DNA from: Geosiphon pyriformis uo1 | Lineage: Eukaryota; Fungi; Glomeromycota | Direction of reading: 5' to 3' | Length of the DNA: 64,000 nucleotides | Assembly: GCA_016748015.1 (NCBI GenBank) | Contig: JAAOMT010000577.1 | Location: 350,489 to 414,488 of the forward strand | In this document: positions 1 through 64,000 of the stretch, in pieces | Layout of the letters: every line of letters starts with the position of its first letter | Position numbering within the stretch: position 1 is the first letter of the stretch | The notes under the pieces: generated by a model | The model's input: the letters and a program-made list of their open reading frames with translations, nothing else | Told to the model about the DNA's origin: nothing | The model's database searches: none | Made by a program: the position numbers and the translations under genes

Positions 1-507
1 TTATACTTATATTAATAAAAATATCTATTATTATCATTACTTGATTAAAAAATATTAATTAATTCTATACTATTAACAATTTATGTTAATAAAATTTAAT
101 ATTTAACTACATTAGACCAATAGTTTTTAATTATGATTATTGAAAAAATACTAATTTTTTAATTTTTTTTTTGTTTTTTTTTGTTTTTTTATTGTTTATT
201 AATTGATTAAAAAAATTAAGTGCTAAGTAATTGATATTAAAAATAGTCTGATAAAAAATCTGTAAAACAAAAATAAAAAACTTAAAAATAGCTTATCAAA
301 AAAATACAACTATTAAAATAAACTGGCCACCATATTAAAAACAAAAATTAAGGAAAACCATCAATTGAATTTTTGTTTATTATACAAAAAACTCAACCAA
401 AACTTTTAGACTTTAAAACTTTTAGAAATTACTATTATACTTAACTATTAAGTACTAAGTTATGAGTTTGTTATTTGCTTTAACATTTCAAATAATTATC
501 TGTAACA
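1..507 (+). mobile_element. Family A LTR, 3' part, cut by the window edge; probably a solo or 3' LTR
   Basis: Aligns with the 3' part of the LTRs at 21138-21997 and 27975-28827 (aagttatgagtttgttatttg...tgtaaca). Ends TAACA at 507. No TGGTGCTC PBS follows. Confidence 0.8.
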
Positions 508-3500
508 ATAACTAACAATTTTATTAAGACTTTGATTACTACTACTTCAACCAAATTTCGGATTTACCAGTAATTGGTAGAAACCAAATCTGAAAAAAAA
601 AAATAATAATCAAAAAATTAATAATTAAAATCTGATTTCAACTAACCTAAAAGTTCAAACTTTGATTGTTTAAACTCAACAAAATCTGAACAATTAAAAT
701 CTTATTCTTATTTTTTAACAAATTTTATCTTAAGTTATCTGGATCAATTTATCACCAAACACACTAATAGTTATTTTTTAATAACTATAAATCAACTTAT
801 TTATAAGACAAATAATATACATACCAATTGCCAAACTTAAAAAATTCATCAATGAAAAAGATAATGTTTAAATATGGCTAAATAATATAACAAAAGCCAT
901 TGCAGCCAACAGATGGGACAATATTAAAGCTTTTTAAGTTATTCTATATTTTTTACAAGACACTGCAAACTTATAGTATTAGAGCCTAATAAACAAATTA
1001 CAAGATTTTAATATGTTTAAAGTTATATTTTTATAATATTTTAATAATTACAACGGTATTAATTATCTGTTAACTGGTTTTATTACAATTAAACAAAGTA
1101 ACACAAAAGCAGTCACTATTTAATTGAAATGCTTCTACAAAAATCTGTATTAGATTTAAGCAATTAATGCAAATTACTTTATAGTATCACAAATATTAAA
1201 GTAATTTATTTGTGAATTATATAGTAGTTTTGTGTAATAAGTATATTTATTACATTCAAATATGTTTTAAAACACAGTTATACATGCCAGAAATTTTAAA
1301 AAAATAATACTTGAAGTTAACTATGTCCAAACCATAAATCTAATAATAAACAGACTATCTGAATTGAATTCAAAGTTAAAACAATTTAGTGATTTAATTA
1401 ATCAGAAATTAAAAAGATATTTAGCTAATAATACAACAATTTATTAATCTTTTTAATACTACAACTATTAAAAAAACTCAGAATTAATTATGTTCACAGA
1501 TAGTTTACCAATCTCAATAAATTCAAGCACAGCTTCAAATTTTAATTTAAATTACCAACAAAAATCAAGAGCCAAGAATCAACTACATCTAACAAAATTG
1601 AAAATTAGCAATAGTCATGCATTAACTAATCTCCAGTTTTTCAAACCAGCCATCAGAATTATGTTTAAAAAATTTGGGAAATTGGTATGTTTAAAATTCG
1701 AATTTTCAAAACTATTTAAGCCTCTTGGTTACTCCAGAAAATACTTAATCTAACAATTCAAAACTATTAAAAAACCATCTATCAACAATATTTTATTAGC
1801 AACTGTTACTAAAAATAAATTACTTGTTACTATATTTCTTTTTAAATTAAAAAACTGAATTAAAATACTGTTATTTAGTAGAATTGTTTTCAACACTAAA
1901 CCAATTACTATCATGTATACTAATATTAAAGTTGATAGTCAATTTATCAAACTAATCCTTAATAGTAATTTAGTAGGCAGCATTATTACACAACAACTCA
2001 TAGATTAATTAAATTATTAAGTTAATTAAGCTATTAATGCCAGAATTATTACTGTTGATAAAGCAACAAAAACTTCTATTGGTAAAATTGATGACTTTTT
2101 TTTTGATGTCAATGGTCTTATCATATTAATTAAAATATTAGTAATAGAAATCATATAGTATCAAGCTTTTATTAATAATGACTAATTGTTCAAAACAAAT
2201 GTCATATTCAATTAAAATATTTAAGAACTTCAGTTAATATTTAGTGGTCAACATAATTAAGTATTTGCCATCTATAATTACTTTAAAGCTTCTTTAAAAA
2301 AACAACTATTAATTGAGTTGAAAAAAAAAAACCTACTTGGAAAACTTATTAAGTTTCATGAACTGAAAATAAACACAATAAATTACTACTTATACTTACT
2401 TAAAAAAAAAAAAAAGACAAACTTCAAGCTATTACCACCATAAAAAAACTAGTTAACAGTTGGAATATCTTATATTTAACACTAATATTAAGAAAACATT
2501 TATTTTATATCTTATTTAGGTACATAAATTACAACAAAAAACTTTTATGCATAGAAGTTTGAATCTTTTTAGAAAAAAAATATGAAACACATACTTGTTA
2601 TTATTGTAAAATATGTTATTAAGAATGCTTTTGATATTTAAAACAACAAAAAAAATAGAACAATAAATTTTATTTAATTTGTAAAGAAACTCTATTCAAT
2701 AAAAAAATATAGAATAATATTTCTGGTTAAAAAAAAATGTGCAATATATTATGTTAATACATAATTTTTATTAGCAATTGGGTAAGCAGAAAAACATTTT
2801 TTAATATTATATAGAACAGAGTTTTTTCATGTTTGAATGACTATTTACATAATAAAAATAAAATCTGGCAAATAGCAAGTACTAAAGTTAAAGACATTTT
2901 ATTTAGTAAAATATTAACAATTAAAACCAATTCACCAAAACTCATTAAAACTGTTCTCATTCCAAACTCAGATATTTTTGTTGACATTATAAGTAATCCA
3001 AAACAATTTTATAAATACTAACAAAATCTAGTACTTACTTGAAAAGAACAAAAACAGTATTTAAAACAATTAAATATTGAACTCTATAAATATTGCCTAA
3101 TTTTCAGTAATTTCAAATATTGTAATAATTATAACTTTATTTACAATTTATTATTGTGTATAATTTATTCAATTTTTAAAGAAAAAGAACTAATCAGCAG
3201 TTGTATTTTAAAATCAAAATTGAAACTTAATTTTAATTTAAACTTTAATAATAAAGACAAAAATGGTTTTAATACTATTTACAATAATAATAACAACAAA
3301 AATAACAATAATTCAAACTTTAATAAAAATCCAAAACAATATATTATATTTCTAAACTTATTAATAGAACAGAAATTTAAATAATTTAGTGATAACAATA
3401 AAGATATTATGTCAAAATACATACATAATATTAATACAGAGTTTGATTTCAAATAATCTGAAAAAACTGTCATCAAATTGGAATTCTATTTACATACTAG

Positions 3501-4849
3501 CATAGATTTAAAATTAGCATTAAAAATTCTAACAACAACAATAATATAATTAGTGTTTAGATTTAATTTAGCAAAAAAAAGAATTAATATCAGAGAAAAA
3601 TAATTAACACAAAATATGTAGAAAATATTATTTTAATACTACAAAATAAATCAGAAAAATCATACACAATTGAACTAAATAAAAAAATAACATAGACATA
3701 TTTCTGTTTTTAATAAAAATAGTTCAGTTAATATTAATAAAAACAAAAAAAGAATTAGAGATAACAGCAAAAAAGATAAATGAATTTAAATTTATGAATA
3801 GAATAAAAATACCAATTAATATAATAGAAGAGAAAACAATTAATAAGAAAAAAATTATTTTTATATATTAATTAATTTTTATTCTACTATATGATCAGCA
3901 TATATTAACTATAAAAAAAAAAGTAAAAAATCAATTTCAAATTCATAAAATAAAACCTATTAATTATAAGTCAAGAAAAATTGCTATTACTAATTTCTAC
4001 ATATCAGCCAAAAATCATAAACATATTAAGATTCTAATATATAACACAATCAAAACTTAATAGAAATACTAAGTAAAACTATCATCAAATACTTAAATAT
4101 AAAAGTTGAGAATTAGATACTGATTACCATTTCTAATTTTTTACAAATTTGTAAATATGTAAACATTACATCACAGACTATTTTTAGATAAAAAGAATGC
4201 TATTTGTTATAATAAAAACAACTAGAACAAATAAACTTAGAAAACTTAAATTCACTCCAATATATGCAAATTAAACTGCCACTTAACAATTTTATTGACA
4301 TTTTTGCGAGTAAAAACAAATTTGGCAGCATCAAATTAAAACTGAAAATGCAATACTAATTAAACAAAAAACATACTAAATACTACTTATCAGTTATAAA
4401 ATCATTTAGCAAAAGATCAACTACATATTGAACAATAAATTAATTTAACTATTAATAAGTCTATAGTCATTACTAGTAATACTTGTTTGTAAAAAAAATA
4501 GAAAGATCTACTTTTGCATAAATTATAGAAAACTTAACAGTATTATTTATGGAGACAGTTATTCAACTTTATGAATTTAAAAATTATTTAATGCTTTTGG
4601 AAGAAAGAAATAGTTTTTTACATTAAACTTAGACAGTAATTACTGATAAATAGCCATAAATTCAGCTAACAAAAAAAAGATAGCATTTACTATCAGAGAA
4701 AAAAACTTTAAATTTAATGTTATGCCTTTTGGCTTAACTAATATTTCAGCCATCTTTTAATAGCTAACAAAAATTGTTTATACTAGATTACTATAAAAAT
4801 CAATAATAGTCTATTTAGATAACATTAATATATTCTCTAAAACATTTAA
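508..4849 (+). pseudogene. gag-pol: Heavily eroded family A Gypsy-like internal region: gag capsid (~826-1450), protease (~1900-2280), dUTPase (~3400-3800), RT N-half (~4330-4849)
   Basis: Collinear with 22640-27290. Remnant motifs: PIAKL, ILNSNLVGSIIT (protease DSG site), FNVMPFGLTN, YLDNINIFSKTF. Many stops and frameshifts. Confidence 0.85.
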
Positions 4850-5021
4850 GATTAATTATCTCAATTTTATTTGAATCTGTTTTAATGTTATCTTTGCTTA
4901 TAATATATCCCAAAAACTTGAGTTCAGTTTTTCTAAAAAAATACTTAATAGCATTCAATTTTAATTCTGCTTTTCTTAATTTTTTGAACACTTGTTAAAG
5001 ATAATAAAAATAATTATTAAA
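4850..5021 (-). pseudogene. Inverted RT fragment that directly continues the preceding + strand RT
   Basis: Reverse complement reads FNNY..L*QVFKKLRKAELKLNAIKY...KTELKFLGYIISKDNIKTDSNKIEII, the segment that follows FSKTF in copies D, F and G. Confidence 0.8.
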
Positions 5022-5031
5022 AAGGAAATTA

Positions 5032-5972
5032 TGTTATTATTAGAATTTTAGCTATTAATTAGCATAAAATTACTCTTATAATTTCTATTATTAATTAGTA
5101 TATATTATTATTAGTTTAACTATTACTTATTATTTAATCAAATTATCAAATATTATGATTCAATTAATAACCTAATTTGTATAATACACAATATAATAAT
5201 TAGATCATACAATATACCAAATTCTAAAACATTTGTAAAAATTTGCAAAAATCTTAATAGTTTACCAAAATAATTCATAGTTTATAAAAATATCTTGTAG
5301 TTTGTTAAAATAATATCTTTAGTTCACTGAAATAATAGCAAAAAAAAAGTACAAGTTCAAAAACTAGTACTATAACAAGTTGTATAAAAGAAAAGCTTCT
5401 TTTTTTAAGAAAATATATATTATATTAGATTGATTTTCCTATAATAATATTTTTACTTATACATTAAATAAAAATTATATTTTACAAAACACAAAATTTT
5501 TATTTATTGTATTTGAAATTTTTCAAAACTCCAACTAATATTTTAAAATTAATTAGTTATTATTTTCAGTAATCTATTAGTGACTTCAGGTCTGAACAAA
5601 AAACAATTCTCTTAACAAAATTCTATTTTTTTTAAAATTTTTTATTTTTTTGTTTTTTTGATTTAATTATTAAAATAGCCTACAGACAAAATTTCTATAA
5701 AAGAGTTGACTTTCACAGCAAAATAATAACACATTTTAGTGAACTTCTAAACAAGTAATTTTTGGAAAAAAGTTGACATTTATTACAATGTAACTATACA
5801 AAGTAACTGGTATAAGATTGGTCATCTTACTTATAAGAGCAGTTTAAATTATAAAAGATAATTTGAAAATAAATTCAGTTATTGGAGGTTCAATAACTTC
5901 TAAGAAACATGAATTTACAACAAACAGACATTAATAATATTCAAGAAAAAAAACCAAAAATCTCTGATAACA
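5032..5972 (+). mobile_element. Solo LTR, family B (B' variant)
   Basis: TGTTA...TAACA ends. Aligns with 30454-31460 and, more closely, with the reverse complement of 46225-47284. Flanks ATTA/ATAT do not form a TSD. Confidence 0.85.
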
Positions 5973-6117
5973 ATATAAATCTGATTATTTTTTTAAATTT
6001 TAAAAAAGTAGTAGCTTCTCTAAAATTATTAACTAATAAGAATTATTTTTTAATTACTTGAATTTTTACTGTTGTTAATTTGTTTTTTACTGCTAAAAAA
6101 TTAATATTCAAAACAAA

Positions 6118-8157
6118 GCTTTGTATTATCTATTTTTGTATAGTTTAAAGCTCTTTAAGCAAATATAATCTGAAAAAAAAATGTCTTTATTAATTGCTTT
6201 TTTTAATGCATTGGGCATTTTTGGAAATTTGTTTAAATATAAGTTCTTAAATTTGCAGGTTCTGAAATAGTTCTTTTTAAACTCATTACAGTTTCTGTTA
6301 AGTTGTGTATTAGTTCAATAAACAATTTTTTGGCTAAGATAGTAAGAATTTTTTTGAACAATAATTTATCTTTAATAAACAATTTGTCTAATGTATTTTG
6401 TGGTTTTAGTAAATTTCTAATATTAAACATTTTGAAAAATTTTTTGTATTTTAGCTCTGTTCTTTCTTTAAAGTAATTTGGAGTTGCTTTTAGTAACAAA
6501 CTTTTAAACAAAAAAGAGAATATAATAAGTTAAAAAACATTTTGTTAATAAAAAAAATTGGATTCAAAGGACTCTGTACCTTATTAATTCAAGTTAGTAT
6601 TTAAATTTTTAATTAATAAGAATTCTTTAGTTGTTGATTTTACTATTGCTAATAGATTACTTAGTTTAGATATTTTGAGATTTAAAAAATTCTCTAATAT
6701 GCAGAAGTGTTTGCTTAAGATTTGGTTTGATTCTATTAAAATTTATATGAATGGTTCTTTAAAATGTGCTAATTTTACTAAAGTTGCTAATAAGACAACT
6801 GCATACTTTCTGGCTGTAAATACAGGTGTTAGTGTTAAAGTACATGGTCTTTTGTCCTTTATAATGACTGAGTTATAGACTGTTGTTCTGTTCTTAAAGT
6901 ATGTTCTATTTTTTTGTGTAATAGTTTTACATTTGGACAGCCAATTTGTTATTAATACATGTGTTTTTAAAGTTTTATTTACTGTACCAGACTTCTATAA
7001 TTAGTATTAAATAAAAAGAAAAAAGATTGCTAATCTAATTAAGGATAAAGATTTTTTCATTATGTAGTTTAAAATTAAAAATTATTTAAGTATTCTAGAC
7101 AATATTTGAGCTGATGTAATAGTTGTTAAGACTGCTTATCCCTTTTTTTTACCAATTGAAATTCAGAGTTATTTTATGATGACTGAAAATATGACTGTAT
7201 TTGGTAATGCTTATTATTTTGTTTGTGATTTATACAAATCTATTTGTTATGTTTAATAGGAGATTGGCTTTAGTTATAATATGATTTTGAATATACTAAT
7301 TAAGAAGATAAATTAACTAGCTACTGTAAAGATCTGACATCTTAACTTGCATATGCTTTTTAAGTTTATTAGTAAAAAGTCTGCAAATATGCATATGTAC
7401 TTAATAAAAACTGTATATAAGCAACTATTAGTAATAATTAAAAAGAGATTATATAATAAAATATATCCTAATATGCTGTATTTGTTATGTAGTAAAGTGA
7501 AATCTTCCAATCATGTTTTTGCTTGTGCTAGAGATAGTGGTATTTAGAAAGATATTTTGGTGAAAACTTTTGAAAAATGGGTTTTATTGATAGGTGCTTA
7601 CTGTTTATTTTTTTTTGTTGTTCTGTAAATTTTTTTTTAGTGTTTATTAAATATATATTTATATATGACAATTTGCAAAAATTTGTGCTGAAAAATTGGT
7701 ATGTCAAAGCTATTATGATTTTTAATAGAAAAGTGAAAACAGTTTCTGCTTTTGTTAAATATATAAGATATTTGATAGAATTGTATTAGACTAAAATATG
7801 GCTTATAAAATTAAAACATAAAATAAACATGGAAAAAGCTGAATTGGTCAAAAATTGTGGCATAATTTCAAATTTGCTTTGTTGTATAATATCTATGTTA
7901 TTGAATAAAGTGGTTTAATTACTTGGTATAATAGAGTTTTTTACAGTTAGTTTTAGTAAACATAAACAGTGTCCTTTTTTTTCTGGTTTAAGTAAAGATG
8001 TATATATTAGTATAGATATTTAATATTGTCTTGTCTGGTCCAAGTAACTGGGCACATATAATAAAAACATGAACTGCATTTAGTTTAAGCTACTTAGTTT
8101 GGTTTTATATATTAGATAGTAGTTAGATTTTACTCATTAAATGTTTAATAAAAAAAA
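6118..8157 (+). mobile_element. 5'-truncated, eroded LINE (RNase H, CCHC finger, 3' UTR, A tail)
   Basis: Collinear with 13841-15884. RNase H remnant IYMNGSLK...TEL; CLLCSKVKSSNHVFAC finger; 3' UTR homologous to 15752-15884, ending in AATAAAAAAAA. Confidence 0.85.
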
Positions 8158-9101
8158 TATTTTATTTTAAATTTTTTATGTTAATTAATTTTGTTTTAGA
8201 TTGAATTTTTTAAAATAAATAAAATATTCAACTTTTTTATAATATATTTATTAAAAAAATATATAATTATTCTTAAATTATATTTCAAATTAAAAACTTA
8301 TTATTTATTGTTTATGTTAAAAGTTACTGATTTTTAATCTAATATTTATTTTGGTTTTATTAAAAAGATTAAAATTTTGCAATATTTTTTAATTTAAAAA
8401 TTTAAATTGTAAATAACATATTAAAATTTTTGTATTAATATTAGTATAAAGTTATTTTAAAAATATATAAATAACAGTTTAACAAATTAATAATTATAAT
8501 TATAAATATTAAAATATTTTAATATAAAACTATATATATTATTTTACAAATTAATATTAATAGTAATTAATATAGCTTAACAATATAAAAAATACTAATA
8601 TCTATAGTTAATATACTGTTATAGTTAAAATTTTTACTTTATAATATTAATTTATATTACTTAGTCATAATAAATTATATGTATTAATTATTAATATTAT
8701 TAATTATTAATGTAATTATTAATTTGATCAATAATTTATTTATTAACTTATTTATTAATTTAGTTATTTACTTAATTATTAATTTTTTTTAAAAATATAT
8801 AAACAATATTTTTTAAAATTATAAAAAAATATTTATATTTAAATTTATATTTAAATTAATATAATAATATCAACTTTTTTTTTTTTTTTTACTATTTTTA
8901 TTTTTATTTTTATTTATATTATTGTTAATTTTTGTAATAAATAATTAAAAAACTAATATAATATTAATTAATAAAAAAATCTTTCTCTTGTCAATCCTCT
9001 GATCATGATGAGAGCAAAAGATTTTTTGGAAAAATTGCTTTTCTTTCTTCTTTTCCCCTTAGTTTATTCAAGCTATTTCTTTTACTGAACTCTTTTTTGT
9101 C

Positions 9102-11066
9102 ATGATAGAACCAGTTGGCTTGTCTGCTGGTGGCTTTGGCTTGATTTCAGCTGGTCTGAGGACCTGTATGAATGCTAAAAAGAACCATTTGGATAGTGTG
9201 TATTCTCATGGTGCTTCACAAAAAAAACCAAGGAAGCATGTCACTGGAGTGAGTATTATTGATTTGTCTGCTGGCTCTTTGAGTCTTGAGGATGTGGCAA
9301 GCATTGGTGGGAAGTTTGCTGTGTCTTGAAGCAGTAAGGTGAGTAGCGAAGCTAGTAGTATCAGTGGTCTGTCTAATGTAGAAAACATGAGGAATATGGT
9401 CACTGAGAAAACAAGTTACACAGAGTCTGACAATTCAGTGGTTAATAAGGACATGAATAACACAATGCCACGAAAAACTCACACTCAAATGTACATGCTC
9501 GGCCAACCTTCTAAAAGTCTAGTGTTTACCCATATGAGTGATGTCAATGATGACAATGCTATATTGCTTCTATCATCTAATTTCAGTGGTTCCAAGTGTC
9601 TCCCATTGGCTGAGTTATGTGTTTTGGAAAAACGGTGCTTCAATTCAACCAAATTTTTTGCTCTTGATATTGAGCTTTCAGCTGTATCTGATAAGACTAT
9701 TGGTGATAAGTTGATTTGTGTGAAAAATTTTTTTTATTAAATAGATGGTTTTGGGGAGATATCAACTCCCTCAAAATTTCCTGGGATTATTAGATCTTTA
9801 TTTACATCAGAGTTGAGTTTAAAAAGGGCTAGGAAATTGGCAATTTATGAGAAAATTGTGGCAAATAATAATGTCAGACAAGTAAACAAACTTTTGGATT
9901 GGGTAATTATTGTTAAGAAGATTCCAGTTGATCTTTTTAAATTGGCTGTAGAATCTGTTTTTTCCAAGTTTGGCAGGGTTGTATCAATTAAGATACAATT
10001 GATTGGCCTGTGGCAAAAAGCTTTAGTGGAGTTTGAGTCATCTGAAATAGCTGATTTGGTTGTAGCTAGATGGTCTGTTTTCATAAGAAAGAATTCTGTT
10101 CATGTGGCAAAAGCTGTTGAGAATAAACAATCGTAAATTTTCAAAGATCTACATTGGGCATTGCTTTATACTTTTCCAGTTGGTACAACAGCTCATGATC
10201 TTTCAGATTTGTTAAAATCATATGGTGAGAAGACTTGTTTCATTGGCCGTAATCTCAGTTCATATGTGTGTGATAGATGTGCAATTGTGTGTTTTGGTGA
10301 TGAGGCATCCAAATTGGCTGCTATTAGTTCTGTTTTAGTTTATAAGGGTGTAAATTTGCATTGGGCTGGTCTTTTTCTGGCTTGTTGTGCCAAGTGTAAA
10401 CAATTGGATCATATCTCTATGGAGTGTTCATTGGGCAGAAATTCTAGTGCTTATAATAAGTGGGTGGTAAATTCTCAGGATCAGATGTGATTGGCCAACA
10501 TATATAAGAAAAAGCAGGCTTCTATTGCTCATCCAGTTTTTTTTGGTGGCAAAACTTGGGCTCAAGTTGCTGGTGTGTCTCTTTCTCATGTGGTTTCTTC
10601 AGTTTCTTCTGGTGCTGGTGTGTCTTCTGGTGAGAAACCATCATCATTGATGTCTTCTCCTCCTGATGTCTCTGGTTTAAGTAATCATTTGGCAGCTCTA
10701 GAATGCTCTTTGAAGCTTTTGGCAGATCAAGTGTTGGATATTTTAAAAAGATTGAATGGTGTTGAATTGGTGCTATTGGTATCTCCCTCTTGTGTTTTTC
10801 CACTGGCTATCTTTGTGCCTAAAATGTCAGTCTTGAATTTGGATATGCTTGTGGATAGCATGTTAGCATCTTCCAACTCCCTCCCTTCAAATGTTAATGT
10901 ATTGGGTGCTGGTTTTAGTTTTAGCATTTCTAAGGTTTTAACTACCAAGGTGGATGGTTTGGAATCTAAATTGTCAGCTTTGGATGCTTCTGTTGGTACA
11001 GTTTTAGCAAGATTGGATCATTTGTGTGTTGGTGCTGGTTTTTTGCTCCCTCAATTTCCCCAATGA
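9102..11066 (+). pseudogene. LINE ORF1: RRM-like domains and CCHC zinc knuckle
   Basis: ORF pieces 9102, 9339, 9813, 10161 and 10491 share one frame, separated by point stops. RRM-like IIVKKIPVDL...FSKFGRVVSIKI...ALVEF; knuckle CAKCKQLDHISMEC. Confidence 0.85.
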
Positions 11067-14000
11067 GCAGTCTGGTTTGGAAATTTGCTACGTGTAATGT
11101 TTATGGTCTGACTGTTTCTGTTAAACAAGGGGATGTTGTCCATTGGCATAAAGAATCAGGCAATATGGTGTCTTTTATTACAAAAACCAAGTTGTGCTCT
11201 AGCATTAAACTTTGGATTGCTGATAGGTTCAATGACATCTGTATTTTTATGTCAGGTCTGGATAAGGGGTTTTTTGATGCTGGGGTGGCCATTATTATGA
11301 ACAGTTCCTTGGCTCATCATGTTTCTAAGGTGGAGGAAGTTTCCGGTCGGGTTATTTCTGTTCGGCTCTTGTTTAAGGACAAGCTTTTAGTCACTTTTTT
11401 GGGATTGTATGCAGGTGCCTCTTCTGGGATCAGATATGGTCAGGCTTTTAAGATTAATTCTCTCATTGCGAGGGCTGTTAACTCCAGCACTTTTGTTGTT
11501 TTGAATAGAGACTTTAATGAAAATAGATCTGGTAAAAGTGTGAGTTTCAAATTTTGTTTGAATTTGGGTTTGGTCAATTCATTTGTTGGTTTTCATTTGG
11601 CTGGATCTTCTACATGGAGCAACTCAAAAGAAGTTGAAAAAACAATTGATTACATTTTTGTTAGTGGGAACTTATTATTTACTGTTGCTGATCATAAGGT
11701 TGCCTCAGTCTCAGTTTTTTTGACACTGACCACAGGGTGGTAGTGGTGTCAATCAGCTTAGGTGAGCTTCTGGATGTTCATTTGAATAGCTTGCATAAAC
11801 AGGCAAACAGGGATTGTTGGAAGTTCAAAATCAAGGATGCTGGCTGTGTTCAATGGGCCAAGTTCAAGGATCTCTTGTCAGCCAAGCTCATATTATTGGG
11901 TAAGTTGTTCTCTGGTGCTGAATTATGTGGGGATGTAGATGCTATGTGGGCAGTTTTGGAGAAAGCTGTGGTGATGTCTGCTGATGTAACATTTTTGAGA
12001 CATTGGTTTAACAAATTTAAGTGTTCGAGAAACAAACATTCTTCTAAGTTTTTTGGTTTGGAATTGTTGGTGGCCAAGATTGTCAAGCATTTCATTCTAA
12101 TGATCTGTCTGAAATCAATCATCTAGTGAGTAGATGATCAACTTTGGATGATGCCAAGGCTCATGCTTTTAATGTCTTATTCTGCTCAGGTGTGAAGTCT
12201 GAAGTTATTGTTAAACATTTGTTATTGGTCTGCAGAGACTATAAAAAGTCAAAGATGTTTAAGTCAAGGTTGGCTAAGGAAGCTTCTATCAGAAAGACAA
12301 TTGAAAGATGCATGAAAAATTTCTGTTTGGATAAAGATAGTATGATCAGAAGTGTGTTGAACAGACCTTTTCACAAGGTGGTGTTGGATCACTTAGTGGT
12401 TGACAATAAGCTGATTCTAGAACCTGAGGAGATGAAGTTAAATGTAGACAAGATTATAAAAGGATAGACAAGGAAGTGCTCAGTGCTTTCAGTGCTCTCT
12501 GACCTTTGGGCCCATCAGTATGCACCTTTGGAATATGTTCAGGATGACACTTTTTCTGGTGTTATGTGTGTGGTCAATATGGACAAGTTGCTTCTAGTTG
12601 TTTTTAGTCTGCCTGATAGCAAGGCTGCTGGTTTGTTTGGTATTTCAAATGAGCTGTGGAAACATAGTGGTGAGGTGGCTCTAAGGTGCCTGTTGAAGCT
12701 GTTAAATATGTGTTTGACTGTTGGTTTGGTGCCTGCTTTGTAGAAAGAGATGTGGGTTTCAATGATTCCTAAGCCTTATGATTGAGATGGAGTTCTTACA
12801 AACACTTGGCCCATTGCTTTAATTAAAAGTGCCAGGAAGATCATTTTTAAGATTTTGTTTGATCATATTTCAGTGGCTTGTAACAAGTTTAATGTGCTTC
12901 AAGATGACAATTTTTTGGTGTTGAAGGGTACATCCACACAATCTCTGGTGTTTGCTGTCAGGTCAGTAGTCAAGGATGCTCTTGAAAAAAATAGAGAAGT
13001 GTGATTGGTTTTGCAGAACATACAAAAAGCCTATGATTTGGTAGAATGGCATCATTTAAAGACTAGCTTGTGGTATATCAAGATGTGTGATAGATTTATT
13101 AGGTTTTTTGGTGGTATTTATGAAGACAGAGTTAACAGGGTGATGACTGACTTTGGTTTGTCTGGTGGTTATAGGGTATATGATGGACTGGATCAGGGTA
13201 AAGTCTTTTCGCCTCTTCTGTAGAGGATCTTTTATGACCCTCTTTTATATAAAGTCAAGAGACATGAACAATTGTGTAGGTATCGAATTAATACTAGGTT
13301 TGTTTCGAAGACTGGATGGATTGAGAGTGGTGGAAGTCTTACCTCGTATTTTTCAGCTGGTGCATTTGTTAATGATACAATCTGGATTGGGAATTGTCAA
13401 GCCTTCACTCAGTATGCTTTGAACATTACCAGTAAGTTTTTTGAGGTCAATGATATTTCTATTAACAGTGAGAAGACTGTGGCTATTCTCATCAATCAGG
13501 GTGTTAAAGTTGCTTCATTGAGTATTTGTGGACAGTCTATTTCAATTGCTAAGAAGGGCGAAGCGCATTGCTATTTGGGTATCTTTTTGTTTACTAAGGG
13601 GTTGTCCAAACCAAGTGTTGCCAAAGCTCATACTGATGTTCATTTTTTGTCAATGTTGTGCTTAAAAAGACTATTACAGATAAGCAGTTCTTGTATTTGG
13701 TTTTGGCTGTCTTGCAGCCTATTGTCAGCTATCGTATTCAGTTTAGCTTTGTTTCTTTTAGTGTTTGTCACAAGTGGGATGTATTGGTTAGGAAGAGTCT
13801 TAGGTCTAAAGCTTGTCTTCCCTGTAACTTTTCTGATGCCGCTTTGCATCATCTCTCATTGTATAACCTAAAACCCTTTAAGCAGGTGCAATCTGAAGAG
13901 AAGGTGGCTGCTCTGATAATGTTCTCTAATGCTCCTAGTATTCTTGGGCATTTGTTTAGTCATAGATTTCTGGATTTGCAAGTTCTGAATTGGGCTCCTT

Positions 14001-15751
14001 TGGACTCTTTGCAGTTTCTTGTCAGGTTATGTGTTAGTCCAGTGAACAATTTTCTGGCTGGGTTGGTTAAGATCTTTTTGGACAATAAGCTGTCTTTGGC
14101 AAATAATTTCTCCACTGCTTTTTGTAGTCCTGGCCATTTTCCTTTGTCTTCTATACTTGGAAAGTCTTTGTATTTTGATTCGGTCAAATCTCTCAAATGT
14201 TTTGGTGTTGTCTTTGGTGATCGGTTTTTTGATAAGAAAGGTGGGTTTGTTGGATTGGAAGACTTTTTGCCATTGGAAGAGATTGGATTCACATGGTCCT
14301 GTACCTCATTGGTTTATGGTTGCATCTGAGTTTTTTCTGGATAAGAAGTTCTTGTCATTTGACACTCCTGGTTCTTTTGAGCTACATGGATTGAATGTAT
14401 TGAGGTTTAGTGAGTTTTTTGCTATAAAAAATGGATTGCATATTGTTTGGTTGGGCTTTTTTGGGGTTTATACAAATGGGTCCTTGAAGAATGCTGGCTC
14501 TGCTGAGGTTGCAAGTGGTGCTGCTGCATACTTTCTAGCCTTGGATCTGAGTGTTGATGTTGTGGTTTGGGGTTTTATGTCTTTTACCATGGCCAAATTA
14601 CAGGCTGTTGTTTTGTCTTTGGAGTGTGTCCCTTTTTCTAGTACTGTAGTGTTGCATTTTGATAGTTAAGCTGCCATTAACGCATGTGTATCTGAGATGT
14701 CTCTTGATGCCCCCAATTTCCATAATCAATGCTGGCTTAAGAGGCGTCATAATTTTAATTTGGTTAGGGATAAGGATCTTAATGTGAGTTGGGCTAAGGT
14801 AAAGAGCCATTTCAGGATTTCTGGTAATGTAAGAGCCAACTTGGCTGCTGGGGCTGCCTCTGGGTCTCCCTTTTCACTGTTGGCCAATGTGCATAAACAC
14901 TTTCTGGTTGCTAAGAGTACTGCTGTTTTTGGTAATGCCCATTATTTTGTTTGGGATATTTTTTAGTCTGTTTGTTATGCTCATTGGAAAGCTGGCTCTG
15001 GCTATGATGTAGTTCCAGATGTAATAGTTGGTTGTGTGGACTGGGTTGCTACTGCAAGAGTGTGACATCCTAATTTTTATATGCTTTCTGGTTTTACTAG
15101 TCACAAGTCTTCAACACTCTGCTTTTATATGATGAAAGCTGTGCACAAGAGATTGCCAGTGACAGTAGGAAGAGGCTGTATAATAGATATTACCCTGGCA
15201 TGCTGTGTCTGTTATGTGGTGGTGTGGAGTTCTCTGACCATGCTTTTACTTGTGTTCATGAGTCTGGCATTCACAATAAGATCTTGGCTGAGACTTCTGC
15301 TTGTTGGTCTGCTGTGGCTGGTGTTTTTGATTGTTTTTTGTCTGCTGTATTATGGGTACTATCTCAATGTTCCATTGATGTTGGGTTGTATGCTTTGGTA
15401 TGCAAGGGGTTTGTGCTGGATGAATGGCTTAGGAAGGCTTGTTGTGTTGTTGATGACCAAAAATTGGCTGTTGCTCAGATTGTTGATTTTGTAAGATTTA
15501 TTGTTGAGTTGTATTGTGCTAGAGTGTGATTGGTGAGATCTAGCCATTGGGTGGTGATAGAGAAGGCTGGTTTGGTTTGGGATGGTAGTGTTGTTTCTGG
15601 GCTTTCTCATGATGTGTCTTCTTTGTTTTCTGATAGTATTGTTAAGTTGCTTGGTGTGATTAAGTCTTTTACTGTTAGCTTTGATTGTCAGAAGCCATGT
15701 AGTTTCTTCTCTGGTCTGGGAGGTAGTGTACAGGTTATTATAGGTGTGTAG
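11063..15751 (+). pseudogene. LINE ORF2: APE endonuclease, reverse transcriptase, RNase H, C-terminal CCHC finger
   Basis: ATG at 11063, MSSLVWKFATCNV. APE motifs GVAII, RDFN, TWSN, IDYIFVS. RT motifs QKAYDLV, QGKVFSPLL, AFVND (decayed YxDD). RNase H VYTNGSL...HFDS...SGNVRAN. Finger CLLCGGVEFSDHAFTC. Several stops and frameshifts. Confidence 0.9.
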
Positions 15752-16071
15752 TATTGCCTTGACTGGCCTGAGTGACTAGCCATATATAGTAAGTGCATGA
15801 GTCATGTTTAGTTTGAGCCTCTTAGTTTGGCTCTATATACTAGATAGTAATTGGGCTTCACTCGTTAAATCCTTTAATAAAAAATAAATAATTAATTAAT
15901 ATTGAATTTTAAAAGTACTAATATTATGAGTAAATTTAATAAAAAAAAATATTATAACTTTAATATTTAGATACAATTAATAGAAACAGTTTTTAAAAAT
16001 AATTAAAAGTTTTTTGGCAAATTAGTTTTTGAAAAGTTTTTTTTGTCAAGATTTTATTTATTAAGTTTTTT

Positions 16072-19000
16072 TGTTATAAAACATAAAATTTATAAAACAT
16101 TTTAATATAATAGCTATTTAATAACTGTTTTTAGTATAGCTTATTAGTAAATTATTCTGTTATTGTTTTTAGTTATTAATTGTATTAAACTGTTTTATTT
16201 TGTACTAATTAATTATAATTATTAGTATTTAATATTGTTTTTTTGCTTTTTTAATAAATTAATAATGTTGTTATAAATTAGAGTAATAAGCTAATAGATA
16301 GCAAAAGAGAACAGATTTGTAGAATAATAAAATTAATTAAAAAGAGAATTACAATAATAAAGTAAATTGAATAAATAAAAATTTAATATATGTGATCAAT
16401 TTTATAAAAATTACAGTTGCAAATTTTTTTTAAGAATTTAAAAGTAAAAAAATAATTTGTAATTGTCAACAAAATAATATTACTGCTATTATTCTATGTC
16501 TTAACTCAATGATTTTTAGAATCAATAACAGATATTATTATATTTTTCAATTATTTTTTATTTAAAAAATTACAAGAGCAAGCAATTGCTTTTCAAACTA
16601 ATTTTAACAAAACAAATCAAGAAAAAAAAAAGATATATAAAAAAAAGTAATTAATAGTGGATTTTATTTTGTATTTTAATTATGTTTTTTTATAGTTAAG
16701 AGACTTATTACTTATATAACTATAAAAAGTAATTAATAACTAAGTCAATAATTAAGTCAATAATTAATTTAATAATTAGATCAACAATTAAGTCATTGAT
16801 TAAGTTAATGATTAGGTTAATAATTAGATCAATAGTCAGATTATTGATCAAGTTAATAATTACTATCTAAAAATAAAGATGCTAATTATGTAATATTAAG
16901 TACTAATACATGTAATAATTAATAAAAATTATGGGTTTTAACTATAATATTATTCTTTTTAAAAAGATTAAATTTTAGCAAAATCAAGCTTTTTATAAGA
17001 TATTCTAATTAAAAAGTTTTGTTTAATTTAAAGCTAACTAGTTTATTAAAGTTTTTTGTTGTATAAGATATATAATATTTGAAACAAGATAAGTTTTGTA
17101 TAAGAGTTTTGGCTTTTCTAGCAATAATTAAACTTTTGAAACATTTAACTATATAATGTCTAGAATTTTCATTTGTATTTTTAAAGTTGTTTTTTTTATA
17201 AGCTTTATATTTTCTATAATTTCATCAAGTTAACCATAAAACTTTAGTTGTCTTTTATATAACAAATTTTTGTTTATGGGCAAAATTTTTTTAATTGTTT
17301 GTTCAAATATATTATAAAATACTAGTATGCTTTTAAGTATATATTTATCTATTTTGCTACCAATTTTTTCTTTTTTGGTAGTGGTTATTTTTGGTTTAAT
17401 AATAGTATATATTCTATTATTATCAGTTATAATAATCTGTTTTCTAATAGTCAAAATAATATTTAGATAATTTTTGATCTAATATTCATAGAAAATATAG
17501 AAAGTATTTTGAATATTTTAATTTAAAAAATAATTGTTCATGTAATTGAAGATATTTCTGTTTTGAAAATAGTGCATTTATTTATATCTAATTTTGGCTG
17601 ATTATTTGGATTAGTATTACCATAACAGATAACCAATCAGATTGTTTGTAATATTTTTTGAATTGTGTACCATAAATAAAGTAATCATTAAAGATTGTTC
17701 TATATTGATCTTGTAAAATATAAAAACTATTGTTTAAAACTTTGTTGACTATAAAGAATTTTTTCTACTGACTAGAGAATTTATTACTATAAATATTGTT
17801 TCTGTTTAAGTGGTATTTTAAAATTAAGTTATTAATACTTAAAAAAAATATTTTATAAGTTTTTTTTTTCTTAAGCTTTTTTTAAAACTGTCTTATCTTT
17901 TTATCAAGAAGTTAATAATAATATTAAGTCTTTTTTGCAAATGTCTTTGTAATTCTCTATTGTGATTTTTTCAAAAAATATTGTTTTAATATCAGTTTCT
18001 ATTAATAGTGTTGCTATTTGTCTATAGAGCAGATAAAAAAGTTCATAACTTGTTATGTCCTAATTCACAGTTTTATAAGCAAATAAAGCTAAAGATAGTA
18101 TTTTGTTTTATAAGTTTGTTTTTTCACTGGTTTTAGCTAAGATTTTACATAGTGTTTTATTAAAACATTCTACTAAACTATTTGTTTAAGAATAATAAAG
18201 AGAAGAAAGTTTATAATACATTTCCATTTTTTTACAAAGTTCTTTAACCAGTGTACTAAAAAAAGCTTTTTCTCTGTTAAATAAAAGTTTTTTAAAACAA
18301 CCATAGTGACAAATAATATTTTTATAAATAAAGTTGGCAATAAAGACTGTTGTTTAATCTGGAATGACTTTTGCTTCTACTTACTTTGTAAAATAGTTAA
18401 TAACTGTAATAATGTATTTATTGCTATTAAGAGTTATAGTTAAAGATCTAACAACATTTATACCAATTTTATTAAATAGTTAATCAACAAAAATTAGATA
18501 AATGTCTTTTTTGCATTTGGGTTTTTCTTTTTTTTTAACAAGTATTACAGGTTTTGATGTATTTAACAATGTTTTTTTCTAAAGTAGACTAATAATAATA
18601 AGCTAAAATTTTTTGAATTGTTTTTGTTTTTCCAAAGTGTTTAGCTAATAAATTAGTATACATATTATAGATCATGATTTTTTTTTCTTTAATTCTGATA
18701 ATTTTTTAAGAATAATCAGAATTTTTTTTATTTTTTTTGTAAAATTGGTTTTGGAAAATCAAATAAAAATTTAATTGTTTGCACAAATGTTTTTTTTGTG
18801 CTCAAGTATAGTTTAGTGAGTATTGTTTTTTATCTAAAAATTTTATTAAGACAGAATAATTGTTTAAGTTTATTATTGTATTTGTTAATAAAGAGATTAT
18901 TAATAATTAGGTTGGTTTGGTTTAAAAAAATTGTATTATTATTAAATAATAAGTCTAGAAAGAGTGTTGGCATTTTAATAATAAATTTTTTTACAATATT

Positions 19001-21137
19001 GTATATTATAGTCAAATTTATTCAGATAGAGTATTTAATAAGTTATTTATTTGTGTTCTAGCTTTTTTTGTTGCATAAGCAAATCAGAGCTTGATAATCT
19101 GTTATCACTAAGAATTTTACACCAAAAAATACTTACTCTAGTAGTTAGTAGATTATACTACTGCTAAGCATTCTTGTTAAATAATTAAGTAATTCTGTTC
19201 TCTAAAGAAAAAAATCTGTTAGCATAAATTATAATATGTTTTTTATTATCTTTATTTTTTAAAATAAGACTGCACCAAGTTTAAAACCAGATATATTAGT
19301 GTAGAAAATAAAAGATTGATACAAATTAAATTGCTTAAGAATTGGTTTAATAACTAGTTTTTTTTTTAAGATTTTAAAAGCTTTTTGTTAATGTGTGTTT
19401 TAATAATAATTAACAGTTTTTTTAAATAGCTGATTGAGAAGAAAGATAATTTTGGAGAATTTTTTAACAAACTTTTAATAATAAGATGCTAAACCAAGGA
19501 AAAATTATAGTTTATGAATATTTATTGATTGTTTAATGTTTTAAATTTTTTCAATCTTGACTGAGTCAAGGAAGATTTTATTTTTTGTAATAAAATGTCT
19601 AAGAAACTAGGTAAATTGATATTTAAATAAATTTGATTGAGTTAATCTTAAGACCAATATTTCTAAAAAGATTAAAAACTTTTTGTAAATATTCAAGATA
19701 ATTATTCAAAATTTTTAAGTATGTTATTATGTTATTTAAATAAACCAGAATAAAGTTTTTTTTTACTAATTCAAATACTTTGTCCATTAAACATTGAAAA
19801 ATAAGAAAAATATTGGTAAAACCAAAAGACATAGCTGTAAATTTATAGGTGCTATATTTAATAATAAAGACAGTTTTTTTTTGCTTTTTGGATTTATTTC
19901 TATTTGCCAGAATTTAGTAGTTAAATCAATAGTTGAAAAAAAAACAGCACTATTAAATTGATTCAATATTGTATCAATTTTGAGAAGTGAATATATGTTT
20001 TTTTTAGTAATAGTATTTAATTAATAATAGTTAATATCAAAGTATAGGATTCTATCTTTTTTGAATATTACTACAACTAGAAATGCTTATTTGTTCTTGG
20101 TTTTTTGTATAAATCTAAAGTTTTTTATCCAATTTATTTTTTTCTTGATGAGTTTATTATTATAACAATTAAATTAATAAGACTTTAAACAAATAAAGTA
20201 AGTTTTTCTAATAGCAATAGTGTATTATATTACATAAATATATCCAAAAATATTATTTTCTTTTAAGATAACTGAATTATTTTTAGCCAACAGATTTTCA
20301 ATGTCAATTTTTTTTTTTTAAGAGTTTTTTTTGTATTATTATTAATAATTGTATTTTTGGTAATTTATTTTTAAAAAACTTTGGTAATTTTTTTATTTTT
20401 TCTCAAGGTATCAATATAATTGGTTTCTAATTTTTGTAATAGATTAAACAAAACATTTATTCATTATTAAGAGAATACAATAGTTTATTGTATTAACATC
20501 AAACATAAAAACTATATTACCAATAACTGTATTTGGCTTTTTTGTTAAGTTTTTTATCAAAGATTTTTTTAAGAATATTATAATAGAGCCAACAAATCAG
20601 CTTGTCATTTATAATAATTTTTTTTGTTAGCTTTAATATTATCTAATAGCTTGCTATTGCTGGTGAAAGTGGTATAGACAAATTTAACAGTTTCTTTTTG
20701 TTTTTTTTGTTTTTTTTATTTATTGCTTTTTTTATCATCTAATTTATTTGATTGTTTTTTTTTTTGGTTCTGCTTGGATACTAGAAAAGTTGTCTAATAA
20801 TAACACTTAAGCACAATAAACTTTTCATAATATTTAATGATTTATTCATACAGCTTATAATCAAGTAAAACCTTGGCTTTTTTAAGCTACTTATTGCTAA
20901 CAATTATGGTTTATTCTTTTGCTTTAAGAACTTTTATGTTAGTTTCAATGCTAATGTTATTAATGTAAACAAAAACAGTTTTGATTATGCCCAGATCTTT
21001 TTTTTTGTTGCTATGTACATTGGTCATTAATTAAATAGAAAGTTTATCAATTTTTTTGTCAATTGCTTCAAAAAAGTATTTGACAATAATGTTAACAAAT
21101 GATTTATTGTTCAAGATCAAATTAATAAAATAACCAG
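16072..21137 (-). mobile_element. Family C Gypsy-like element, eroded: protease (~21120-20830), RT (~20200-19420), RNase H (~19350-18960), integrase (~18900-17600), 3' ORF region and 3' LTR; 5' part missing; left boundary approximate
   Basis: Minus-strand remnants ILNNKSFVNII (protease), MSFGFTN...VYLNNIITY (RT), FLVITDYQAL (RNase H), YIITVINYFTK and TNSLVECFNKTL (integrase). Purine tract followed by TATTA at 16949 marks the LTR start. Interrupted at 21138 by element D. Confidence 0.75.
16741..16860. repeat. 12-bp tandem repeat, 10 copies (consensus TAAGTCAATAAT), in the presumed U3 of the family C LTR
   Basis: Units readable directly: taagtcaataat, taagtcaataat, taatttaataat, tagatcaacaat, taagtcattgat and so on. 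A TATATAA lies just downstream on the minus strand. Confidence 0.8.
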
Positions 21138-21997
21138 TATTATTTATAGAATATAAAAAGTATATTAGCATATAAATTAGCCAATCAAAAGTAAACGTAA
21201 TAAATGTGAAATTCCAGAATTTTTCTTAAAGAAATTGCAGAATTCTAGGAATTTCAAAATTCTTGTATGAGAAATTACAGAATTCCAGAATTCCAGAATT
21301 TCTCTCAAAGAAATTGCAGGATTCTAAGAATTCCAGGATTCTTGGCATAAAAAATTAAAGAATTGAGAAATCTCAAATATGTATATATAGCAGTAATATT
21401 AGAAACAGAAAAAACAGATCTCTCTGTTTAGATTTAATCTAAGCAATCTTTCAAATTACAATAAATAATTATTTATTATCCCAAATTTACTCTTTACTAT
21501 TAACACTTTATATTGATAAAAATTTATATTTAACCACATTAGAACAATAGCTCTTAATCATAACTATTAATGAGATACTAACTTGTAATTGCCTTGGTTT
21601 ATTTTCTTTAAATCTTTTTTTTATCTCTTTTATTTTCTTTTCATTATTTTGTTGTGTTTACTAATTGATTAAAAATTAAGCACTGAATTATTGACATCAT
21701 GAATAGCCTGGTAAAAGACCCAGAAATAAAAGTAAAATTATATATACTATTAACAAATAGCTTACCAAAAGGGCATGACTGCCAGAATAAACCAGCCACC
21801 AAGCTAAAAAAAAAAATTGGGAAAACAACTTACCAATTATGACAACATTATTATTGAATCTCTGTTCATTATACAAAAGACTCAACCAAAACTTTTAGAT
21901 ACAAAGATCTTTAGATATTATCAGCCAATTTAGCAATTGAGCACCAAGTTATGAGTTTGTTATTTGATTTTGAAACCCCAAATAATCACTTGTAATA
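21138..21997 (+). repeat. 5' LTR of D (family A): CCAAT box, GGAATTCC-type repeat array, TATA
   Basis: TATTA...TAATA ends (decayed TGTTA/TAACA). AGCCAATC at ~21179, gaattcca-like units at ~21208-21375, TATATATAG at ~21382. Confidence 0.88.
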
Positions 21998-21999
21998 TT

Positions 22000-24900
22000 T
22001 GGTACTTCCTGTAAAGTATAATCCAACAGAGAACTGGCATCAACAGCATTCATCCGAAACAGTAGTAGAATTCAAAAAAACAGGAACAAACCATTTGGGA
22101 TTTGCAAAATCCTTATTTTAATATTATTACACTTATCTCAGATTAACAAATAATAGTTGGCCAATAGAATCAGCTTTTAATTGCTATGTCAATAAAAGAA
22201 TAGTATATTATTTGGGAGGCCAAGAAGATCCAAAATCCATCTTTAACAATTTTTTCAGTAAACTATTTCAAAGCACCACCCTTTTACAAAACTATTTATT
22301 TGCATCTCTAATCACAAAAATAAACAGGAAAATTGAAAAATACACCAAGCAAAGATTTTCTATTACTTTTGCTGACAAAAAAAAAGAAAGATTACAAACA
22401 CTAGCAGGAATTTCAAAGCAAATTCAACTACCCACGTAGAAAAAATAGAGATTTGATTCATCTGTTAATCTATTGTATTACTATATATCTGAAAACACTA
22501 TCAATATAACATCAACAGACACATTCACTACAAATGTAACAACACCATTAAACAGAATCCCATTCCAAAGTAAACAAAAGAAAACAGAATTATTAAGAAC
22601 ATATAGTAATTATTTTGAGAGATTTAAATTGTGATCTCTAACATTATCAGAAACTTGATTACCACCACCACAACCAGATTTTGAAGCCATAAGTCTTTGA
22701 GAAATAACCAACTCTGAGGAAGAAGAGAGTAGCAATCAAGAAATTAACAAGCAAAATCTAATCCTAAAAAATCTGAAAATTAAAACCCTGATTAATCAAA
22801 CTTCGAAGAATTAGAACAATCTAAATCCCAATATTATTAATTAACAAAACTTATCTCTGATAATTATAATCAATCCACCAGTCTTATCAATTGCCAAACA
22901 GCAACAGCAATCATAACAGCCACTTCAATCAGTATAACAACAGCAACAAATCATAGTACCAATAGCATATGTACCAATTGTAAAACTTGAAAAGTTTACC
23001 AACAAAGAAAATAATCCCCAAGCTTGGTTAAATAACATTGCCAAAGCCATAACTATTAATAATTGGGATGATGTCAAAGTCTTTCAAGCCATTTCATATT
23101 TTTTTCAAGATACTACTAATTTTTGATATCAGAGTTTGGCCCAGAAATCCCAAACATTTGATGCATTCAAGCTAGAATTTCTAAGATATTTTAACAATAA
23201 CAATAGTATTAATTGCTTGGCTAACATATTCACCACTATAAAACAAGAAGAAACAGAAGCAGTCACTACTTACTTGGAATGCTTCTACAGGAATCTGTGC
23301 TAGATCCAAGTCATTAATGCCAATTATTTTACAGTGGCTCAAATTCTAAATCAGTTTATTTGCAGATTACACAGCAGTATCTTTGTAATACATATGCTTA
23401 TTACATCCAACCACTTTTCAAGCTGTAGTTATAAATACCAGAGATTTTGAAGCAGCTGAAATCAAAGCCAACCATGCCCAAGCTGTAAATCTAGTGATGA
23501 ATGAATCATCTGAATTGGATTCTAAATTGAAACAATTCAGTAATTCAATCAATTAAAAACTAAAGAGATACTTATCTAACAACAATTAGGCAATTTATCA
23601 ATCTTTACAATAATACAATAATTAAGAAAACTCTAATTATTTCCAAAATTAACCATGTCTATTATTGTCAACAATGGCAACAGGAAACACATGTTTGTCA
23701 CTATTGTGGTAAACAAAGACACCTACAAATTGACTGCTGCCATCACTTAAATGATCAATAATTGGAAAGTCAATATTGAAACCCCAATTGCCAGTTTCAA
23801 ACTCTAAGTTATCAACTAAATCCAACATTATATCAACCAAATTACTTACCAATGACGCAGCAGCCCATTTATCAACCACCAATGTATCAGAATTCAGCAC
23901 CAATTATTTATTAACTGCAGCCACAAGTAATATATCAACCCCAACTAATTCAAACACCACCACAAAATTCAATTCTGATGTCACATGGAAACTAAAGACC
24001 AAGATTCATTCAACAAAACTGAAGATTGGCAATGGTTGTTCATCAACTGATTTTCAGTTTATCCACTCAATAATCAAAATTATGCCAGTGAAATTTAGGA
24101 ACCAGATACACCCAAAACCTGAATTCTCAGAACTATTTAAGTTTCCTAGTAACTTCAGAAGACACTTCATCCAACAAACTGAAACTCAACCAAAAACAAC
24201 CATTAATTAGCAACATACCTCCAGCCACTATTACTAACAATGAATCTCTTACAGCAATTTTTTCTTTTGAATTCGAGAAAACCACACCAATTTCATTATT
24301 TAGTGGAGCTGCTCTAGAAGAAAAACTCATCACTGCAATGTACACCAATGCCAAAATCAATGGACAGGTTATCAAGCTGATCCTAGACAGTGGTTCAGCA
24401 GGCAGCATCATCATATAACAACTTATGGACCAATTAGGTCACTAAGTTAATTACACTGCCAGCACCAGGATTATTATGGCTAATGGAACCACAAAGACTC
24501 CTATTAACAAGATTGATAACTTTTTCTTTAAAGTCAATGACATCATGATATCAATCAAAGTCTTAGTGATAGAAGCTACCCAATACCAAGCTTTTGTTAA
24601 TAACAACTGGCTAGTCAAACCCAATGCTGTACTCAACTGGACCATGCAAGAACTCCAACTTAACCAGAATGGTCAACACACACATGTACCAATCATGTGT
24701 GGCCATTTTAAAATGAACACTAAACCAGCACCACTTATAGAACTGGAAGAAGAAAAAAAAACCTATTTGGGAAGCCTATCAAGTCTCATAAACTAATACC
24801 AATCATAATGAACTGCCACTAATATTTTCTTGAGACAACAAGAGAAAAAGAAAAGAAGAAGACATATTTGAAGTAACTACTGTCACAGAAGAAATAACTA

Positions 24901-27900
24901 ATGGCTGGGAAAGAGAATACTTACATAAGACAATAAAAAAACCACCATATATACCCCTTAAATACAAAAACTATAAAAAAAAACTTTCCTCCATGGAAGC
25001 TTGGATTATACTCAACAAAGACTACTGAACAAAAACCCACTATTATTGCAAGCTGTGTTATAGAAAACACTATGACTACCCAAAAAAACAGAAAAAGTAG
25101 GACAACAAACCATGTCTTGCTTGTGGCAAACAGTTACTCGATGAAAAAATATGAAACAACATTTCCAGTTAAGAAAAAAAATGTAATGCTTCATGTCAAT
25201 ACACAATCTTTATAAGTGATTGGATAAGTCATAGAACATTTATAATGGCTGCCTAACACTGAGCAATCTCTTGCTTGAATGGCTACTCACATGACAAAAA
25301 TAAGATCTAATGAATGGCAAATGCCAAAGTTAAAGGCACTTTATCTTGTGAGATCTTAGAAATTAAAAATAATCCACTAAAACCAGTAAAAACGGTTCTT
25401 ATTCCAAATTCTGATGTTTTTCTTAACATTAAAACAGGCCCAGAGGAATTTATAAGTACTATCAGAACCTAACACTAACAAGAAAAAAGCAGAAACAATG
25501 GCTAAAAGAATTGAATATCAGATTATGCCAATATTTTTTAATTCTTAGTGATTTTGAATATTGTGATAATTGTGATCTTATTTACAATTCACTATTGCAC
25601 ATAATCTACATGATTCCTAAAGAGGAAAAACCAATTAGCAGCTATGCATCAGAAATAGAATCAACATTTAATTTTGATTTAAACTCTGACAATAAAAACA
25701 ACAGTTTCAGTTCCATTTAAAATGACAATAATAATTACAATAATTTGAATTCCAGTTCAAATCCAGAACAATATATTGTGCTTTCTGATCTCACCAAGGA
25801 GCAGAAGTTCAAATGGTTCAGTGATAACAATAAAGACATTATGCCAGAATGTGTACATAATACTAATGCCAGGTTTAATCTAAGATATCCAGGAAAAAAT
25901 ACCATCAAATTGGAACCACACTTGCATATCTGCATTAATCTTAAAATAGTACTGGATTCTGAGTAACAACAATGATTCAATTAGCATCAAGAAGTAGTTT
26001 AGCAAAAAAAAAAATCAATATTAAAGTAGGAATAATTGATGCAGAATATATAGAAAATATTATTGCAATGCTACAAAATAACTCAGAAAAGGCTTATATT
26101 ATAGAACCAAATAAAAAGATAGCATAGGCAATATTTCTGTCTTTGGTTAAAATAGCTCAATTAGTATTAGTAAGAAACAGAAAAAAATTAGGAATTACAG
26201 CTAGAGAGATTAATAAATTTGGATCCATGGATAGAATAGATGTGCCAGTTAATATGACAGAAGAAGAGATTGTTAACAAGAGAGAAATTATTTCTATTCT
26301 ATCATATGACCAGTACATGTTAGTCATAAAAAGAAAAGTGAAGGATCAAGCTCAGTTATTTGAAGTGAAAGCAACCATGTGTAAATCAAGAGAAATTGAA
26401 CTCACCAATCTTTACATACCAGCCAAAAGTCTTAAAAATATCAAAATTCTAATATATAATACTACTAAAAATGTTATCAAAATTCCAGAAGAAACTATTA
26501 TTAGATATTTAACTACTGAAGTTGAAAATTAACCACCAAATCACATTTTAGACTTTCTACAGCTATGCAAATATGTGGATATCACATTACAAACAATATA
26601 CAGATGAGAAGAATATTACTTGCTCCAACCAAAACAGCTAGAACAGATAAACTTAGGAAATTTAAATCCACTTTAACAAATGCAGATCAAGATGTTACTT
26701 AACAATTTCAATGACATTTTTGCCAGTGAAAATAAATTTGGCCATACCAATATCATTTAGCATCAAATCAAGACTGGCAATCTGATGCCAATAAAACAAC
26801 AAGCATACAGAGTATCATCAGTAAGCCATAAAATTATTCAACAAGAAATCAATTAGATGCTAAACAATAGACTAATTTAGTCATTAATGAATCTATAGTC
26901 ATTATCAGTGATACTAGTCCATAAGAAGAATAGGAAGATCTATTTTTGTGTAGACTATAGAAAACTCAATGATGTAACTCATGGAGACAGCTACCCCATT
27001 CTATGAATTCAAGAATTATTTGATGCTTTTGGTGGAAATAAATGGTTTTCAATATTGAATTTAGATAGTGGTTACTGGCAAGTAGTCATAAATTCAGCCA
27101 ACAAAAAAAAGACTGTATTTACAACAAGAGAAAGAAATTTTGAATTTGAAGTAATGTTATTTGGCTTAATGAACACTTCAGCCACATTCTAATAGCTTAT
27201 AGAAATCATCTATACTGGATTATTATGGAAGTTAGTAGTCATATACTTGGATAACACCAATGTGTTTTCAAAAACATTTGATGATCATCTGCATCATCTT
27301 TAATAAGTGTTCAAAAAACTCAGATAAGCAAGACTGAAATTGAATACAAACAAGTGCTTCTTTGGCAAAACAGAACTCAAGTTTTTAAGACATGTTATAA
27401 GCAAAGATAGCATTAAAACAAATTCAGACAAAATTAAAATAGTCAAAAACTTTTCAGTACCAACCAACTTGATAGAACTAAAAGCATTTTTGGGATTTGC
27501 TGATTATTATTGCCATTTTATTAAGAACTTTTTTAAACTGGTTCAGCTATTACACTAACTTCAAACCAAGAATGTGAAATATAAATGGACAGAAATCTAG
27601 TAGAAAGCTTTTAATACATTAAGAAGAAAGCTCATTCAAGCTTTAGTGTTGATTTATTCAGATTACAACAAACCATTCATCATCACCACCAATGCATTAG
27701 GCCAAGCATTGAGAGCAGTATTATCACAGAGAAAACTGAATAGAAAAGAACATTCAGTAGTATATACCAGCCAAAGTTTGAGTTTAGCAGAAAAAAACTA
27801 TAGAATACTAGTATTAAAACACTTAGCTATTTATTGGGCAGTCATAAAATAAAAAAAATACTTAAGCCAGAAGTTCAACATATATATTGATTACAAAGAA

Positions 27901-27974
27901 TTGACATTAATCCAAAAGCAAAATGATTGCTACACTCAATAAAAAATAGAACTTTCACTATTTAAATATACTAT
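22000..27974 (+). pseudogene. gag-pol: D polyprotein: leader domain, capsid, CCHC knuckle, protease, Cys-rich domain, dUTPase, RT, RNase H
   Basis: PIVKLEKF, CHYCGKQRHLQIDC, ILDSGSAGSII, FCVDYRKLN, YLDNTNVFSKTF, TTNALGQALRAVL. Knuckle and protease read in one frame. Confidence 0.88.
25841..26235 (+). pseudogene. dut: dUTPase domain of D
   Basis: ARFNLRYP (motif I), SRSSLA (II), GIIDAEY (III), IA*AIF (IV), R...FGSM (V). One frameshift. Confidence 0.85.
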
Positions 27975-30453
27975 TGTTACTCATAGAATATAAGAAGTAT
28001 ATTAGCATATAAATTAGCCAATCAGAAGTAGGCACAGTAGATGTGAAATTCCAGAATTCCTCTTAGAAAAATTGCAGGATTCCAAGAATTTTAGAATTCT
28101 TATACAAGGAATCACAGGATTCCAGAATTCCAGGATTTCTTTCAAAAAGAATTGCAAGATTTCAGGAATTCCAAAATTCCTGGTGTAAAGAATTGAGGAA
28201 TTGAAAAATCTTAATTATGTATATATAGTGATAGAATTAGAAACAGAAAAAACAGACTTTTCAGTTTAGATTTGATCTAAGCAATCTTTCACATCACAAA
28301 TATCAATAAATAATTATTTTCTATTTCAATCCACTTTCCACTATCAACACTTTATGTTGATAATAATTCATACTTAACCACACTGGAACAATAGCTCTTG
28401 ATTATGACTATTGACAGAATACTAACTTGAAAAATTGCCTTGGCTTATTTCTTTATTTTTTTTGTTTTCTTTTATTTTATTGTTATTTTTTTTGTGATTT
28501 ATTAAATTGATTAAGAATTAAGCACTGAATTACTGATGTCAAAGATTGTCTGGTAAAAGACCTTTGCAAATGGGTAGAGCATGTAAAAGAATTACAGATT
28601 ACTTATCAGAGAATTGCTGGCCACCAAGCTGAGAAAAAAATTGATGGAATTGCAATTCTGGAAGGCTACTAAAAACAACTATTGCATTTCTGTCAATTAT
28701 ACAAAGAACTCAAAAAAAAAAATCCTTAGATACAAACCACCTTCAGTAATTAACATTATTATATCAATTAAGCACCAAGTTATGAGTTTGTTATTTGCTT
28801 TGAGACCCCAAATAATTACTTGTAATATTTGGTGCTTTCTATAAGGTATAATTCTATAGAGAACCAGTACCAACAACAATTATCCAAAAGTGGCAGAATC
28901 AGAAATCATAGAAACCAACTATTTAGAATTCACCAAATCTTTGTTTCAATAGTACAGTCAACAATTAGGATTAAACAATAACCATTTCCTAGCAGAATCA
29001 GCCTTTAACTTTTATGTCAATAATAAAATTACAGACTGCTTAGAAGGAATAGTTAACATTGAATCCGCAAGGAAAAACTTCTATACAGAATTATTTCAAC
29101 ATACCAGCTTACCAAAAAACTACAGTTTCACACCAATTATTAGAGAAATCAATCAAACCATTGAAAGGTACACACAACAACAATTTCCCATCACCTATGC
29201 AGACAAAAGCAAAGAAAGATTGCAAACACCAGTAGTAACACCAAAAAAGATACAACCACCTACTTGGAAAAAAACCAGAGTTGAATCACCAACCAATCTA
29301 TCATATCATTGTATGCCAGGAAGTGCCATTAATATCTCCTCAGTAGATGTGTCCACATTAAACATAACACCAATCTTTGGATGATTTTTATTCCAAAGTA
29401 AACAAAGAAGAACAGATTTGTTAGGACCATATGGCAAATATTTTGAAAGATTTAAATTGCAATCACCAATGCCATCAGGATATCAATCACTACTATCTCA
29501 ATCCGATTTCAGAATTTCTGACCTGTGAGAAGTAACAGAATCAAAAAAAAAAAAAAAAGAGAATCAAGAATTTACTTACCAAAACCTGATCCCAGAAAAC
29601 TCAGAAGTTGAAACCCCAAATGTTCAAACTCCACAAAATCCAAATTTAGAACATCCAGAAATCAGAACTTCAAATATTCAACTACTGCCAAATCAAAACA
29701 ATCAAAACCCTGATTTAATTAATCAACAACACATACCTCCAAAAATTGTAATTAATCAACCAGTTGAACTGATTGGCCAGCCATTACAACAACTGAATCA
29801 GCAAATCCAGCTGCTGCCAGTACTACTTCAACAATCCCAGCAGCCACTTTAACAACTACAACAATCTCAAGCACCACTACAACAACCATTAAACTTAAAT
29901 CTAATAATCTATGCTCCAATTGCCAAACTCGAGAAATTCACCAGCAAAAAGAATGATGCCCAAGCATGGATCAATGATGTTGCAAAAGTCATCACTGCTA
30001 ATAATTGGGATGATGTCAGAGTACTTCAAATGATTCCATACATCTTGCCAATTCCTGGTATTAAAGCTTAATCAATAAACTAGTCAACTTTGACACATTC
30101 AAAACAGAGTTTTTGAAATACTTTAGCAACAATAATAGTATCAATTGCCTGGCCAACACTTTTACCATCATGAAACAAGAGAAAACTGAAACAGTCACTA
30201 CATACTTAGAATGCTTCTATAGAAATCTGTGCCAAATTTAGACAATTCAAGCTGACTATTTTATAGTGCCACAGATTCCAAATTGAAACAATTTAGTGAT
30301 TCAATCAATCAAAAATTAGAAGGATACTTAGCTAACAATCATGCAATTTATTAGCCACCACAATAACACAATAATATAAGAAATACAAATCATTTCCAAA
30401 ATCAGTTATGTCTATTATTATCATCAAGTCAGCCGTGGCAGCCTGAAACACAT
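27975..30453 (+). mobile_element. Family A element E: 5' LTR (27975-28827), PBS (28830-28837) and gag; truncated by element B
   Basis: LTR starts TGTTACTCATAG and ends TAATA, followed by TT-TGGTGCTT. Gag YAPIAKLEKF...FSNNNSINCLANTF. Ends at PETH, just before the knuckle. Confidence 0.9.
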
Positions 30454-31460
30454 TGTTACCAGATGAAATTAGAGATATTATTTAGCATGAAATTATCTTT
30501 ATAATTTCTATCATTAATTAGCATATATTATCATTTCAAATTATTACTTATTACATTAGCAAAATGTCCGAAATTATCATTTAATTAATAACCCAATTTG
30601 TACATAACACAAATGTAACCTAATTGCAATAATCAATCATATAATACCCCAAAATATGTAACATTCAAAAGTTCGCCAAAATTTGTAGAAATTTGCTGAA
30701 ATAATTGATAGTTCACCAAAATATCTAATAGTTCACCAAAATATCTAATAGTTCGCAGAAATAACTTGTAGTTTGCCAAAATGTATCTTTAGTTTAGTGA
30801 AATTGTAGAAAAGAGCAAAGTTCAAGTTTATGGAATAGTGTTACAACAAGTTGTATAAAAAAAAAGCTTTTCTCTTCAAGAAAATATATCTTACTTTAGA
30901 TTTATTATTTAGAACTATTCTTACACACACAAAAAGAAATAAAATATCAAATAATTCGAAAAACCAATTTTTTTAAAATATTGCACTTGGAAAATCTCCA
31001 AAAAACCCAACTAACATTTTAAAATTAATTAGCTACCAATTTCAGTAAACTGTTAGTGACTCTAGACCTGGATAGAAAATCTTTCCCTTGACAAAATTCT
31101 ATTTCTTTTATATTTCTTTTATTTTTTTTCTTTTATTTTCTTATTATAATCATTAGGGTAGCCTACAGACAAGATTCTTGTAGAAGAATTGACTTTCACA
31201 GCAAAGTAACTACACATTTTTAATGAGCTTCCAGACAAGCAATTCCTGGGAAAGAGTTGACATTTACTACAATGTAACTACATGAAGCAACTGGCATGGA
31301 ATTGGCCATTCCACTTATAAGCCCAGCAGTTCAAATTATAGGAGATAATTTAAAGATAAAATTCAGTTATTGGAGGTTCAAACACTTCCCATAGTCGTAA
31401 ATTAACAGCACTACAACAAACATACGAAAGCTAAGAAGAGACCAAAAACCTTCAGTAACA
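30454..31460 (+). repeat. 5' LTR of B
   Basis: TGTTAC...GTAACA, 1007 bp. ~20-bp tandem units at ~30670-30810, one more unit than in the 3' LTR. TATAAAA at ~30854. Confidence 0.95.
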
Positions 31461-31462
31461 TT

Positions 31463-31470
31463 TGGTGCTC
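31463..31470 (+). promoter_or_regulatory. Primer-binding site TGGTGCTC, complementary to a tRNA 3' end GAGCACCA (tRNA-Ile(UAU)-like)
   Basis: Lies 2 nt after the LTR end. Same motif at the same offset in D, E, F (49159-49166) and G (59151-59158). The tRNA identity comes from recalled eukaryotic Ile(UAU) 3' ends. Confidence 0.75.
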
Positions 31471-31505
31471 TTCTATAGAAACAACACAGCAAAAACAACT
31501 TCAAA

Positions 31506-34500
31506 GTGGTGACCACACCAGATGCAACAACTCTAGAGTATTACCAGTCAATTTACACCCACTGCAAGCAAAGATTTAACATTCCAGACGGAATTGAAGT
31601 TGTCAAGAAATCAGTATACCAATACATTGAAAACCACATCAACAATTATCTTTTTGGAAATTACAATATTTCAGAAGTTAGAAGCAACCTTTACAATAAT
31701 TTAGTACACTATTCACAGTTGGGAACTGAAGACCTTAACAGTGAAACACTTGTCACTTACTTTCAAGAACTTAATTTTAACATTATCAAGTACTGTGAAG
31801 AAACATATCTAGTATAGTCTCAATACTCTATTGATTTTGAATCAGAGACTGAAACAAGCAACAAAGGCAAACAAAAATTGAAGCAATACTCAAAAACCAC
31901 TCCAAATACTCCAATACTACTAAAAACAACTGCCAAACACTTACAAACACCTGAACAAGGAACCAGTTCAAAACTTCCACTTACTATCACACCTTTTCCA
32001 GCTTTACTTACATAAGCACAAACACCTAATTCACCCTTAAATTGATTTGCAAGACTAGAAGATTTTACATCACCCAGAAGTACCAGACAACAAAAACCCT
32101 TTCAAACTAGTTCCAATCTCCTTGACTTTCTAGCTGAAAATCAAAGTGAACACTCTGAGACAGTAGCGAATGAAGAAAACAACTCTAAAATATCTGAAGA
32201 AGAATTAATAGACAGTGAAAATGAAGAAAATGAAATAACAGCATATATCACAAAAATCCCTGAATTTAATGGAGAAGACATTGAGACCAGTTCCCAAGAA
32301 TGGCTCGACCAAGTTACTAAAGCTGGAGATGTAAATGGATGAAATGCTGCCAGAATGTTAAGAACAATTTTCTACTTTCTTAAAGAAACAGCAGGCAAAT
32401 GATTTGAAAACTCGACCACCTCTTTTAATGACTGGACAGCTTTCAAAACTGCCTTCTTAGAACAACTTACCAATAACAACACCTCAATCACATTTCAAAA
32501 TTGTTTTCACAATATCAAACAAGAGCCCTCCGAATCTGTCATGACTTATATTGGGAAATTCAACAAATTTCTCAGACAAATTTGCCAACTTGAAACTAAT
32601 GATTATTATTCCGATGCTCAAATTTTGGATCAATTTATTGCTGGTTTAAAGAATAAACTGATTAAAAAGATTCGCCCACATGTCCCAGAAGATTTAAATT
32701 CTGCCATTCAGCATGCAAAAAGATATAAAATGACCATGTAAAAAACCAATCATACAAAACTCGTAAACTTAGCCATTGGAGAGACCAGCTCAGCAGCTGA
32801 AAGGAAAATTGACCAACTCACAAAGAAAGTTGAAAACTATTTCACCAACCAACAACAACAGCAACCCCAAAGATATTAACCATCCCAAAGATAGAATCAA
32901 AACAACTTCATATCATCCTCTAATAACCAGCCTTAGAATTGTCATTACTGTAAAATTCCTGGCCACTGGAAAAGAGATTGCAGAAAGCTACAACAAGACC
33001 AACAAAACAGGAGTAATCAACATTACCTTTTACCACAACAATTTTATTACCAACCACCACTACCACCAGCTTACTATTTACCAAGACTGCAATATCAAAC
33101 CGACTACTATCAATCTGTTCCATAGCCAATGCAACAACAGTATCGACAATCTATTCAACATTACCAAGTATCTGCTTGAAGATTGGTTCAACAAAACCAA
33201 TTTGCACCACAAAACCAATTCGCAACAAACAACAATAGAATCAACCCAAATAACCAATTAGTTCTCTGAAATCCAGCTCAGCCAAGACCCACCCATTATC
33301 ATACTCAATCTAGCTATCTTACAATACTTGAAGAACAGAATTTTTACCATACTGCACTCTTGGAAGGTAGAGCTGCAGCATGACAACAAAACTCTTCCTA
33401 TACTCCTACCACAATTTCACTAGCCAGAATTGCTGAAAACGCCAACCTTTCAGATATATTCTCTTTTGAGTTTGAAGCAAATGAGTTACTATTTCTGCTT
33501 AGCAATACAGCCGCCAACGAACAAAAAGCAATCACTGCTATGTACACTGAAGCAGAAGTTAAAGAAAAGGCAATTCGCTTGATTCTAGACAGTGGATCTG
33601 CCAGAAGCATCATCACTTATTAGTTAATGCAACAGTTAAAGAGAAATGTCAACTGACCAGCTCAAACAGTAATTGTCACTGCTAATGGCATGAAAAAAAT
33701 TCCAGTAGGAGAAATTGACAATTTTCCATTCACTCTTAATGAAATCACCATTTCAGTTAAAGTTCTTGTAATGAACATGCCCCAGTATCAAGCCCTTGTC
33801 AGAAATGATTGGCTCCAAAAAGCCAATGCAAAATTAGACTGGAAAACCCAAGAATTACAACTTTCTTATCAAGGACAATATGTCCGAGTACCCACTACTT
33901 GTGGTACATTCAACAAATAATCAGAGAAAGTACCTGTCTTTAAATTTGAAGAAAAGGAAGAAAAGCCTGTAGTTGAAACATTTATGGCAATTGAATCAAC
34001 ATCTAACTGGGCTGAAGAAACTGAGCAAATGTATTTTGCAACAAACTTATATTCAGAGGAACCAGAAACTTCTGAATGGAACATCCCATATTCTAAACCA
34101 GAACCAAAGAAATGACACCCTTACATTCTGCTCAAATGCAAGGACTGCTACAAAAAACTTTTCTCAATGGGAGCCTGCATTTCATCTGAAGAAGAATATG
34201 AAAATCATACTTGTTATTACTGCAAGGCTTGCCACAGAGAACGATAGAGCCATCTAATAAAAAAAAGCGGAAAATAGGACAACACCCCTTGTTTGACTTG
34301 TGGAAATATGCTACCAGAAGAATGCATTTGGATTGATATAGCAATGAGAGGAGGAGTTTGCGATCAAACCTGCCAATATGTTTTATTAATTTCAAAAAAA
34401 GTCAAAAAAGGAACACTTTTTGATACAACATACAACAATGCTCTCAACAAACTTTATCACTACCCTCATGATGCTAAGATGATTTTCAACCTAGTAATGG

Positions 34501-37128
34501 CATTAGTTAATGGAGCTACCAAAGAAGATGTTTGTTAAATAAAAGAAGCAGAATACATTGAATACACCATGGAATTAGCTGGATTTAATTATGAAGATAA
34601 AGTAAAAATGTACTATCAAATCGCAAGTTACACCTACTTGACTAAAGAAGCTCAAGCTCAATGGCTAGAACAAATGAACATTAAATTATGTAAGGAATAC
34701 ATAATGCTTTGTGATGAACAATAGTGTTCTGAATGCTACGCTCTTAGCATTCCCTTGCCCAGCAAAAGTAATGAATACAAAATTGAATTTGGAAAACCTG
34801 AAGCAACAGAAAAAATTGAAACAACACCCATTTATCTCATCAAAAATCAGCCTGTCTTACAACTTAAATACTTCAACAACAACGGACAAAGAATAAAACC
34901 CAAAAAAGCACATGAAATTAATGCTGGATATAACCTAAGATATCCAGACAAGAATACTCTCATTCTCAAATCCAAATCTCTCACAAAAATCAACCTCAAA
35001 ATTGCTCTCAAAATCCCGCCAGGAGCAATGGTTCAAATTGCCTTCCAGTTTTTTCTGGCAAGCAAAGGAATCAATGTCAGAGGAGAAATAATCAATGCTA
35101 AATATACTGGTAACATAACAGTAATACTCCAAAATGAAACTGACAAGCCGTTTAAGATTAAACATGCTGAGAAAATTGCCCAAGCCATTTATTTACCCTT
35201 AATCAATATTTTGGGTTTACAATTAGTCAATCAAAAAGAACTATTGAGAAAAAATGAAAGAGGAACCCAAGGTTTTGGTTTAACTAGATGATTTACAGTT
35301 CCAATAAACATAGCCCTCAATGAACAGAAAGAATCTCACCAGATTTTATGACTTCTACAACCAATTACCATTTCACCCTTTGAAGAACACTCTGAAATTT
35401 ACACTTGTAAAAAGCCAACAACTACACAACAAATTTTTGAGTCCAATGAACAAATCTGCTTGGAACATAATATCTTGATCCCAAACATTTATATTCCAGA
35501 AGGAACAAAGAAAATCTGAGTTACTTTTTACAATCCCAACAATTTCCCCATAGTTTTATTAAATAACTTAGAAATTGGAGTTATTTACAGTAATATCTTT
35601 CAACAAGAATTATCCCAAACAGTCCCCAATTTCTCTGAAATTATTGAATATTTACTACCAAAAATCAACCCAAACCCAGCTCTGAAAACTACCATGTTGT
35701 CATGGAAAAACTATCTCGAATTAACATAGAACAACTTGAACCACAACAACAGAGCCAGCTCAAAGAGCTAATTGCAAAATTTGCCGATATCTTTGCTGAA
35801 AACAACAATGACTTAGGAAAAACCAATTTGGTCCAACACCAAATCTATACAGAAGATGCCAAACCAAGGTAACAGCAAGCCTACTGAGTTGCTCCAGAAA
35901 GCCACCAATTTATCTGCGAAGAAGTACAATGGATGTTCAACAATGGGCTTATCCAACCATCAATGAGTCCATGGGCCTCACTTGTGATTTTAGTTAAAAA
36001 AAAAATGGAAAGATATGATTTTGTGTTGATTATCGACAACTTAACAGTATTACCATTGGAGATGCCTACCTTTTTCCTCAAATTGATAACATGCTAGATG
36101 CTCTTGGGAAGTTCAAATACTTTTCAACATTAGATTTAGAAAGTCAATACTGGCAAGTTGCCATGGATCCCAAAGATCATCCCAAAACAGCATTCACCAC
36201 TCAAGGAGGAAATTACAAGTTCAATGTAATGTCTTTTAGATTATGCAATGCACCAGCAACATTCCAAAGACTCATGGATGTTGTTTACAAAGGTCTTCTT
36301 TGGAAATCAATAGTTGTCTATCTTAATGATACTGATGTTTATTCATCATCTTTTGAATTACACTTAAAACACCTGCACAAAGTTTTTCAACGATTATGGA
36401 AAGCAGGATTGAAACTGAACATCGAAAAATGCTACTTTGGAAAAACAAGTTTGGCCTTTCTTGGTCACATTGTTAGCCAAGATAGAATTAAACCAGACTC
36501 TGGAAAAATCAGCACTGTCAAAAACTTCAAGACTTCACAAAATATCACAGAATTAAAAAAATTTATTGGATTAGCATCCTATTACTGAAAATTTATTAAA
36601 GGATTCTCAGAAATCACAAAACCCCTTAACCAGCTTACTACTAAAAACGTTGAATACAAATGGACGGAAAAACACCAAAAAGCTTTTGAAATTCTTAAAG
36701 AAAAGCTGACAACAGCTTCAATTCTCGCCTACTCAGACTTCAGTAACCAATTTTGACTAGCTACAGATGCTTCTTATACTGCCTTTGATGCCATCTTATC
36801 ACAATTAGATAACAACAGAAACAAGCGAGTAATCACTTATGCTAGTAGAACATTAAAACCAGCTGAGAAAAACTACTCTGCCACAGAACTAGAAACAGCA
36901 GCCGTAATTTGGGCCTTACACCACTTCAACCTTTATTTCAGGCCTAAAAAATTCGACATTATCACTGATAATATTGGACTCAAATGGCTTCAAAATAAAA
37001 TCACTTAGCTGAATGCCAAACAAACCCAATAGACAGAATTTTTAGCCAACTACTAATATATTATACACCACAAATCAGGAAAACTTCATACCAATGTTGA
37101 TTGTCTTTCAAGAATGAGGCAAAATTAG
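31506..37128 (+). pseudogene. gag-pol: B ORF1: leader domain, capsid (~32235-32740), knuckle (32940-32981), protease (~33530-33900), Cys-rich domain, dUTPase, RT (~35750-36600), RNase H (~36720-37128)
   Basis: AYITKIPEFNGED, CHYCKIPGHWKRDC, LILDSGSA, LCNAPATFQRLMD, VYLND, ATDASY, NYSATELETAAVIWA. Ends ...LSRMRQN* (TAG 37126-37128). Confidence 0.92.
34896..35291 (+). pseudogene. dut: dUTPase domain of B
   Basis: NAGYNLRYP, GEIINAKYTGNI, EKIAQAIY and ERGTQGFGLT: trimeric dUTPase motifs I and III-V, with motif II decayed. Confidence 0.92.
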
Positions 37129-37174
37129 AATACAAAACCAACACCCATTTGAATTAACAACAAAACAACAAACA

Positions 37175-38560
37175 ATGAACCATGAAAACTACAACAATCT
37201 TAAACAATATTTGGAGACATTAACAATTCCAACAGATTGGTTCTCAGATAAAAAACATCAGTTACAATAACAAGCCAAACAATACTTCTTATACAACAAC
37301 ATGATTTATTATCGAAACTTCAGAAACCCAGACAATCTACTCAGATTAATACAAGAACATGAAAAAAAAACTATTTTATATAACATGCACTCAAACCCTT
37401 CATTAACACACCTAGGAAAAGACAGCACCACCCAGAGAACACTAGAATATTACTTTTGGCCTCAAATGAGAAAAAACATTCATGAATTTGTTAAGTCTTA
37501 TAATAGTTGTCAAAAAAGAAAAGGAACTCACCCTACAGAATCTTTAAATCCAATCAAAGTTGAACAGCCTTTTGACTGAGTTGGTATCAATTTAGTCGGA
37601 CCACTACTTATCACAAACCAAGGAAACCATTATATTGCAGTAGCTGTAGACTATCTCACCAAATGGCCTGAAGCCAGAGCCATTCAATAAGCAGATGCAA
37701 AATCAGTAGCAAACTTCATCTACAAAAACATTATTTGTAGACATGGATGTCCAATAAAACTTTTATCTGATCAAGGAACACATTTCGTGAACAATTTAAT
37801 CCAGGAAATTTGTGGACAATTTAATGTCAAGAGACTATTATCTTTGCTTTACCATCCACAAACAAATGGACTTGTAGAACATTTCAACAGAACATTGTGT
37901 GAATTATTAGCCAAAGTCTCAACCAATTTTGAGCAAGAATAGGATCTCTTTATTCCATCAGTGTTACTAGCATATAGAACACTAAAACAAGATATCACAA
38001 AACACATACCATTTGATTTAACCTATAGAAGGACAGCAATGTTACCAATTAGTTTCACAATGGAAACATATCCAGTACAACCAATTAATAAAGACAACTT
38101 TCAGGAAACACTACAATGAAGAGCCTATACACTGCTTAGCACATTGGAAGGAAAACGACGAATAGCAGCCACCCATATTAAATACTCCCAAGCTCAACAA
38201 AAAAAATGGCATGACAACAAATTGCCACCAATCACTAATGAATTTAAAATTGGAAACAAAGTTCTCTTACACAGAACTAAAGCTAAAAAACAATGGAGTA
38301 AAAAATTTAAAAATAAATAAGATAGACCATTTTTTATTCATAAAGTTCTAGACAACGGATTATACAAGATAAGACTTGATGACAAAATCTTAGCAAAAGT
38401 TGCACATGGAGATCATTTGAAACACTATAATTCCAGAAACAATCTTGAATCATTAATTTCACAAATTAGTATACATTCTTCTTTAATTAATCCCGAAAAT
38501 ATTCTCCAAAATTTAGAACCAATAATTGTTATTGAACAACCTCCCAACTTGAACACTTAA
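37175..38560 (+). pseudogene. int: B ORF2: stand-alone DDE integrase (HHCC, catalytic core, GPY/F-type C-terminus, no chromodomain)
   Basis: ATG 37175 to TAA 38560 is 462 codons in one net frame. H..HLG..YFWP..SCQ; DYLTKWPEA; SDQGTHF; YHPQTNGLVEHFNRTL. Internal point stops. Confidence 0.9.
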
Positions 38561-38682
38561 CTTAAATTTATTATTATAGTTATCTCCTTATAATTTAGAA
38601 ACAATCTCACAAAAACAAAGCAAAAATAACATAAAAATTCATACACCAAAAATAATTTTCTTTTATTTTTAAATCTCTTATA

Positions 38683-39401
38683 ATGACTATTCCTCAAAAC
38701 ATTCAACAATTATCTCAAAAACTAATGTTAGCTTTAAAAACAATACCCAAATTATCCATTACTGTTACTAGAAACCACATTAATTATATCTAAACAGAAG
38801 TAGTTACAAATTTAGCCCCAAATTCACAAAAATATTACCCATATAAGAAGAACACAAGAAGTTATTCTGAAATTCACCTGCCAGAACTTTTAAAGCTTGC
38901 TTTAAGGGAAAACTTAATGCTCACTTCTATTAGTATTCCACCAAATGCTACTATTCAACAAAAACTTCAACTGTGTCTTAATGAAGAAAACTACGATTAT
39001 ACTCCAATATATAGATATTTCTACATTGGAAAAACACTTCACGAATGAAAATGGAAGCTTACAGCAGCAAATCTCACAAAAAAGCTATTCGGAAACAACT
39101 TCACAATGAATTCAAGACAACAGCTGGACCTACAAACAGTTGTTATAAACTAAGAGCTGCTCTTAGACTTTATAACCTATTCCACACCTGTGAAAACGTT
39201 TTACAAAACCCAATTTTACAGCCTTTGAAGATTCAATACATTGGAAAGCTTACAGAACTGAAATTTCAACAATTTTCAGACAAAATTTCTTCAATAATTT
39301 TGGATTATTTTCTGGAAATTACAGACAGTACTTGGACTTCAACAGAGCTCAGTCTTGAAGAGGAGGTTATATTACCAGACGAAATTAGAGATATTATTTA
39401 G
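38683..39401 (+). pseudogene. B ORF3: accessory protein of unknown function (~240 aa), ending inside the 3' LTR
   Basis: ATG 38683, MTIPQNIQQLSQKLM...YRYFYIGKTLHE, a frameshift near 39050-39080, then KAIRKQLHNEF...LRAALRLYNLF...EEEVILPDEIRDII*. A homologue sits at the same position in G. Confidence 0.7.
39357..39366 (+). promoter_or_regulatory. Polypurine tract of B
   Basis: GAAGAGGAGG ending 3 nt before the 3' LTR start at 39370. Confidence 0.8.
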
Positions 39402-40355
39402 CATGAAATTATTTTTATAATTCTTATTATTAATTAGCATATATTATCATTTCAAATTATCACTTATTACATTAGTAAAATGTCCGAAATTATCATTTAA
39501 TTAATAACCCAATTTGTACATAACACAAATATAACCTAATTGCAATGATCAATCATGTAATACTCCAAAATATGTAACATTCAAAAGTTTGCCAAAATTT
39601 GTAAAAATTCACTGAAATAATTGATAGTTCACCGAAATATCTAATAGTTCACAGAAATAACTTGTAGTTTGCCGAAATGTATCTTTAGTTCAGCAAAATT
39701 GTAAAAAAGAGCAAAGTTCAAGTTCATAGAATAATGTTACAACAAGTTGTAAAAAAGAAGAGCTTTTCTCTTCGAGAAAATATATCTTACTTTAGATTTA
39801 TTACTTAAAACCATTTCTACACACACAAAAAGAAATAAAATATCAAATAATTTGAAAAACCAATTTCTTTAAAATATTGCACTTGGAAAATCTCCAAAAA
39901 ACCCAACTAATGTTTTGAAATTGATTAGCTACCAATTTCAGTAAACTGTTAGTGACTCCAGGCCTGGATAGAAAATGTTTTCCTTAACAGAATTCTATTT
40001 CTTTTACATTACTTTTATTTTCTTTCTTTTATTTTCTTATTATAATGATTAGGGTAGCCTACAGACAAGATTCCTGTAGAAAAGTTGATTTTCACAGCAA
40101 AGTAACTACACATTTTTAGTGAGCTTCCAGATGAGCAATTCTTAGGAAAAAGTTGACGTTTACTACAACATAATTACACAAAGCAACTGGCATAGAATTG
40201 GCCATTCTACTTATAAGCCCAGCAGTTCAAATTATAGGAGATAATTTGAAAATAAATTCAGTTATTAGAGGTTCAAACACTTCCCATAATCATGAATTAA
40301 TAGCATTACAACAAACATACAAGAGCTAAGAAGAGACCAAAAACCTTCGGTAATA
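39370..40355 (+). repeat. 3' LTR of B
   Basis: Direct repeat of 30454-31460, 986 bp. Ends decayed to TATTA/TAATA. Differences from the 5' LTR are mostly transitions. Confidence 0.95.
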
Positions 40356-41061
40356 CTATAGCATCCCAAAACCACAGTTTTGTCAATTTTTTTCTCAGCT
40401 TGATGGCTGGTATTCCTCCTGGTAAGCTATCCTTAATTGAGTGTTCTACCTTTATTTTTGGGTCTTTTACCAGTTACATTTATTTTGATGTCAGTACCCT
40501 GCGCATTAATCTTCAATAAAGTTAGTAAACAACAATAAAATCAAAGCAAAAAATAAAGAAAAAAAAAGAAAATAAAGAAAAAAAAGAAATAAGCCAAGGT
40601 GATTTGCAAATTAGTATTCCATGAATAGTCATGATCAAGAGCTATTGTTCCAGTGTGGTTAAGTATCAATTACTATCAACATGAAGTGTTGATAGTGGAA
40701 GTGGATTTGAGATAACAAATAGTTATTTTATTAGATGATTGTGATTTGGGGAGTTGCTTAGATTAAATCTAAACTGAGAGGTCTGTTTTTTTAATTTCTA
40801 ATACTACTGTTATATATATATAATTGAGATTCCTCAATTCCTCAATTCTTCATGACAGGAATCCTGGAATTTCTGGAATCCTGTGATTCCTTTGGGAAGA
40901 ATCCTGGAATTATGGAATCCTGCGATTCCTTATGAGAATCCTTCAATTCCTGAAATTCTGCAATTCCTAAAAGGAATCCTAGAATTTTTCATTTACTATG
41001 TCTACTTCTGATTGGCTAATAACTATGCTAATATATCTTTCCTATATTTTTAGGAGTAACA
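40356..41061 (-). mobile_element. Family A LTR (H), truncated at its 3' end by element B
   Basis: Minus-strand start TGTTACTCC at 41061, then CCAAT box, GGAATCC/GGATTCC array and TATA. Stops mid-LTR at 40356. Confidence 0.88.
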
Positions 41062-43694
41062 CTGGTTTTTTTGACTGATCTTGGTAATTGTTTCACACAA
41101 TGTTCTATTGAATTTTTCAATTAATCCATTGGTTTGTAGATGGTATAGTAATGACAATGGTCTTTTAATTCCAAATCTTTGACTTAATTCTGTCAATGTT
41201 CTATTCACAAGATGAGTTTTTTAATCTAATAGTAGTTTTTTTGGACATCTATGTTGACAGATCAAATCTTAATGAACAAATTTGACAACAAATTTTACAT
41301 CCACTCTTTGAATGGGTTTTGCTTCTGGCCATTTTGTGAGATAATTTATAACTACTGTGATATATCTGTTGCCTTTACTAGTAATTGTTAATGGTCTGAC
41401 CAAGTCAATTTCAATGCAATCAAATAGTTGTTCTACTTTAATTGGTCTCAATAGTTTACTGGGTTTTGTTCCTTCTCTTCTCTAACAAGTATCACAATTT
41501 TGAACATATTAGATAATGTCTAAATACATAGATGGCCAATAGTATCTTTTTCTGGTTCTTTTCATGGTTGTTTCTTTATAGAAATGTTCTGCTGTTGGAT
41601 CTGAGTGCATGTTAAACAATATTGTCTCTTTCTCTGGTTCTGTGATTACTTTGGTTGGTTGGTCTGAATTCTTTCTGTTCTTTTAGTAAAGTATATTTTG
41701 GTGATTGATAAAATATTTTGATTGTTGTTTTATGTTGTTTTGTTCTTTTTGAGATAATTTTTTCTTGAACAATTGAGTATTTATATAATATTAGAGTTGT
41801 TGATATTTTTGTATATTCATTTTTTTTTTGTTATATTTTTTTTTGGTTTGAAATGTTTTTTTTTAGATTTGTCTCATTCGTAACAGACCATTAGCATTTC
41901 CATTTTCTTTTCCTTTTTTTATAATGTACTGTATAATTAAATGGTGAAAGTTCTATTTTCTATCTGGCATAGTGATCATCTCCAAATTTTTGTTTCTGAA
42001 TTGAAGTTAATTCTTTAAGATCTGTATACACATCAAACTTTTGACTCAAGTATTCTTTCTATTTTATAACTGCCCAATAGATTGCTAAGTGTTCTAATAC
42101 TGGTGTTCTATAGTTTTTTTCTGCTGGATTTAAGTTTCTATTGGCATAAGCTACTAAATGTTCTCTTCCATCTGGTTCTTTCTGTAATAGTACTGCTCCC
42201 AATGCTTGGCCTGATGCATTAGTAATAATAATAAATGGTTTGCTGTAATCTGAATACATCAATACTGAAACTTAAATAAGCTTTCTTTTCAGTATGTCGA
42301 ATGCTTCTTATTGAGCTTCTGTTTATTTATACTTTATATTCTTAGTTTGTAGATGATAAAGTGGCTGTGCCAGTTTTGAAAAGTCTTTAATAAAGCAGCA
42401 ATAATATCCAGCAAATCCCAAGAATGCTCTTAGTTTTGTTAAGTTAGTTGGTACTGGAAAGTTTTTTATTATTGCAATATTATTTAGATCTGTTTTAATA
42501 CCATCTTTGCTTACAACATGTCCCAAAAATTTGAGTTCTGTTTTTCCAAAAAAACATTTGTTTGCATTCAACTTCAATCCTATTCTTCTCAATCTTTCAA
42601 ATACTTGTTGAAGATAATGTAGATGATTATCAAATGTCTTAAAGAACACATTTGTGTTATTTAAGTAAACAACTACAGATTTCCACAGTAGTCCAGTATA
42701 GACAATTTCTATAAGCTATTGGAATGTTGCTGGAACATTCATCAAGCCAAATAGCATTACTTCAAATTCGAAATTTTTTTCTCGCATTGTAAAAGCTGTT
42801 TTTTTTTTATTTTCTGGTTTCATGACTACTTGCCAATAACCACTGTCTAAATTTCGAGTTAAAAACCATTTTTTTTTTCCAAAAGCATCAAATAGTTTTT
42901 GAATTTTTGGAGTTGGGTAACTATCATCTTTGGTTACTCTATTCAGTTTCTAATAATTTACACAAAAGCAGATTTTTCCATTCTTCTTATAAACTAATAC
43001 CACTGGTAATAATCATAGACTCATTAATGACTGGATTAACCTGTTGTCAAGCATCTGATTGATTTCTTGATGAATAATCTCATGGCTAACTGATAGTACT
43101 CTGTATGCTTTCTGTTTAATTGGCATTGCATTTCCAGTCTTGATTTGATGTTGAATGATGTCAGTTCTGCCAAATTCATTTTTACTGGCAAAGATGTTGT
43201 TGAAATTGTTGAACAGCATCTTGAGTTGCATATGTTGTAGTGGGTCTAGATTTTCCAAGTTCATTTGTTCCAATTGTTCTGGTTGGAGCAGATAATATTT
43301 TTCTTGTCTATATATTGTTTGTGATGTGATATCCACATATTCACACAATTGTAAAAAGTCTGGAATGGAGTTTGGTGGTTGTTCTTCAATTTTGGTGGTT
43401 AAATATTCAATAGTGGTTTCCTCTGGTATCTTGATAATATGTTTTGTGTTGTTGTAAATGGGAATTTTGATGTAACTATGGTTTTTGGCTGGTATGTATA
43501 TATTGACTAATCCAATTTCTTCTGATTCACAAAGTGTTGCTTCTGCCTCAAAAATCTGAACTTGATCTCTTACTTTTCTCTCTATAACTACTATATATTG
43601 TTTATATAGTGAAATAGAAATTGGTTAACGGGTGGAAATAATTTCTCTCTTGTTGATAATTTTTTCCTCTGCCATATTGACTGATACATCTATT

Positions 43695-44089
43695 CTACTT
43701 ATTGATCCAAATTCTTATATCCCTCTTGCTTTTACCCTTAATTCCTTTCTGTTTCCTACTAATACTAATTAAGCTATTTTAACCAGAAACAGGAATATTG
43801 CCTGTGTTATCTTTTCATTTGGATCTATGATATATGCCTTTTCTGAATCATTTTGTAGCATAGCAATAATATTTCCTACATATTCTATGTCAATTATTCC
43901 TCCTCTGATGTTGATCCTTTTTTTGGCTAAGCTACTTCTAAATGCTAACTGAACCATTGTTGTTGCTGAAATTTCCAATGCTATTTTGAGATCAATACAA
44001 GTGTGTAAATAGGGTTCCAATTTGATAGAATCTTTTCTGGAATATCTCAAATCAAACTCTGCATTAGTATCATGCACATATTCTGGCAT
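43695..44089 (-). pseudogene. dut: dUTPase domain of F
   Basis: AEFDLRYS, FRSSLAK, GGIIDIEYVGNI, EKITQAIF, RGI*EFGS. Confidence 0.88.
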
Positions 44090-46224
44090 AATACCTTCAT
44101 TATTATCACTGAACGACTTCAGTTCTTGCTTCTTGGTAAGATTAGGGAGTGCTATGTATTGCTCAGAGTTTAAATCTGAGTTAGAATTGTTCTGGTTATT
44201 GCTGTTATTAATTTGAATGGAGCTGAAACTGTTGTTTTTGTTATTTTCATTGTCAGAGTTTAAATTGAGATTGAAAATTGATTCTGATTCTGATACACAG
44301 CTGTTGATTGGTTCTTCCTCTTCTGAAATTGTGTAGATTATGCATGGTGGTGGATTGTAAATGAAGTCATACTCATTATAATATTGGAAGTCACATGAAA
44401 TTAAACAGTGGTCACATAGTCTTGTGTTTATTTCTTCCAGCCATTGCTTTTGTTCCTCTCTAGTGAATGCTAATTCCTGGTAGTGTTCATAGAATTGTTC
44501 TAGATCCAAGAGGTTTATGACTGGTTCTGGGTTCCAGTCAAGTTCTATGGGCTTGGAAGGGTTGTTTTTGATCATCTTTATTTCTTCTGGTGATGCTTCT
44601 TTGATTTTTGTGAGAGCCATTTGCCAAATTTCATTGTCGTCATGTGAACATCTGTTTAAGTGCTTAACTGCTCATCTCCAGACAGCATCTATGGACATTT
44701 TTTTTCTTACTCAGTCACTTATGAAAATCATGTACTGACATGATTTGTTGTATGTTCCTCCTCTTCCAGGAATGTTGTTTCACATTCTTTTATCAAGAAG
44801 AGTTTCTCTACAAGCCAAGCATGACTTATTATCTCATTTTTCCACTTTTTTTGGTCTTCCAAACCATTTGATGACACATGGATGGCAATAAAATTTAGTT
44901 GCTATTAAGTATTCTTTATCATCGCCACAATATGCACCTATTAATGACAATTTCTTGCCACAATCAATGCATATGAGCTTTGGTTAACAATAATACAATT
45001 GTGGTGGTTGAGAATAAATATATGGAGTATATATTGAAGTAGTGGCTGGTTTTGGTCTTTTCTCTTTCTCTTTTCCCTTTTTTTCACAAGTCCAAATCAG
45101 TGACTGTTTACTTTGGTTACTACTGTTCCAATAACTTTGATTGGTTTCCCTGGTAAGTTCTTCTTCTCTTCTTTTCTTCCCTTTGTCATCCCATGATGGT
45201 ATTGGCAATAGTTTGTTGTGTTCAGTGTTGGCCCAAGAAACTTAGTAGACTTTCCAGATAGGTTTTCTTTCTTTTTTTTCTAACTTGATGAGTGGTACTG
45301 AGGGTGTGTTATTAGGCTTGAAGTGGCCACACATGGTTGGTACACATGTGTGTCAACTGTTTTGGCTAAGCTATAGCTCTTGGGTGTTCCAATCAAGCAT
45401 TTTATTGATTTTGAACAGCCAGTTGTTGTTTACAAGTGCTTGGTACTGGATGGCTTCCATGACTAATACTTTGATTGATATAATAATGCTGTTAACTTCA
45501 ATGGACAAGTCATCTATTTCACCAATTGGAGTTTTGGTAGCTCCATTAGTGGTAATTATCTTTGTACTGGCAGCTTGATTAACTCGGCAACCTAATTGGT
45601 CCATGAGCTGTCTTGTAATAATACTGTCAGCTGATCTACTATCTAAGATTAGTTTGATGGAATGACCATCAATTTTACCATCCATGTACATTGCTGTAAT
45701 GAGTTTTTCTTCAAATGCAGCTCCACTAAACAAAAAGATTTCTGTTGGTTCCTTAATTTTAAAGAAAAATATAGCTGCAAGTGACTCATCTTCCATGATG
45801 GTGGCTGGTGAAATGTTGCTGGTAATTGTTGGTTGTTGGTTGGTTTCCAGGTTATTGGGTTGGACATCTTCTAGAGTAATCAGAAGACTTAAATAGTGTT
45901 AGAAATTTGGGTTTTGGGTGTGCCTGGTGCCCGAATTCCATTGTCAAAATCCTGATCGCTGGGTTGAGGAACTGGGAATCAGTTGATGGACTACCATTGA
46001 CAATCTTCAACTCTGTTGTATCAGTTTTGGCCTTTGAATTCCATTTTGAGGTAAGTTTTGTGGCGGTGTTTGAATTTGTTGGGGTTGATAGATTATTTGA
46101 GGCTGCAGTTAATAGATAGGCTAGAACGCAGGTAATAAATTACTAGTGTTGTCAGCTAATAAACTGGTGGTTAATAAATTGGCTGTTGTATCATAGGTAG
46201 ATAATTCAGTTGATATTGTTTAAG

Positions 46225-47284
46225 TGTTACCAGAGGTTTTTGGTCTCTTTTCTTAAATGTTGTTAATGTTGATTTGCTGTGAATTCATATTTCTAGAAAG
46301 TAGTTGGATCTTCAGTAACTGAATTTATCTTTAAATTATTTTCTATAATTTGAATTGCAGGGCTTATAAGTGAAATAGCCAATTCTATGCCAGTTACTTT
46401 GTGTAGTTATGTTGTAGTAAACATCAACTCTTTCCTAAAAATTGCTCATCTAAAGCTCACTAGAAATGTAGTTACTTTGCTGTAAAAGTCAACTCTTCTA
46501 CAGAAATCTTGTCTGTAGGCTACCCTAATAATTATGATAAGAAAATAAAAGAAAAATAAAAGAAATGTAAAAGAAATAGAATTTTATCAAGGAAAACGTT
46601 TTCTATTCAGGCCTAGAGTCACTAACAGATTACTGAAATTGGTAGCTAATCAATTTTAAAATGTTAGTTGTGTTGAAAAAATTTCAAGTGTAATAATTTT
46701 AAAGATTTGGTTTTTGAATATTTTAATTTTTATTTGATTTTGTAAAAGGTAATTTGTTCTAATTAAGATATTTGAAGTAAGTTACTATGGTAAGATACTA
46801 TGAAAAAATACTAGGAGAAAATATTAGGAGAAGATACTAGAAAAAATACTAGGAGAAGATATTAGGAGAAGATACTAAGAAAAGATACTAGGAAAAGATA
46901 CATTTTTTTAAAGAGAGAAACTTTTCTTTTATACAACTTGTTGTAGTACTAGTTTTTGAACTTGCACTTTTCTTTTTGCTACAATTTGGGTGAACTAAAA
47001 ATACATTTTGGTGAACTACAAGTTATTTCACTGAACTATTGATTATTTTGGCGAATTTTCATTAATTTTGGCAAATTTTGACTATGTTAAATGATTCAGG
47101 ATATTGTGTAATTTGATCATCTTAATTTCTAAAATACAAATCGGATTATTGATTAAGTAATAATATTTGATAATTTGATTAAATAATAAGTGATAATCGA
47201 AATAATAATGATATATGCTAATTAATAATAGAAATTATAAGGGTAATTTTATGCTAATTAATAGCTAAAATTCTACTGGTAACA
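46225..47284 (-). mobile_element. Solo LTR, family B' variant, inserted in the gag region of F
   Basis: TGTTAC/GTAACA ends; aligns with 5032-5972 and 30454-31460. F sequence is continuous across it. Flanks TAAG/TTGG match only partly. Confidence 0.9.
46792..46901. repeat. 13-bp tandem repeat (AAGATACTAGGAG, ~8.5 copies) inside the solo LTR
   Basis: Units readable directly. This expansion is absent from the other three B LTRs. Confidence 0.85.
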
Positions 47285-50200
47285 TTGGTAATTGATTACT
47301 AATGTAATTTTGTGATTGTAGTTGGCAATTGGAGTTTTGATACTAATTAGCTAATCTTAAGTTGCTTATCTTTTTTCAGCATTCAAATTGTAAATGTCCT
47401 TGTTTACCACAATAGTGGCATACACACATTTCCTGTTGCCACTGTTGATTGGTTGACAATACTGAACGCAATTGATTTTGGGCACAATTTGAGTTTTCTT
47501 GATTATTGTGTCATTGGGGAGATTGATAAATTGCACAATTGTCAGTTAAGTATCCCTCTAATTTCTGATTGATTGAATCACTGAATTGTTTTAGTTTAGA
47601 ATTCAAGTCAGATAATCAGTTCATTACTAGATTTATGGCTTGAGCATAATTAGCTTTTAATTCAGCTGATTCAAAGTCTCTGGCACATGTGACTGCATCT
47701 TGTAAGTTGTTTGAATATAGTGGTCATATGTATTGCAAGATGCTACTGCATAATCTGCAAATAAACTGATTTAGGATCTGGGCTGCAGTGAAATAATTGG
47801 TATTGATTGCTTGTATTTGTTGCAGATTCTAGTAGAAACATCCCAAGTAAATAGTAACTACTTTAGTGTTTCTTTGTTTAATTGTAATAAAAGTATTGGC
47901 TAAATGGTTGATGCTATTGCTGTTACTAAAAAATCTTAAAAATTCCAATTTAAATGCATTAAATGTCTGGGGTTTCTGAGCTAAGCTATAATACTATGAG
48001 TTGGCAGCATTCTAAAGAAAATAGGAGATTGCTTAAAAGATTCTGACATCATTCCAATTATTGGTGGTGATGGCTTTAGGGACGTCACTGATCCATGTTT
48101 GGGCGTCATCTTCTTTGCCAGAAAATTTTTCAATTTTGGCAATGGGTACATATGCCATTGGTACTACTGGTAGTTGTAGTTGCAGTTGTGATTGTTGTTA
48201 TAGTTGTTGTTGTAGTTGTTGTTGTAATTGCTGCTGAAGTAGTAATTGTGGCTGTTGCTATTGTTGTTTGTCAATTGGTAGAGCTGGTAGTGGATTAATC
48301 ATGATTTCTAGAGGTAAATATTATTGATTATTAATGTTGGGGTTTTGATCATTCTGGTTTTTTGGAGTTTGATTAACCAGAGTTCCAATTTCTGGGTTTT
48401 TTAGGATTGTGTTTTGGTTATTATTTTCCTGATTGCTACCTTTTTTTTCTTTAGAGTCAGTTATTTTTCAAGGACTAACAGCTCCGAAATCTGGTTGTGA
48501 TAGTGGTAATCAAATTTCTATTGGCATTGAGAAACGCGATTTAAATCTCTCAAAGTAATTGCTGTATGTTCTTAGTAATTCTGTTTTTTTTTGTTTACTT
48601 TGGAACAAGATCTTGTTTAATAGTGTTGTTGCATTTGTAGTGGACGTGCTGGTTGATATTATATTAATAGTGCTTCTAGGTGTATGATGATATAATGAAT
48701 TGGCAGGTGAATCAAATCTTTGTTTCTTTCAAGTAGATAGTTGGATTTGTTTTGGGGTTTCTGCTGATGTTTGTAGTCTTTCTTTTCCTTTATCAGCAAA
48801 CATGATAAAAAATCTTTGTTTGGTGTATTTTTCAATTTCCCTGTTTATTTCTGTGATTAGTGGTATGAATAAATAGTTTTATAGAAGAGTAGTGCTTTGG
48901 AGTAGTTTACTGAAGAAATTGTTGAAGGCAGATTCTAGATCTTCTTGGCCTTCTAAATGATATACAATTTTCTTGTTAATATAGCAATTGAAAGCTGATT
49001 TTGTTGGCCAACTATTATTTGTTAATTCAAAATGGATGTGATAATGTTGGAATAAAAATTTTGCAAATTCCAAATGGTTTGTTCCTATTTCTTCGGATTC
49101 TGCTACTATTTAGATAAAATTGTTGGTGCTGGTTTTCTGTAAAATTATATCTTACAGAAAGCACCAAATGTTACAAGTGATTATTTAGAGTCTCAAATCA
49201 AATAACAAACTTGTAACTTGGTGCTCAATTGATAAATGCTGTTAATATCTGAAGGTTTTGTAGGAGAGTTCTTTGTATAATAAACAGAGATTCAATAATT
49301 GTTTTTAGTAGTCTCCTGAAATTACAATTCTATCCAATTTTTTTCTTAGTGTGGTGGCTGGTAATCTTGGCAGAGATGCCTTTCTGGTAAGCTATCCTTA
49401 AATTCTCAATTCCTATATCTTTCCTTTGGGGTCTTTTACCAGGCTATTCTCAATATTAATAATTCAGCACTTAATCTTCAATTAATTAGTAAAACAAAAA
49501 AAATAACAAAAATAAAAAAAAATAAGAAAAAATAAGCCAAGACAATGAATGTTAGTATCCCATCAATAGCCATAATCAAAAGCTATTGTTTTAGTGCAGT
49601 TAAGTATCAATTATTGTCAACATAAAATGTTAATAATAGGAAATAGATTTGTAATATTATATAATTATTTATTGATATTTGTGAGGTGGAAGGTTGCTTA
49701 GATTAAATCTAAACTGAGAAGTCTGTTTTTTCTACTTCTAATGCTACTGCTATATATATATAATTGAGATTTCTTAATTCCTCAATTCTTCACACCAGGA
49801 ATCCTAGAATTTCTGAAATCCTGCAATTCTTCTGAGAGAAATTCTGAAATTCTAGAATCTTGTAATTCCTTGTATGAGAATTCTGAAATTCCTAGAATCT
49901 TGCAATTCCTTTGAGAAGAATCCTGGAATTTCACATTTACTATGGCTACTTCTGATTGGCTAATTTATATGCTACTATACTTCCTATATTCTATAAGTAA
50001 CACTATAACTTGGTGTTCAAGTGTTATGACAGTTGATAATATCTGAAAGTGTTGTGATCTAAAGGTTTTGGTTATTTGAAGATTTGGTTATCTGAAAATT
50101 TTGGTCATCTAAAGGTTTTGGTTGAGTTTTTTGTATAATAGACAGAAATTTAATTGATAGTTTTATCTGTAGCTTTCCAAAACTACAGTTTCATTAATTT

Positions 50201-50839
50201 TTTTCTTAGCATAATGACCAGTAATCCTTTTGGTAAATTTTGAGTATCTATTCTTATCCTAGGTCTTTTACCAGTGCTATATTCTAATGTTAGTACTTCT
50301 ATGTGTAAATCCTTTTAATCAAGTTAGCAAATAACAATAAAAATAAAGCAAAAAAAAGAAATAAGAAATAAGCCAAGGTAATTTACACATTAATATCCTG
50401 TCAATAGCCATAATCAAGAGCTATTGTTCTAGTGTAGTTAAATATCAATTACTATTAACATAAAATGTTGATAGTAGAGAATGAGTTGAGATAGTAAATA
50501 ATTATTTATTGATATTTGTGTGTGGAAGAGTTGTTTAAATCAAATTTAAACTGAAAAGTCTGTCTTTTTTACTTCTAATACTACTACTATATATACATAA
50601 TTGAGATTTCTCAATTCCTCAATTCTTTACATTAGAATTCCTAGAATTTCTGAAATTCTGCAATTCTTTTGAGAGGAATTTTGCAATTCTGGAATTCTGC
50701 AATTCCTCATATAAGAATTCTGAAATTTTTGAAATCCTGCAATTCCTTTGAAAAGAATCCTGAAATTCTACATTTACTATGACTACTTCTGATTGGCTAA
50801 TTTATATGCTAATATATTTCTTATATTTTATAAGTAACA

Positions 50840-51503
50840 TTATTCTTTTCTTTTAATATTGAGCTTTATCAAGATCTTCTAATTTTACTTTTCTGTCTTT
50901 GAATATTTCCTAAACCTCTTTTTCTAGAATTATTTGAGTTATCTTGTTCTGTAATTTTTCAAATTGGACATTGATTATTTTTTTCATTTGGTTAATGATA
51001 ATAGTGTCCATTGCTGAATTGAATAAAATTTCTAGTCAGTCTTAAAATCTAGTGTATAGCCGATAAATGGCTCTTGTTTGTGTAATTAAATTGTTCTTCT
51101 CCACAAATAGTTTCAGTTGTTACAGTATTGTTGTGTCAAATAATTATTTTGTTTTATTCATGTATAAATTCTGAATGTTTAAGTATTGTCTTAAGCAAAA
51201 GTAACAAAAGTTTCTTGGAAATTGTTGTATCTACCAATTTCAAGTTTCAATAGTTAAATCTTAATATTGGGTGACTTTTGGTTGTGCTTTTATTGCCAAT
51301 TTTACTTTTGTGATTATTTTGTCAACTGTGTTTTCTGTTTTTCTCCGTACTTTATCTTGTAATTTTTTTCTGGTGTTTTTGTATCTGATAGTTTGTTAAT
51401 TGATTGTAATTTCTATTTTTTGTTGTTGAATCAATTGAAAGAGTTGTTGTGCTAATAAGTGGATGTTGTTAGTAATCTCCATTTTTCTACTATCTTTTGT
51501 CAT
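50840..51503 (-). pseudogene. G ORF3: accessory protein homologous to B ORF3; end approximate
   Basis: ATG at 51503 or 51482. MEITNNIHLLAQQLF...FCYFCLRQYL...TRAIYRLYTRF...KKIINVQFEKLQNKITQII. Stops and frameshifts present. Confidence 0.65.
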
Positions 51504-51542
51504 ATATACTGTGTCTTTATATATTCTTTTGGTTGTTCAATT

Positions 51543-52919
51543 TTATGTGTTTGGTTTAATAATTATGATTGGTTCTAAATCTCATGGAATCTTATCTGGT
51601 TTGACTATTATTCTCTGTACTCCCAATTGTAGAATATTACTGGTGGATGATGATATTATATGGTAGTATGGTTTTAGTTAATCACTATGTACTGCTTTGG
51701 TTAAAATTTTGTTGTTTAATTTTAATTTATAAGCTCCATTTTCTAAAATTTCTTCTATGTGAAATGGTTTATCCTATTTGGAGTCAAATTTTCTACTCCA
51801 TTGTTTTTCTGCTTTGATATGATGTAGAAGTACTTTGTCTCTAATCTTGAATTCAATTGGTTTCTCTGGTAGTTGGTTATTATGTCTTTTTTTTGTTTTT
51901 CTTGTGACTTTTGGATGTTATCAGCTGCTCTTTGCCATTTGTTTTCTAGTGTTTCCATTAAATCATATGTTCTTTTAAGCAGCATTTCCTAAAAATTGTC
52001 TTCAGTTATTGGTTCTGTTGGATATGTGTTGACTTCTATCTCAATTGGTAATGTTGCTGTTCTACTATATATTAATTCAAATAGTGTTGCTTGTGTAGTG
52101 TCTTGTTTCATTGTCTGATAAGCAAATAGTACTGATGGTATAAACAAATTTCATTTGTCCTAGGTTTTTTTGGCTGATTTTGGCAATTGTTTTACACAAT
52201 ATTCTGTTAAATTTTTCTACTAGCCTATTGGTTTGTAAATAATATAGTAATAATAATGGTCTTTTTATCTCAAATCTTTGACTTAATTCTGTCAATGTTC
52301 TATTCACAAAGTGAGTTCTTTGATCTGATAATAGTTTTTTTGGACATCTGTGTTGATAGATCAAATTTTGATGGATGAATTTGGCAATAAATTCTGTATT
52401 TGCTCTTTGAATGGCTTTTGTTTTTGGCCATTTAGTAAGATAATCTATGGCTACTGTAATATATCTGTTGCCTTTGCTATTGATTTTTAATGGTCTAACT
52501 AAATCAATTCTAATACAATCAAATAGTTGTCTTATTTTGATTGGTCTCATTAGTTTACTGGGTTTTGTTCCTCTTTTTCTCTGACAAGCATCATAGTTTT
52601 GAACATATTAGATGATATCTGGATACATTGATGGTTAATAGTATCTTTTTCTGGTTTTTTCTATGGTTGCTTCTCTGTAAAAATGTCCTGCTGTTGGATC
52701 TGAGTGCATGTTGAATAATATTGTCTCTTTTTCTGGTTCTGTAATTACTCTGGTTGGTTGATCTGAATTTCTTTTGTTTTTCTGGTAAAGTATATTTTAA
52801 TAGTTGATAAAACATTTTGATTGTTGTTTTATGTTATTTTGTATTTTTTGAAATAATTTCTTCTTGAACAATTGGGTATTTATATAGTGTTAAAGTTGTT
52901 GGTATTTTTGTATATTCAT
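51543..52919 (-). pseudogene. int: G ORF2: stand-alone integrase
   Basis: ATG 52919 MNIQKYQQL to TAA 51545-51543, 459 codons net. DLVRPL, DYLTKWP, SDQRTHF, QTNRLVEKFNR. Confidence 0.88.
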
Positions 52920-54799
52920 CTTTTATTATATTTTTGTTTTTAACTGTTTAGATTTTGTTATATTTTTGGGTTGAAATGTTCTTAGATTTGTTTCATTCTC
53001 AACAAACTGTTGGCATTTTTATTTTTTTTTCCTTTTTTGTAATGTACTGTATATTTAAATGGTGAAAGTTCTATCTTCTATTTGGCATGATAATAATCTT
53101 TAAATTTTTGCTTTTGAATTGCAGTCAATCTTTTATGATTAGTATAAACATCAAACTTTTGACTCAAGTATTCTTTCTATTTGATAATAGCCCAATAGAT
53201 AACTAAGTATTCTAGCACTGGAGTTCTATAGTTTTTTTCAGCTGGACTTAAGCTTTTGCTGGTATAAGCTACTGGATTTTTTCGTCCATCCAATTTTTTT
53301 TGAGATAGTACAGCTTCTAATGCTTGACCAAATGCTTTAGTGATAATAATAAATGGTTTGCTGTGGTTTGAATAAATTAATACTGGGGCTTGAATAAGTT
53401 TTCTTCTAAGTGTGTCAAAAATTTTTTGTTGAGTTTCTATCTATTTGTATTTGGTGTTCTTTGTTTGGAGTTGATGTAATAGTTAAGCTATTTTGGAAAA
53501 GTCTTTAATAAAGCAGTGGTAGTATCCAGCAAATTCCAAGAATATTCTTAATTCTGTGAGATTATTTGGTACTGGAAAGTTCTTAACAATCTTGATCTTA
53601 TTTGGATCTGTTTTGATATCATCTTTTCTCACTACATGTCCCAAAAACTTGAGTTCTGTTTTGCCAAAGAAGCATTTGTTTGCATTTAATTTCAATTCTG
53701 CTCATCTGAGTCTTTCAAATACTTGTTGTAGATAATGTAGATGATTATCAAATGTCTTGGAGAACACATTGGTATCATCCAGATATACAACTACTGATTT
53801 CTATAGCAGTCTAATATAGACAATTTCCATGAGTCATTGAAATGTGGCTGGAGTATTTATTAAGCCAAATGGCATAACTTCAAATTTGAAATTTTTTTTT
53901 CAAGTTGTAAAAGCCGTTTTCTTCTTGTCTTCTGGTTTCATGGCTACTTGCCAATAACCACTGTCTAAGTCTAAAGTCAAGAACCATTTCTTTCCTCCAA
54001 AAACATTGAAAAGTTTTTAGATCTTTAGAATTGGATAGTTATCTTCTTTGGTTACTCTATTAAGTTTCTGGTAATCTACACAAAAGCAAATTTTTCCATT
54101 TTTTTTACAGACTAATATTACTGGTAATAATCATGGGCTCATTAATGGCTGAATTAGTCTATTGTTAAGCATCCAATTGATTTCTTAATGAATGATCTCA
54201 TGGCTGGCTGGTAGTACTCTGTATGCTTTTTGTTTAATTGACATTGCATCTCCAGTTTTAATCTGATGTTAAATAATATCAGTTCTGTCAAATTTGTTCT
54301 CACTGGCAAAGATGTCATTGAAATTATTAAGTAACATTTTAAGCTGCATATATTGTAATGAGTCTAGATTTCTCAAGTTCATCTGTTCCAATTGTTCTGA
54401 TTGGAGCAAATAACATTCTTCTCATTTGTATATTGTTTGAGATATAATATCTATATATCTGCACAGTTATGAAAAGTTTGAAATGAGGTTTGGTGATTTT
54501 TCTTTAATTTCAGTGGTTAAATATTCAATGGTAGTTCTTTCTGGTATCTTGATGATATTTCTTGTGTTGTTGTAAATAGAAATTTTGATATGACTGTGGT
54601 TCTTGGCTGGTATATATAAATTAACTAATCTAATCTCTCCTAATTCACAAAGGGTTGCTTCTGCCTTAAAAATCTGAATCTAACTTTTTTCTCTATGGCT
54701 ACCATATACTGATCATATGGTGGAATGAAAATTAATTGACAGGTGAAGATAATTTCTCTCTTGTCAATAATTTTTTCTTCTATCATATTAACTGATACA

Positions 54800-55200
54800 T
54801 TTATTCTACTCATTAATCCAAATTCCTATATTCCTCTAGCTGTAATCTCTAATTTTTTCTTGTTTTCCACTGATTCTAATTGAGCTATTTTCATCAAAGA
54901 CAGAAATATTGCCTGTGCTATCTTTTCATTTGGCTCTATAATATAGGTCTTTTTTAAATTATTTTGTAGTATTGCAATAATATTTCCTAGATATTCTGCA
55001 TTAATTATTCTTTCTCTGATGTTGATTCCCTTTTTCACTAAGCTACTTTTAGATGCTAGTTGAACTATTGTTGTTGTTAGAATTTCCAGTGCTACTTTGA
55101 GATTAATGCAGATACATGAATATGATTCCAATTTGATGGCATCTTTTCTGAGATATCTTAGATCAAACCTTGTATTAGTATTATGTACTTGTTTTGACAT
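54800..55200 (-). pseudogene. dut: dUTPase domain of G
   Basis: TRFDLRY, ASKSSLVK, IINAEYLGNI, EKIAQAIF, RGI*EFG. Confidence 0.85.
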
Positions 55201-58200
55201 GATACTTTTATTATTATTATTGAACCATTTAAGTTCTTGTTTCTTGATGAAGTCAGAAAGTACAATGTATTGTTTGGGATTTGAATCTGAGTTGGAATCA
55301 TCATAATTATTATTGCCATTTCAGATAAAGCTGGAACTATTGTTATCATCATCATTATTGTCAAAGTTTAAATTGGGATTAAATGTCAATTTTGATTTTA
55401 ATGCACAGCTGTTGATTGGTTCTTTCTTTTCAGGGATTGTGTAGATCATGCATGGTGATGGATTGTAAATGAGGTTATACTTATTACAATATTGAAAGTC
55501 ATATAAGATCAAACAGTGGTCACATAGTTGGGTGTTTATTTTTTTTAAACATTGCTCTTGTTTTTCTCTGGTAAGTGTTAGTCATTGATAGTGCTTATAA
55601 AATTCTTTGAAATCATTTTCAATGTTGCCAAAGACATCAAATGTTTGGACATATTTGGGTTCAGGGAGTAATAAGGGGTTGTTTTTGATTTTTAGTAGTT
55701 CACTGATTATTGTGCTTTCTGTTTTTGTACTTGCCATTCTCCAGATTTCATGTTTATCATAAAAATATCCTTTCAGTCATCACAATGCTCTTTTCCAGAC
55801 ATCATCAATTGGGGTTTTTTTACATACTCAGTCATTGATTAGGATCATATATTGGCATGTTTTGTCACATGTTTCTTCACACTCAGGAATGTTATTCCAC
55901 ATTTCTTTGTCAGACAAAATTGTTTTACATGTTAGACAGAGTTTGTTGTCCTATTTTTCTTGTCTCTTTGGTTTTCCAAACCATTCCAGGATGCATGGGT
56001 GGCAATAAAACTTTGTTACAGTAGGGTATTTTTTATCATCACTCCAACATGTGTTCATTAATGACAATTTCTTATCACAATTGATACATACTAGTTTTAG
56101 TCAGTGATAGTTAGACTGGTGTGATAGAAAGTAAGTATATGGTGTATAAGTAGAGGTAGTGACTGGTGCTAATTCTTTTTTTTTCTCCTTTCTTTTTTCT
56201 TTTTCTTCTCAAGTCTAAATTAGTGGCCACTCACTTTGGTCATTACTATTTCAATAACTTTGGTTGGTTTCCCAGGTAAATTCTTCTTCTCTTTTGTCAT
56301 CTCATGATAGTATTAGCAGTAATTTGTTGTGGTTGGCATTGGCCCAGGAAACTTGGTATGCTTCTTAGGTAGATTTTTTTTCATCATCATCGAACTTGAT
56401 GAGTAGTGCTGGCACATTATTACTGGATTTGAAATGACCATACATTGTTGGTACTTGTGTGTATTGTCTATTCTGGCTGAGTTGCAATTCCTAGGTAGTC
56501 TAGTCAAGAATTGCATTTGTTTTGGACAGCCAATCATTATTAATGAGTGCTTAGTATTGAGTGGCTTCTATAACTAATACTTTGATTAGTATAATGATGT
56601 TATTGACTTTTATAGGAAAGTCATCAATCTCATCAGTTGGAGTTTTGGTTACTCCATTGGCTATTATAATTTAGGTGCTGGCAACACAATCAACTTGGCA
56701 ACTTAATTGGTCCATGAGTTGTCATGTAATAATGTTGTCTGCTGAACCACTATCTAGAATTAATTTTATGACCTGACCATCAACTTTAACATTAATGTAC
56801 ATAGCAGTAATGGGTTTTTCTTTGAATACAGCTTCATTGAACAATGGTATTTGTAATGGTTCCTCAAATTTAAATGGGAAAATTGCTGCTAGTAATTCAT
56901 TGTTGGTTACAGTGGCTGAAGGTATATTGCTGATAAGTAATTTGTTTTGGTTGGATTCTTGGTTGTTGGATAAGATGTCTTCTGGGGTAACCAGGAGACT
57001 TAAATAGTGTTAAAAATTTGGGTTTTGAGTGTATCTAGTCTCCAAATTCTGAGAGCATATTTTTGATTGTTGGATGAAAAAGCTGGAAATCAGTTAATGA
57101 ACAATTATTACCAATCTCCAGTTTTGTTGTGTTATTCTTGGCCTTTGTGTTTTGGTTTGAGGTAAGTTTTAAAACAGTATTTGAATTTGTTGAGGCTAGT
57201 ATATTACTTGTGGCTGTGGCTAATAAATGATGGGTGTTGCTGGCTGATAAATTGGAGCTTGATATACTAATAAATTGGCTGTTGTGTCATTTGGATGTAA
57301 TAAGATAAGTATTAATCTTGATTTGGGTATTGATTCAGAGTTTGAAATCTGTAATTGGGGTTTTGATATTGATTTCCCAATTGTGGGTTATTATTATAAG
57401 AATGGCAGTTAATTCTGAAATGGTCTTGTTTATCACAATTATGACAAATATATGTCTCTTGCTGCCATGGCTGATTGGATGATAATGAAAAATGCAAGTG
57501 ATTTTGAGAGCAATTTATGTTTCCAGAATTATTGTGTCATTAAAATGGCTGATAAATTGCATAATTGTCAGCTAAATATCCTTCTAATTTCTGATTAATT
57601 GAATTATTGAGTTGTTTCAATTTGGAATCCAAGTTAGATAGTCTATTTATGATTAGGTTTATGGCTTGGACATAGTTAGTTTCTAATTCAGTGGCTTTAA
57701 AATCTCTAGCATTGGTAACTGTGGCTTGTAAGTTAGCTGAATGTAGTAAATGTATGCATTGCAGAATACTGCTACATAATTCACGAATAAATTGATTTAG
57801 AATTTGAGCCACTGTAAAATAATTGGTGTTAATTGCTTGTATCTGGTACAGATTCCTATAGAAGTGTTTCAAGTAAGTGGTAACAGCTTCAGTTTCCCCT
57901 TTTTTTATGGTGGTGAAGATGTTAGTTAACTGGTTGATACTGTTATTGTTGCTGAAGTATTACAGAAATTCAAACTTGAAGATATTGAAATCTTGGGGTT
58001 TGTTGACCAAGCTTTAATACTAAGAGTCGGCAGTATCCTGGAGAAAATAAGGAATTGCTTGTATGGCTTTGGCATTATTTTATCTATTGGCTGCAATGGT
58101 TTTTTCCACATCATTTAGTCACACTTGGGCATCATTCTCTTCACCAGTAAATTTTTTGAGTTTTGCTATTGGGATGTAGACTATTGAATCCAAGTTTGGT

Positions 58201-59256
58201 TGTGGTGGTTATTGAAAGAGTAATTGCTGAGATGGTATTGGCAGCTGTTGAAGTTGTTCAGCAATCAGATCAATTGGTTGTTGATTAATAATAATTTCTG
58301 AAGGTAAGTTTTGCTGATTAATTAACTTGAGATTTGAATTGTTCAGAGTTTGCTGGGTTTGAATATTTGGAGTTTCAACTTCTGGATTTTCTAGAATTGG
58401 GTTTTGGTAATTAAATTCCTGACCCTCTTTTTTTTTTTTCTTCTGAAATTATTATTTCTCAAGAACTTGTGATTCCAAAGTCTGATAGAGGTGGTGGTGA
58501 TTAAAATCCTGATGGTATTAGCAATCATGATTTAAATCTTTCAAAGTAATTGCCATAAGTTCTCAATAATTCTGCTTTTTTTTGTTTACTTTGAAATGGA
58601 AGTCATCTGAATGTTAATGTTGTGTTTGATGTAAATATGCCTGCTGATGAGATGTTGATAGCACTTTCAGATATATAGTGATATAATAAATTGGTTGAAG
58701 ATTCTACTCTTGTTTTCTTTTAAATAGATGGTTGTATTCTTTGTGGTGTTACTTCTGGTGTTTGTGGTTTTTCTTTGTCTTTGTTTGTATAGGTAATTGG
58801 ATATCTTTGTTGAGTGTGATGTTTAATTTCTTTATTGATTTTGGTGAAAATTGCTGTGAAATTATAATTTGCTGGTAGACTGGTATTTTGAATTAATTTG
58901 TTGTAGAAATTTTTTCTTGCTGAGTCAGTTTCTACTGATACTCCTAACAAATATGAAATTTTCTTGTTAATGTAGAAATTGAAGGCTAATTCTATTAATA
59001 AGTAGTTGTTGGTTAATCCCAAGTGTTGACAATAGTATTGAAATAAAGATTTGGCAAATTCTAAATGGTTTGTCCTTATTCTTTCTGGTTTTGCCACTTT
59101 TAGATGATTGTTTGTTAGTGCTAATTTTCTGTAGGATTATACTTTACAAAGAGCACCAAATATTACAGATGATTATTTGGAGTCTCAAAGCAAATAACAA
59201 ACCTGTAACTTGGTGTTCAAGTGTTATGACAATTGATAATATCTGAAAGTGTTGTA

Positions 59257-59374
59257 ACCTAAAGATTTTGGTTATCTGAAAGTTTGATTATCTGAAGGTT
59301 TTGGTTATCTGAAGGTTTTGGTTATTTGAAGGTTTTGGTTATCTGAAGATTTTGGTTATCTGAAGATTTTGGTT
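59257..59374. repeat. 17-bp tandem repeat (ATCTGAAGGTTTTGGTT, 7 copies) in the G 5' LTR
   Basis: Seven units counted directly; the second is 16 bp. The G 3' LTR has four units at 50057-50123. Confidence 0.9.
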
Positions 59375-59672
59375 GAGTTTTTTATATAATAGACAGTGAT
59401 TTAATTAATAGTTTTATCTGTAGCTTTCCAAAACTGCAGTTTTATCAATTTCTTTTTTAGCATGATGATCAGTAATTCTTCTGATAAAATATCCTCAATT
59501 TTGAGTGTTTACCTTTATCCTGGGTCTTTTACCAGTACTATATCTTAATGTTAATACCTTTACATGTAAATTTTTTTAATTAAGTTAGCAAATAACAATG
59601 AAAATAAAGCAAAAAAAAGAAATAAAAAATAAGTCAAGGTGATTTACACATTAGTATCCCATCAATAGCCAT

Positions 59673-60436
59673 TGTTATAGATGATTATCTGGAGTCTCAA
59701 AGCAAATAACAAACCCATAACTTGGTGCTCAATTAATATAATAATGTTGGTTTCTGAAAGTTGTTTGTATCTGAAAGTTTTGGTTGAGTTCTTTGTATAA
59801 TGTACAGAGATTCAATTGTTGTTTTCTCAGTAGCCTTCTGAAATTACAATTCCATCAAATTTTTTTCTCAGTGTGGTGGCTGGTAATTTGACAAAGATGC
59901 TCTTCTAATAAGCTATCCTTAAATTCTCAATGTTATACTTTTTCTTTGGGGTTTTTTACCAAACTACTCTTGATGTTAATAATTTAGTGCTTTTTCTCTT
60001 TAATTAATTAATAAAACAAAAGAAATAATAAAACAAAATAAAAGAAAATAAAAAAATAAGCCAAGACAATAAATGTTAGTATTTCATCAATAGCCATAAT
60101 CAAGAGCTATTGTTTCAGTGTAGTTATGTATCAATTACTATTAACATAAAGTATTGATAGTGGAAAATAGATTTGAGATATTGAATAATTATTTATTAAT
60201 ATTTTTGATGTGGAAGGTTGTTTAGATTAAATCTAAACTGAGAGGTCTGTCTTTTTTTCTTCTACTGTTACCACTATATATACATAATTGATATTCTACA
60301 AGATTGCTCACATTTCCGAGCAATGTGCCATAATTTCTGACATTGTTCTACATTGCTAAGCAATATGTTTACATGCTAACTACTACTCTCTTATTGGTCT
60401 ACTATTTTCTATATCTGTTTTTTTTTATGAGTAACA
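59673..60436 (-). mobile_element. Solo LTR, family A variant with a different U3, inserted in the G 5' LTR
   Basis: TGTTA/TAACA ends; 4-bp TSD CCAT (59669-59672) / CTAT (60437-60440). The host LTR reads continuously across it (atcaatagccat-aatcaagagc). Confidence 0.9.
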
Positions 60437-60812
60437 CTATAATCAAGAGCTATTGTTCTAGTGTGGTTAAGTATTAATTATTATCAACATGAAATGTTAA
60501 TAGTAAAGAATAGGTTGAAATAGTGAATAATTATTTATTAATATTTGTGTGTAGAAAAGTTGTTTAGATCAAATCTAAACTGAGAGGTCTGTCTTTTCTA
60601 TTTCTAATGCTACTATTATATATACATAATTGAGATTTCTCAATTTCTCAATTTTTCACACCAGAAATCTTGCAATTTTTTATATAAGAATCCTGAAATT
60701 CCTGAAATTCTGCAATTCCTCTGAGAAAAATCCTGGAATTCCACATTTACTATGACTACTTCTGATTAACTAATTTATATGCTAATATATTTCTTATATT
60801 CTATGAGTAATA

Positions 60813-63800
60813 CTGTTTAACAATAAACTTTTAGTAATAATACTAAGTTTGTATGCTAATATTTTTGTTAGTGTATATTTTAATTAGGTCTGTAAAGTAA
60901 ATTTATGCATTACTAAAGCAGTTAATTTAAGTTTTTATATAGTATTAAGTGGTAGTTTTAATAAAAATGTAATAAAAAAAAATGTGAATTTGAAGAAATA
61001 TTTTAATTTAGATTTGTACAATTCTCTTTTAAATAATTTTGTTGTCAAACTTTTGATATGAAGTAATTTAAAAAGTGTAAAAAAGACTATAAATTATATT
61101 TTTATTAATAAATATTTTTTGATGGCTGTAGTTAATTAAGAAATTAATAATATATTTGATTTTTTTAATATTAATTATATGTCTGTTTTAATTTTTTTCA
61201 GCTTAAGTGGTTTTTTAAATAAATATTAGAATAAAATTTGAAAATATATTATTAAAAATTAATAAAAGTTTAAGATTAAAAATATAAATTATGTCAAATG
61301 AACATGCTTTGAAAAAGTTTTTTTTGTTAAGTTTTTAATAATAATAAATAAATTTGTAAACATAAAAATTTTTGATAATTTGGATGTTATATAGAAAATA
61401 TTGAAAGAAATAATGATAGATTTAGCTAATTTAATATTTTTTAAACATTGATTTAGCAAGTTTAAGTGCTTAAAAAACAAATAATCTTTAAAGTTTTTTG
61501 GATTAAAATTGTTAATTGCTAAAATTATAAAGAAATTAAGCTTGAACAGCAAATTTAAATGTAATTATTTTATTAAAAAATAGTCTACTATTAATAATAA
61601 AGTCTTTTAAAGTTAGAAATATGTTTTGAAATAGTGCAAAGTTAATAAATATTATTAACTACTTGTTAATAATCAAAAAAAAATATAAAAAATTCAAATA
61701 TTATAAGTTAAAAATAACCAAAAATATAGATGTTAAAAAATAATTAAGAAATAAATAAAAAATTTTAGTTCTAATAAAGGAAGCATAATAAAAAGTATTT
61801 TGAAATAATAATTCTAAAATATTTAGTAATTAAGAAAAAATTGGTTCTAAAATCAAATCAAATAAAATTTAAAGTTAATAAAATTATAATAAGTTAGATA
61901 AAAAAGCAAAAAATATTTGCAATACTGTTTAATTTGTGGTCTTACTAATATATACTATTAAATTATATAAAAAAATGTTTTTTTTGCTATAATAAATAAG
62001 ATTTGAATAAATAAATTGGTTTTAGTTATTGATAATCTGTTTAATAACAAAATTGTTAGTTTATTTAAAATATTTTTTAAAATGCCAATTTCTTGGTTTT
62101 GAAAAATACTTTGATCCAATTTCTTGTGTTTGTTATTGGTTTAATAATAAAAAATGCTTTAAAAAAAAGCCAAGAGTTTTGATTAATTCTGCAAAATATG
62201 TGCAAAACATATAATTCAGTTAATTAGCATTTTTTAGAAGCTAGTTTGAAATATATTAAAATATATAATAAGTTTATTAAGTTTTTTAAAAATATATACA
62301 TAAACAAAATTAACAAAATAATGACTAATTTTGGTTTTTAAATAATCACAAAGTATAAAATAGTTTTAATCAAAGTAAAATATTTTCTCTGTTTTTTTGG
62401 AAGATTTTTTATGATCTATTATTATATAAAATAATAAGACATAAACATTTATGTAAATATAAAATCAACACTAATTTTATGGCAAAAATAAATAAAGTAG
62501 AAATTAATAGAAAAAATTTACTTTTTTTATAATTAGTGCTTTTATTAATAATATAATTTAGATAAAAAACAATCAAACTTTAACACAATATATTTTGGAT
62601 ATTTTTAGTAAGTTTTTTAGGATTAATAACATTTTTATTAACAATAACAAAACAATAGTAATTTTTATTAATTAGAAAATTGTAAATACTTTTTTGTATA
62701 TTAGTAATTAGTCTATTTTTATTCTCAAATATAGTAAATCTTATAGATATTTGGAATTTTTTGTCAACAGAAAATATGTTTAAGTTAAGTCTTGTCAAAG
62801 CATATTTAAATATTAAGTTTTTTTTGAATTTGGTTTTTAAAAAAGTATTATTAAATAAACAGTTTTTTATTTGGTCTTAGCAATTTTTTAACTTATAATA
62901 AATTATTAAACACAATTTAATTTTATATTTAAAAGTATATATCAAAAATAAAATATTATGATTAGAAAAAAGTTTAGATTTAAAACCAATTTGCTTAGAA
63001 ATTTTTCTAATTAAACTTTATACTATTTATTTCTGTATAAGTTAAAGTTTTTTAAACAAATACAAGCAAAAAGCAAAATAGCTTTAGTAATTTGGTTCTC
63101 TAATACAACTAAAATCTTTGGCCAATTATTTAATACTACTTTTTGGATTTACAAGTTTTAGAATAAATATTTATAAACTTATTATAATACTCAATTAAGC
63201 TAAAAATTAGTTCTGTGAATAATTATTTAATAAACATTGTAAAAATTTTTTTGAATAATCAAATTTCTCTAACTAATAACTTGCCCAACATATTTTATAG
63301 TTTTTACTACATTTTAATGTCCAAGATTTTGAAATATTCTTATTATTTTAAGATAATTTATTCTTTGAAACATTTTAATATTGTCTTTAAAAACAAGTAA
63401 TTAGATAAACACAAATTATTTGTAAATTAAAAAATTTTTTATTATTAAAAAAAATTAAGTTCTAAAAACTCAATACTATTATAACTTAAAAAAGTTTCAG
63501 TTTTTATAAATAATTTCTTACTAAATCTAATAAAATTGTTCTTATTTTTGGTTGGTTAAATTTTTTGTGTTTAAAAACTTTTTGGACATTTAAAAATATT
63601 TGCATAAATTGTAAACAGATATTTTTAATGTTTATACTAATAATTTTTTGAATTATTTAAGTATTGTAAAAGTGGCTAATAAAATAATAGCTTATTTTTC
63701 TAATAGTAAAATGAATATAGATATAAAAGTATATGAACTGTTGTTTTTAATGATATTAAAATTACAGATGATTATCTTAGCATTAAAATGTATTCTTTTT

Positions 63801-64000
63801 TTTTGCTTAATAATTTTGCATATAAACAGTCAAACTATTATAAATATATATGTTTTAGAGTTTAAGTTTATCTGTTTGATTTTTAAAACAAGTATTAAAT
63901 AAAGAGATATTATATAACTAATTTAGTTAAATTGAAAAATATTTTTGTTAAATAGGTAAAAATTAAAAGTTATTTAAAGAATACAAACAATAATTAAGCT
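60813..64000 (+). mobile_element. Severely eroded LINE ORF2 (mid-APE through RT to RNase H); 5' part missing
   Basis: Starts LFNNKLLVIILSLYA, matching LFKDKLLVTFLGLYA at ~11369; KTINYIFI. Collinear with 11369-14830; RNase H remnant at ~63620-63990. Confidence 0.8.

Follow-up and report, generated by a model that had tools for sequence, protein, structure and literature searches.

Stand-alone integrase genes and 4-bp target sites of nested Gypsy retrotransposons in Geosiphon pyriformis, compared with Ginger1 transposons

Ty3/Gypsy retrotransposons usually produce their integrase within the pol polyprotein. Ginger1 DNA transposons, reported from animals only, carry a Gypsy-like integrase and TGTNR ends, and their target site duplications (TSDs) are CCGG in 75% and CCGT/ACGG in 24% of cases (PMC2836005), in agreement with what the initial annotation of the locus described here had stated. 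Bao, Kapitonov, and Jurka (2010) placed Ginger1 beside the YPYY-type Gypsy integrases without exclusive support, and pointed out that TGTNR ends are common to most Gypsy elements, so that we do not treat these ends as diagnostic; their work did not settle whether a particular Gypsy lineage yielded Ginger1, nor by what route an integrase domain released by the protease could become a free transposase (PMC2836005). With respect to targets, PMC4422553 describes a pyrimidine-purine (YR) center as preferred by 4-bp integrases (PFV, gammaretroviruses), as the initial annotation had also stated, and PMC3276498 gives the 412 and Idefix clades of Drosophila the motif ATAT. In the literature outside subscription journals and Repbase, we found no description of Glomeromycota Gypsy elements with a split integrase, nor of the TSD that they make.

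We analyzed a window of 64,000 nt from Geosiphon pyriformis uo1 (GCA_016748015.1, contig JAAOMT010000577.1, positions 350,489 to 414,488, forward strand), whose elements are nested, decayed Gypsy LTR retrotransposons and not Ginger1 transposons. Pfam, tblastn, and six-frame reading located gag, protease (PR), dUTPase, reverse transcriptase (RT), and RNase H (RH) in them; the gene order is gag-PR-RT-RH-IN, as in Ty3/Gypsy, TG...CA LTRs occur together with a primer-binding site and a polypurine tract, and Ty3 Gag-Pol is the top match among sequences of solved structure (E 1e-48). The LTRs are direct repeats of 830 to 1000 bp with an inverted part of only ~6 bp at their ends, and the least decayed ends read TGTTA, which conforms to TGTNR. 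Ginger1, in contrast, has a single transposase without reverse transcriptase, and terminal inverted repeats of 40 to 270 bp, whereas the elements of the window lack long ones. They also differ from it in their fungal host and in a target wider than CCGG, CCGT, or ACGG.

The nest begins with the heavily decayed element G (16960 to 21133, minus strand; tblastn and six-frame reading), in which PR-RT-RH and a stop precede the integrase (~17900 to 18873) and which is the target of element B. The latter has a family-1 5' LTR (21138 to 21997) with the primer-binding site next to it and a gag-PR-dUTPase-RT-RH region interrupted at the end of RH (21998 to 27970), and is followed by the family-1 5' LTR of element C (27975 to 28827), all on the plus strand. 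Element D, also on the plus strand, comprises a family-2 5' LTR (30454 to 31460), gag, dUTPase, RT, and RNase H with a stop codon at the end (31461 to 37128; Pfam), a separate integrase ORF (37175 to 38572; Pfam and alignment), and a 3' LTR (39370 to 40355) that is 90% identical to the 5' LTR; since the flank of the 3' LTR differs from that of the 5' LTR (site S3 below), D is a recombinant or has had one flank deleted. On the minus strand, a truncated family-1 LTR (40360 to 41061) sits in the integrase of element E, whose internal region (41066 to 49168) contains a solo family-2 LTR (46225 to 47284) and whose 5' LTR lies at 49169 to 50002. Element F (50007 to 60812, minus strand) consists of a 3' LTR remnant (50007 to 50839), an internal region, and a 5' LTR (59161 to 60812). 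A search for tRNA genes within the window found none, and an ORF at 39015 had no Pfam match. Near 5030 to 5970 lies a further decayed solo LTR with ends too degraded to read, which was left out of the site count.

The suggestion of a free-standing integrase held up well, as a stop after RH and a separate ATG for the integrase are found in D, E, and F and in 52/52 related loci having RH upstream. In D, this ATG lies 46 nt past the RH stop in a different frame; in E the RH stop ends at 41863 and the integrase ATG is at 41820, and in F the corresponding positions are 52982 and 52919. Judged by their reading frames, these integrases would therefore not be made in the usual way, inside a pol polyprotein. 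The D integrase has a YPYY-type N terminus, H2C2, rve, and an SH3-like end, with seven stops within the stretch read, and alignments and Pfam recognize the YPYY, H2C2, DDE, and GPY/F motifs, some residues of which have decayed in the window's copies. OTU, Ulp1, or PHD domains, in which these elements again differ from Ginger1, are absent from the D integrase (Pfam) and from the precomputed domains of the best 120 matches. Two proteins within or beside the split family, P0132 and P0142, are true in-frame RH-IN fusions, so that not every member of the clade has the split. Four other fused gene models from Rhizophagus and Cetraspora (P0122, P0123, P0124, and P0128) were discounted as evidence of fusion because the RH end or the IN start is missing at the junctions inspected, as a predicted splice would give, although they may be truly spliced.

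Split-integrase Gypsy families of the same architecture and integrase clade occur in Rhizophagus and soil metagenomes (P0009, P0067, P0075; L001 to L080), where databases name them only as integrase-domain proteins. These relatives have TGTNR LTR ends, a primer-binding site, and a polypurine tract, and differ from the window's elements in being mostly intact, in being less depleted of CpG, and in giving no dUTPase match in a domain search. Many contain a small third ORF, which had no Pfam match in the nine relatives searched. A scan of viral contigs found no relative, sequencing runs X2 and X3 contained almost nothing of the element, and proteins were sampled by three word-index searches with limits on protein length. 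The described YPYY-type Gypsy elements (Athila/Tat, Cer1, Gypsy-1-I_RO, Gypsy-6-I_HM, Gypsy-15-I_NV, and DGLT-A1) likewise carry YPYY upstream of the zinc finger and stand next to Ginger1, these named elements being absent from the trees built here; the split integrase, the dUTPase that the copies in the window carry between PR and RT, and the third ORF of many relatives set the present lineage apart from them. Athila/Tat make 5-bp duplications.

Eleven target-side junctions, representing nine insertion sites, were counted in the window, and the 4-mers listed in the initial annotation, from 21134 to 60813, are all present and adjoin LTR ends. The only clear 4-bp duplication is S8 (59669 to 60440, minus strand), the CCAT/CTAT pair around a solo LTR at 59673 to 60436; three of its four bases agree, and empty paralogues restore the site exactly. 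The solo LTR in element E, S6, is flanked by TAAG (46221) and TTGG (47285), alike at 2/4 bases, and the remaining seven sites each retain one flank, given here on the plus strand. S1 (CCAG, 21134 to 21137) covers a third codon position and a Gly codon in the protease of G and is without a paralogue, S2 (CTAT, 27971 to 27974) has two paralogues that both read CAGT (Thr-Val codons), and S3 (ACAT, 30450 to 30453) lies in the zinc-knuckle region of the C gag, with ACAT, GTGT, and ATAT in paralogues. S4 (CTAT, 40356 to 40359) is within a family-1 LTR of which two same-type paralogues read CTGT; S5 (CTGG, 41062 to 41065) falls in Asn-Gln codons on the minus strand, and its paralogue carries an indel. 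S7 (CTAT, 50003 to 50006) is in the 3' LTR of F, with CTGT, CCAT, TTGT, and three instances of TCAT in paralogues. Finally, S9 (CTGT, 60813 to 60816) lies in the endonuclease region of a LINE-like sequence, where it coincides with Leu-Phe codons, and a paralogue with TTGT at the same codons bears out the proposal that it was an original Leu codon.

The palindromic M-Y-R-K pattern that had been proposed for these flanks fits 8/9 sites and 9/11 junctions; the exception, missing from the earlier list, is S6, which fails on both sides. A central YR is present at 10/11 junctions, against background frequencies in the 21- to 61-kb interval of 23% for YR and 5.3% for MYRK. With a binomial p of 6e-10, or ~2e-8 after correction for 36 palindromic two-letter patterns, the target preference is real. 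With nine sites and one to seven paralogues per site, statistical power is low. The first base is C on the plus strand in 7/8 of the matching sites. Among the six best-supported rows of contig flanks from one sequencing run, ATAT precedes one LTR end in 62 contigs (agreement, 0.42), and at the other end 15 contigs have AC next to a shared AT, giving ACAT. The contigs are mixed and the letters are those of the majority, base -1 being constrained by the method; the commonest first base in the rows listed is A, not C. As the metagenome loci have mostly collapsed to polypurine tract-LTR-primer-binding site, genomic flanks came from only 2/80, the intact relatives L045 (GTAG) and L071 (CCAG). A palindromic motif with a YR center is shared with Drosophila 412/mdg1 and Idefix and with PFV and gammaretroviruses, and ATAT is itself compatible with M-Y-R-K; those systems (PMC3276498, PMC4422553) differ in their fused polyprotein and their hosts, and the fly motifs in lacking G/C-rich outer bases. 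In our own searches, 412/mdg1 names appeared only as automatic labels, on spider and pseudoscorpion proteins.

We consider it probable that the split-integrase Gypsy elements insert at palindromic 4-bp M-Y-R-K targets through an inherited YPYY-group integrase that does not require CpG. The initial annotation had regarded the sites as decayed CCGG/CCGT with an ancestral CpG core. The CA/TG variation on which it relied is indeed seen among uninterrupted paralogues of S7 and S3, and the ancestor of S7 was probably CCGT, while that of S3 probably had a CpG core with A or G as first base; the GTGT paralogue of S3, the element at 47.4 kb, begins with G and thus points to a GCGT or ACGT ancestor, outside the Ginger1 set. 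That the integrase truly targets CpG (CCGG, CCGT, or ACGT), with every site a product of decay, would suit a window whose CpG observed/expected ratio is 0.11, the five further sites still compatible with CCGG/CCGT (S1, S2, S4, S5, and the TTGG flank of S6), and the mostly C third-last base of the 15 contigs among the best-supported rows. We nevertheless regard it as improbable. The CpG signature is confined to 2/6 paralogue-bearing sites (S3 and S7), a fraction enriched over all positions (3.1%; p 0.013) and not in excess of YR (11.6%) or MYRK (15%) positions (p 0.15 to 0.22). S8, with A at position 3 in 7/7 empty paralogues (CCAT and TCAT three times each and TTAT), and S9 were never CpG, the cores of the single clear TSD pair are CA and TA rather than CA and TG, and GTAG and CCAG flank relatives with intact ORFs; like the contig ATAT and ACAT and like S3, S8, and S9, these depart from the CCGG, CCGT, or ACGG of Ginger1. 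In LTR pairs, moreover, C/T differences affect 23% to 29% of C followed by A, C, or T and 10/12 in CG, and hence CTAT can come from CTGT or CCAT without CpG. Chance combined with a motif picked after looking is far less credible still: the nine sites tested also supplied the motif, one of them fails, and most keep a single flank, yet the corrected p stands at ~2e-8 and the YR core recurs in an independent contig class and in both relatives.

The elements had further been seen as a link between LTR retrotransposons and Ginger1, and their integrase is close to Ginger1-type transposases; as a specific link this lineage fares less well, since the trees set it apart with the YPYY-type LTR integrases. 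The rows of the trees (108, 48, and 36) were hand-picked from a collection of 362 proteins plus 80 loci, with Ginger1 labels given by domains and clustering in a set without a GIN1 or Hydra reference. IS481 matches in plasmids, covering about one-third of the protein at <40% identity, were dropped as an outgroup; the trees are therefore unrooted, and the 100/100 for the YPYY group plus Ginger1 means that the remaining Gypsy integrases in the sample all fall to one side, nothing more. In the best topology of all three, Ginger1-type integrases fall outside the YPYY-type LTR group (supports 87; 93/87; 97/83), in which split and fused members stand together; the parting branch is short (0.13 to 0.14), and the Ginger1-type clade (100/99) excludes the window's integrase. 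Of the outcome that the initial annotation had named as refuting its reading, one half is seen, in that the integrase travels with its RT: in an RT tree of 37 rows, approximately the same members group together (85/91). The other half is not, as the integrase is not far from Ginger1. Grouping the Ginger1-type sequences with five fused Integrase_p58_C-type integrases was rejected (AU p 0.0006). The split lineage as the source or exclusive sister of Ginger1, which would have shed gag-pol, acquired inverted ends and afterward an OTU or Ulp1 domain, and kept a 4-bp YR target that sharpened to CCGG in animals, is possible, though in our estimation unlikely. AU tests do not reject the sister grouping (p 0.22 and 0.08), and with a Ginger1-type query, in a search without proteins of >1350 aa, split-family integrases are the next-best matches, stand-alone proteins of ~425 aa scoring from 318 bits downward among Ulp1/OTU/PHD-bearing transposases and the first clearly fused nonfamily polyprotein 243 bits. 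Mean identity to Ginger1-type sequences is 36.0% for the split family and 30.7% and 30.9% for fused YPYY-type and other fused integrases; the split family is, however, short-branched and closer to everything, which inflates similarity. Its start Met column recurs in 6/11 Ginger1-type N termini, but also in 2/11 fused proteins, and stand-alone integrases would start at this domain edge anyway. No inverted repeat of at least 30 bp surrounds the integrase in 80 related loci, many of them short, and Ginger1 has been reported from animals only (PMC2836005).

The likeness to Ginger1 (a stand-alone integrase-type ORF, the YPYY, H2C2, DDE, and GPY/F motifs, a 4-bp duplication, TGTNR ends, a YR center, and a neighboring tree branch) thus probably reflects shared ancestry in the YPYY group and a common YR rule rather than a Ginger1 signature. 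Under the M-Y-R-K reading, the integrase would be translated from an ATG of its own, with no need for release by the protease, and would have been inherited with its RT inside a group of Gypsy integrases already known to lie near Ginger1. The preference of a symmetric integrase complex is likely for a pyrimidine-purine step that bends easily at the center, and not for CpG itself; CG, CA, TG, and TA cores would then all be accepted, and CpG targets would be a minority that decayed later, along with many C and G bases elsewhere.

The target-site pattern is by itself ordinary. More speculatively, and against our own expectation, a Glomeromycota Gypsy lineage with a stand-alone YPYY integrase, a Ginger1-like start Met, and 4-bp YR TSDs might be a living intermediate to Ginger1, and thence to vertebrate GIN1/GIN2, via loss of gag-pol. 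With the integrase already a separate gene in a retrotransposon, the obstacle of protease release would be gone, and the lineage is a concrete candidate, and a possible source judged from sequence comparison, for Ginger1-type transposons. Whether or not that link exists, a pol gene that is split throughout a widespread fungal lineage has consequences for annotation: its integrases may be mistaken for DNA transposases, and gene predictors seem to join them to RH by splicing.

Our analysis established the LTR element anatomy, split ORF, 4-bp target duplication, and enrichment for the palindromic target pattern M-Y-R-K of the nested elements in the window, which are Gypsy elements and not Ginger1. 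The window (28% GC, with CpG observed at 0.11 of expectation) is occupied by LTR retrotransposons, nested and decayed, that match gag, protease, dUTPase, reverse transcriptase (RT), and integrase, and by a LINE-like element; an LTR content of 41.2% has been given for G. pyriformis (PMC11952901). In both of the window's LTR families, protease and RT are separated by the dUTPase (34725 to 35291, 43769 to 44671, and 54826 to 55320), which had no match in 80 related metagenome loci. All nine insertions between 21134 and 60816 sit within other mobile elements, with three hitting family-1 LTRs (40356, 50003, and 59669). The LTRs of element D (30454 to 40355) are 90% alike and its flanks unlike, the left being gag of element C and the right an LTR interior, as a result of recombination or deletion between nested copies. 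A 170-bp RT piece of the oldest element (4852 to 5021) is oriented opposite to the rest when compared with paralogues, owing to a local inversion beside a decayed solo LTR. The LINE-like element has two plus-strand copies (6116 to 16960 and 60813 to 64000); its ORF1, with a weak RRM match (E 0.0035), is followed by frames that by eye resemble endonuclease, RT, and RNase H, and the coding part of the first copy, at 38% GC, is richer than its surroundings.

The free-standing integrase reported in the initial annotation is real: in elements D, E, and F, a stop codon ends RNase H, and an ATG follows 46, 42, and 62 nt later, respectively, while the more decayed element G has kept the stop and the integrase and lost the ATG. 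In a search open to proteins of 256 to 816 aa, the best 120 matches of D's integrase measured 360 to 453 aa, and 46 aligned matches shared a start column with at least 90% conservation. Its sole close named match was a G. pyriformis protein (74% identity, 35% of the query covered), the other named matches being from Rhizophagus, which points to a host in Glomeromycota. Fifty-two of the 80 metagenome loci extend upstream to RNase H, and in every one of these the stop is present and the integrase has its own ATG, the spacers ranging from -20 to 506 nt; the other 28 had no upstream RNase H match, mostly because the loci are short. Since PPT-LTR-PBS was seen in many loci, these are LTR elements. 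Two relatives, P0132 and P0142, are fused in frame. No description of the split-integrase lineage was found in the open-access literature.

Several features of the relatives deserve mention. Two Rhizophagus clarus gene models, P0122 and P0124, join RNase H to the integrase with sequence lost from the end of the first and the beginning of the second, and these junctions are likely false introns across the split. A P-loop/thymidylate-kinase-like domain lies upstream of the integrase in the related gene models P0127 and P0130, and pol continues for 219 to 314 aa beyond RNase H before its stop in L012, L030, L036, L041, L051, L054, L065, L069, and L072. After the integrase, many relatives carry a third ORF of about 130 to 230 aa (L002:2284-2712, L008:6267-6857, L018:4878-5498, and L030:6633-7061), and D has an ORF at 39015 to 39401 that ends at the 3' LTR; neither had a match in Pfam. 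Loci L008, L018, L020, L030, and L054 (7.2 to 8.0 kb) have terminal direct repeats, or one LTR between PPT and PBS, reflecting assembly collapse or one-LTR circles.

The 4-mers that had been quoted next to the LTR ends are all correct, and mapping of the ends yielded 11 target-side junctions at nine insertion sites. Of these, nine junctions and eight sites fit M-Y-R-K, the exception being the solo LTR at 46225 to 47284 (flanks TAAG and TTGG). Against a background frequency of 5.3%, the chance of this fit is 6e-10, or 2e-8 once choice of the motif after the fact is allowed for. A clear duplication is present at one site (CCAT/CTAT, 59669/60437), and empty paralogues fix its length at 4 bp. A central YR (pyrimidine-purine) step is a known preference of PFV integration, discussed as general among retroviruses (PMC4422553), and M-Y-R-K also accommodates ATAT, the motif of the 412 and Idefix clades in Drosophila (PMC3276498). 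The pattern therefore extends beyond Ginger1, for which CCGG (75%) and CCGT/ACGG (24%) sites have been described (PMC2836005).

Could these sites nevertheless be decayed CCGG/CCGT, as had been proposed? When each was compared with uninterrupted paralogues, CpG ancestry found support at 50003, where CA and TG both occur, so that the family ancestor can reasonably be taken to have had CCGT. The paralogues of 30450 (ACAT, GTGT, and ATAT) likewise point to a CpG core, but as GCGT or ACGT, outside the Ginger1 set. At 59669/60437, position 3 is A in seven of seven paralogues, and CTGT at 60813 is, as suspected, an original Leu codon, belonging to a Leu-Phe codon pair with TTGT in a paralogue. The CpG signature (CA and TG among paralogues) was found at two of the six sites for which the retrotransposon alignments include paralogues. 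In the LTR alignment, its frequency is 3.1% over all positions, 11.6% at YR, and 15% at MYRK (p 0.013, 0.15, and 0.22 for the respective comparisons with two of six). With no excess over the YR or MYRK background, the excess over all positions is the amount expected from YR preference. Sister LTRs differ at 23 to 29% of C in CA, CC, and CT contexts and at 10 of 12 in CG; transitions are common outside CpG too. Transposons of R. irregularis are described as carrying CG methylation (PMC8647823).

Flanks outside the window weakly favor YR preference as well. Contigs of one public run were compared with two LTR ends, taking majority letters of the best six rows at each end. At 49169, 62 contigs had foreign flanks, with majority ends ATAT (agreement 0.42; the method rules out A at -1). 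Fifteen contigs at 27975 had the window's AT, preceded by majority A and C, giving ACAT; another 39 break exactly at this end, and their sequence is the polypurine tract. A thus comes first at both ends, in place of the C or T expected of Ginger1-like sites. Genomic flank was available in only two of the 80 loci (GTAG and CCAG), with YR in both and CG in neither. The target pattern, although real, is ordinary and cannot be called a Ginger1 signature.

The integrase itself is a different matter. In a search for longer relatives, Glomeromycota gene models were followed mostly by fused polyproteins and by two integrase-only proteins, one from oyster. When the oyster protein was the query, the top matches were integrases bearing Ulp1, OTU, or PHD domains, given as the defining architecture of Ginger1 (PMC2836005); among proteins of up to 1350 aa, split-family integrases ranked among them from 318 bits, and the first clearly fused polyprotein outside the family scored 243 bits. 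Mean identity to the Ginger1-type set, labeled by domains and clustering rather than by checked inverted repeats, was higher for the split family (36.0%) than for either fused set (31% in both). The start-Met column of the split family is also the start Met in six of 11 Ginger1-type N termini (two being near copies), and Met in two of 11 fused proteins. Near full-length Gypsy-type integrases (25 to 33% identity) also turned up in plasmid records filed under Wolbachia and Bacillus (NZ_CP087956.1, NZ_CP065945.1, and NZ_CP065944.1), possibly as host retrotransposon contamination.

Unrooted maximum-likelihood integrase trees of 48 and 36 rows have three branches: the Ginger1-type proteins (100/99); the LTR integrases of YPYY type, whether split or fused (93/87 with 48 rows and 97/83 with 36); and the remaining sampled Gypsy integrases (100/100). 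This repeats, with a new lineage added, the placement by Bao et al., in which Ginger1 adjoins YPYY-type Gypsy integrases with no exclusive sister (PMC2836005). Trees forced to unite Ginger1 with the split family were worse by 7.1 and by 5.4 log units and were not rejected by the AU test (p 0.22 and 0.08); grouping Ginger1 with five other fused integrases was ruled out (AU p 0.0006). In the RT tree, the split family joins six fused YPYY-type rows (85/91), with P0132 and P0142 outside, a pattern suggestive of joint inheritance of integrase and RT rather than capture of the integrase. The suggested link between LTR retrotransposons and Ginger1 thus survives in the proximity of the split integrase to Ginger1-type proteins but not as an exclusive sister relationship in the best trees.

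By analogy with retroviral integrases, a two-fold symmetric complex, its integrase probably translated from its own ATG, would cut 4 bp apart, bend the target, and favor a central YR; in a CpG-poor genome, such a complex would mostly use TA, CA, and TG. That the widespread split-integrase lineage was the source of Ginger1 is rather improbable on present evidence, and it is the best structural candidate we found. It is this lineage, as a candidate source of Ginger1, that is worth following.

Follow-up and report, generated by a model that had tools for sequence, protein, structure and literature searches.

A Ty3/Gypsy lineage in which integrase is encoded by its own open reading frame outside Pol

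In textbook LTR retroelements, integrase enters the particle as part of Pol. The 64-kb stretch of DNA analysed here (the window, 64,000 nucleotides of Geosiphon pyriformis) contains element copies in which the Pol frame stops at the end of RNase H and integrase begins at an ATG of its own. This arrangement raises the question of whether the split is a design of these elements or a product of their decay and, if it is a design, how the integrase is made. The features of the copy that is a whole element (B), of two further copies that keep the junction (F and G) and of a fourth junction are as follows.

30454..31460, plus strand: B 5' LTR, TG...CA, matching 39372-40353 at 90% identity (1003 columns); termini taken from the sequence
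31463, plus strand: B candidate primer-binding site, TGG, 2 nt downstream of the 5' LTR
31362..35690, plus strand: B gag-zinc knuckle-protease-insert-dUTPase frame, decayed, overlapping the LTR end (Pfam Retrotrans_gag, zf-CCHC, Asp_protease_2 and dUTPase)
35798..37128, plus strand: B reverse transcriptase-RNase H, ending LSR-MRQN-TAG (RT-RH profile matches and translation)
37129..37174, plus strand: B spacer, 46 nt, A/C-rich, free of ATG, AG and GT, unstructured
37175..38560, plus strand: B stand-alone integrase ORF, 461 codons, six decay stops
38683..39401, plus strand: B ORF3, decayed and frameshifted, extending past the polypurine tract and ending within the 3' LTR (ORF3 family matched weakly, 12.8 bits, E 0.02)
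39357..39366, plus strand: B candidate polypurine tract, GAAGAGGAGG, from the sequence
39370..40355, plus strand: B 3' LTR
41821..41865, minus strand: F RNase H stop and 42-nt spacer
41056..41820, minus strand: F integrase ORF from its ATG, truncated
52920..52984, minus strand: G RNase H stop and 62-nt spacer
51543..52919, minus strand: G integrase ORF of 458 codons in net frame, starting at its ATG
18871..18944, minus strand: fourth junction, with a stop at 18944-18942, a 68-nt spacer and ATA in the start-codon register

The RNase H of B ends in LSR-MRQN followed by TAG at 37126-37128 (sequence and translation), and ATG 37175, 46 nt past the stop and in phase 1, opens the integrase with MNHENY. 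On the minus strand, F reads LLR-MRQI, TAA at 41865-41863, a 42-nt spacer (phase 0) and ATG 41820, and G reads LLR-MKQI, TAA at 52984-52982, a 62-nt spacer (phase 2) and ATG 52919. An earlier reading made from the letters alone (the sequence-only reading) had placed all these stops, spacers and starts, and it was borne out at every position. In the three copies the pol stop lies four codons past the last RNase H motif, the spacers contain no ATG and fold no better than shuffled sequences, and the integrase Met aligns with position 1 of the integrase profile. The F spacer has A at 32 of its 42 positions, and the AG dinucleotide is missing from the spacers of both B and F. Each copy also has an in-frame Met four codons ahead of the pol stop, so a transcript begun further upstream would carry a short upstream ORF. 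The integrase lengths first given, 462 (B) and 459 (G), are right if the stop is counted, but the codons alone number 461 and 458; the single net frame applies to B and, by way of a compensated shift, to G, whereas the integrase of F is cut at about 41056. Two LTR families had been proposed, and the integrases agree, with 45–46% identity between B and F/G and 78% between F and G. The fourth copy is more decayed and has the same layout, with ATA where its relatives have ATG. The window frames examined carry 4–12 decay stops each, many of them C>T/G>A changes, and in the B integrase Asn replaces the first catalytic Asp. Because all the window copies are dead, it is their relatives, and not the window alone, that can separate design from decay.

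Relatives were collected from metagenomes as the best 80 of 549 stretches in a scan for the integrase core pattern, which is blind to fusion state. RNase H lies upstream of integrase in 49 of these 80 loci; all 49 are split, none is fused, and in 23 both the pol and the integrase frames are intact. An intact copy with a continuous RNase H-integrase frame, the outcome that the sequence-only reading had set against its own claim, was not found among them. The other 31 loci comprise 17 without RNase H on the contig and 14 whose contigs are too short; 13 of the 17 show, by eye, a Cys/His-rich or kinase-like tail, which forms the Pol end in some split elements. The three stop-to-ATG phases occur 15, 16 and 18 times (n = 49), or 12, 13 and 14 times in the 39 groups that remain after dereplication at 80% identity, among which the median integrase identity is 51%. 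The gaps range from –20 to 943 nt (n = 49), with 11 at +2 nt or less, 4 of 3–30 nt, 24 of 31–100 nt and 10 of more than 100 nt, three of the last being measured from premature stops in broken tails. Stop and start overlap as TAATG in 3/49 loci and as ATGA in 1/49, and there are longer overlaps of –8 to –20 nt. L043 has a junction of the overlap type, and L003, whose spacer is short, is the intact locus most closely related to B. Four contigs have terminal repeats 97–100% alike, as would be expected of young multi-copy families, and Rhizophagus irregularis has clusters of 35 and 42 members, many of them full-length.

Proteins give the same picture. Searching with the B integrase gave 975 related proteins of comparable length (long proteins were left out and searched separately). 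The closest named homolog (74%, covering 35% of the query) is a Geosiphon pyriformis protein and many others are from Rhizophagus, in keeping with a probable host in Glomeromycotina. Among the best 120 homologs, 100 start at the same Met, in 2 an extension precedes this Met, and the remaining 18 begin at a more internal position. Residue 2 is Asp, Glu or Asn in all 100 that share the Met, a pattern that we take to be one of NatB acetylation. The DDE residues are retained in 60–61 of 61 aligned rows, and the start context is strong, with a purine at –3 in 45/49 loci and G at +4 in 43/49. In the separate search of long proteins, the best 120 include six at 44% identity or more (five gene models from mycorrhizal genomes and the metagenome protein P0126), and the rest are distant conventional Pol proteins. 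A split integrase gene is thus lineage-wide in these Ty3/Gypsy elements, whose hosts are probably mycorrhizal-type fungi; the intact relatives and the shared start Met exclude chance as its source. Expression of integrase independently of Pol, as the sequence-only reading had proposed, is supported by the occurrence of the pol stop, a spacer of no fixed phase and the integrase ATG throughout the lineage in intact copies.

Other Gypsy lineages are organized differently. An RT-RNase H scan of another collection, used as an RT-side control, gave 82 loci, of which 59 are fused, 5 broken or split, 16 without a downstream integrase and 2 without an RNase H end; integrase therefore lies within Pol in 59/64 loci. 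Two of the five broken or split loci (L083 and L136) have an integrase ATG of their own, and L136 groups among the split elements. Among viral contigs no integrase relative was found, and the three distant RTs found there are fused. Among representatives at 50% identity, where chimeric multi-RT gene models dominate and ranking is by single-domain scores only, the top five stop short of integrase, and most of those ranked below them carry the fusion. In RT-RNase H trees, built from subsets of 146 and 63 of at least 218 rows, the split label is clustered (3–4 changes versus 21–29 in shuffles), although the backbone is weak and a few fused rows are interleaved. The likelihood rose when the 34 split rows were constrained to group (p-AU 0.875), which allows a single origin of the split.

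The elements are Ty3/Gypsy (Metaviridae), but with integrase outside the Pol polyprotein. Copy B has a TG...CA 5' LTR, LTRs 90% identical, a candidate TGG primer-binding site and a purine tract before the 3' LTR, and the domain order Gag-PR-RT-RH-IN is found in B and in the intact locus L026 (Pfam and profile map). The trees, which are without a non-Gypsy outgroup or named reference clades, place these RTs among Gypsy Pol proteins. The flanks of the decayed B show no clear target-site duplication of the 4–6 bp expected of Ty3/Gypsy. Troyka elements, described with CG...CG termini and a 3-bp duplication (PMC12440569), were considered and are unrelated, the B 5' LTR being TG...CA. In the openly accessible literature searched, no title or abstract describes a Gypsy integrase as its own ORF; the TE libraries behind papers on mycorrhizal fungi may already contain these elements.

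Two readings would do away with a separately expressed integrase. The stops could be decay, or the integrase could belong to a Ginger/Maverick-type DNA transposon lying beside a dead pol; the many C>T/G>A stops in the window frames invite the former, and the definition of fungal Ginger by rve-only proteins (PMC5751038) the latter. The 23 loci with adjacent intact pol and integrase refute this reading for the lineage, and B itself has pol and integrase inside one LTR pair. Variation around B points the same way. Run X1 contains 55% of sampled B words and may be the source of the window itself, and most of its sequence over the B junction (1478 contigs) is without B's internal stops: the depth lacking the stop is 69% at 37006, 96% at 37031, 65% at 37054 and 99% at 37268. 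Decay stops thus vary, but among the best 40 of 84 differences in run X1 none falls at 37126-37128 or 37175-37177; six contigs have, from 37127 on, TAA and a different spacer. Decay or a neighbouring transposon is accordingly scarcely credible. Hardly more probable is a Pol-integrase fusion still made by readthrough, frameshifting or an intron at the junction, although five eukaryotic gene models (P0122-4, P0128-9) join RT or Gag to integrase and P0126 looks like a true RT-RH-IN-ORF3 fusion. The gene models cross the junction at differing places, and three lose the last RNase H motif. The three phases are equally frequent, and a junction whose phase is not fixed leaves readthrough and frameshifting unsupported; readthrough of a single stop is possible at 3/49 junctions and a readthrough context occurs at 1/49. 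Splicing into an in-frame fusion, which had been listed among the possible routes, is likewise unsupported, since 8/39 loci offer a GT-AG join that preserves the last RNase H motif, and they do so at unrelated positions. Nor would an invariant Met be selected in a fusion. With the fusion routes disfavoured, integrase would start at its own ATG.

We propose, at about even chances and from sequence comparison, that termination-reinitiation on the full-length RNA makes the integrase. Ribosomes would finish RT-RNase H, remain bound and restart at the integrase ATG. Restart could be direct in relatives of the overlap type (TAATG, ATGA, –8 to –20), whereas in the window families a 40S subunit would scan the spacer, which is short, unstructured and devoid of ATGs, in the way suggested for LINE-1; subfamilies may differ in mechanism. 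ORF3 would possibly be served by the same restart (the integrase-ORF3 gap is +5 nt or less in 9/32 loci). Stop/restart has precedents in fungal viruses, SART1 and LINE-1 (PMC10275272, PMC5972666). The integrase ATG overlaps the pol stop or sits within +2 nt of it in 11/49 loci. The 10 non-redundant loci of this type have 2–6 other ATGs in the 100 nt upstream and show no synonymous ATG avoidance there (25:5 vs 94:29, p 0.47), and the retention of ATGs just upstream favours restart over a scanned subgenomic leader. Together, 29 spacers contain 6 ATGs against 19.9 expected, a count as low as this occurring in none of 300 dinucleotide shuffles, at a density of 2.8 per kb versus 21 per kb in 3' control regions; such clearing of ATGs indicates scanning. 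Restart by the TURBS route, described as having a range of about 30 nt, a UGGGA motif and no reliance on Kozak context (PMC10275272), fits poorly: spacers exceed 30 nt in 34/49 loci and lie within it in 15/49, UGGGA upstream of the pol stop occurs in only 3/49, so that the motif is not conserved, and the strong start context of the integrase ATG counts against it. Restart in general is weakened where RT-RNase H is itself reached only via readthrough or frameshifting, since few ribosomes would then arrive at the pol stop. An in-frame stop separates protease from RT in 7 of 21 loci examined, in 7/7 as TGA-CTA, a type II readthrough motif (PMC3542737), and an eighth in-frame stop lies inside RT. 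Programmed recoding in these elements thus has a recognizable form, and a context of this kind occurs at 1/49 RNase H stops.

The main competitor of termination-reinitiation, possible though clearly less probable, is a shorter RNA, made from an internal promoter near the RNase H end or by env-style splicing, of which the spacer would be the 5' leader. The strong start context and the ATG-free spacers suit such a leader. So does the ATG avoidance that, in elements with spacers >30 nt, reaches into the last 60–90 nt of pol (40:25 vs 342:99, p 0.008, kinship uncorrected), an avoidance that a transcript beginning nearby would explain just as well. Long spacers have upstream ATGs far from the start (in gaps >100 nt, the intact L012 with 365 nt has 7 and L032 with 192 nt has 6), several loci have T-rich tracts past the stop, and foamy virus Pol is described as coming from a spliced RNA (PMC3705302). 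Against a shorter RNA stand the 2–6 ATGs that overlap-type elements retain within 100 nt of the start and the lack of any promoter-like or splice motif conserved across subclades. YAG acceptors are not enriched (39 vs 36.9 expected), and AG is missing from 9/32 spacers and likewise from those of B and F. Branch-point-like YTRAC was in excess (29 vs 10.5), but less so against dinucleotide shuffles (24 vs 15.9); acceptors showed no corresponding excess, and the signal was set aside. Internal ribosome entry at the integrase ATG in the absence of pol translation, through the A-rich spacer or, in one group, a hairpin, appears improbable. A-rich leaders serve as entry sites in yeast, the A content of the F spacer is in keeping with this, and the hairpin covaries and adjoins the ATG, but it is missing from 56/80 loci and from the window, whose spacers fold no better than shuffles, and 15/49 gaps measure 30 nt or less.

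The hairpin is a 40-nt two-helix RNA structure found just before the integrase ATG in 24/80 loci, L026 among them, on the sense strand and once per element. Its model finds 23 loci at E <1e-7, 19 of which were used to build it; 97% of cells pair, and compensatory change is seen in 7/12 pairs, figures that no slid control reached. In 16/24 loci the structure finishes no more than about 5 nt before the ATG. It may act in initiation or autoregulation, or in loading the integrase in cis. Rfam gave no match at E up to 1 for nine loci, and the hairpin region itself only weak partial matches (E 0.36–6). Spacers of the L001/L002 group have no consensus structure, and four of the L009/L012 type have a weak one.

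Compared with canonical Ty3/Gypsy elements, the LTRs, Gag, protease, RT, RNase H and HHCC/DDE integrase are the same and in the same order, whereas integrase here is not part of the Pol frame, starts at an ATG of its own and is followed by a conserved helical ORF3. The B integrase has no chromodomain match in Pfam. A dUTPase between protease and RT is shared with the fungal Ty3/Gypsy element PosPlaTy3-5 (PMC2864245). In the victorivirus HvV190S (AUGA), the hypovirus CHV1 and SART1 (UAAUG), and LINE-1 (63-nt spacer), a second long ORF starts at or shortly past a stop, much like the TAATG and ATGA of the relatives and the 42–62 nt spacers of the window. Those systems, however, are RNA viruses or non-LTR elements, whereas here the gap is variable, the TURBS motif is not conserved and restart is deduced from sequence. 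Foamy virus Pol and hepadnavirus P are likewise replication enzymes made apart from the capsid protein, and their packaging is described as relying on contacts with genomic RNA and with protein (PMC3705302). In foamy virus the whole Pol is apart from Gag and only the integrase-holding precursor is packaged, whereas here integrase alone is apart from RT. Ginger DNA transposons share a stand-alone Gypsy-like integrase protein, but in these elements it sits inside a retroelement, with RNase H directly upstream in 49 loci and the 3' LTR beyond it. Ginger is defined by an integrase-like ORF that lacks an RT and is flanked by inverted repeats, whereas B is flanked by direct LTRs.

An integrase made without fusion to Pol would need an unusual packaging route. 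Integrase translated on genomic RNA might be retained in cis, either by the RNA it came from or by Gag/Pol nearby. Tentatively, and with the balance against it, we envisage an old fungal lineage in which one RNA, polycistronic in the manner of a virus, gives Gag-Pol, integrase and ORF3 by successive restarts, the integrase being cis-loaded via a dedicated RNA element of which the hairpin is one form. If this were true, Pol fusion would be dispensable for integrase delivery, and the lineage would be a surviving intermediate on the way to Ginger-like elements with integrase only and to caulimovirus-like elements without integrase. The lineage has multiplied without a Pol-integrase link, which makes two questions testable: by what route a eukaryotic ribosome arrives at a second long ORF, and how an integrase finds its own cDNA. 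The split also matters for the annotation of mycorrhizal genomes, where the deposited records show these ORFs either as separate 'DDE-type integrase' genes or joined across predicted introns. Surveys that score rve-only proteins as Ginger, the definition given in PMC5751038, could misassign these integrases.

An ORF follows integrase in 32/80 loci, many contigs ending too early, and 28 of these ORFs form one family. The tricistronic element suggested by the sequence-only reading therefore holds for the lineage, but B's own ORF3 is decayed and weakly matched. The ORF3 model is helical and confident (pLDDT 95). No Pfam family is common to the members, and the fold has no clear match in PDB, BFVD or a wide aligner (best Z 5.3, rmsd 3.4, 69 aligned), which does not imply a new fold. 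In P0126, ORF3 is fused to the integrase C-terminus (probability 98%), and this fusion suggests that ORF3 is an accessory domain of integrase.

In part of the split lineage, in which Pol ends in a stop after RNase H, the integrase ATG is directly preceded by an RNA structure supported by covariation. This structure and the protein features in the same set of 80 metagenome loci (L numbers, chosen by integrase similarity) are:

L026:5192-5231, plus 23 other loci: 40-nt RNA structure directly 5' of the integrase ATG
L026:4345-5163; likewise L029, L038, L049, L066 and L069: acidic and Cys/His-rich tail of 236-344 aa, 3' of RNase H
L064:2354-3013; likewise L062, L071 and L077: thymidylate-kinase-like P-loop domain, C-terminal to RNase H (Pfam for L064)
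L021:1945-2886: NUDIX protein in the slot of ORF3, the third ORF, replacing its usual family
L015:6546-6941: helix-turn-helix protein, likewise replacing the usual ORF3 family

Within the 40-nt structure, base pairs covary, a U-G pair is invariant and the loop reads CA-NN-GYGA; it has no match in Rfam. The RNA hairpin is also present in most loci with the acidic tail, for which Pfam gave no match in L026. The thymidylate-kinase-like match in L064 (E 4e-5) falls under the curated cut-off, and in L077 an Mrr-type nuclease ORF additionally precedes integrase. Between protease and RT, an in-frame stop, TGA-CTA, is found in 7/7 loci (L009, L010, L012, L052, L056, L073 and L074), a sequence context of type II, which would signal readthrough into Pol, and TTTAAA(C) lies at a change of frame in others (L001, L007, L048 and L054).

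Three further features can be found in the window itself:

18944-18871 (-): fourth copy, very AT-rich, with the stop-spacer layout of the decayed Gypsy copies B, F and G
34000-34800 (+): insert rich in Cys and His, several hundred codons long, in the protease-dUTPase interval of copy B
9330-15775: extended open reading frames of opposite GC skew, with a CCHC knuckle at about 10386

In the fourth copy, ATA occupies the start-codon position. The copy B insert has no match in Pfam. The frames at 9330-15775, matched by neither Gypsy RT nor integrase profiles, belong to an element of another sort than the Gypsy copies.

Eukaryotic Gypsy elements also sit in many GTDB genome records (control loci L081-L159, from an RT-RNase H scan), apparently on contaminant contigs. 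L097, L102, L103, L106, L119 and L155 are Gypsy RTs on contaminants of marine MAGs; their frame stops 17-42 codons past RNase H, with no integrase found downstream of RNase H, and we presume that they may have the Gmr1 layout, with integrase upstream.

Follow-up and report, generated by a model that had tools for sequence, protein, structure and literature searches.

Third open reading frames are well known in LTR elements, and HIV nef and foamy-virus tas/bel2 adjoin or cross the polypurine tract (PPT) and U3, as does the frame described here; neither gave a sequence or fold match to it, and the likeness is one of position only. In bdelloid rotifers, ORF3s likewise follow pol on the sense strand, across several lineages and together with a dUTPase (PMC5408684). 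They are Env-like proteins, GDSL esterases or DEDDy exonucleases, whereas our ORF3 matched nothing in Pfam and shows no conserved catalytic residues. In fungi, Gypsy elements can carry a dUTPase between protease and reverse transcriptase (PosPlaTy3-5), and some are drawn with an 'add. ORF' of unknown function (PMC2864245), which may or may not correspond to ORF3; those elements belong to chromodomain-bearing clades of other fungi. VANC of the VANDAL transposons (PMC5735166) is an accessory protein of transposable elements whose repeats differ between related elements in a methylating host. It belongs to plant DNA transposons, and no sequence link between it and ORF3 was found. The CERV protein of Cer1 is an orphan nuclear LTR-element protein with two domains without a close solved fold; it has 517 aa (PMC10309623), is spliced, shares exons in frame with gag and is nematode-specific, in contrast to ORF3, which has 209–239 aa and follows integrase. 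Finally, the bacterial domain DUF1016_N (PF17761) is mainly helical and shows a similar order of motifs over ~65 residues, but is normally fused to a PD-(D/E)XK nuclease (PMC1189080); ORF3 lacks this nuclease and stays below every threshold.

Outside Repbase, the Geosiphon genome papers, Additional file 1 of PMC2864245 and the transposable-element library of PMC11952901, the literature searched contained no description of the B/G-type non-Env ORF3 family.

Element B and the gene behind its integrase

The window, by which we mean the whole 64,000-nucleotide stretch of DNA analysed, is a nest of decayed LTR retrotransposons. One of these, element B, spans 30454–40355 and encodes gag, protease, dUTPase, reverse transcriptase (RT), RNase H and integrase (Pfam on read-through frames) in the Ty3/gypsy order, gag being followed by PR-RT-RH-INT. 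The features of B, the corresponding features of element G and the readable RNase H/integrase junctions are:

30454..31460, forward: 5′ LTR of element B (TG...CA), from LTR pairing
31463, forward: likely (putative) primer-binding site of B (TT-TGG after the 5′ LTR)
32211..33098, forward: gag of B with six stops (Pfam: Retrotrans_gag, E 1e-9; zf-CCHC)
33351..35399, forward: aspartic protease, Cys-rich stretch and dUTPase (E 1e-15) of B (Pfam)
35750..37128, forward: reverse transcriptase and RNase H of B, terminal stop at 37126–37128 (Pfam)
37126–37175, forward: RNase H/integrase junction of B
37175..38560, forward: integrase of B, separately framed and started by its own ATG (H2C2, rve, weak Tf2-type SH3)
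38683..39401, forward: ORF3 of B, a pseudogene; 239 codons in intact relatives
39357..39366, forward: polypurine tract of B, GAAGAGGAGG, within the ORF3 coding sequence
39370..40355, forward: 3′ LTR of B, containing the last 10 ORF3 codons
39608–39678: 20-bp tandem array in the 3′ LTR of B
51543..52919, reverse: integrase of G, in a frame different from that of RT-RNase H (54103–52988)
near 52988–52919, reverse: RNase H/integrase junction of G
50853..51503, reverse: ORF3 of G, a pseudogene of 216 codons interrupted by nine internal stops; its natural stop immediately precedes the PPT
50840..50852, reverse: polypurine tract of G
50839, reverse: start of the 3′ LTR of G, with a 40-bp tandem array at 50602–50767
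near 41906–41841, reverse: RNase H/integrase junction of element F
772–799 of metagenome contig L001: RNase H/integrase junction

Element B has paired LTRs, a candidate primer-binding site and a PPT; the ends of the 3′ LTR are mutated to TA...TA. Over 984 compared positions, the LTR pair showed 905 matches and 79 mismatches, 75 of which were transitions. No target-site duplication was found, the flanks CACAT (30449–30453) and CTATA (40356–40360) being different; as the two flanks belong to different neighbouring elements, a rearrangement after insertion is suggested. The B integrase gave no Pfam match to a chromodomain. Between protease and dUTPase, a Cys-rich stretch (~34100–34750, forward) with several CxxC pairs and no Pfam match is possibly an unnamed zinc-binding domain.

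Both in B and in G, ORF3 sits between a Ty3/gypsy integrase and the 3′ LTR, the ORF3 ATG of G following about 40 nt after the end of integrase. The B frame begins with the ATG at 38683 and stops at 39399–39401, 32 nt inside the 3′ LTR, and thus passes through the PPT into U3, just as the sequence-only reading had it. It is interrupted by two stops, TAA at codon 37 (38791) and TGA at codon 122 (39046), and shifted by one base near 39078–39080, a site at which three contigs of run X1 carry one extra base. Because of this frameshift, the conserved blocks of B fall in two frames, and the sole ATG-started frame of at least 100 codons in the region is 39045–39401. Own-ATG ORFs of ~220–240 aa had been proposed for both elements: the ATG at 38683 and the conserved blocks stood, but neither frame is open (two stops and a frameshift in B, nine stops in G). 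All internal stops in both copies align with Gln, Arg or Trp of relatives, stop densities are similar to or above those of pol, and CpG is depleted, with observed/expected ratios of 0.24 in B, 0.04 in G and 0.21 in L001. The CpG loss and the position of the stops fit decay by cytosine methylation (C-to-T, G-to-A), as read from the sequences. ORF3 is a real third gene of dUTPase-bearing Ty3/gypsy retrotransposons, present in B as a copy that mutation has inactivated.

A further peculiarity concerns the integrase. At four of four readable junctions (B, G, F and L001), RNase H is closed by a stop, and shortly after it integrase begins with its own ATG; family C was too decayed to be counted. A stand-alone integrase ORF is unusual for Ty3/gypsy; since integrase sits behind a stop and has its own ATG, its production calls for either a second message or reinitiation. 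Co-occurrence of ORF3 with the split integrase, raised in the earlier reading, was seen in all three elements that hold both (B, G and L001).

A similar-sized region had been suspected in family C (17550–16960), but four ORF3 HMMs gave no match there. Near its 3′ end lies an 'LKPIIF' remnant (~16935–16920, reverse), which resembles the 'LEPIII' end of the B and G integrases; the region may therefore be an integrase extension, not ORF3. Elements F (41064–49335, reverse) and D (21128–27971, forward), both relatives of G, break off within or ahead of integrase and continue directly into the LTR, so that they lack ORF3. Several other structures were noted in passing. B-related LTRs, 70–83% identical to those of B, lie at 46222–47287 (reverse) and 5031–5972 (forward); one of them is inserted in element F and has a 13-bp array at 46792–46901. 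A block with 36–40% GC at ~9000–16000 (forward) seems to have been inserted into element C, which is very AT-rich; its ORF pieces (endonuclease, RT, RNase H) look like those of a LINE. The 5′ leader of G holds 17-bp tandem arrays (59240–59374 and 59745–59784) and duplicated LTR pieces (59284–60820).

Homology and relatives of ORF3

The LTRs of B and G are unrelated, as had been stated, in that blastn gave no alignment of at least 150 nt at E ≤ 1e-8. The ORF3 blocks, by contrast, align as the sequence-only reading proposed: the C-terminal half of B reached a pairwise score of 74 against G, a value attained by none of 2000 shuffles. At whole length the score was again 74, with a shuffled maximum of 16 in 300, and the N-terminal half alone was marginal (65 of 2000 shuffles reached its score). 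Clean cross-HMM comparisons without shared rows gave best scores of 22.1 and 24.6 bits between B and G, against 10.1 bits for the best of 1071 reversed or shuffled control sequences, so that the profile alignment between the two families is significant. An hhalign probability of 99.9% for B–G and the G-family matches of a large search were discounted: alignment A2 contained the window's G copy, and these results are hence not independent B–G tests.

Searches with the C-terminal half of B returned 122 proteins among 345 candidates. All 120 of the matches listed were hypothetical proteins of G. pyriformis, 24 of them of exactly 239 aa; among these same 120, the family HMM identified 29 as full length and 63 as complete from Met15 on, counts that refer to predicted gene models. 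With G, 59 proteins were found among 126 candidates, every one from Geosiphon and including a 209-aa cluster with six members. A search of 1.84 billion representatives gave 67 proteins, which include metagenomic ones as well as members of three further Geosiphon subfamilies. Twelve of the 20 proteins examined for origin came from Geosiphon and eight from metagenomes, with no named relative outside Geosiphon among these 20. As all named relatives are from G. pyriformis, this fungus is also the most likely source of the window. Altogether, there are at least five subfamilies, 15–40% identical, whose frames have 209–239 codons and the same motifs across groups, while the 239-aa and 235-aa subfamilies share 63% identity; P0031, P0126 and P0204 are intact natural copies. 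Of 234 proteins with an ORF3 domain, 16 gene models from three subfamilies have integrase sequence on its N-terminal side, and one has it on the C-terminal side. Many G. pyriformis models (P0005–P0239) are chimeras that join ORF3 to integrase, gag, protease or other repeat pieces.

A scan of metagenomes covering at least 595 stretches yielded at least one locus, L001. This 3713-nt contig carries RT-RNase H, a stop, integrase, an intact 230-codon ORF3, a PPT and the start of an LTR. Its integrase has its own ATG and one in-frame TGA, is 53% identical to that of B and 42% to that of G, and is separated from ORF3 by a 316-nt spacer; ORF3 reads through the PPT like that of B. The L001 ORF3 is 30% identical both to B and to G, and none of 300 shuffles reached either score. 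In IMG/VR, none of 162 pattern matches was confirmed as ORF3, and tblastn against plasmids and phages gave no match. Runs X2 and X3 contained 14 and 2 short contig pieces of the element, without joints. In run X2, where the element is otherwise scarcely represented, one 353-nt contig covers the C-terminal half of ORF3 (39082–39362) with 54 differences in 281 nt.

Synonymous sites of ORF3 are saturated (pS 0.70–0.75, pN 0.48–0.51), and for this reason no dN/dS ratio can be given. Between B and L001, ORF3 changes faster than integrase (pN 0.48 vs 0.29). Identities of 0.37/0.57/0.40 at codon positions 1 to 3, with position 2 above position 3, were dropped as an argument, as 11, 115 and 87 of 300 shuffles reached the pattern; the excess at the second position is largely aligner bias. 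That frame, length and motifs have been kept in lineages with saturated synonymous sites suggests that ORF3 is under constraint. We consider it nearly certain that ORF3 is a gene of these elements, that it lies between integrase and the 3′ LTR in B, G and L001, that its subfamilies are homologous and include intact copies in other places, and that it has no Env features.

Predicted structure of the ORF3 protein

A first model, built from the B family and the window's G copy, was set aside (pLDDT 48.8, best Z 5.8). The AlphaFold2 model from 30 diverse sequences had a mean pLDDT of 74.9 and a pTM of 0.61, with pLDDT 83–95 over residues 81–210. The N-terminus is modelled as a helix and hairpin (5–37, pLDDT 55–68), followed by a disordered basic linker (39–62, pLDDT < 50) and helices at 63–76, 91–99, 108–128, 133–148 and 153–167, three short ones and one at 192–228. 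ORF3 is accordingly predicted to consist of an N-terminal helix-hairpin (1–37), the linker and a compact helical core (about 90–210), and the helical third protein foreseen from the letters agrees with the mostly helical core of the model. Foldseek found no match at E ≤ 0.001 in PDB or BFVD, and the best VIA Z was 5.1, which is not proof of a new fold. Pfam, PHROGs and NCBIfam contained no match at curated cut-offs, and sequence searches of PDB gave a best E of 0.43. The predicted homodimer scored 0.09, a value that favours neither a dimer nor a monomer.

The claim that ORF3 lacks a signal peptide and transmembrane stretch and is not Env was borne out by hydropathy and sequence composition. 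No membrane segment was found (maximum 19-residue Kyte-Doolittle mean 0.27–1.04 in six of six relatives) and Cys content is 0–2, which argues against Env; Pfam scans of ORF3 matched neither an Env family nor a chromodomain, and the latter is excluded because the predicted core is all helical.

Across eight subfamily groups, R162 and F167 are conserved in 8/8, N152 and G116 in 7/8 and K150 in 6/8, B-type proteins being without K150. K150-T151-N152 directly precede helix 153–167, on which R162 lies, and conserved polar residues cluster there. No D, H or C column reached this degree of conservation across the eight groups, which argues against an enzyme. Net charge is only 0 to +8. In the linker, six of eight representatives carry an R/K/H-x2-5-PY motif, noticed post hoc, with a chance expectation of 0.6–4.7% each; it is absent from the G and P0237 groups, doubtful in P0206 and whole in 29 of 63 near-full B models. 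The rule for PY nuclear signals is R/H/K-x2-5-PY in a disordered basic segment (PMC2408616).

Proposed function and competing explanations

Nucleic-acid binding was among the functions suggested earlier, together with anti-silencing and integrase packaging or targeting, which are candidate roles only. The conserved K-T-N, the Arg and the PY-type motif support nucleic-acid binding indirectly, but no helix-turn-helix (HTH) fold matched: against HTH structures the best Z was 5.1, and the CHD1 C-terminal domain, Orc6 and sigma region 4 scored Z 4.7–4.9, within background. The K-T-N turn and the Arg resemble the phosphate-binding turn and recognition helix of HTH proteins. The ORF3 product is probably a nuclear nucleic-acid binder. 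We propose the following course. ORF3 protein would be produced separately from gag-pol and act in trans, its own ATG being reached either on a subgenomic RNA or through reinitiation. The PY motif of the linker may serve as a nuclear import signal, and the K-T-N turn together with the Arg of the following helix would contact nucleic-acid phosphates, as in HTH proteins. Its target, more tentatively, might be the family-specific tandem array in U3, so that ORF3 would bind the LTR DNA of its own element and keep it transcribed against host silencing. This LTR-binding reading was chosen because B and G, whose LTRs are unrelated, nonetheless each possess a tandem array of their own, because the elements are CpG-depleted and because VANC offers a precedent. 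The argument from the arrays is weakened by the fact that many LTRs have tandem repeats in their U3, and the low net charge, the missing K150 of B-type proteins and the patchy occurrence of the PY motif likewise count against the proposal. For the full chain, an LTR-binding activator or anti-silencer conceived by analogy, we estimate a probability of about 0.35–0.4. No result separates DNA from RNA binding, or roles at the LTR, on RNA and with integrase from one another.

The same PY motif and conserved Arg would suit RNA binding equally. ORF3 could then be an RNA-binding helper like Rev or Cer1 CERV, with integrase and ORF3 expressed from subgenomic RNAs, and would export, package or translationally control the full-length RNA. 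The separate integrase ORF at all four junctions, which demands more than one message or reinitiation, favours this explanation, as does the CERV precedent (PMC10309623). However, no splice junction was seen, the spacers before the ORF3 ATG (122, about 40 and 316 nt) share no acceptor by eye, and CERV, with 517 aa and three domains, differs from the ORF3 model; we regard an RNA helper as a rather doubtful alternative.

As to origin, ORF3 might be a captured bacterial DUF1016_N (YhcG N-terminal) helical domain, which would be compatible with DNA binding. More B members matched PF17761 than any other family (7 of 37 at E up to 1, best E 0.015), and YF-IG and RLY-F motifs paired over 64 columns in a profile alignment. 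These matches reached 15 bits against a cut-off of 32.8 and included none of 24 G members, which is noise level, while an unrelated FtsQ model scored better (E 5e-4 in 8 of 30). With an hhalign probability of 1.9 (12-sequence profile; one of 60 block shuffles scored higher) and no tblastn match in plasmids or phages, such a capture appears unlikely.

The co-occurrence with a separately framed integrase in three of three elements could also mean that ORF3 is an integrase partner, one that brings the separately made integrase into the particle or the nucleus or, substituting for a chromodomain, anchors it on chromatin. An integrase without a chromodomain match and a candidate nuclear signal in ORF3 would agree with this role. 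Three related elements do not show dependence, though, as shared ancestry explains the co-occurrence, and the faster change of ORF3 relative to integrase (pN 0.48 vs 0.29, B vs L001) speaks against partnership; we deem it quite improbable. Still less weight is given to a cell-to-cell or particle protein (coat-like or movement-like), or a toxin or competitor against other elements: the top Atlas feature match was a closterovirus coat cluster (score 0.92) and coat proteins of filamentous viruses appeared at Z 4.4–4.6, but the Atlas recognition of 2153 with 151 shared features lies below the 2300 mark, the Z values are at background and there is no membrane segment. That ORF3 is a passenger or chance frame without function for the element, as the two broken window copies with stop densities like or above pol might suggest, is hardly credible for a frame of 209–239 codons that persists with its motifs in groups 15–40% identical, whose synonymous sites are saturated, and folds confidently.

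Returning to the LTR-binding reading, a bolder version can be formulated, which we put forward as speculative and rather unlikely in its entirety. There would be a three-cistron lineage of fungal gypsy elements, composed of gag-pol without integrase, integrase and ORF3, in which ORF3 is a nuclear factor of new fold that binds the LTR repeats of its own family against methylation silencing, in a VANC-like or Tas-like manner.

Fungal gypsy elements usually count as having two genes. An ORF3 kept across lineages less than 30% identical and confidently modelled, yet without a solved relative, offers a handle on counter-measures against silencing or on RNA handling. For the annotation of G. pyriformis, it means that more than 200 'hypothetical protein' models are pieces of transposon ORF3, not host genes. 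LTR sequence makes up 41.2% of the Geosiphon genome (PMC11952901). If true, the three-cistron, anti-silencing plan would go some way towards accounting for the spread of LTR elements over ~41% of this genome.
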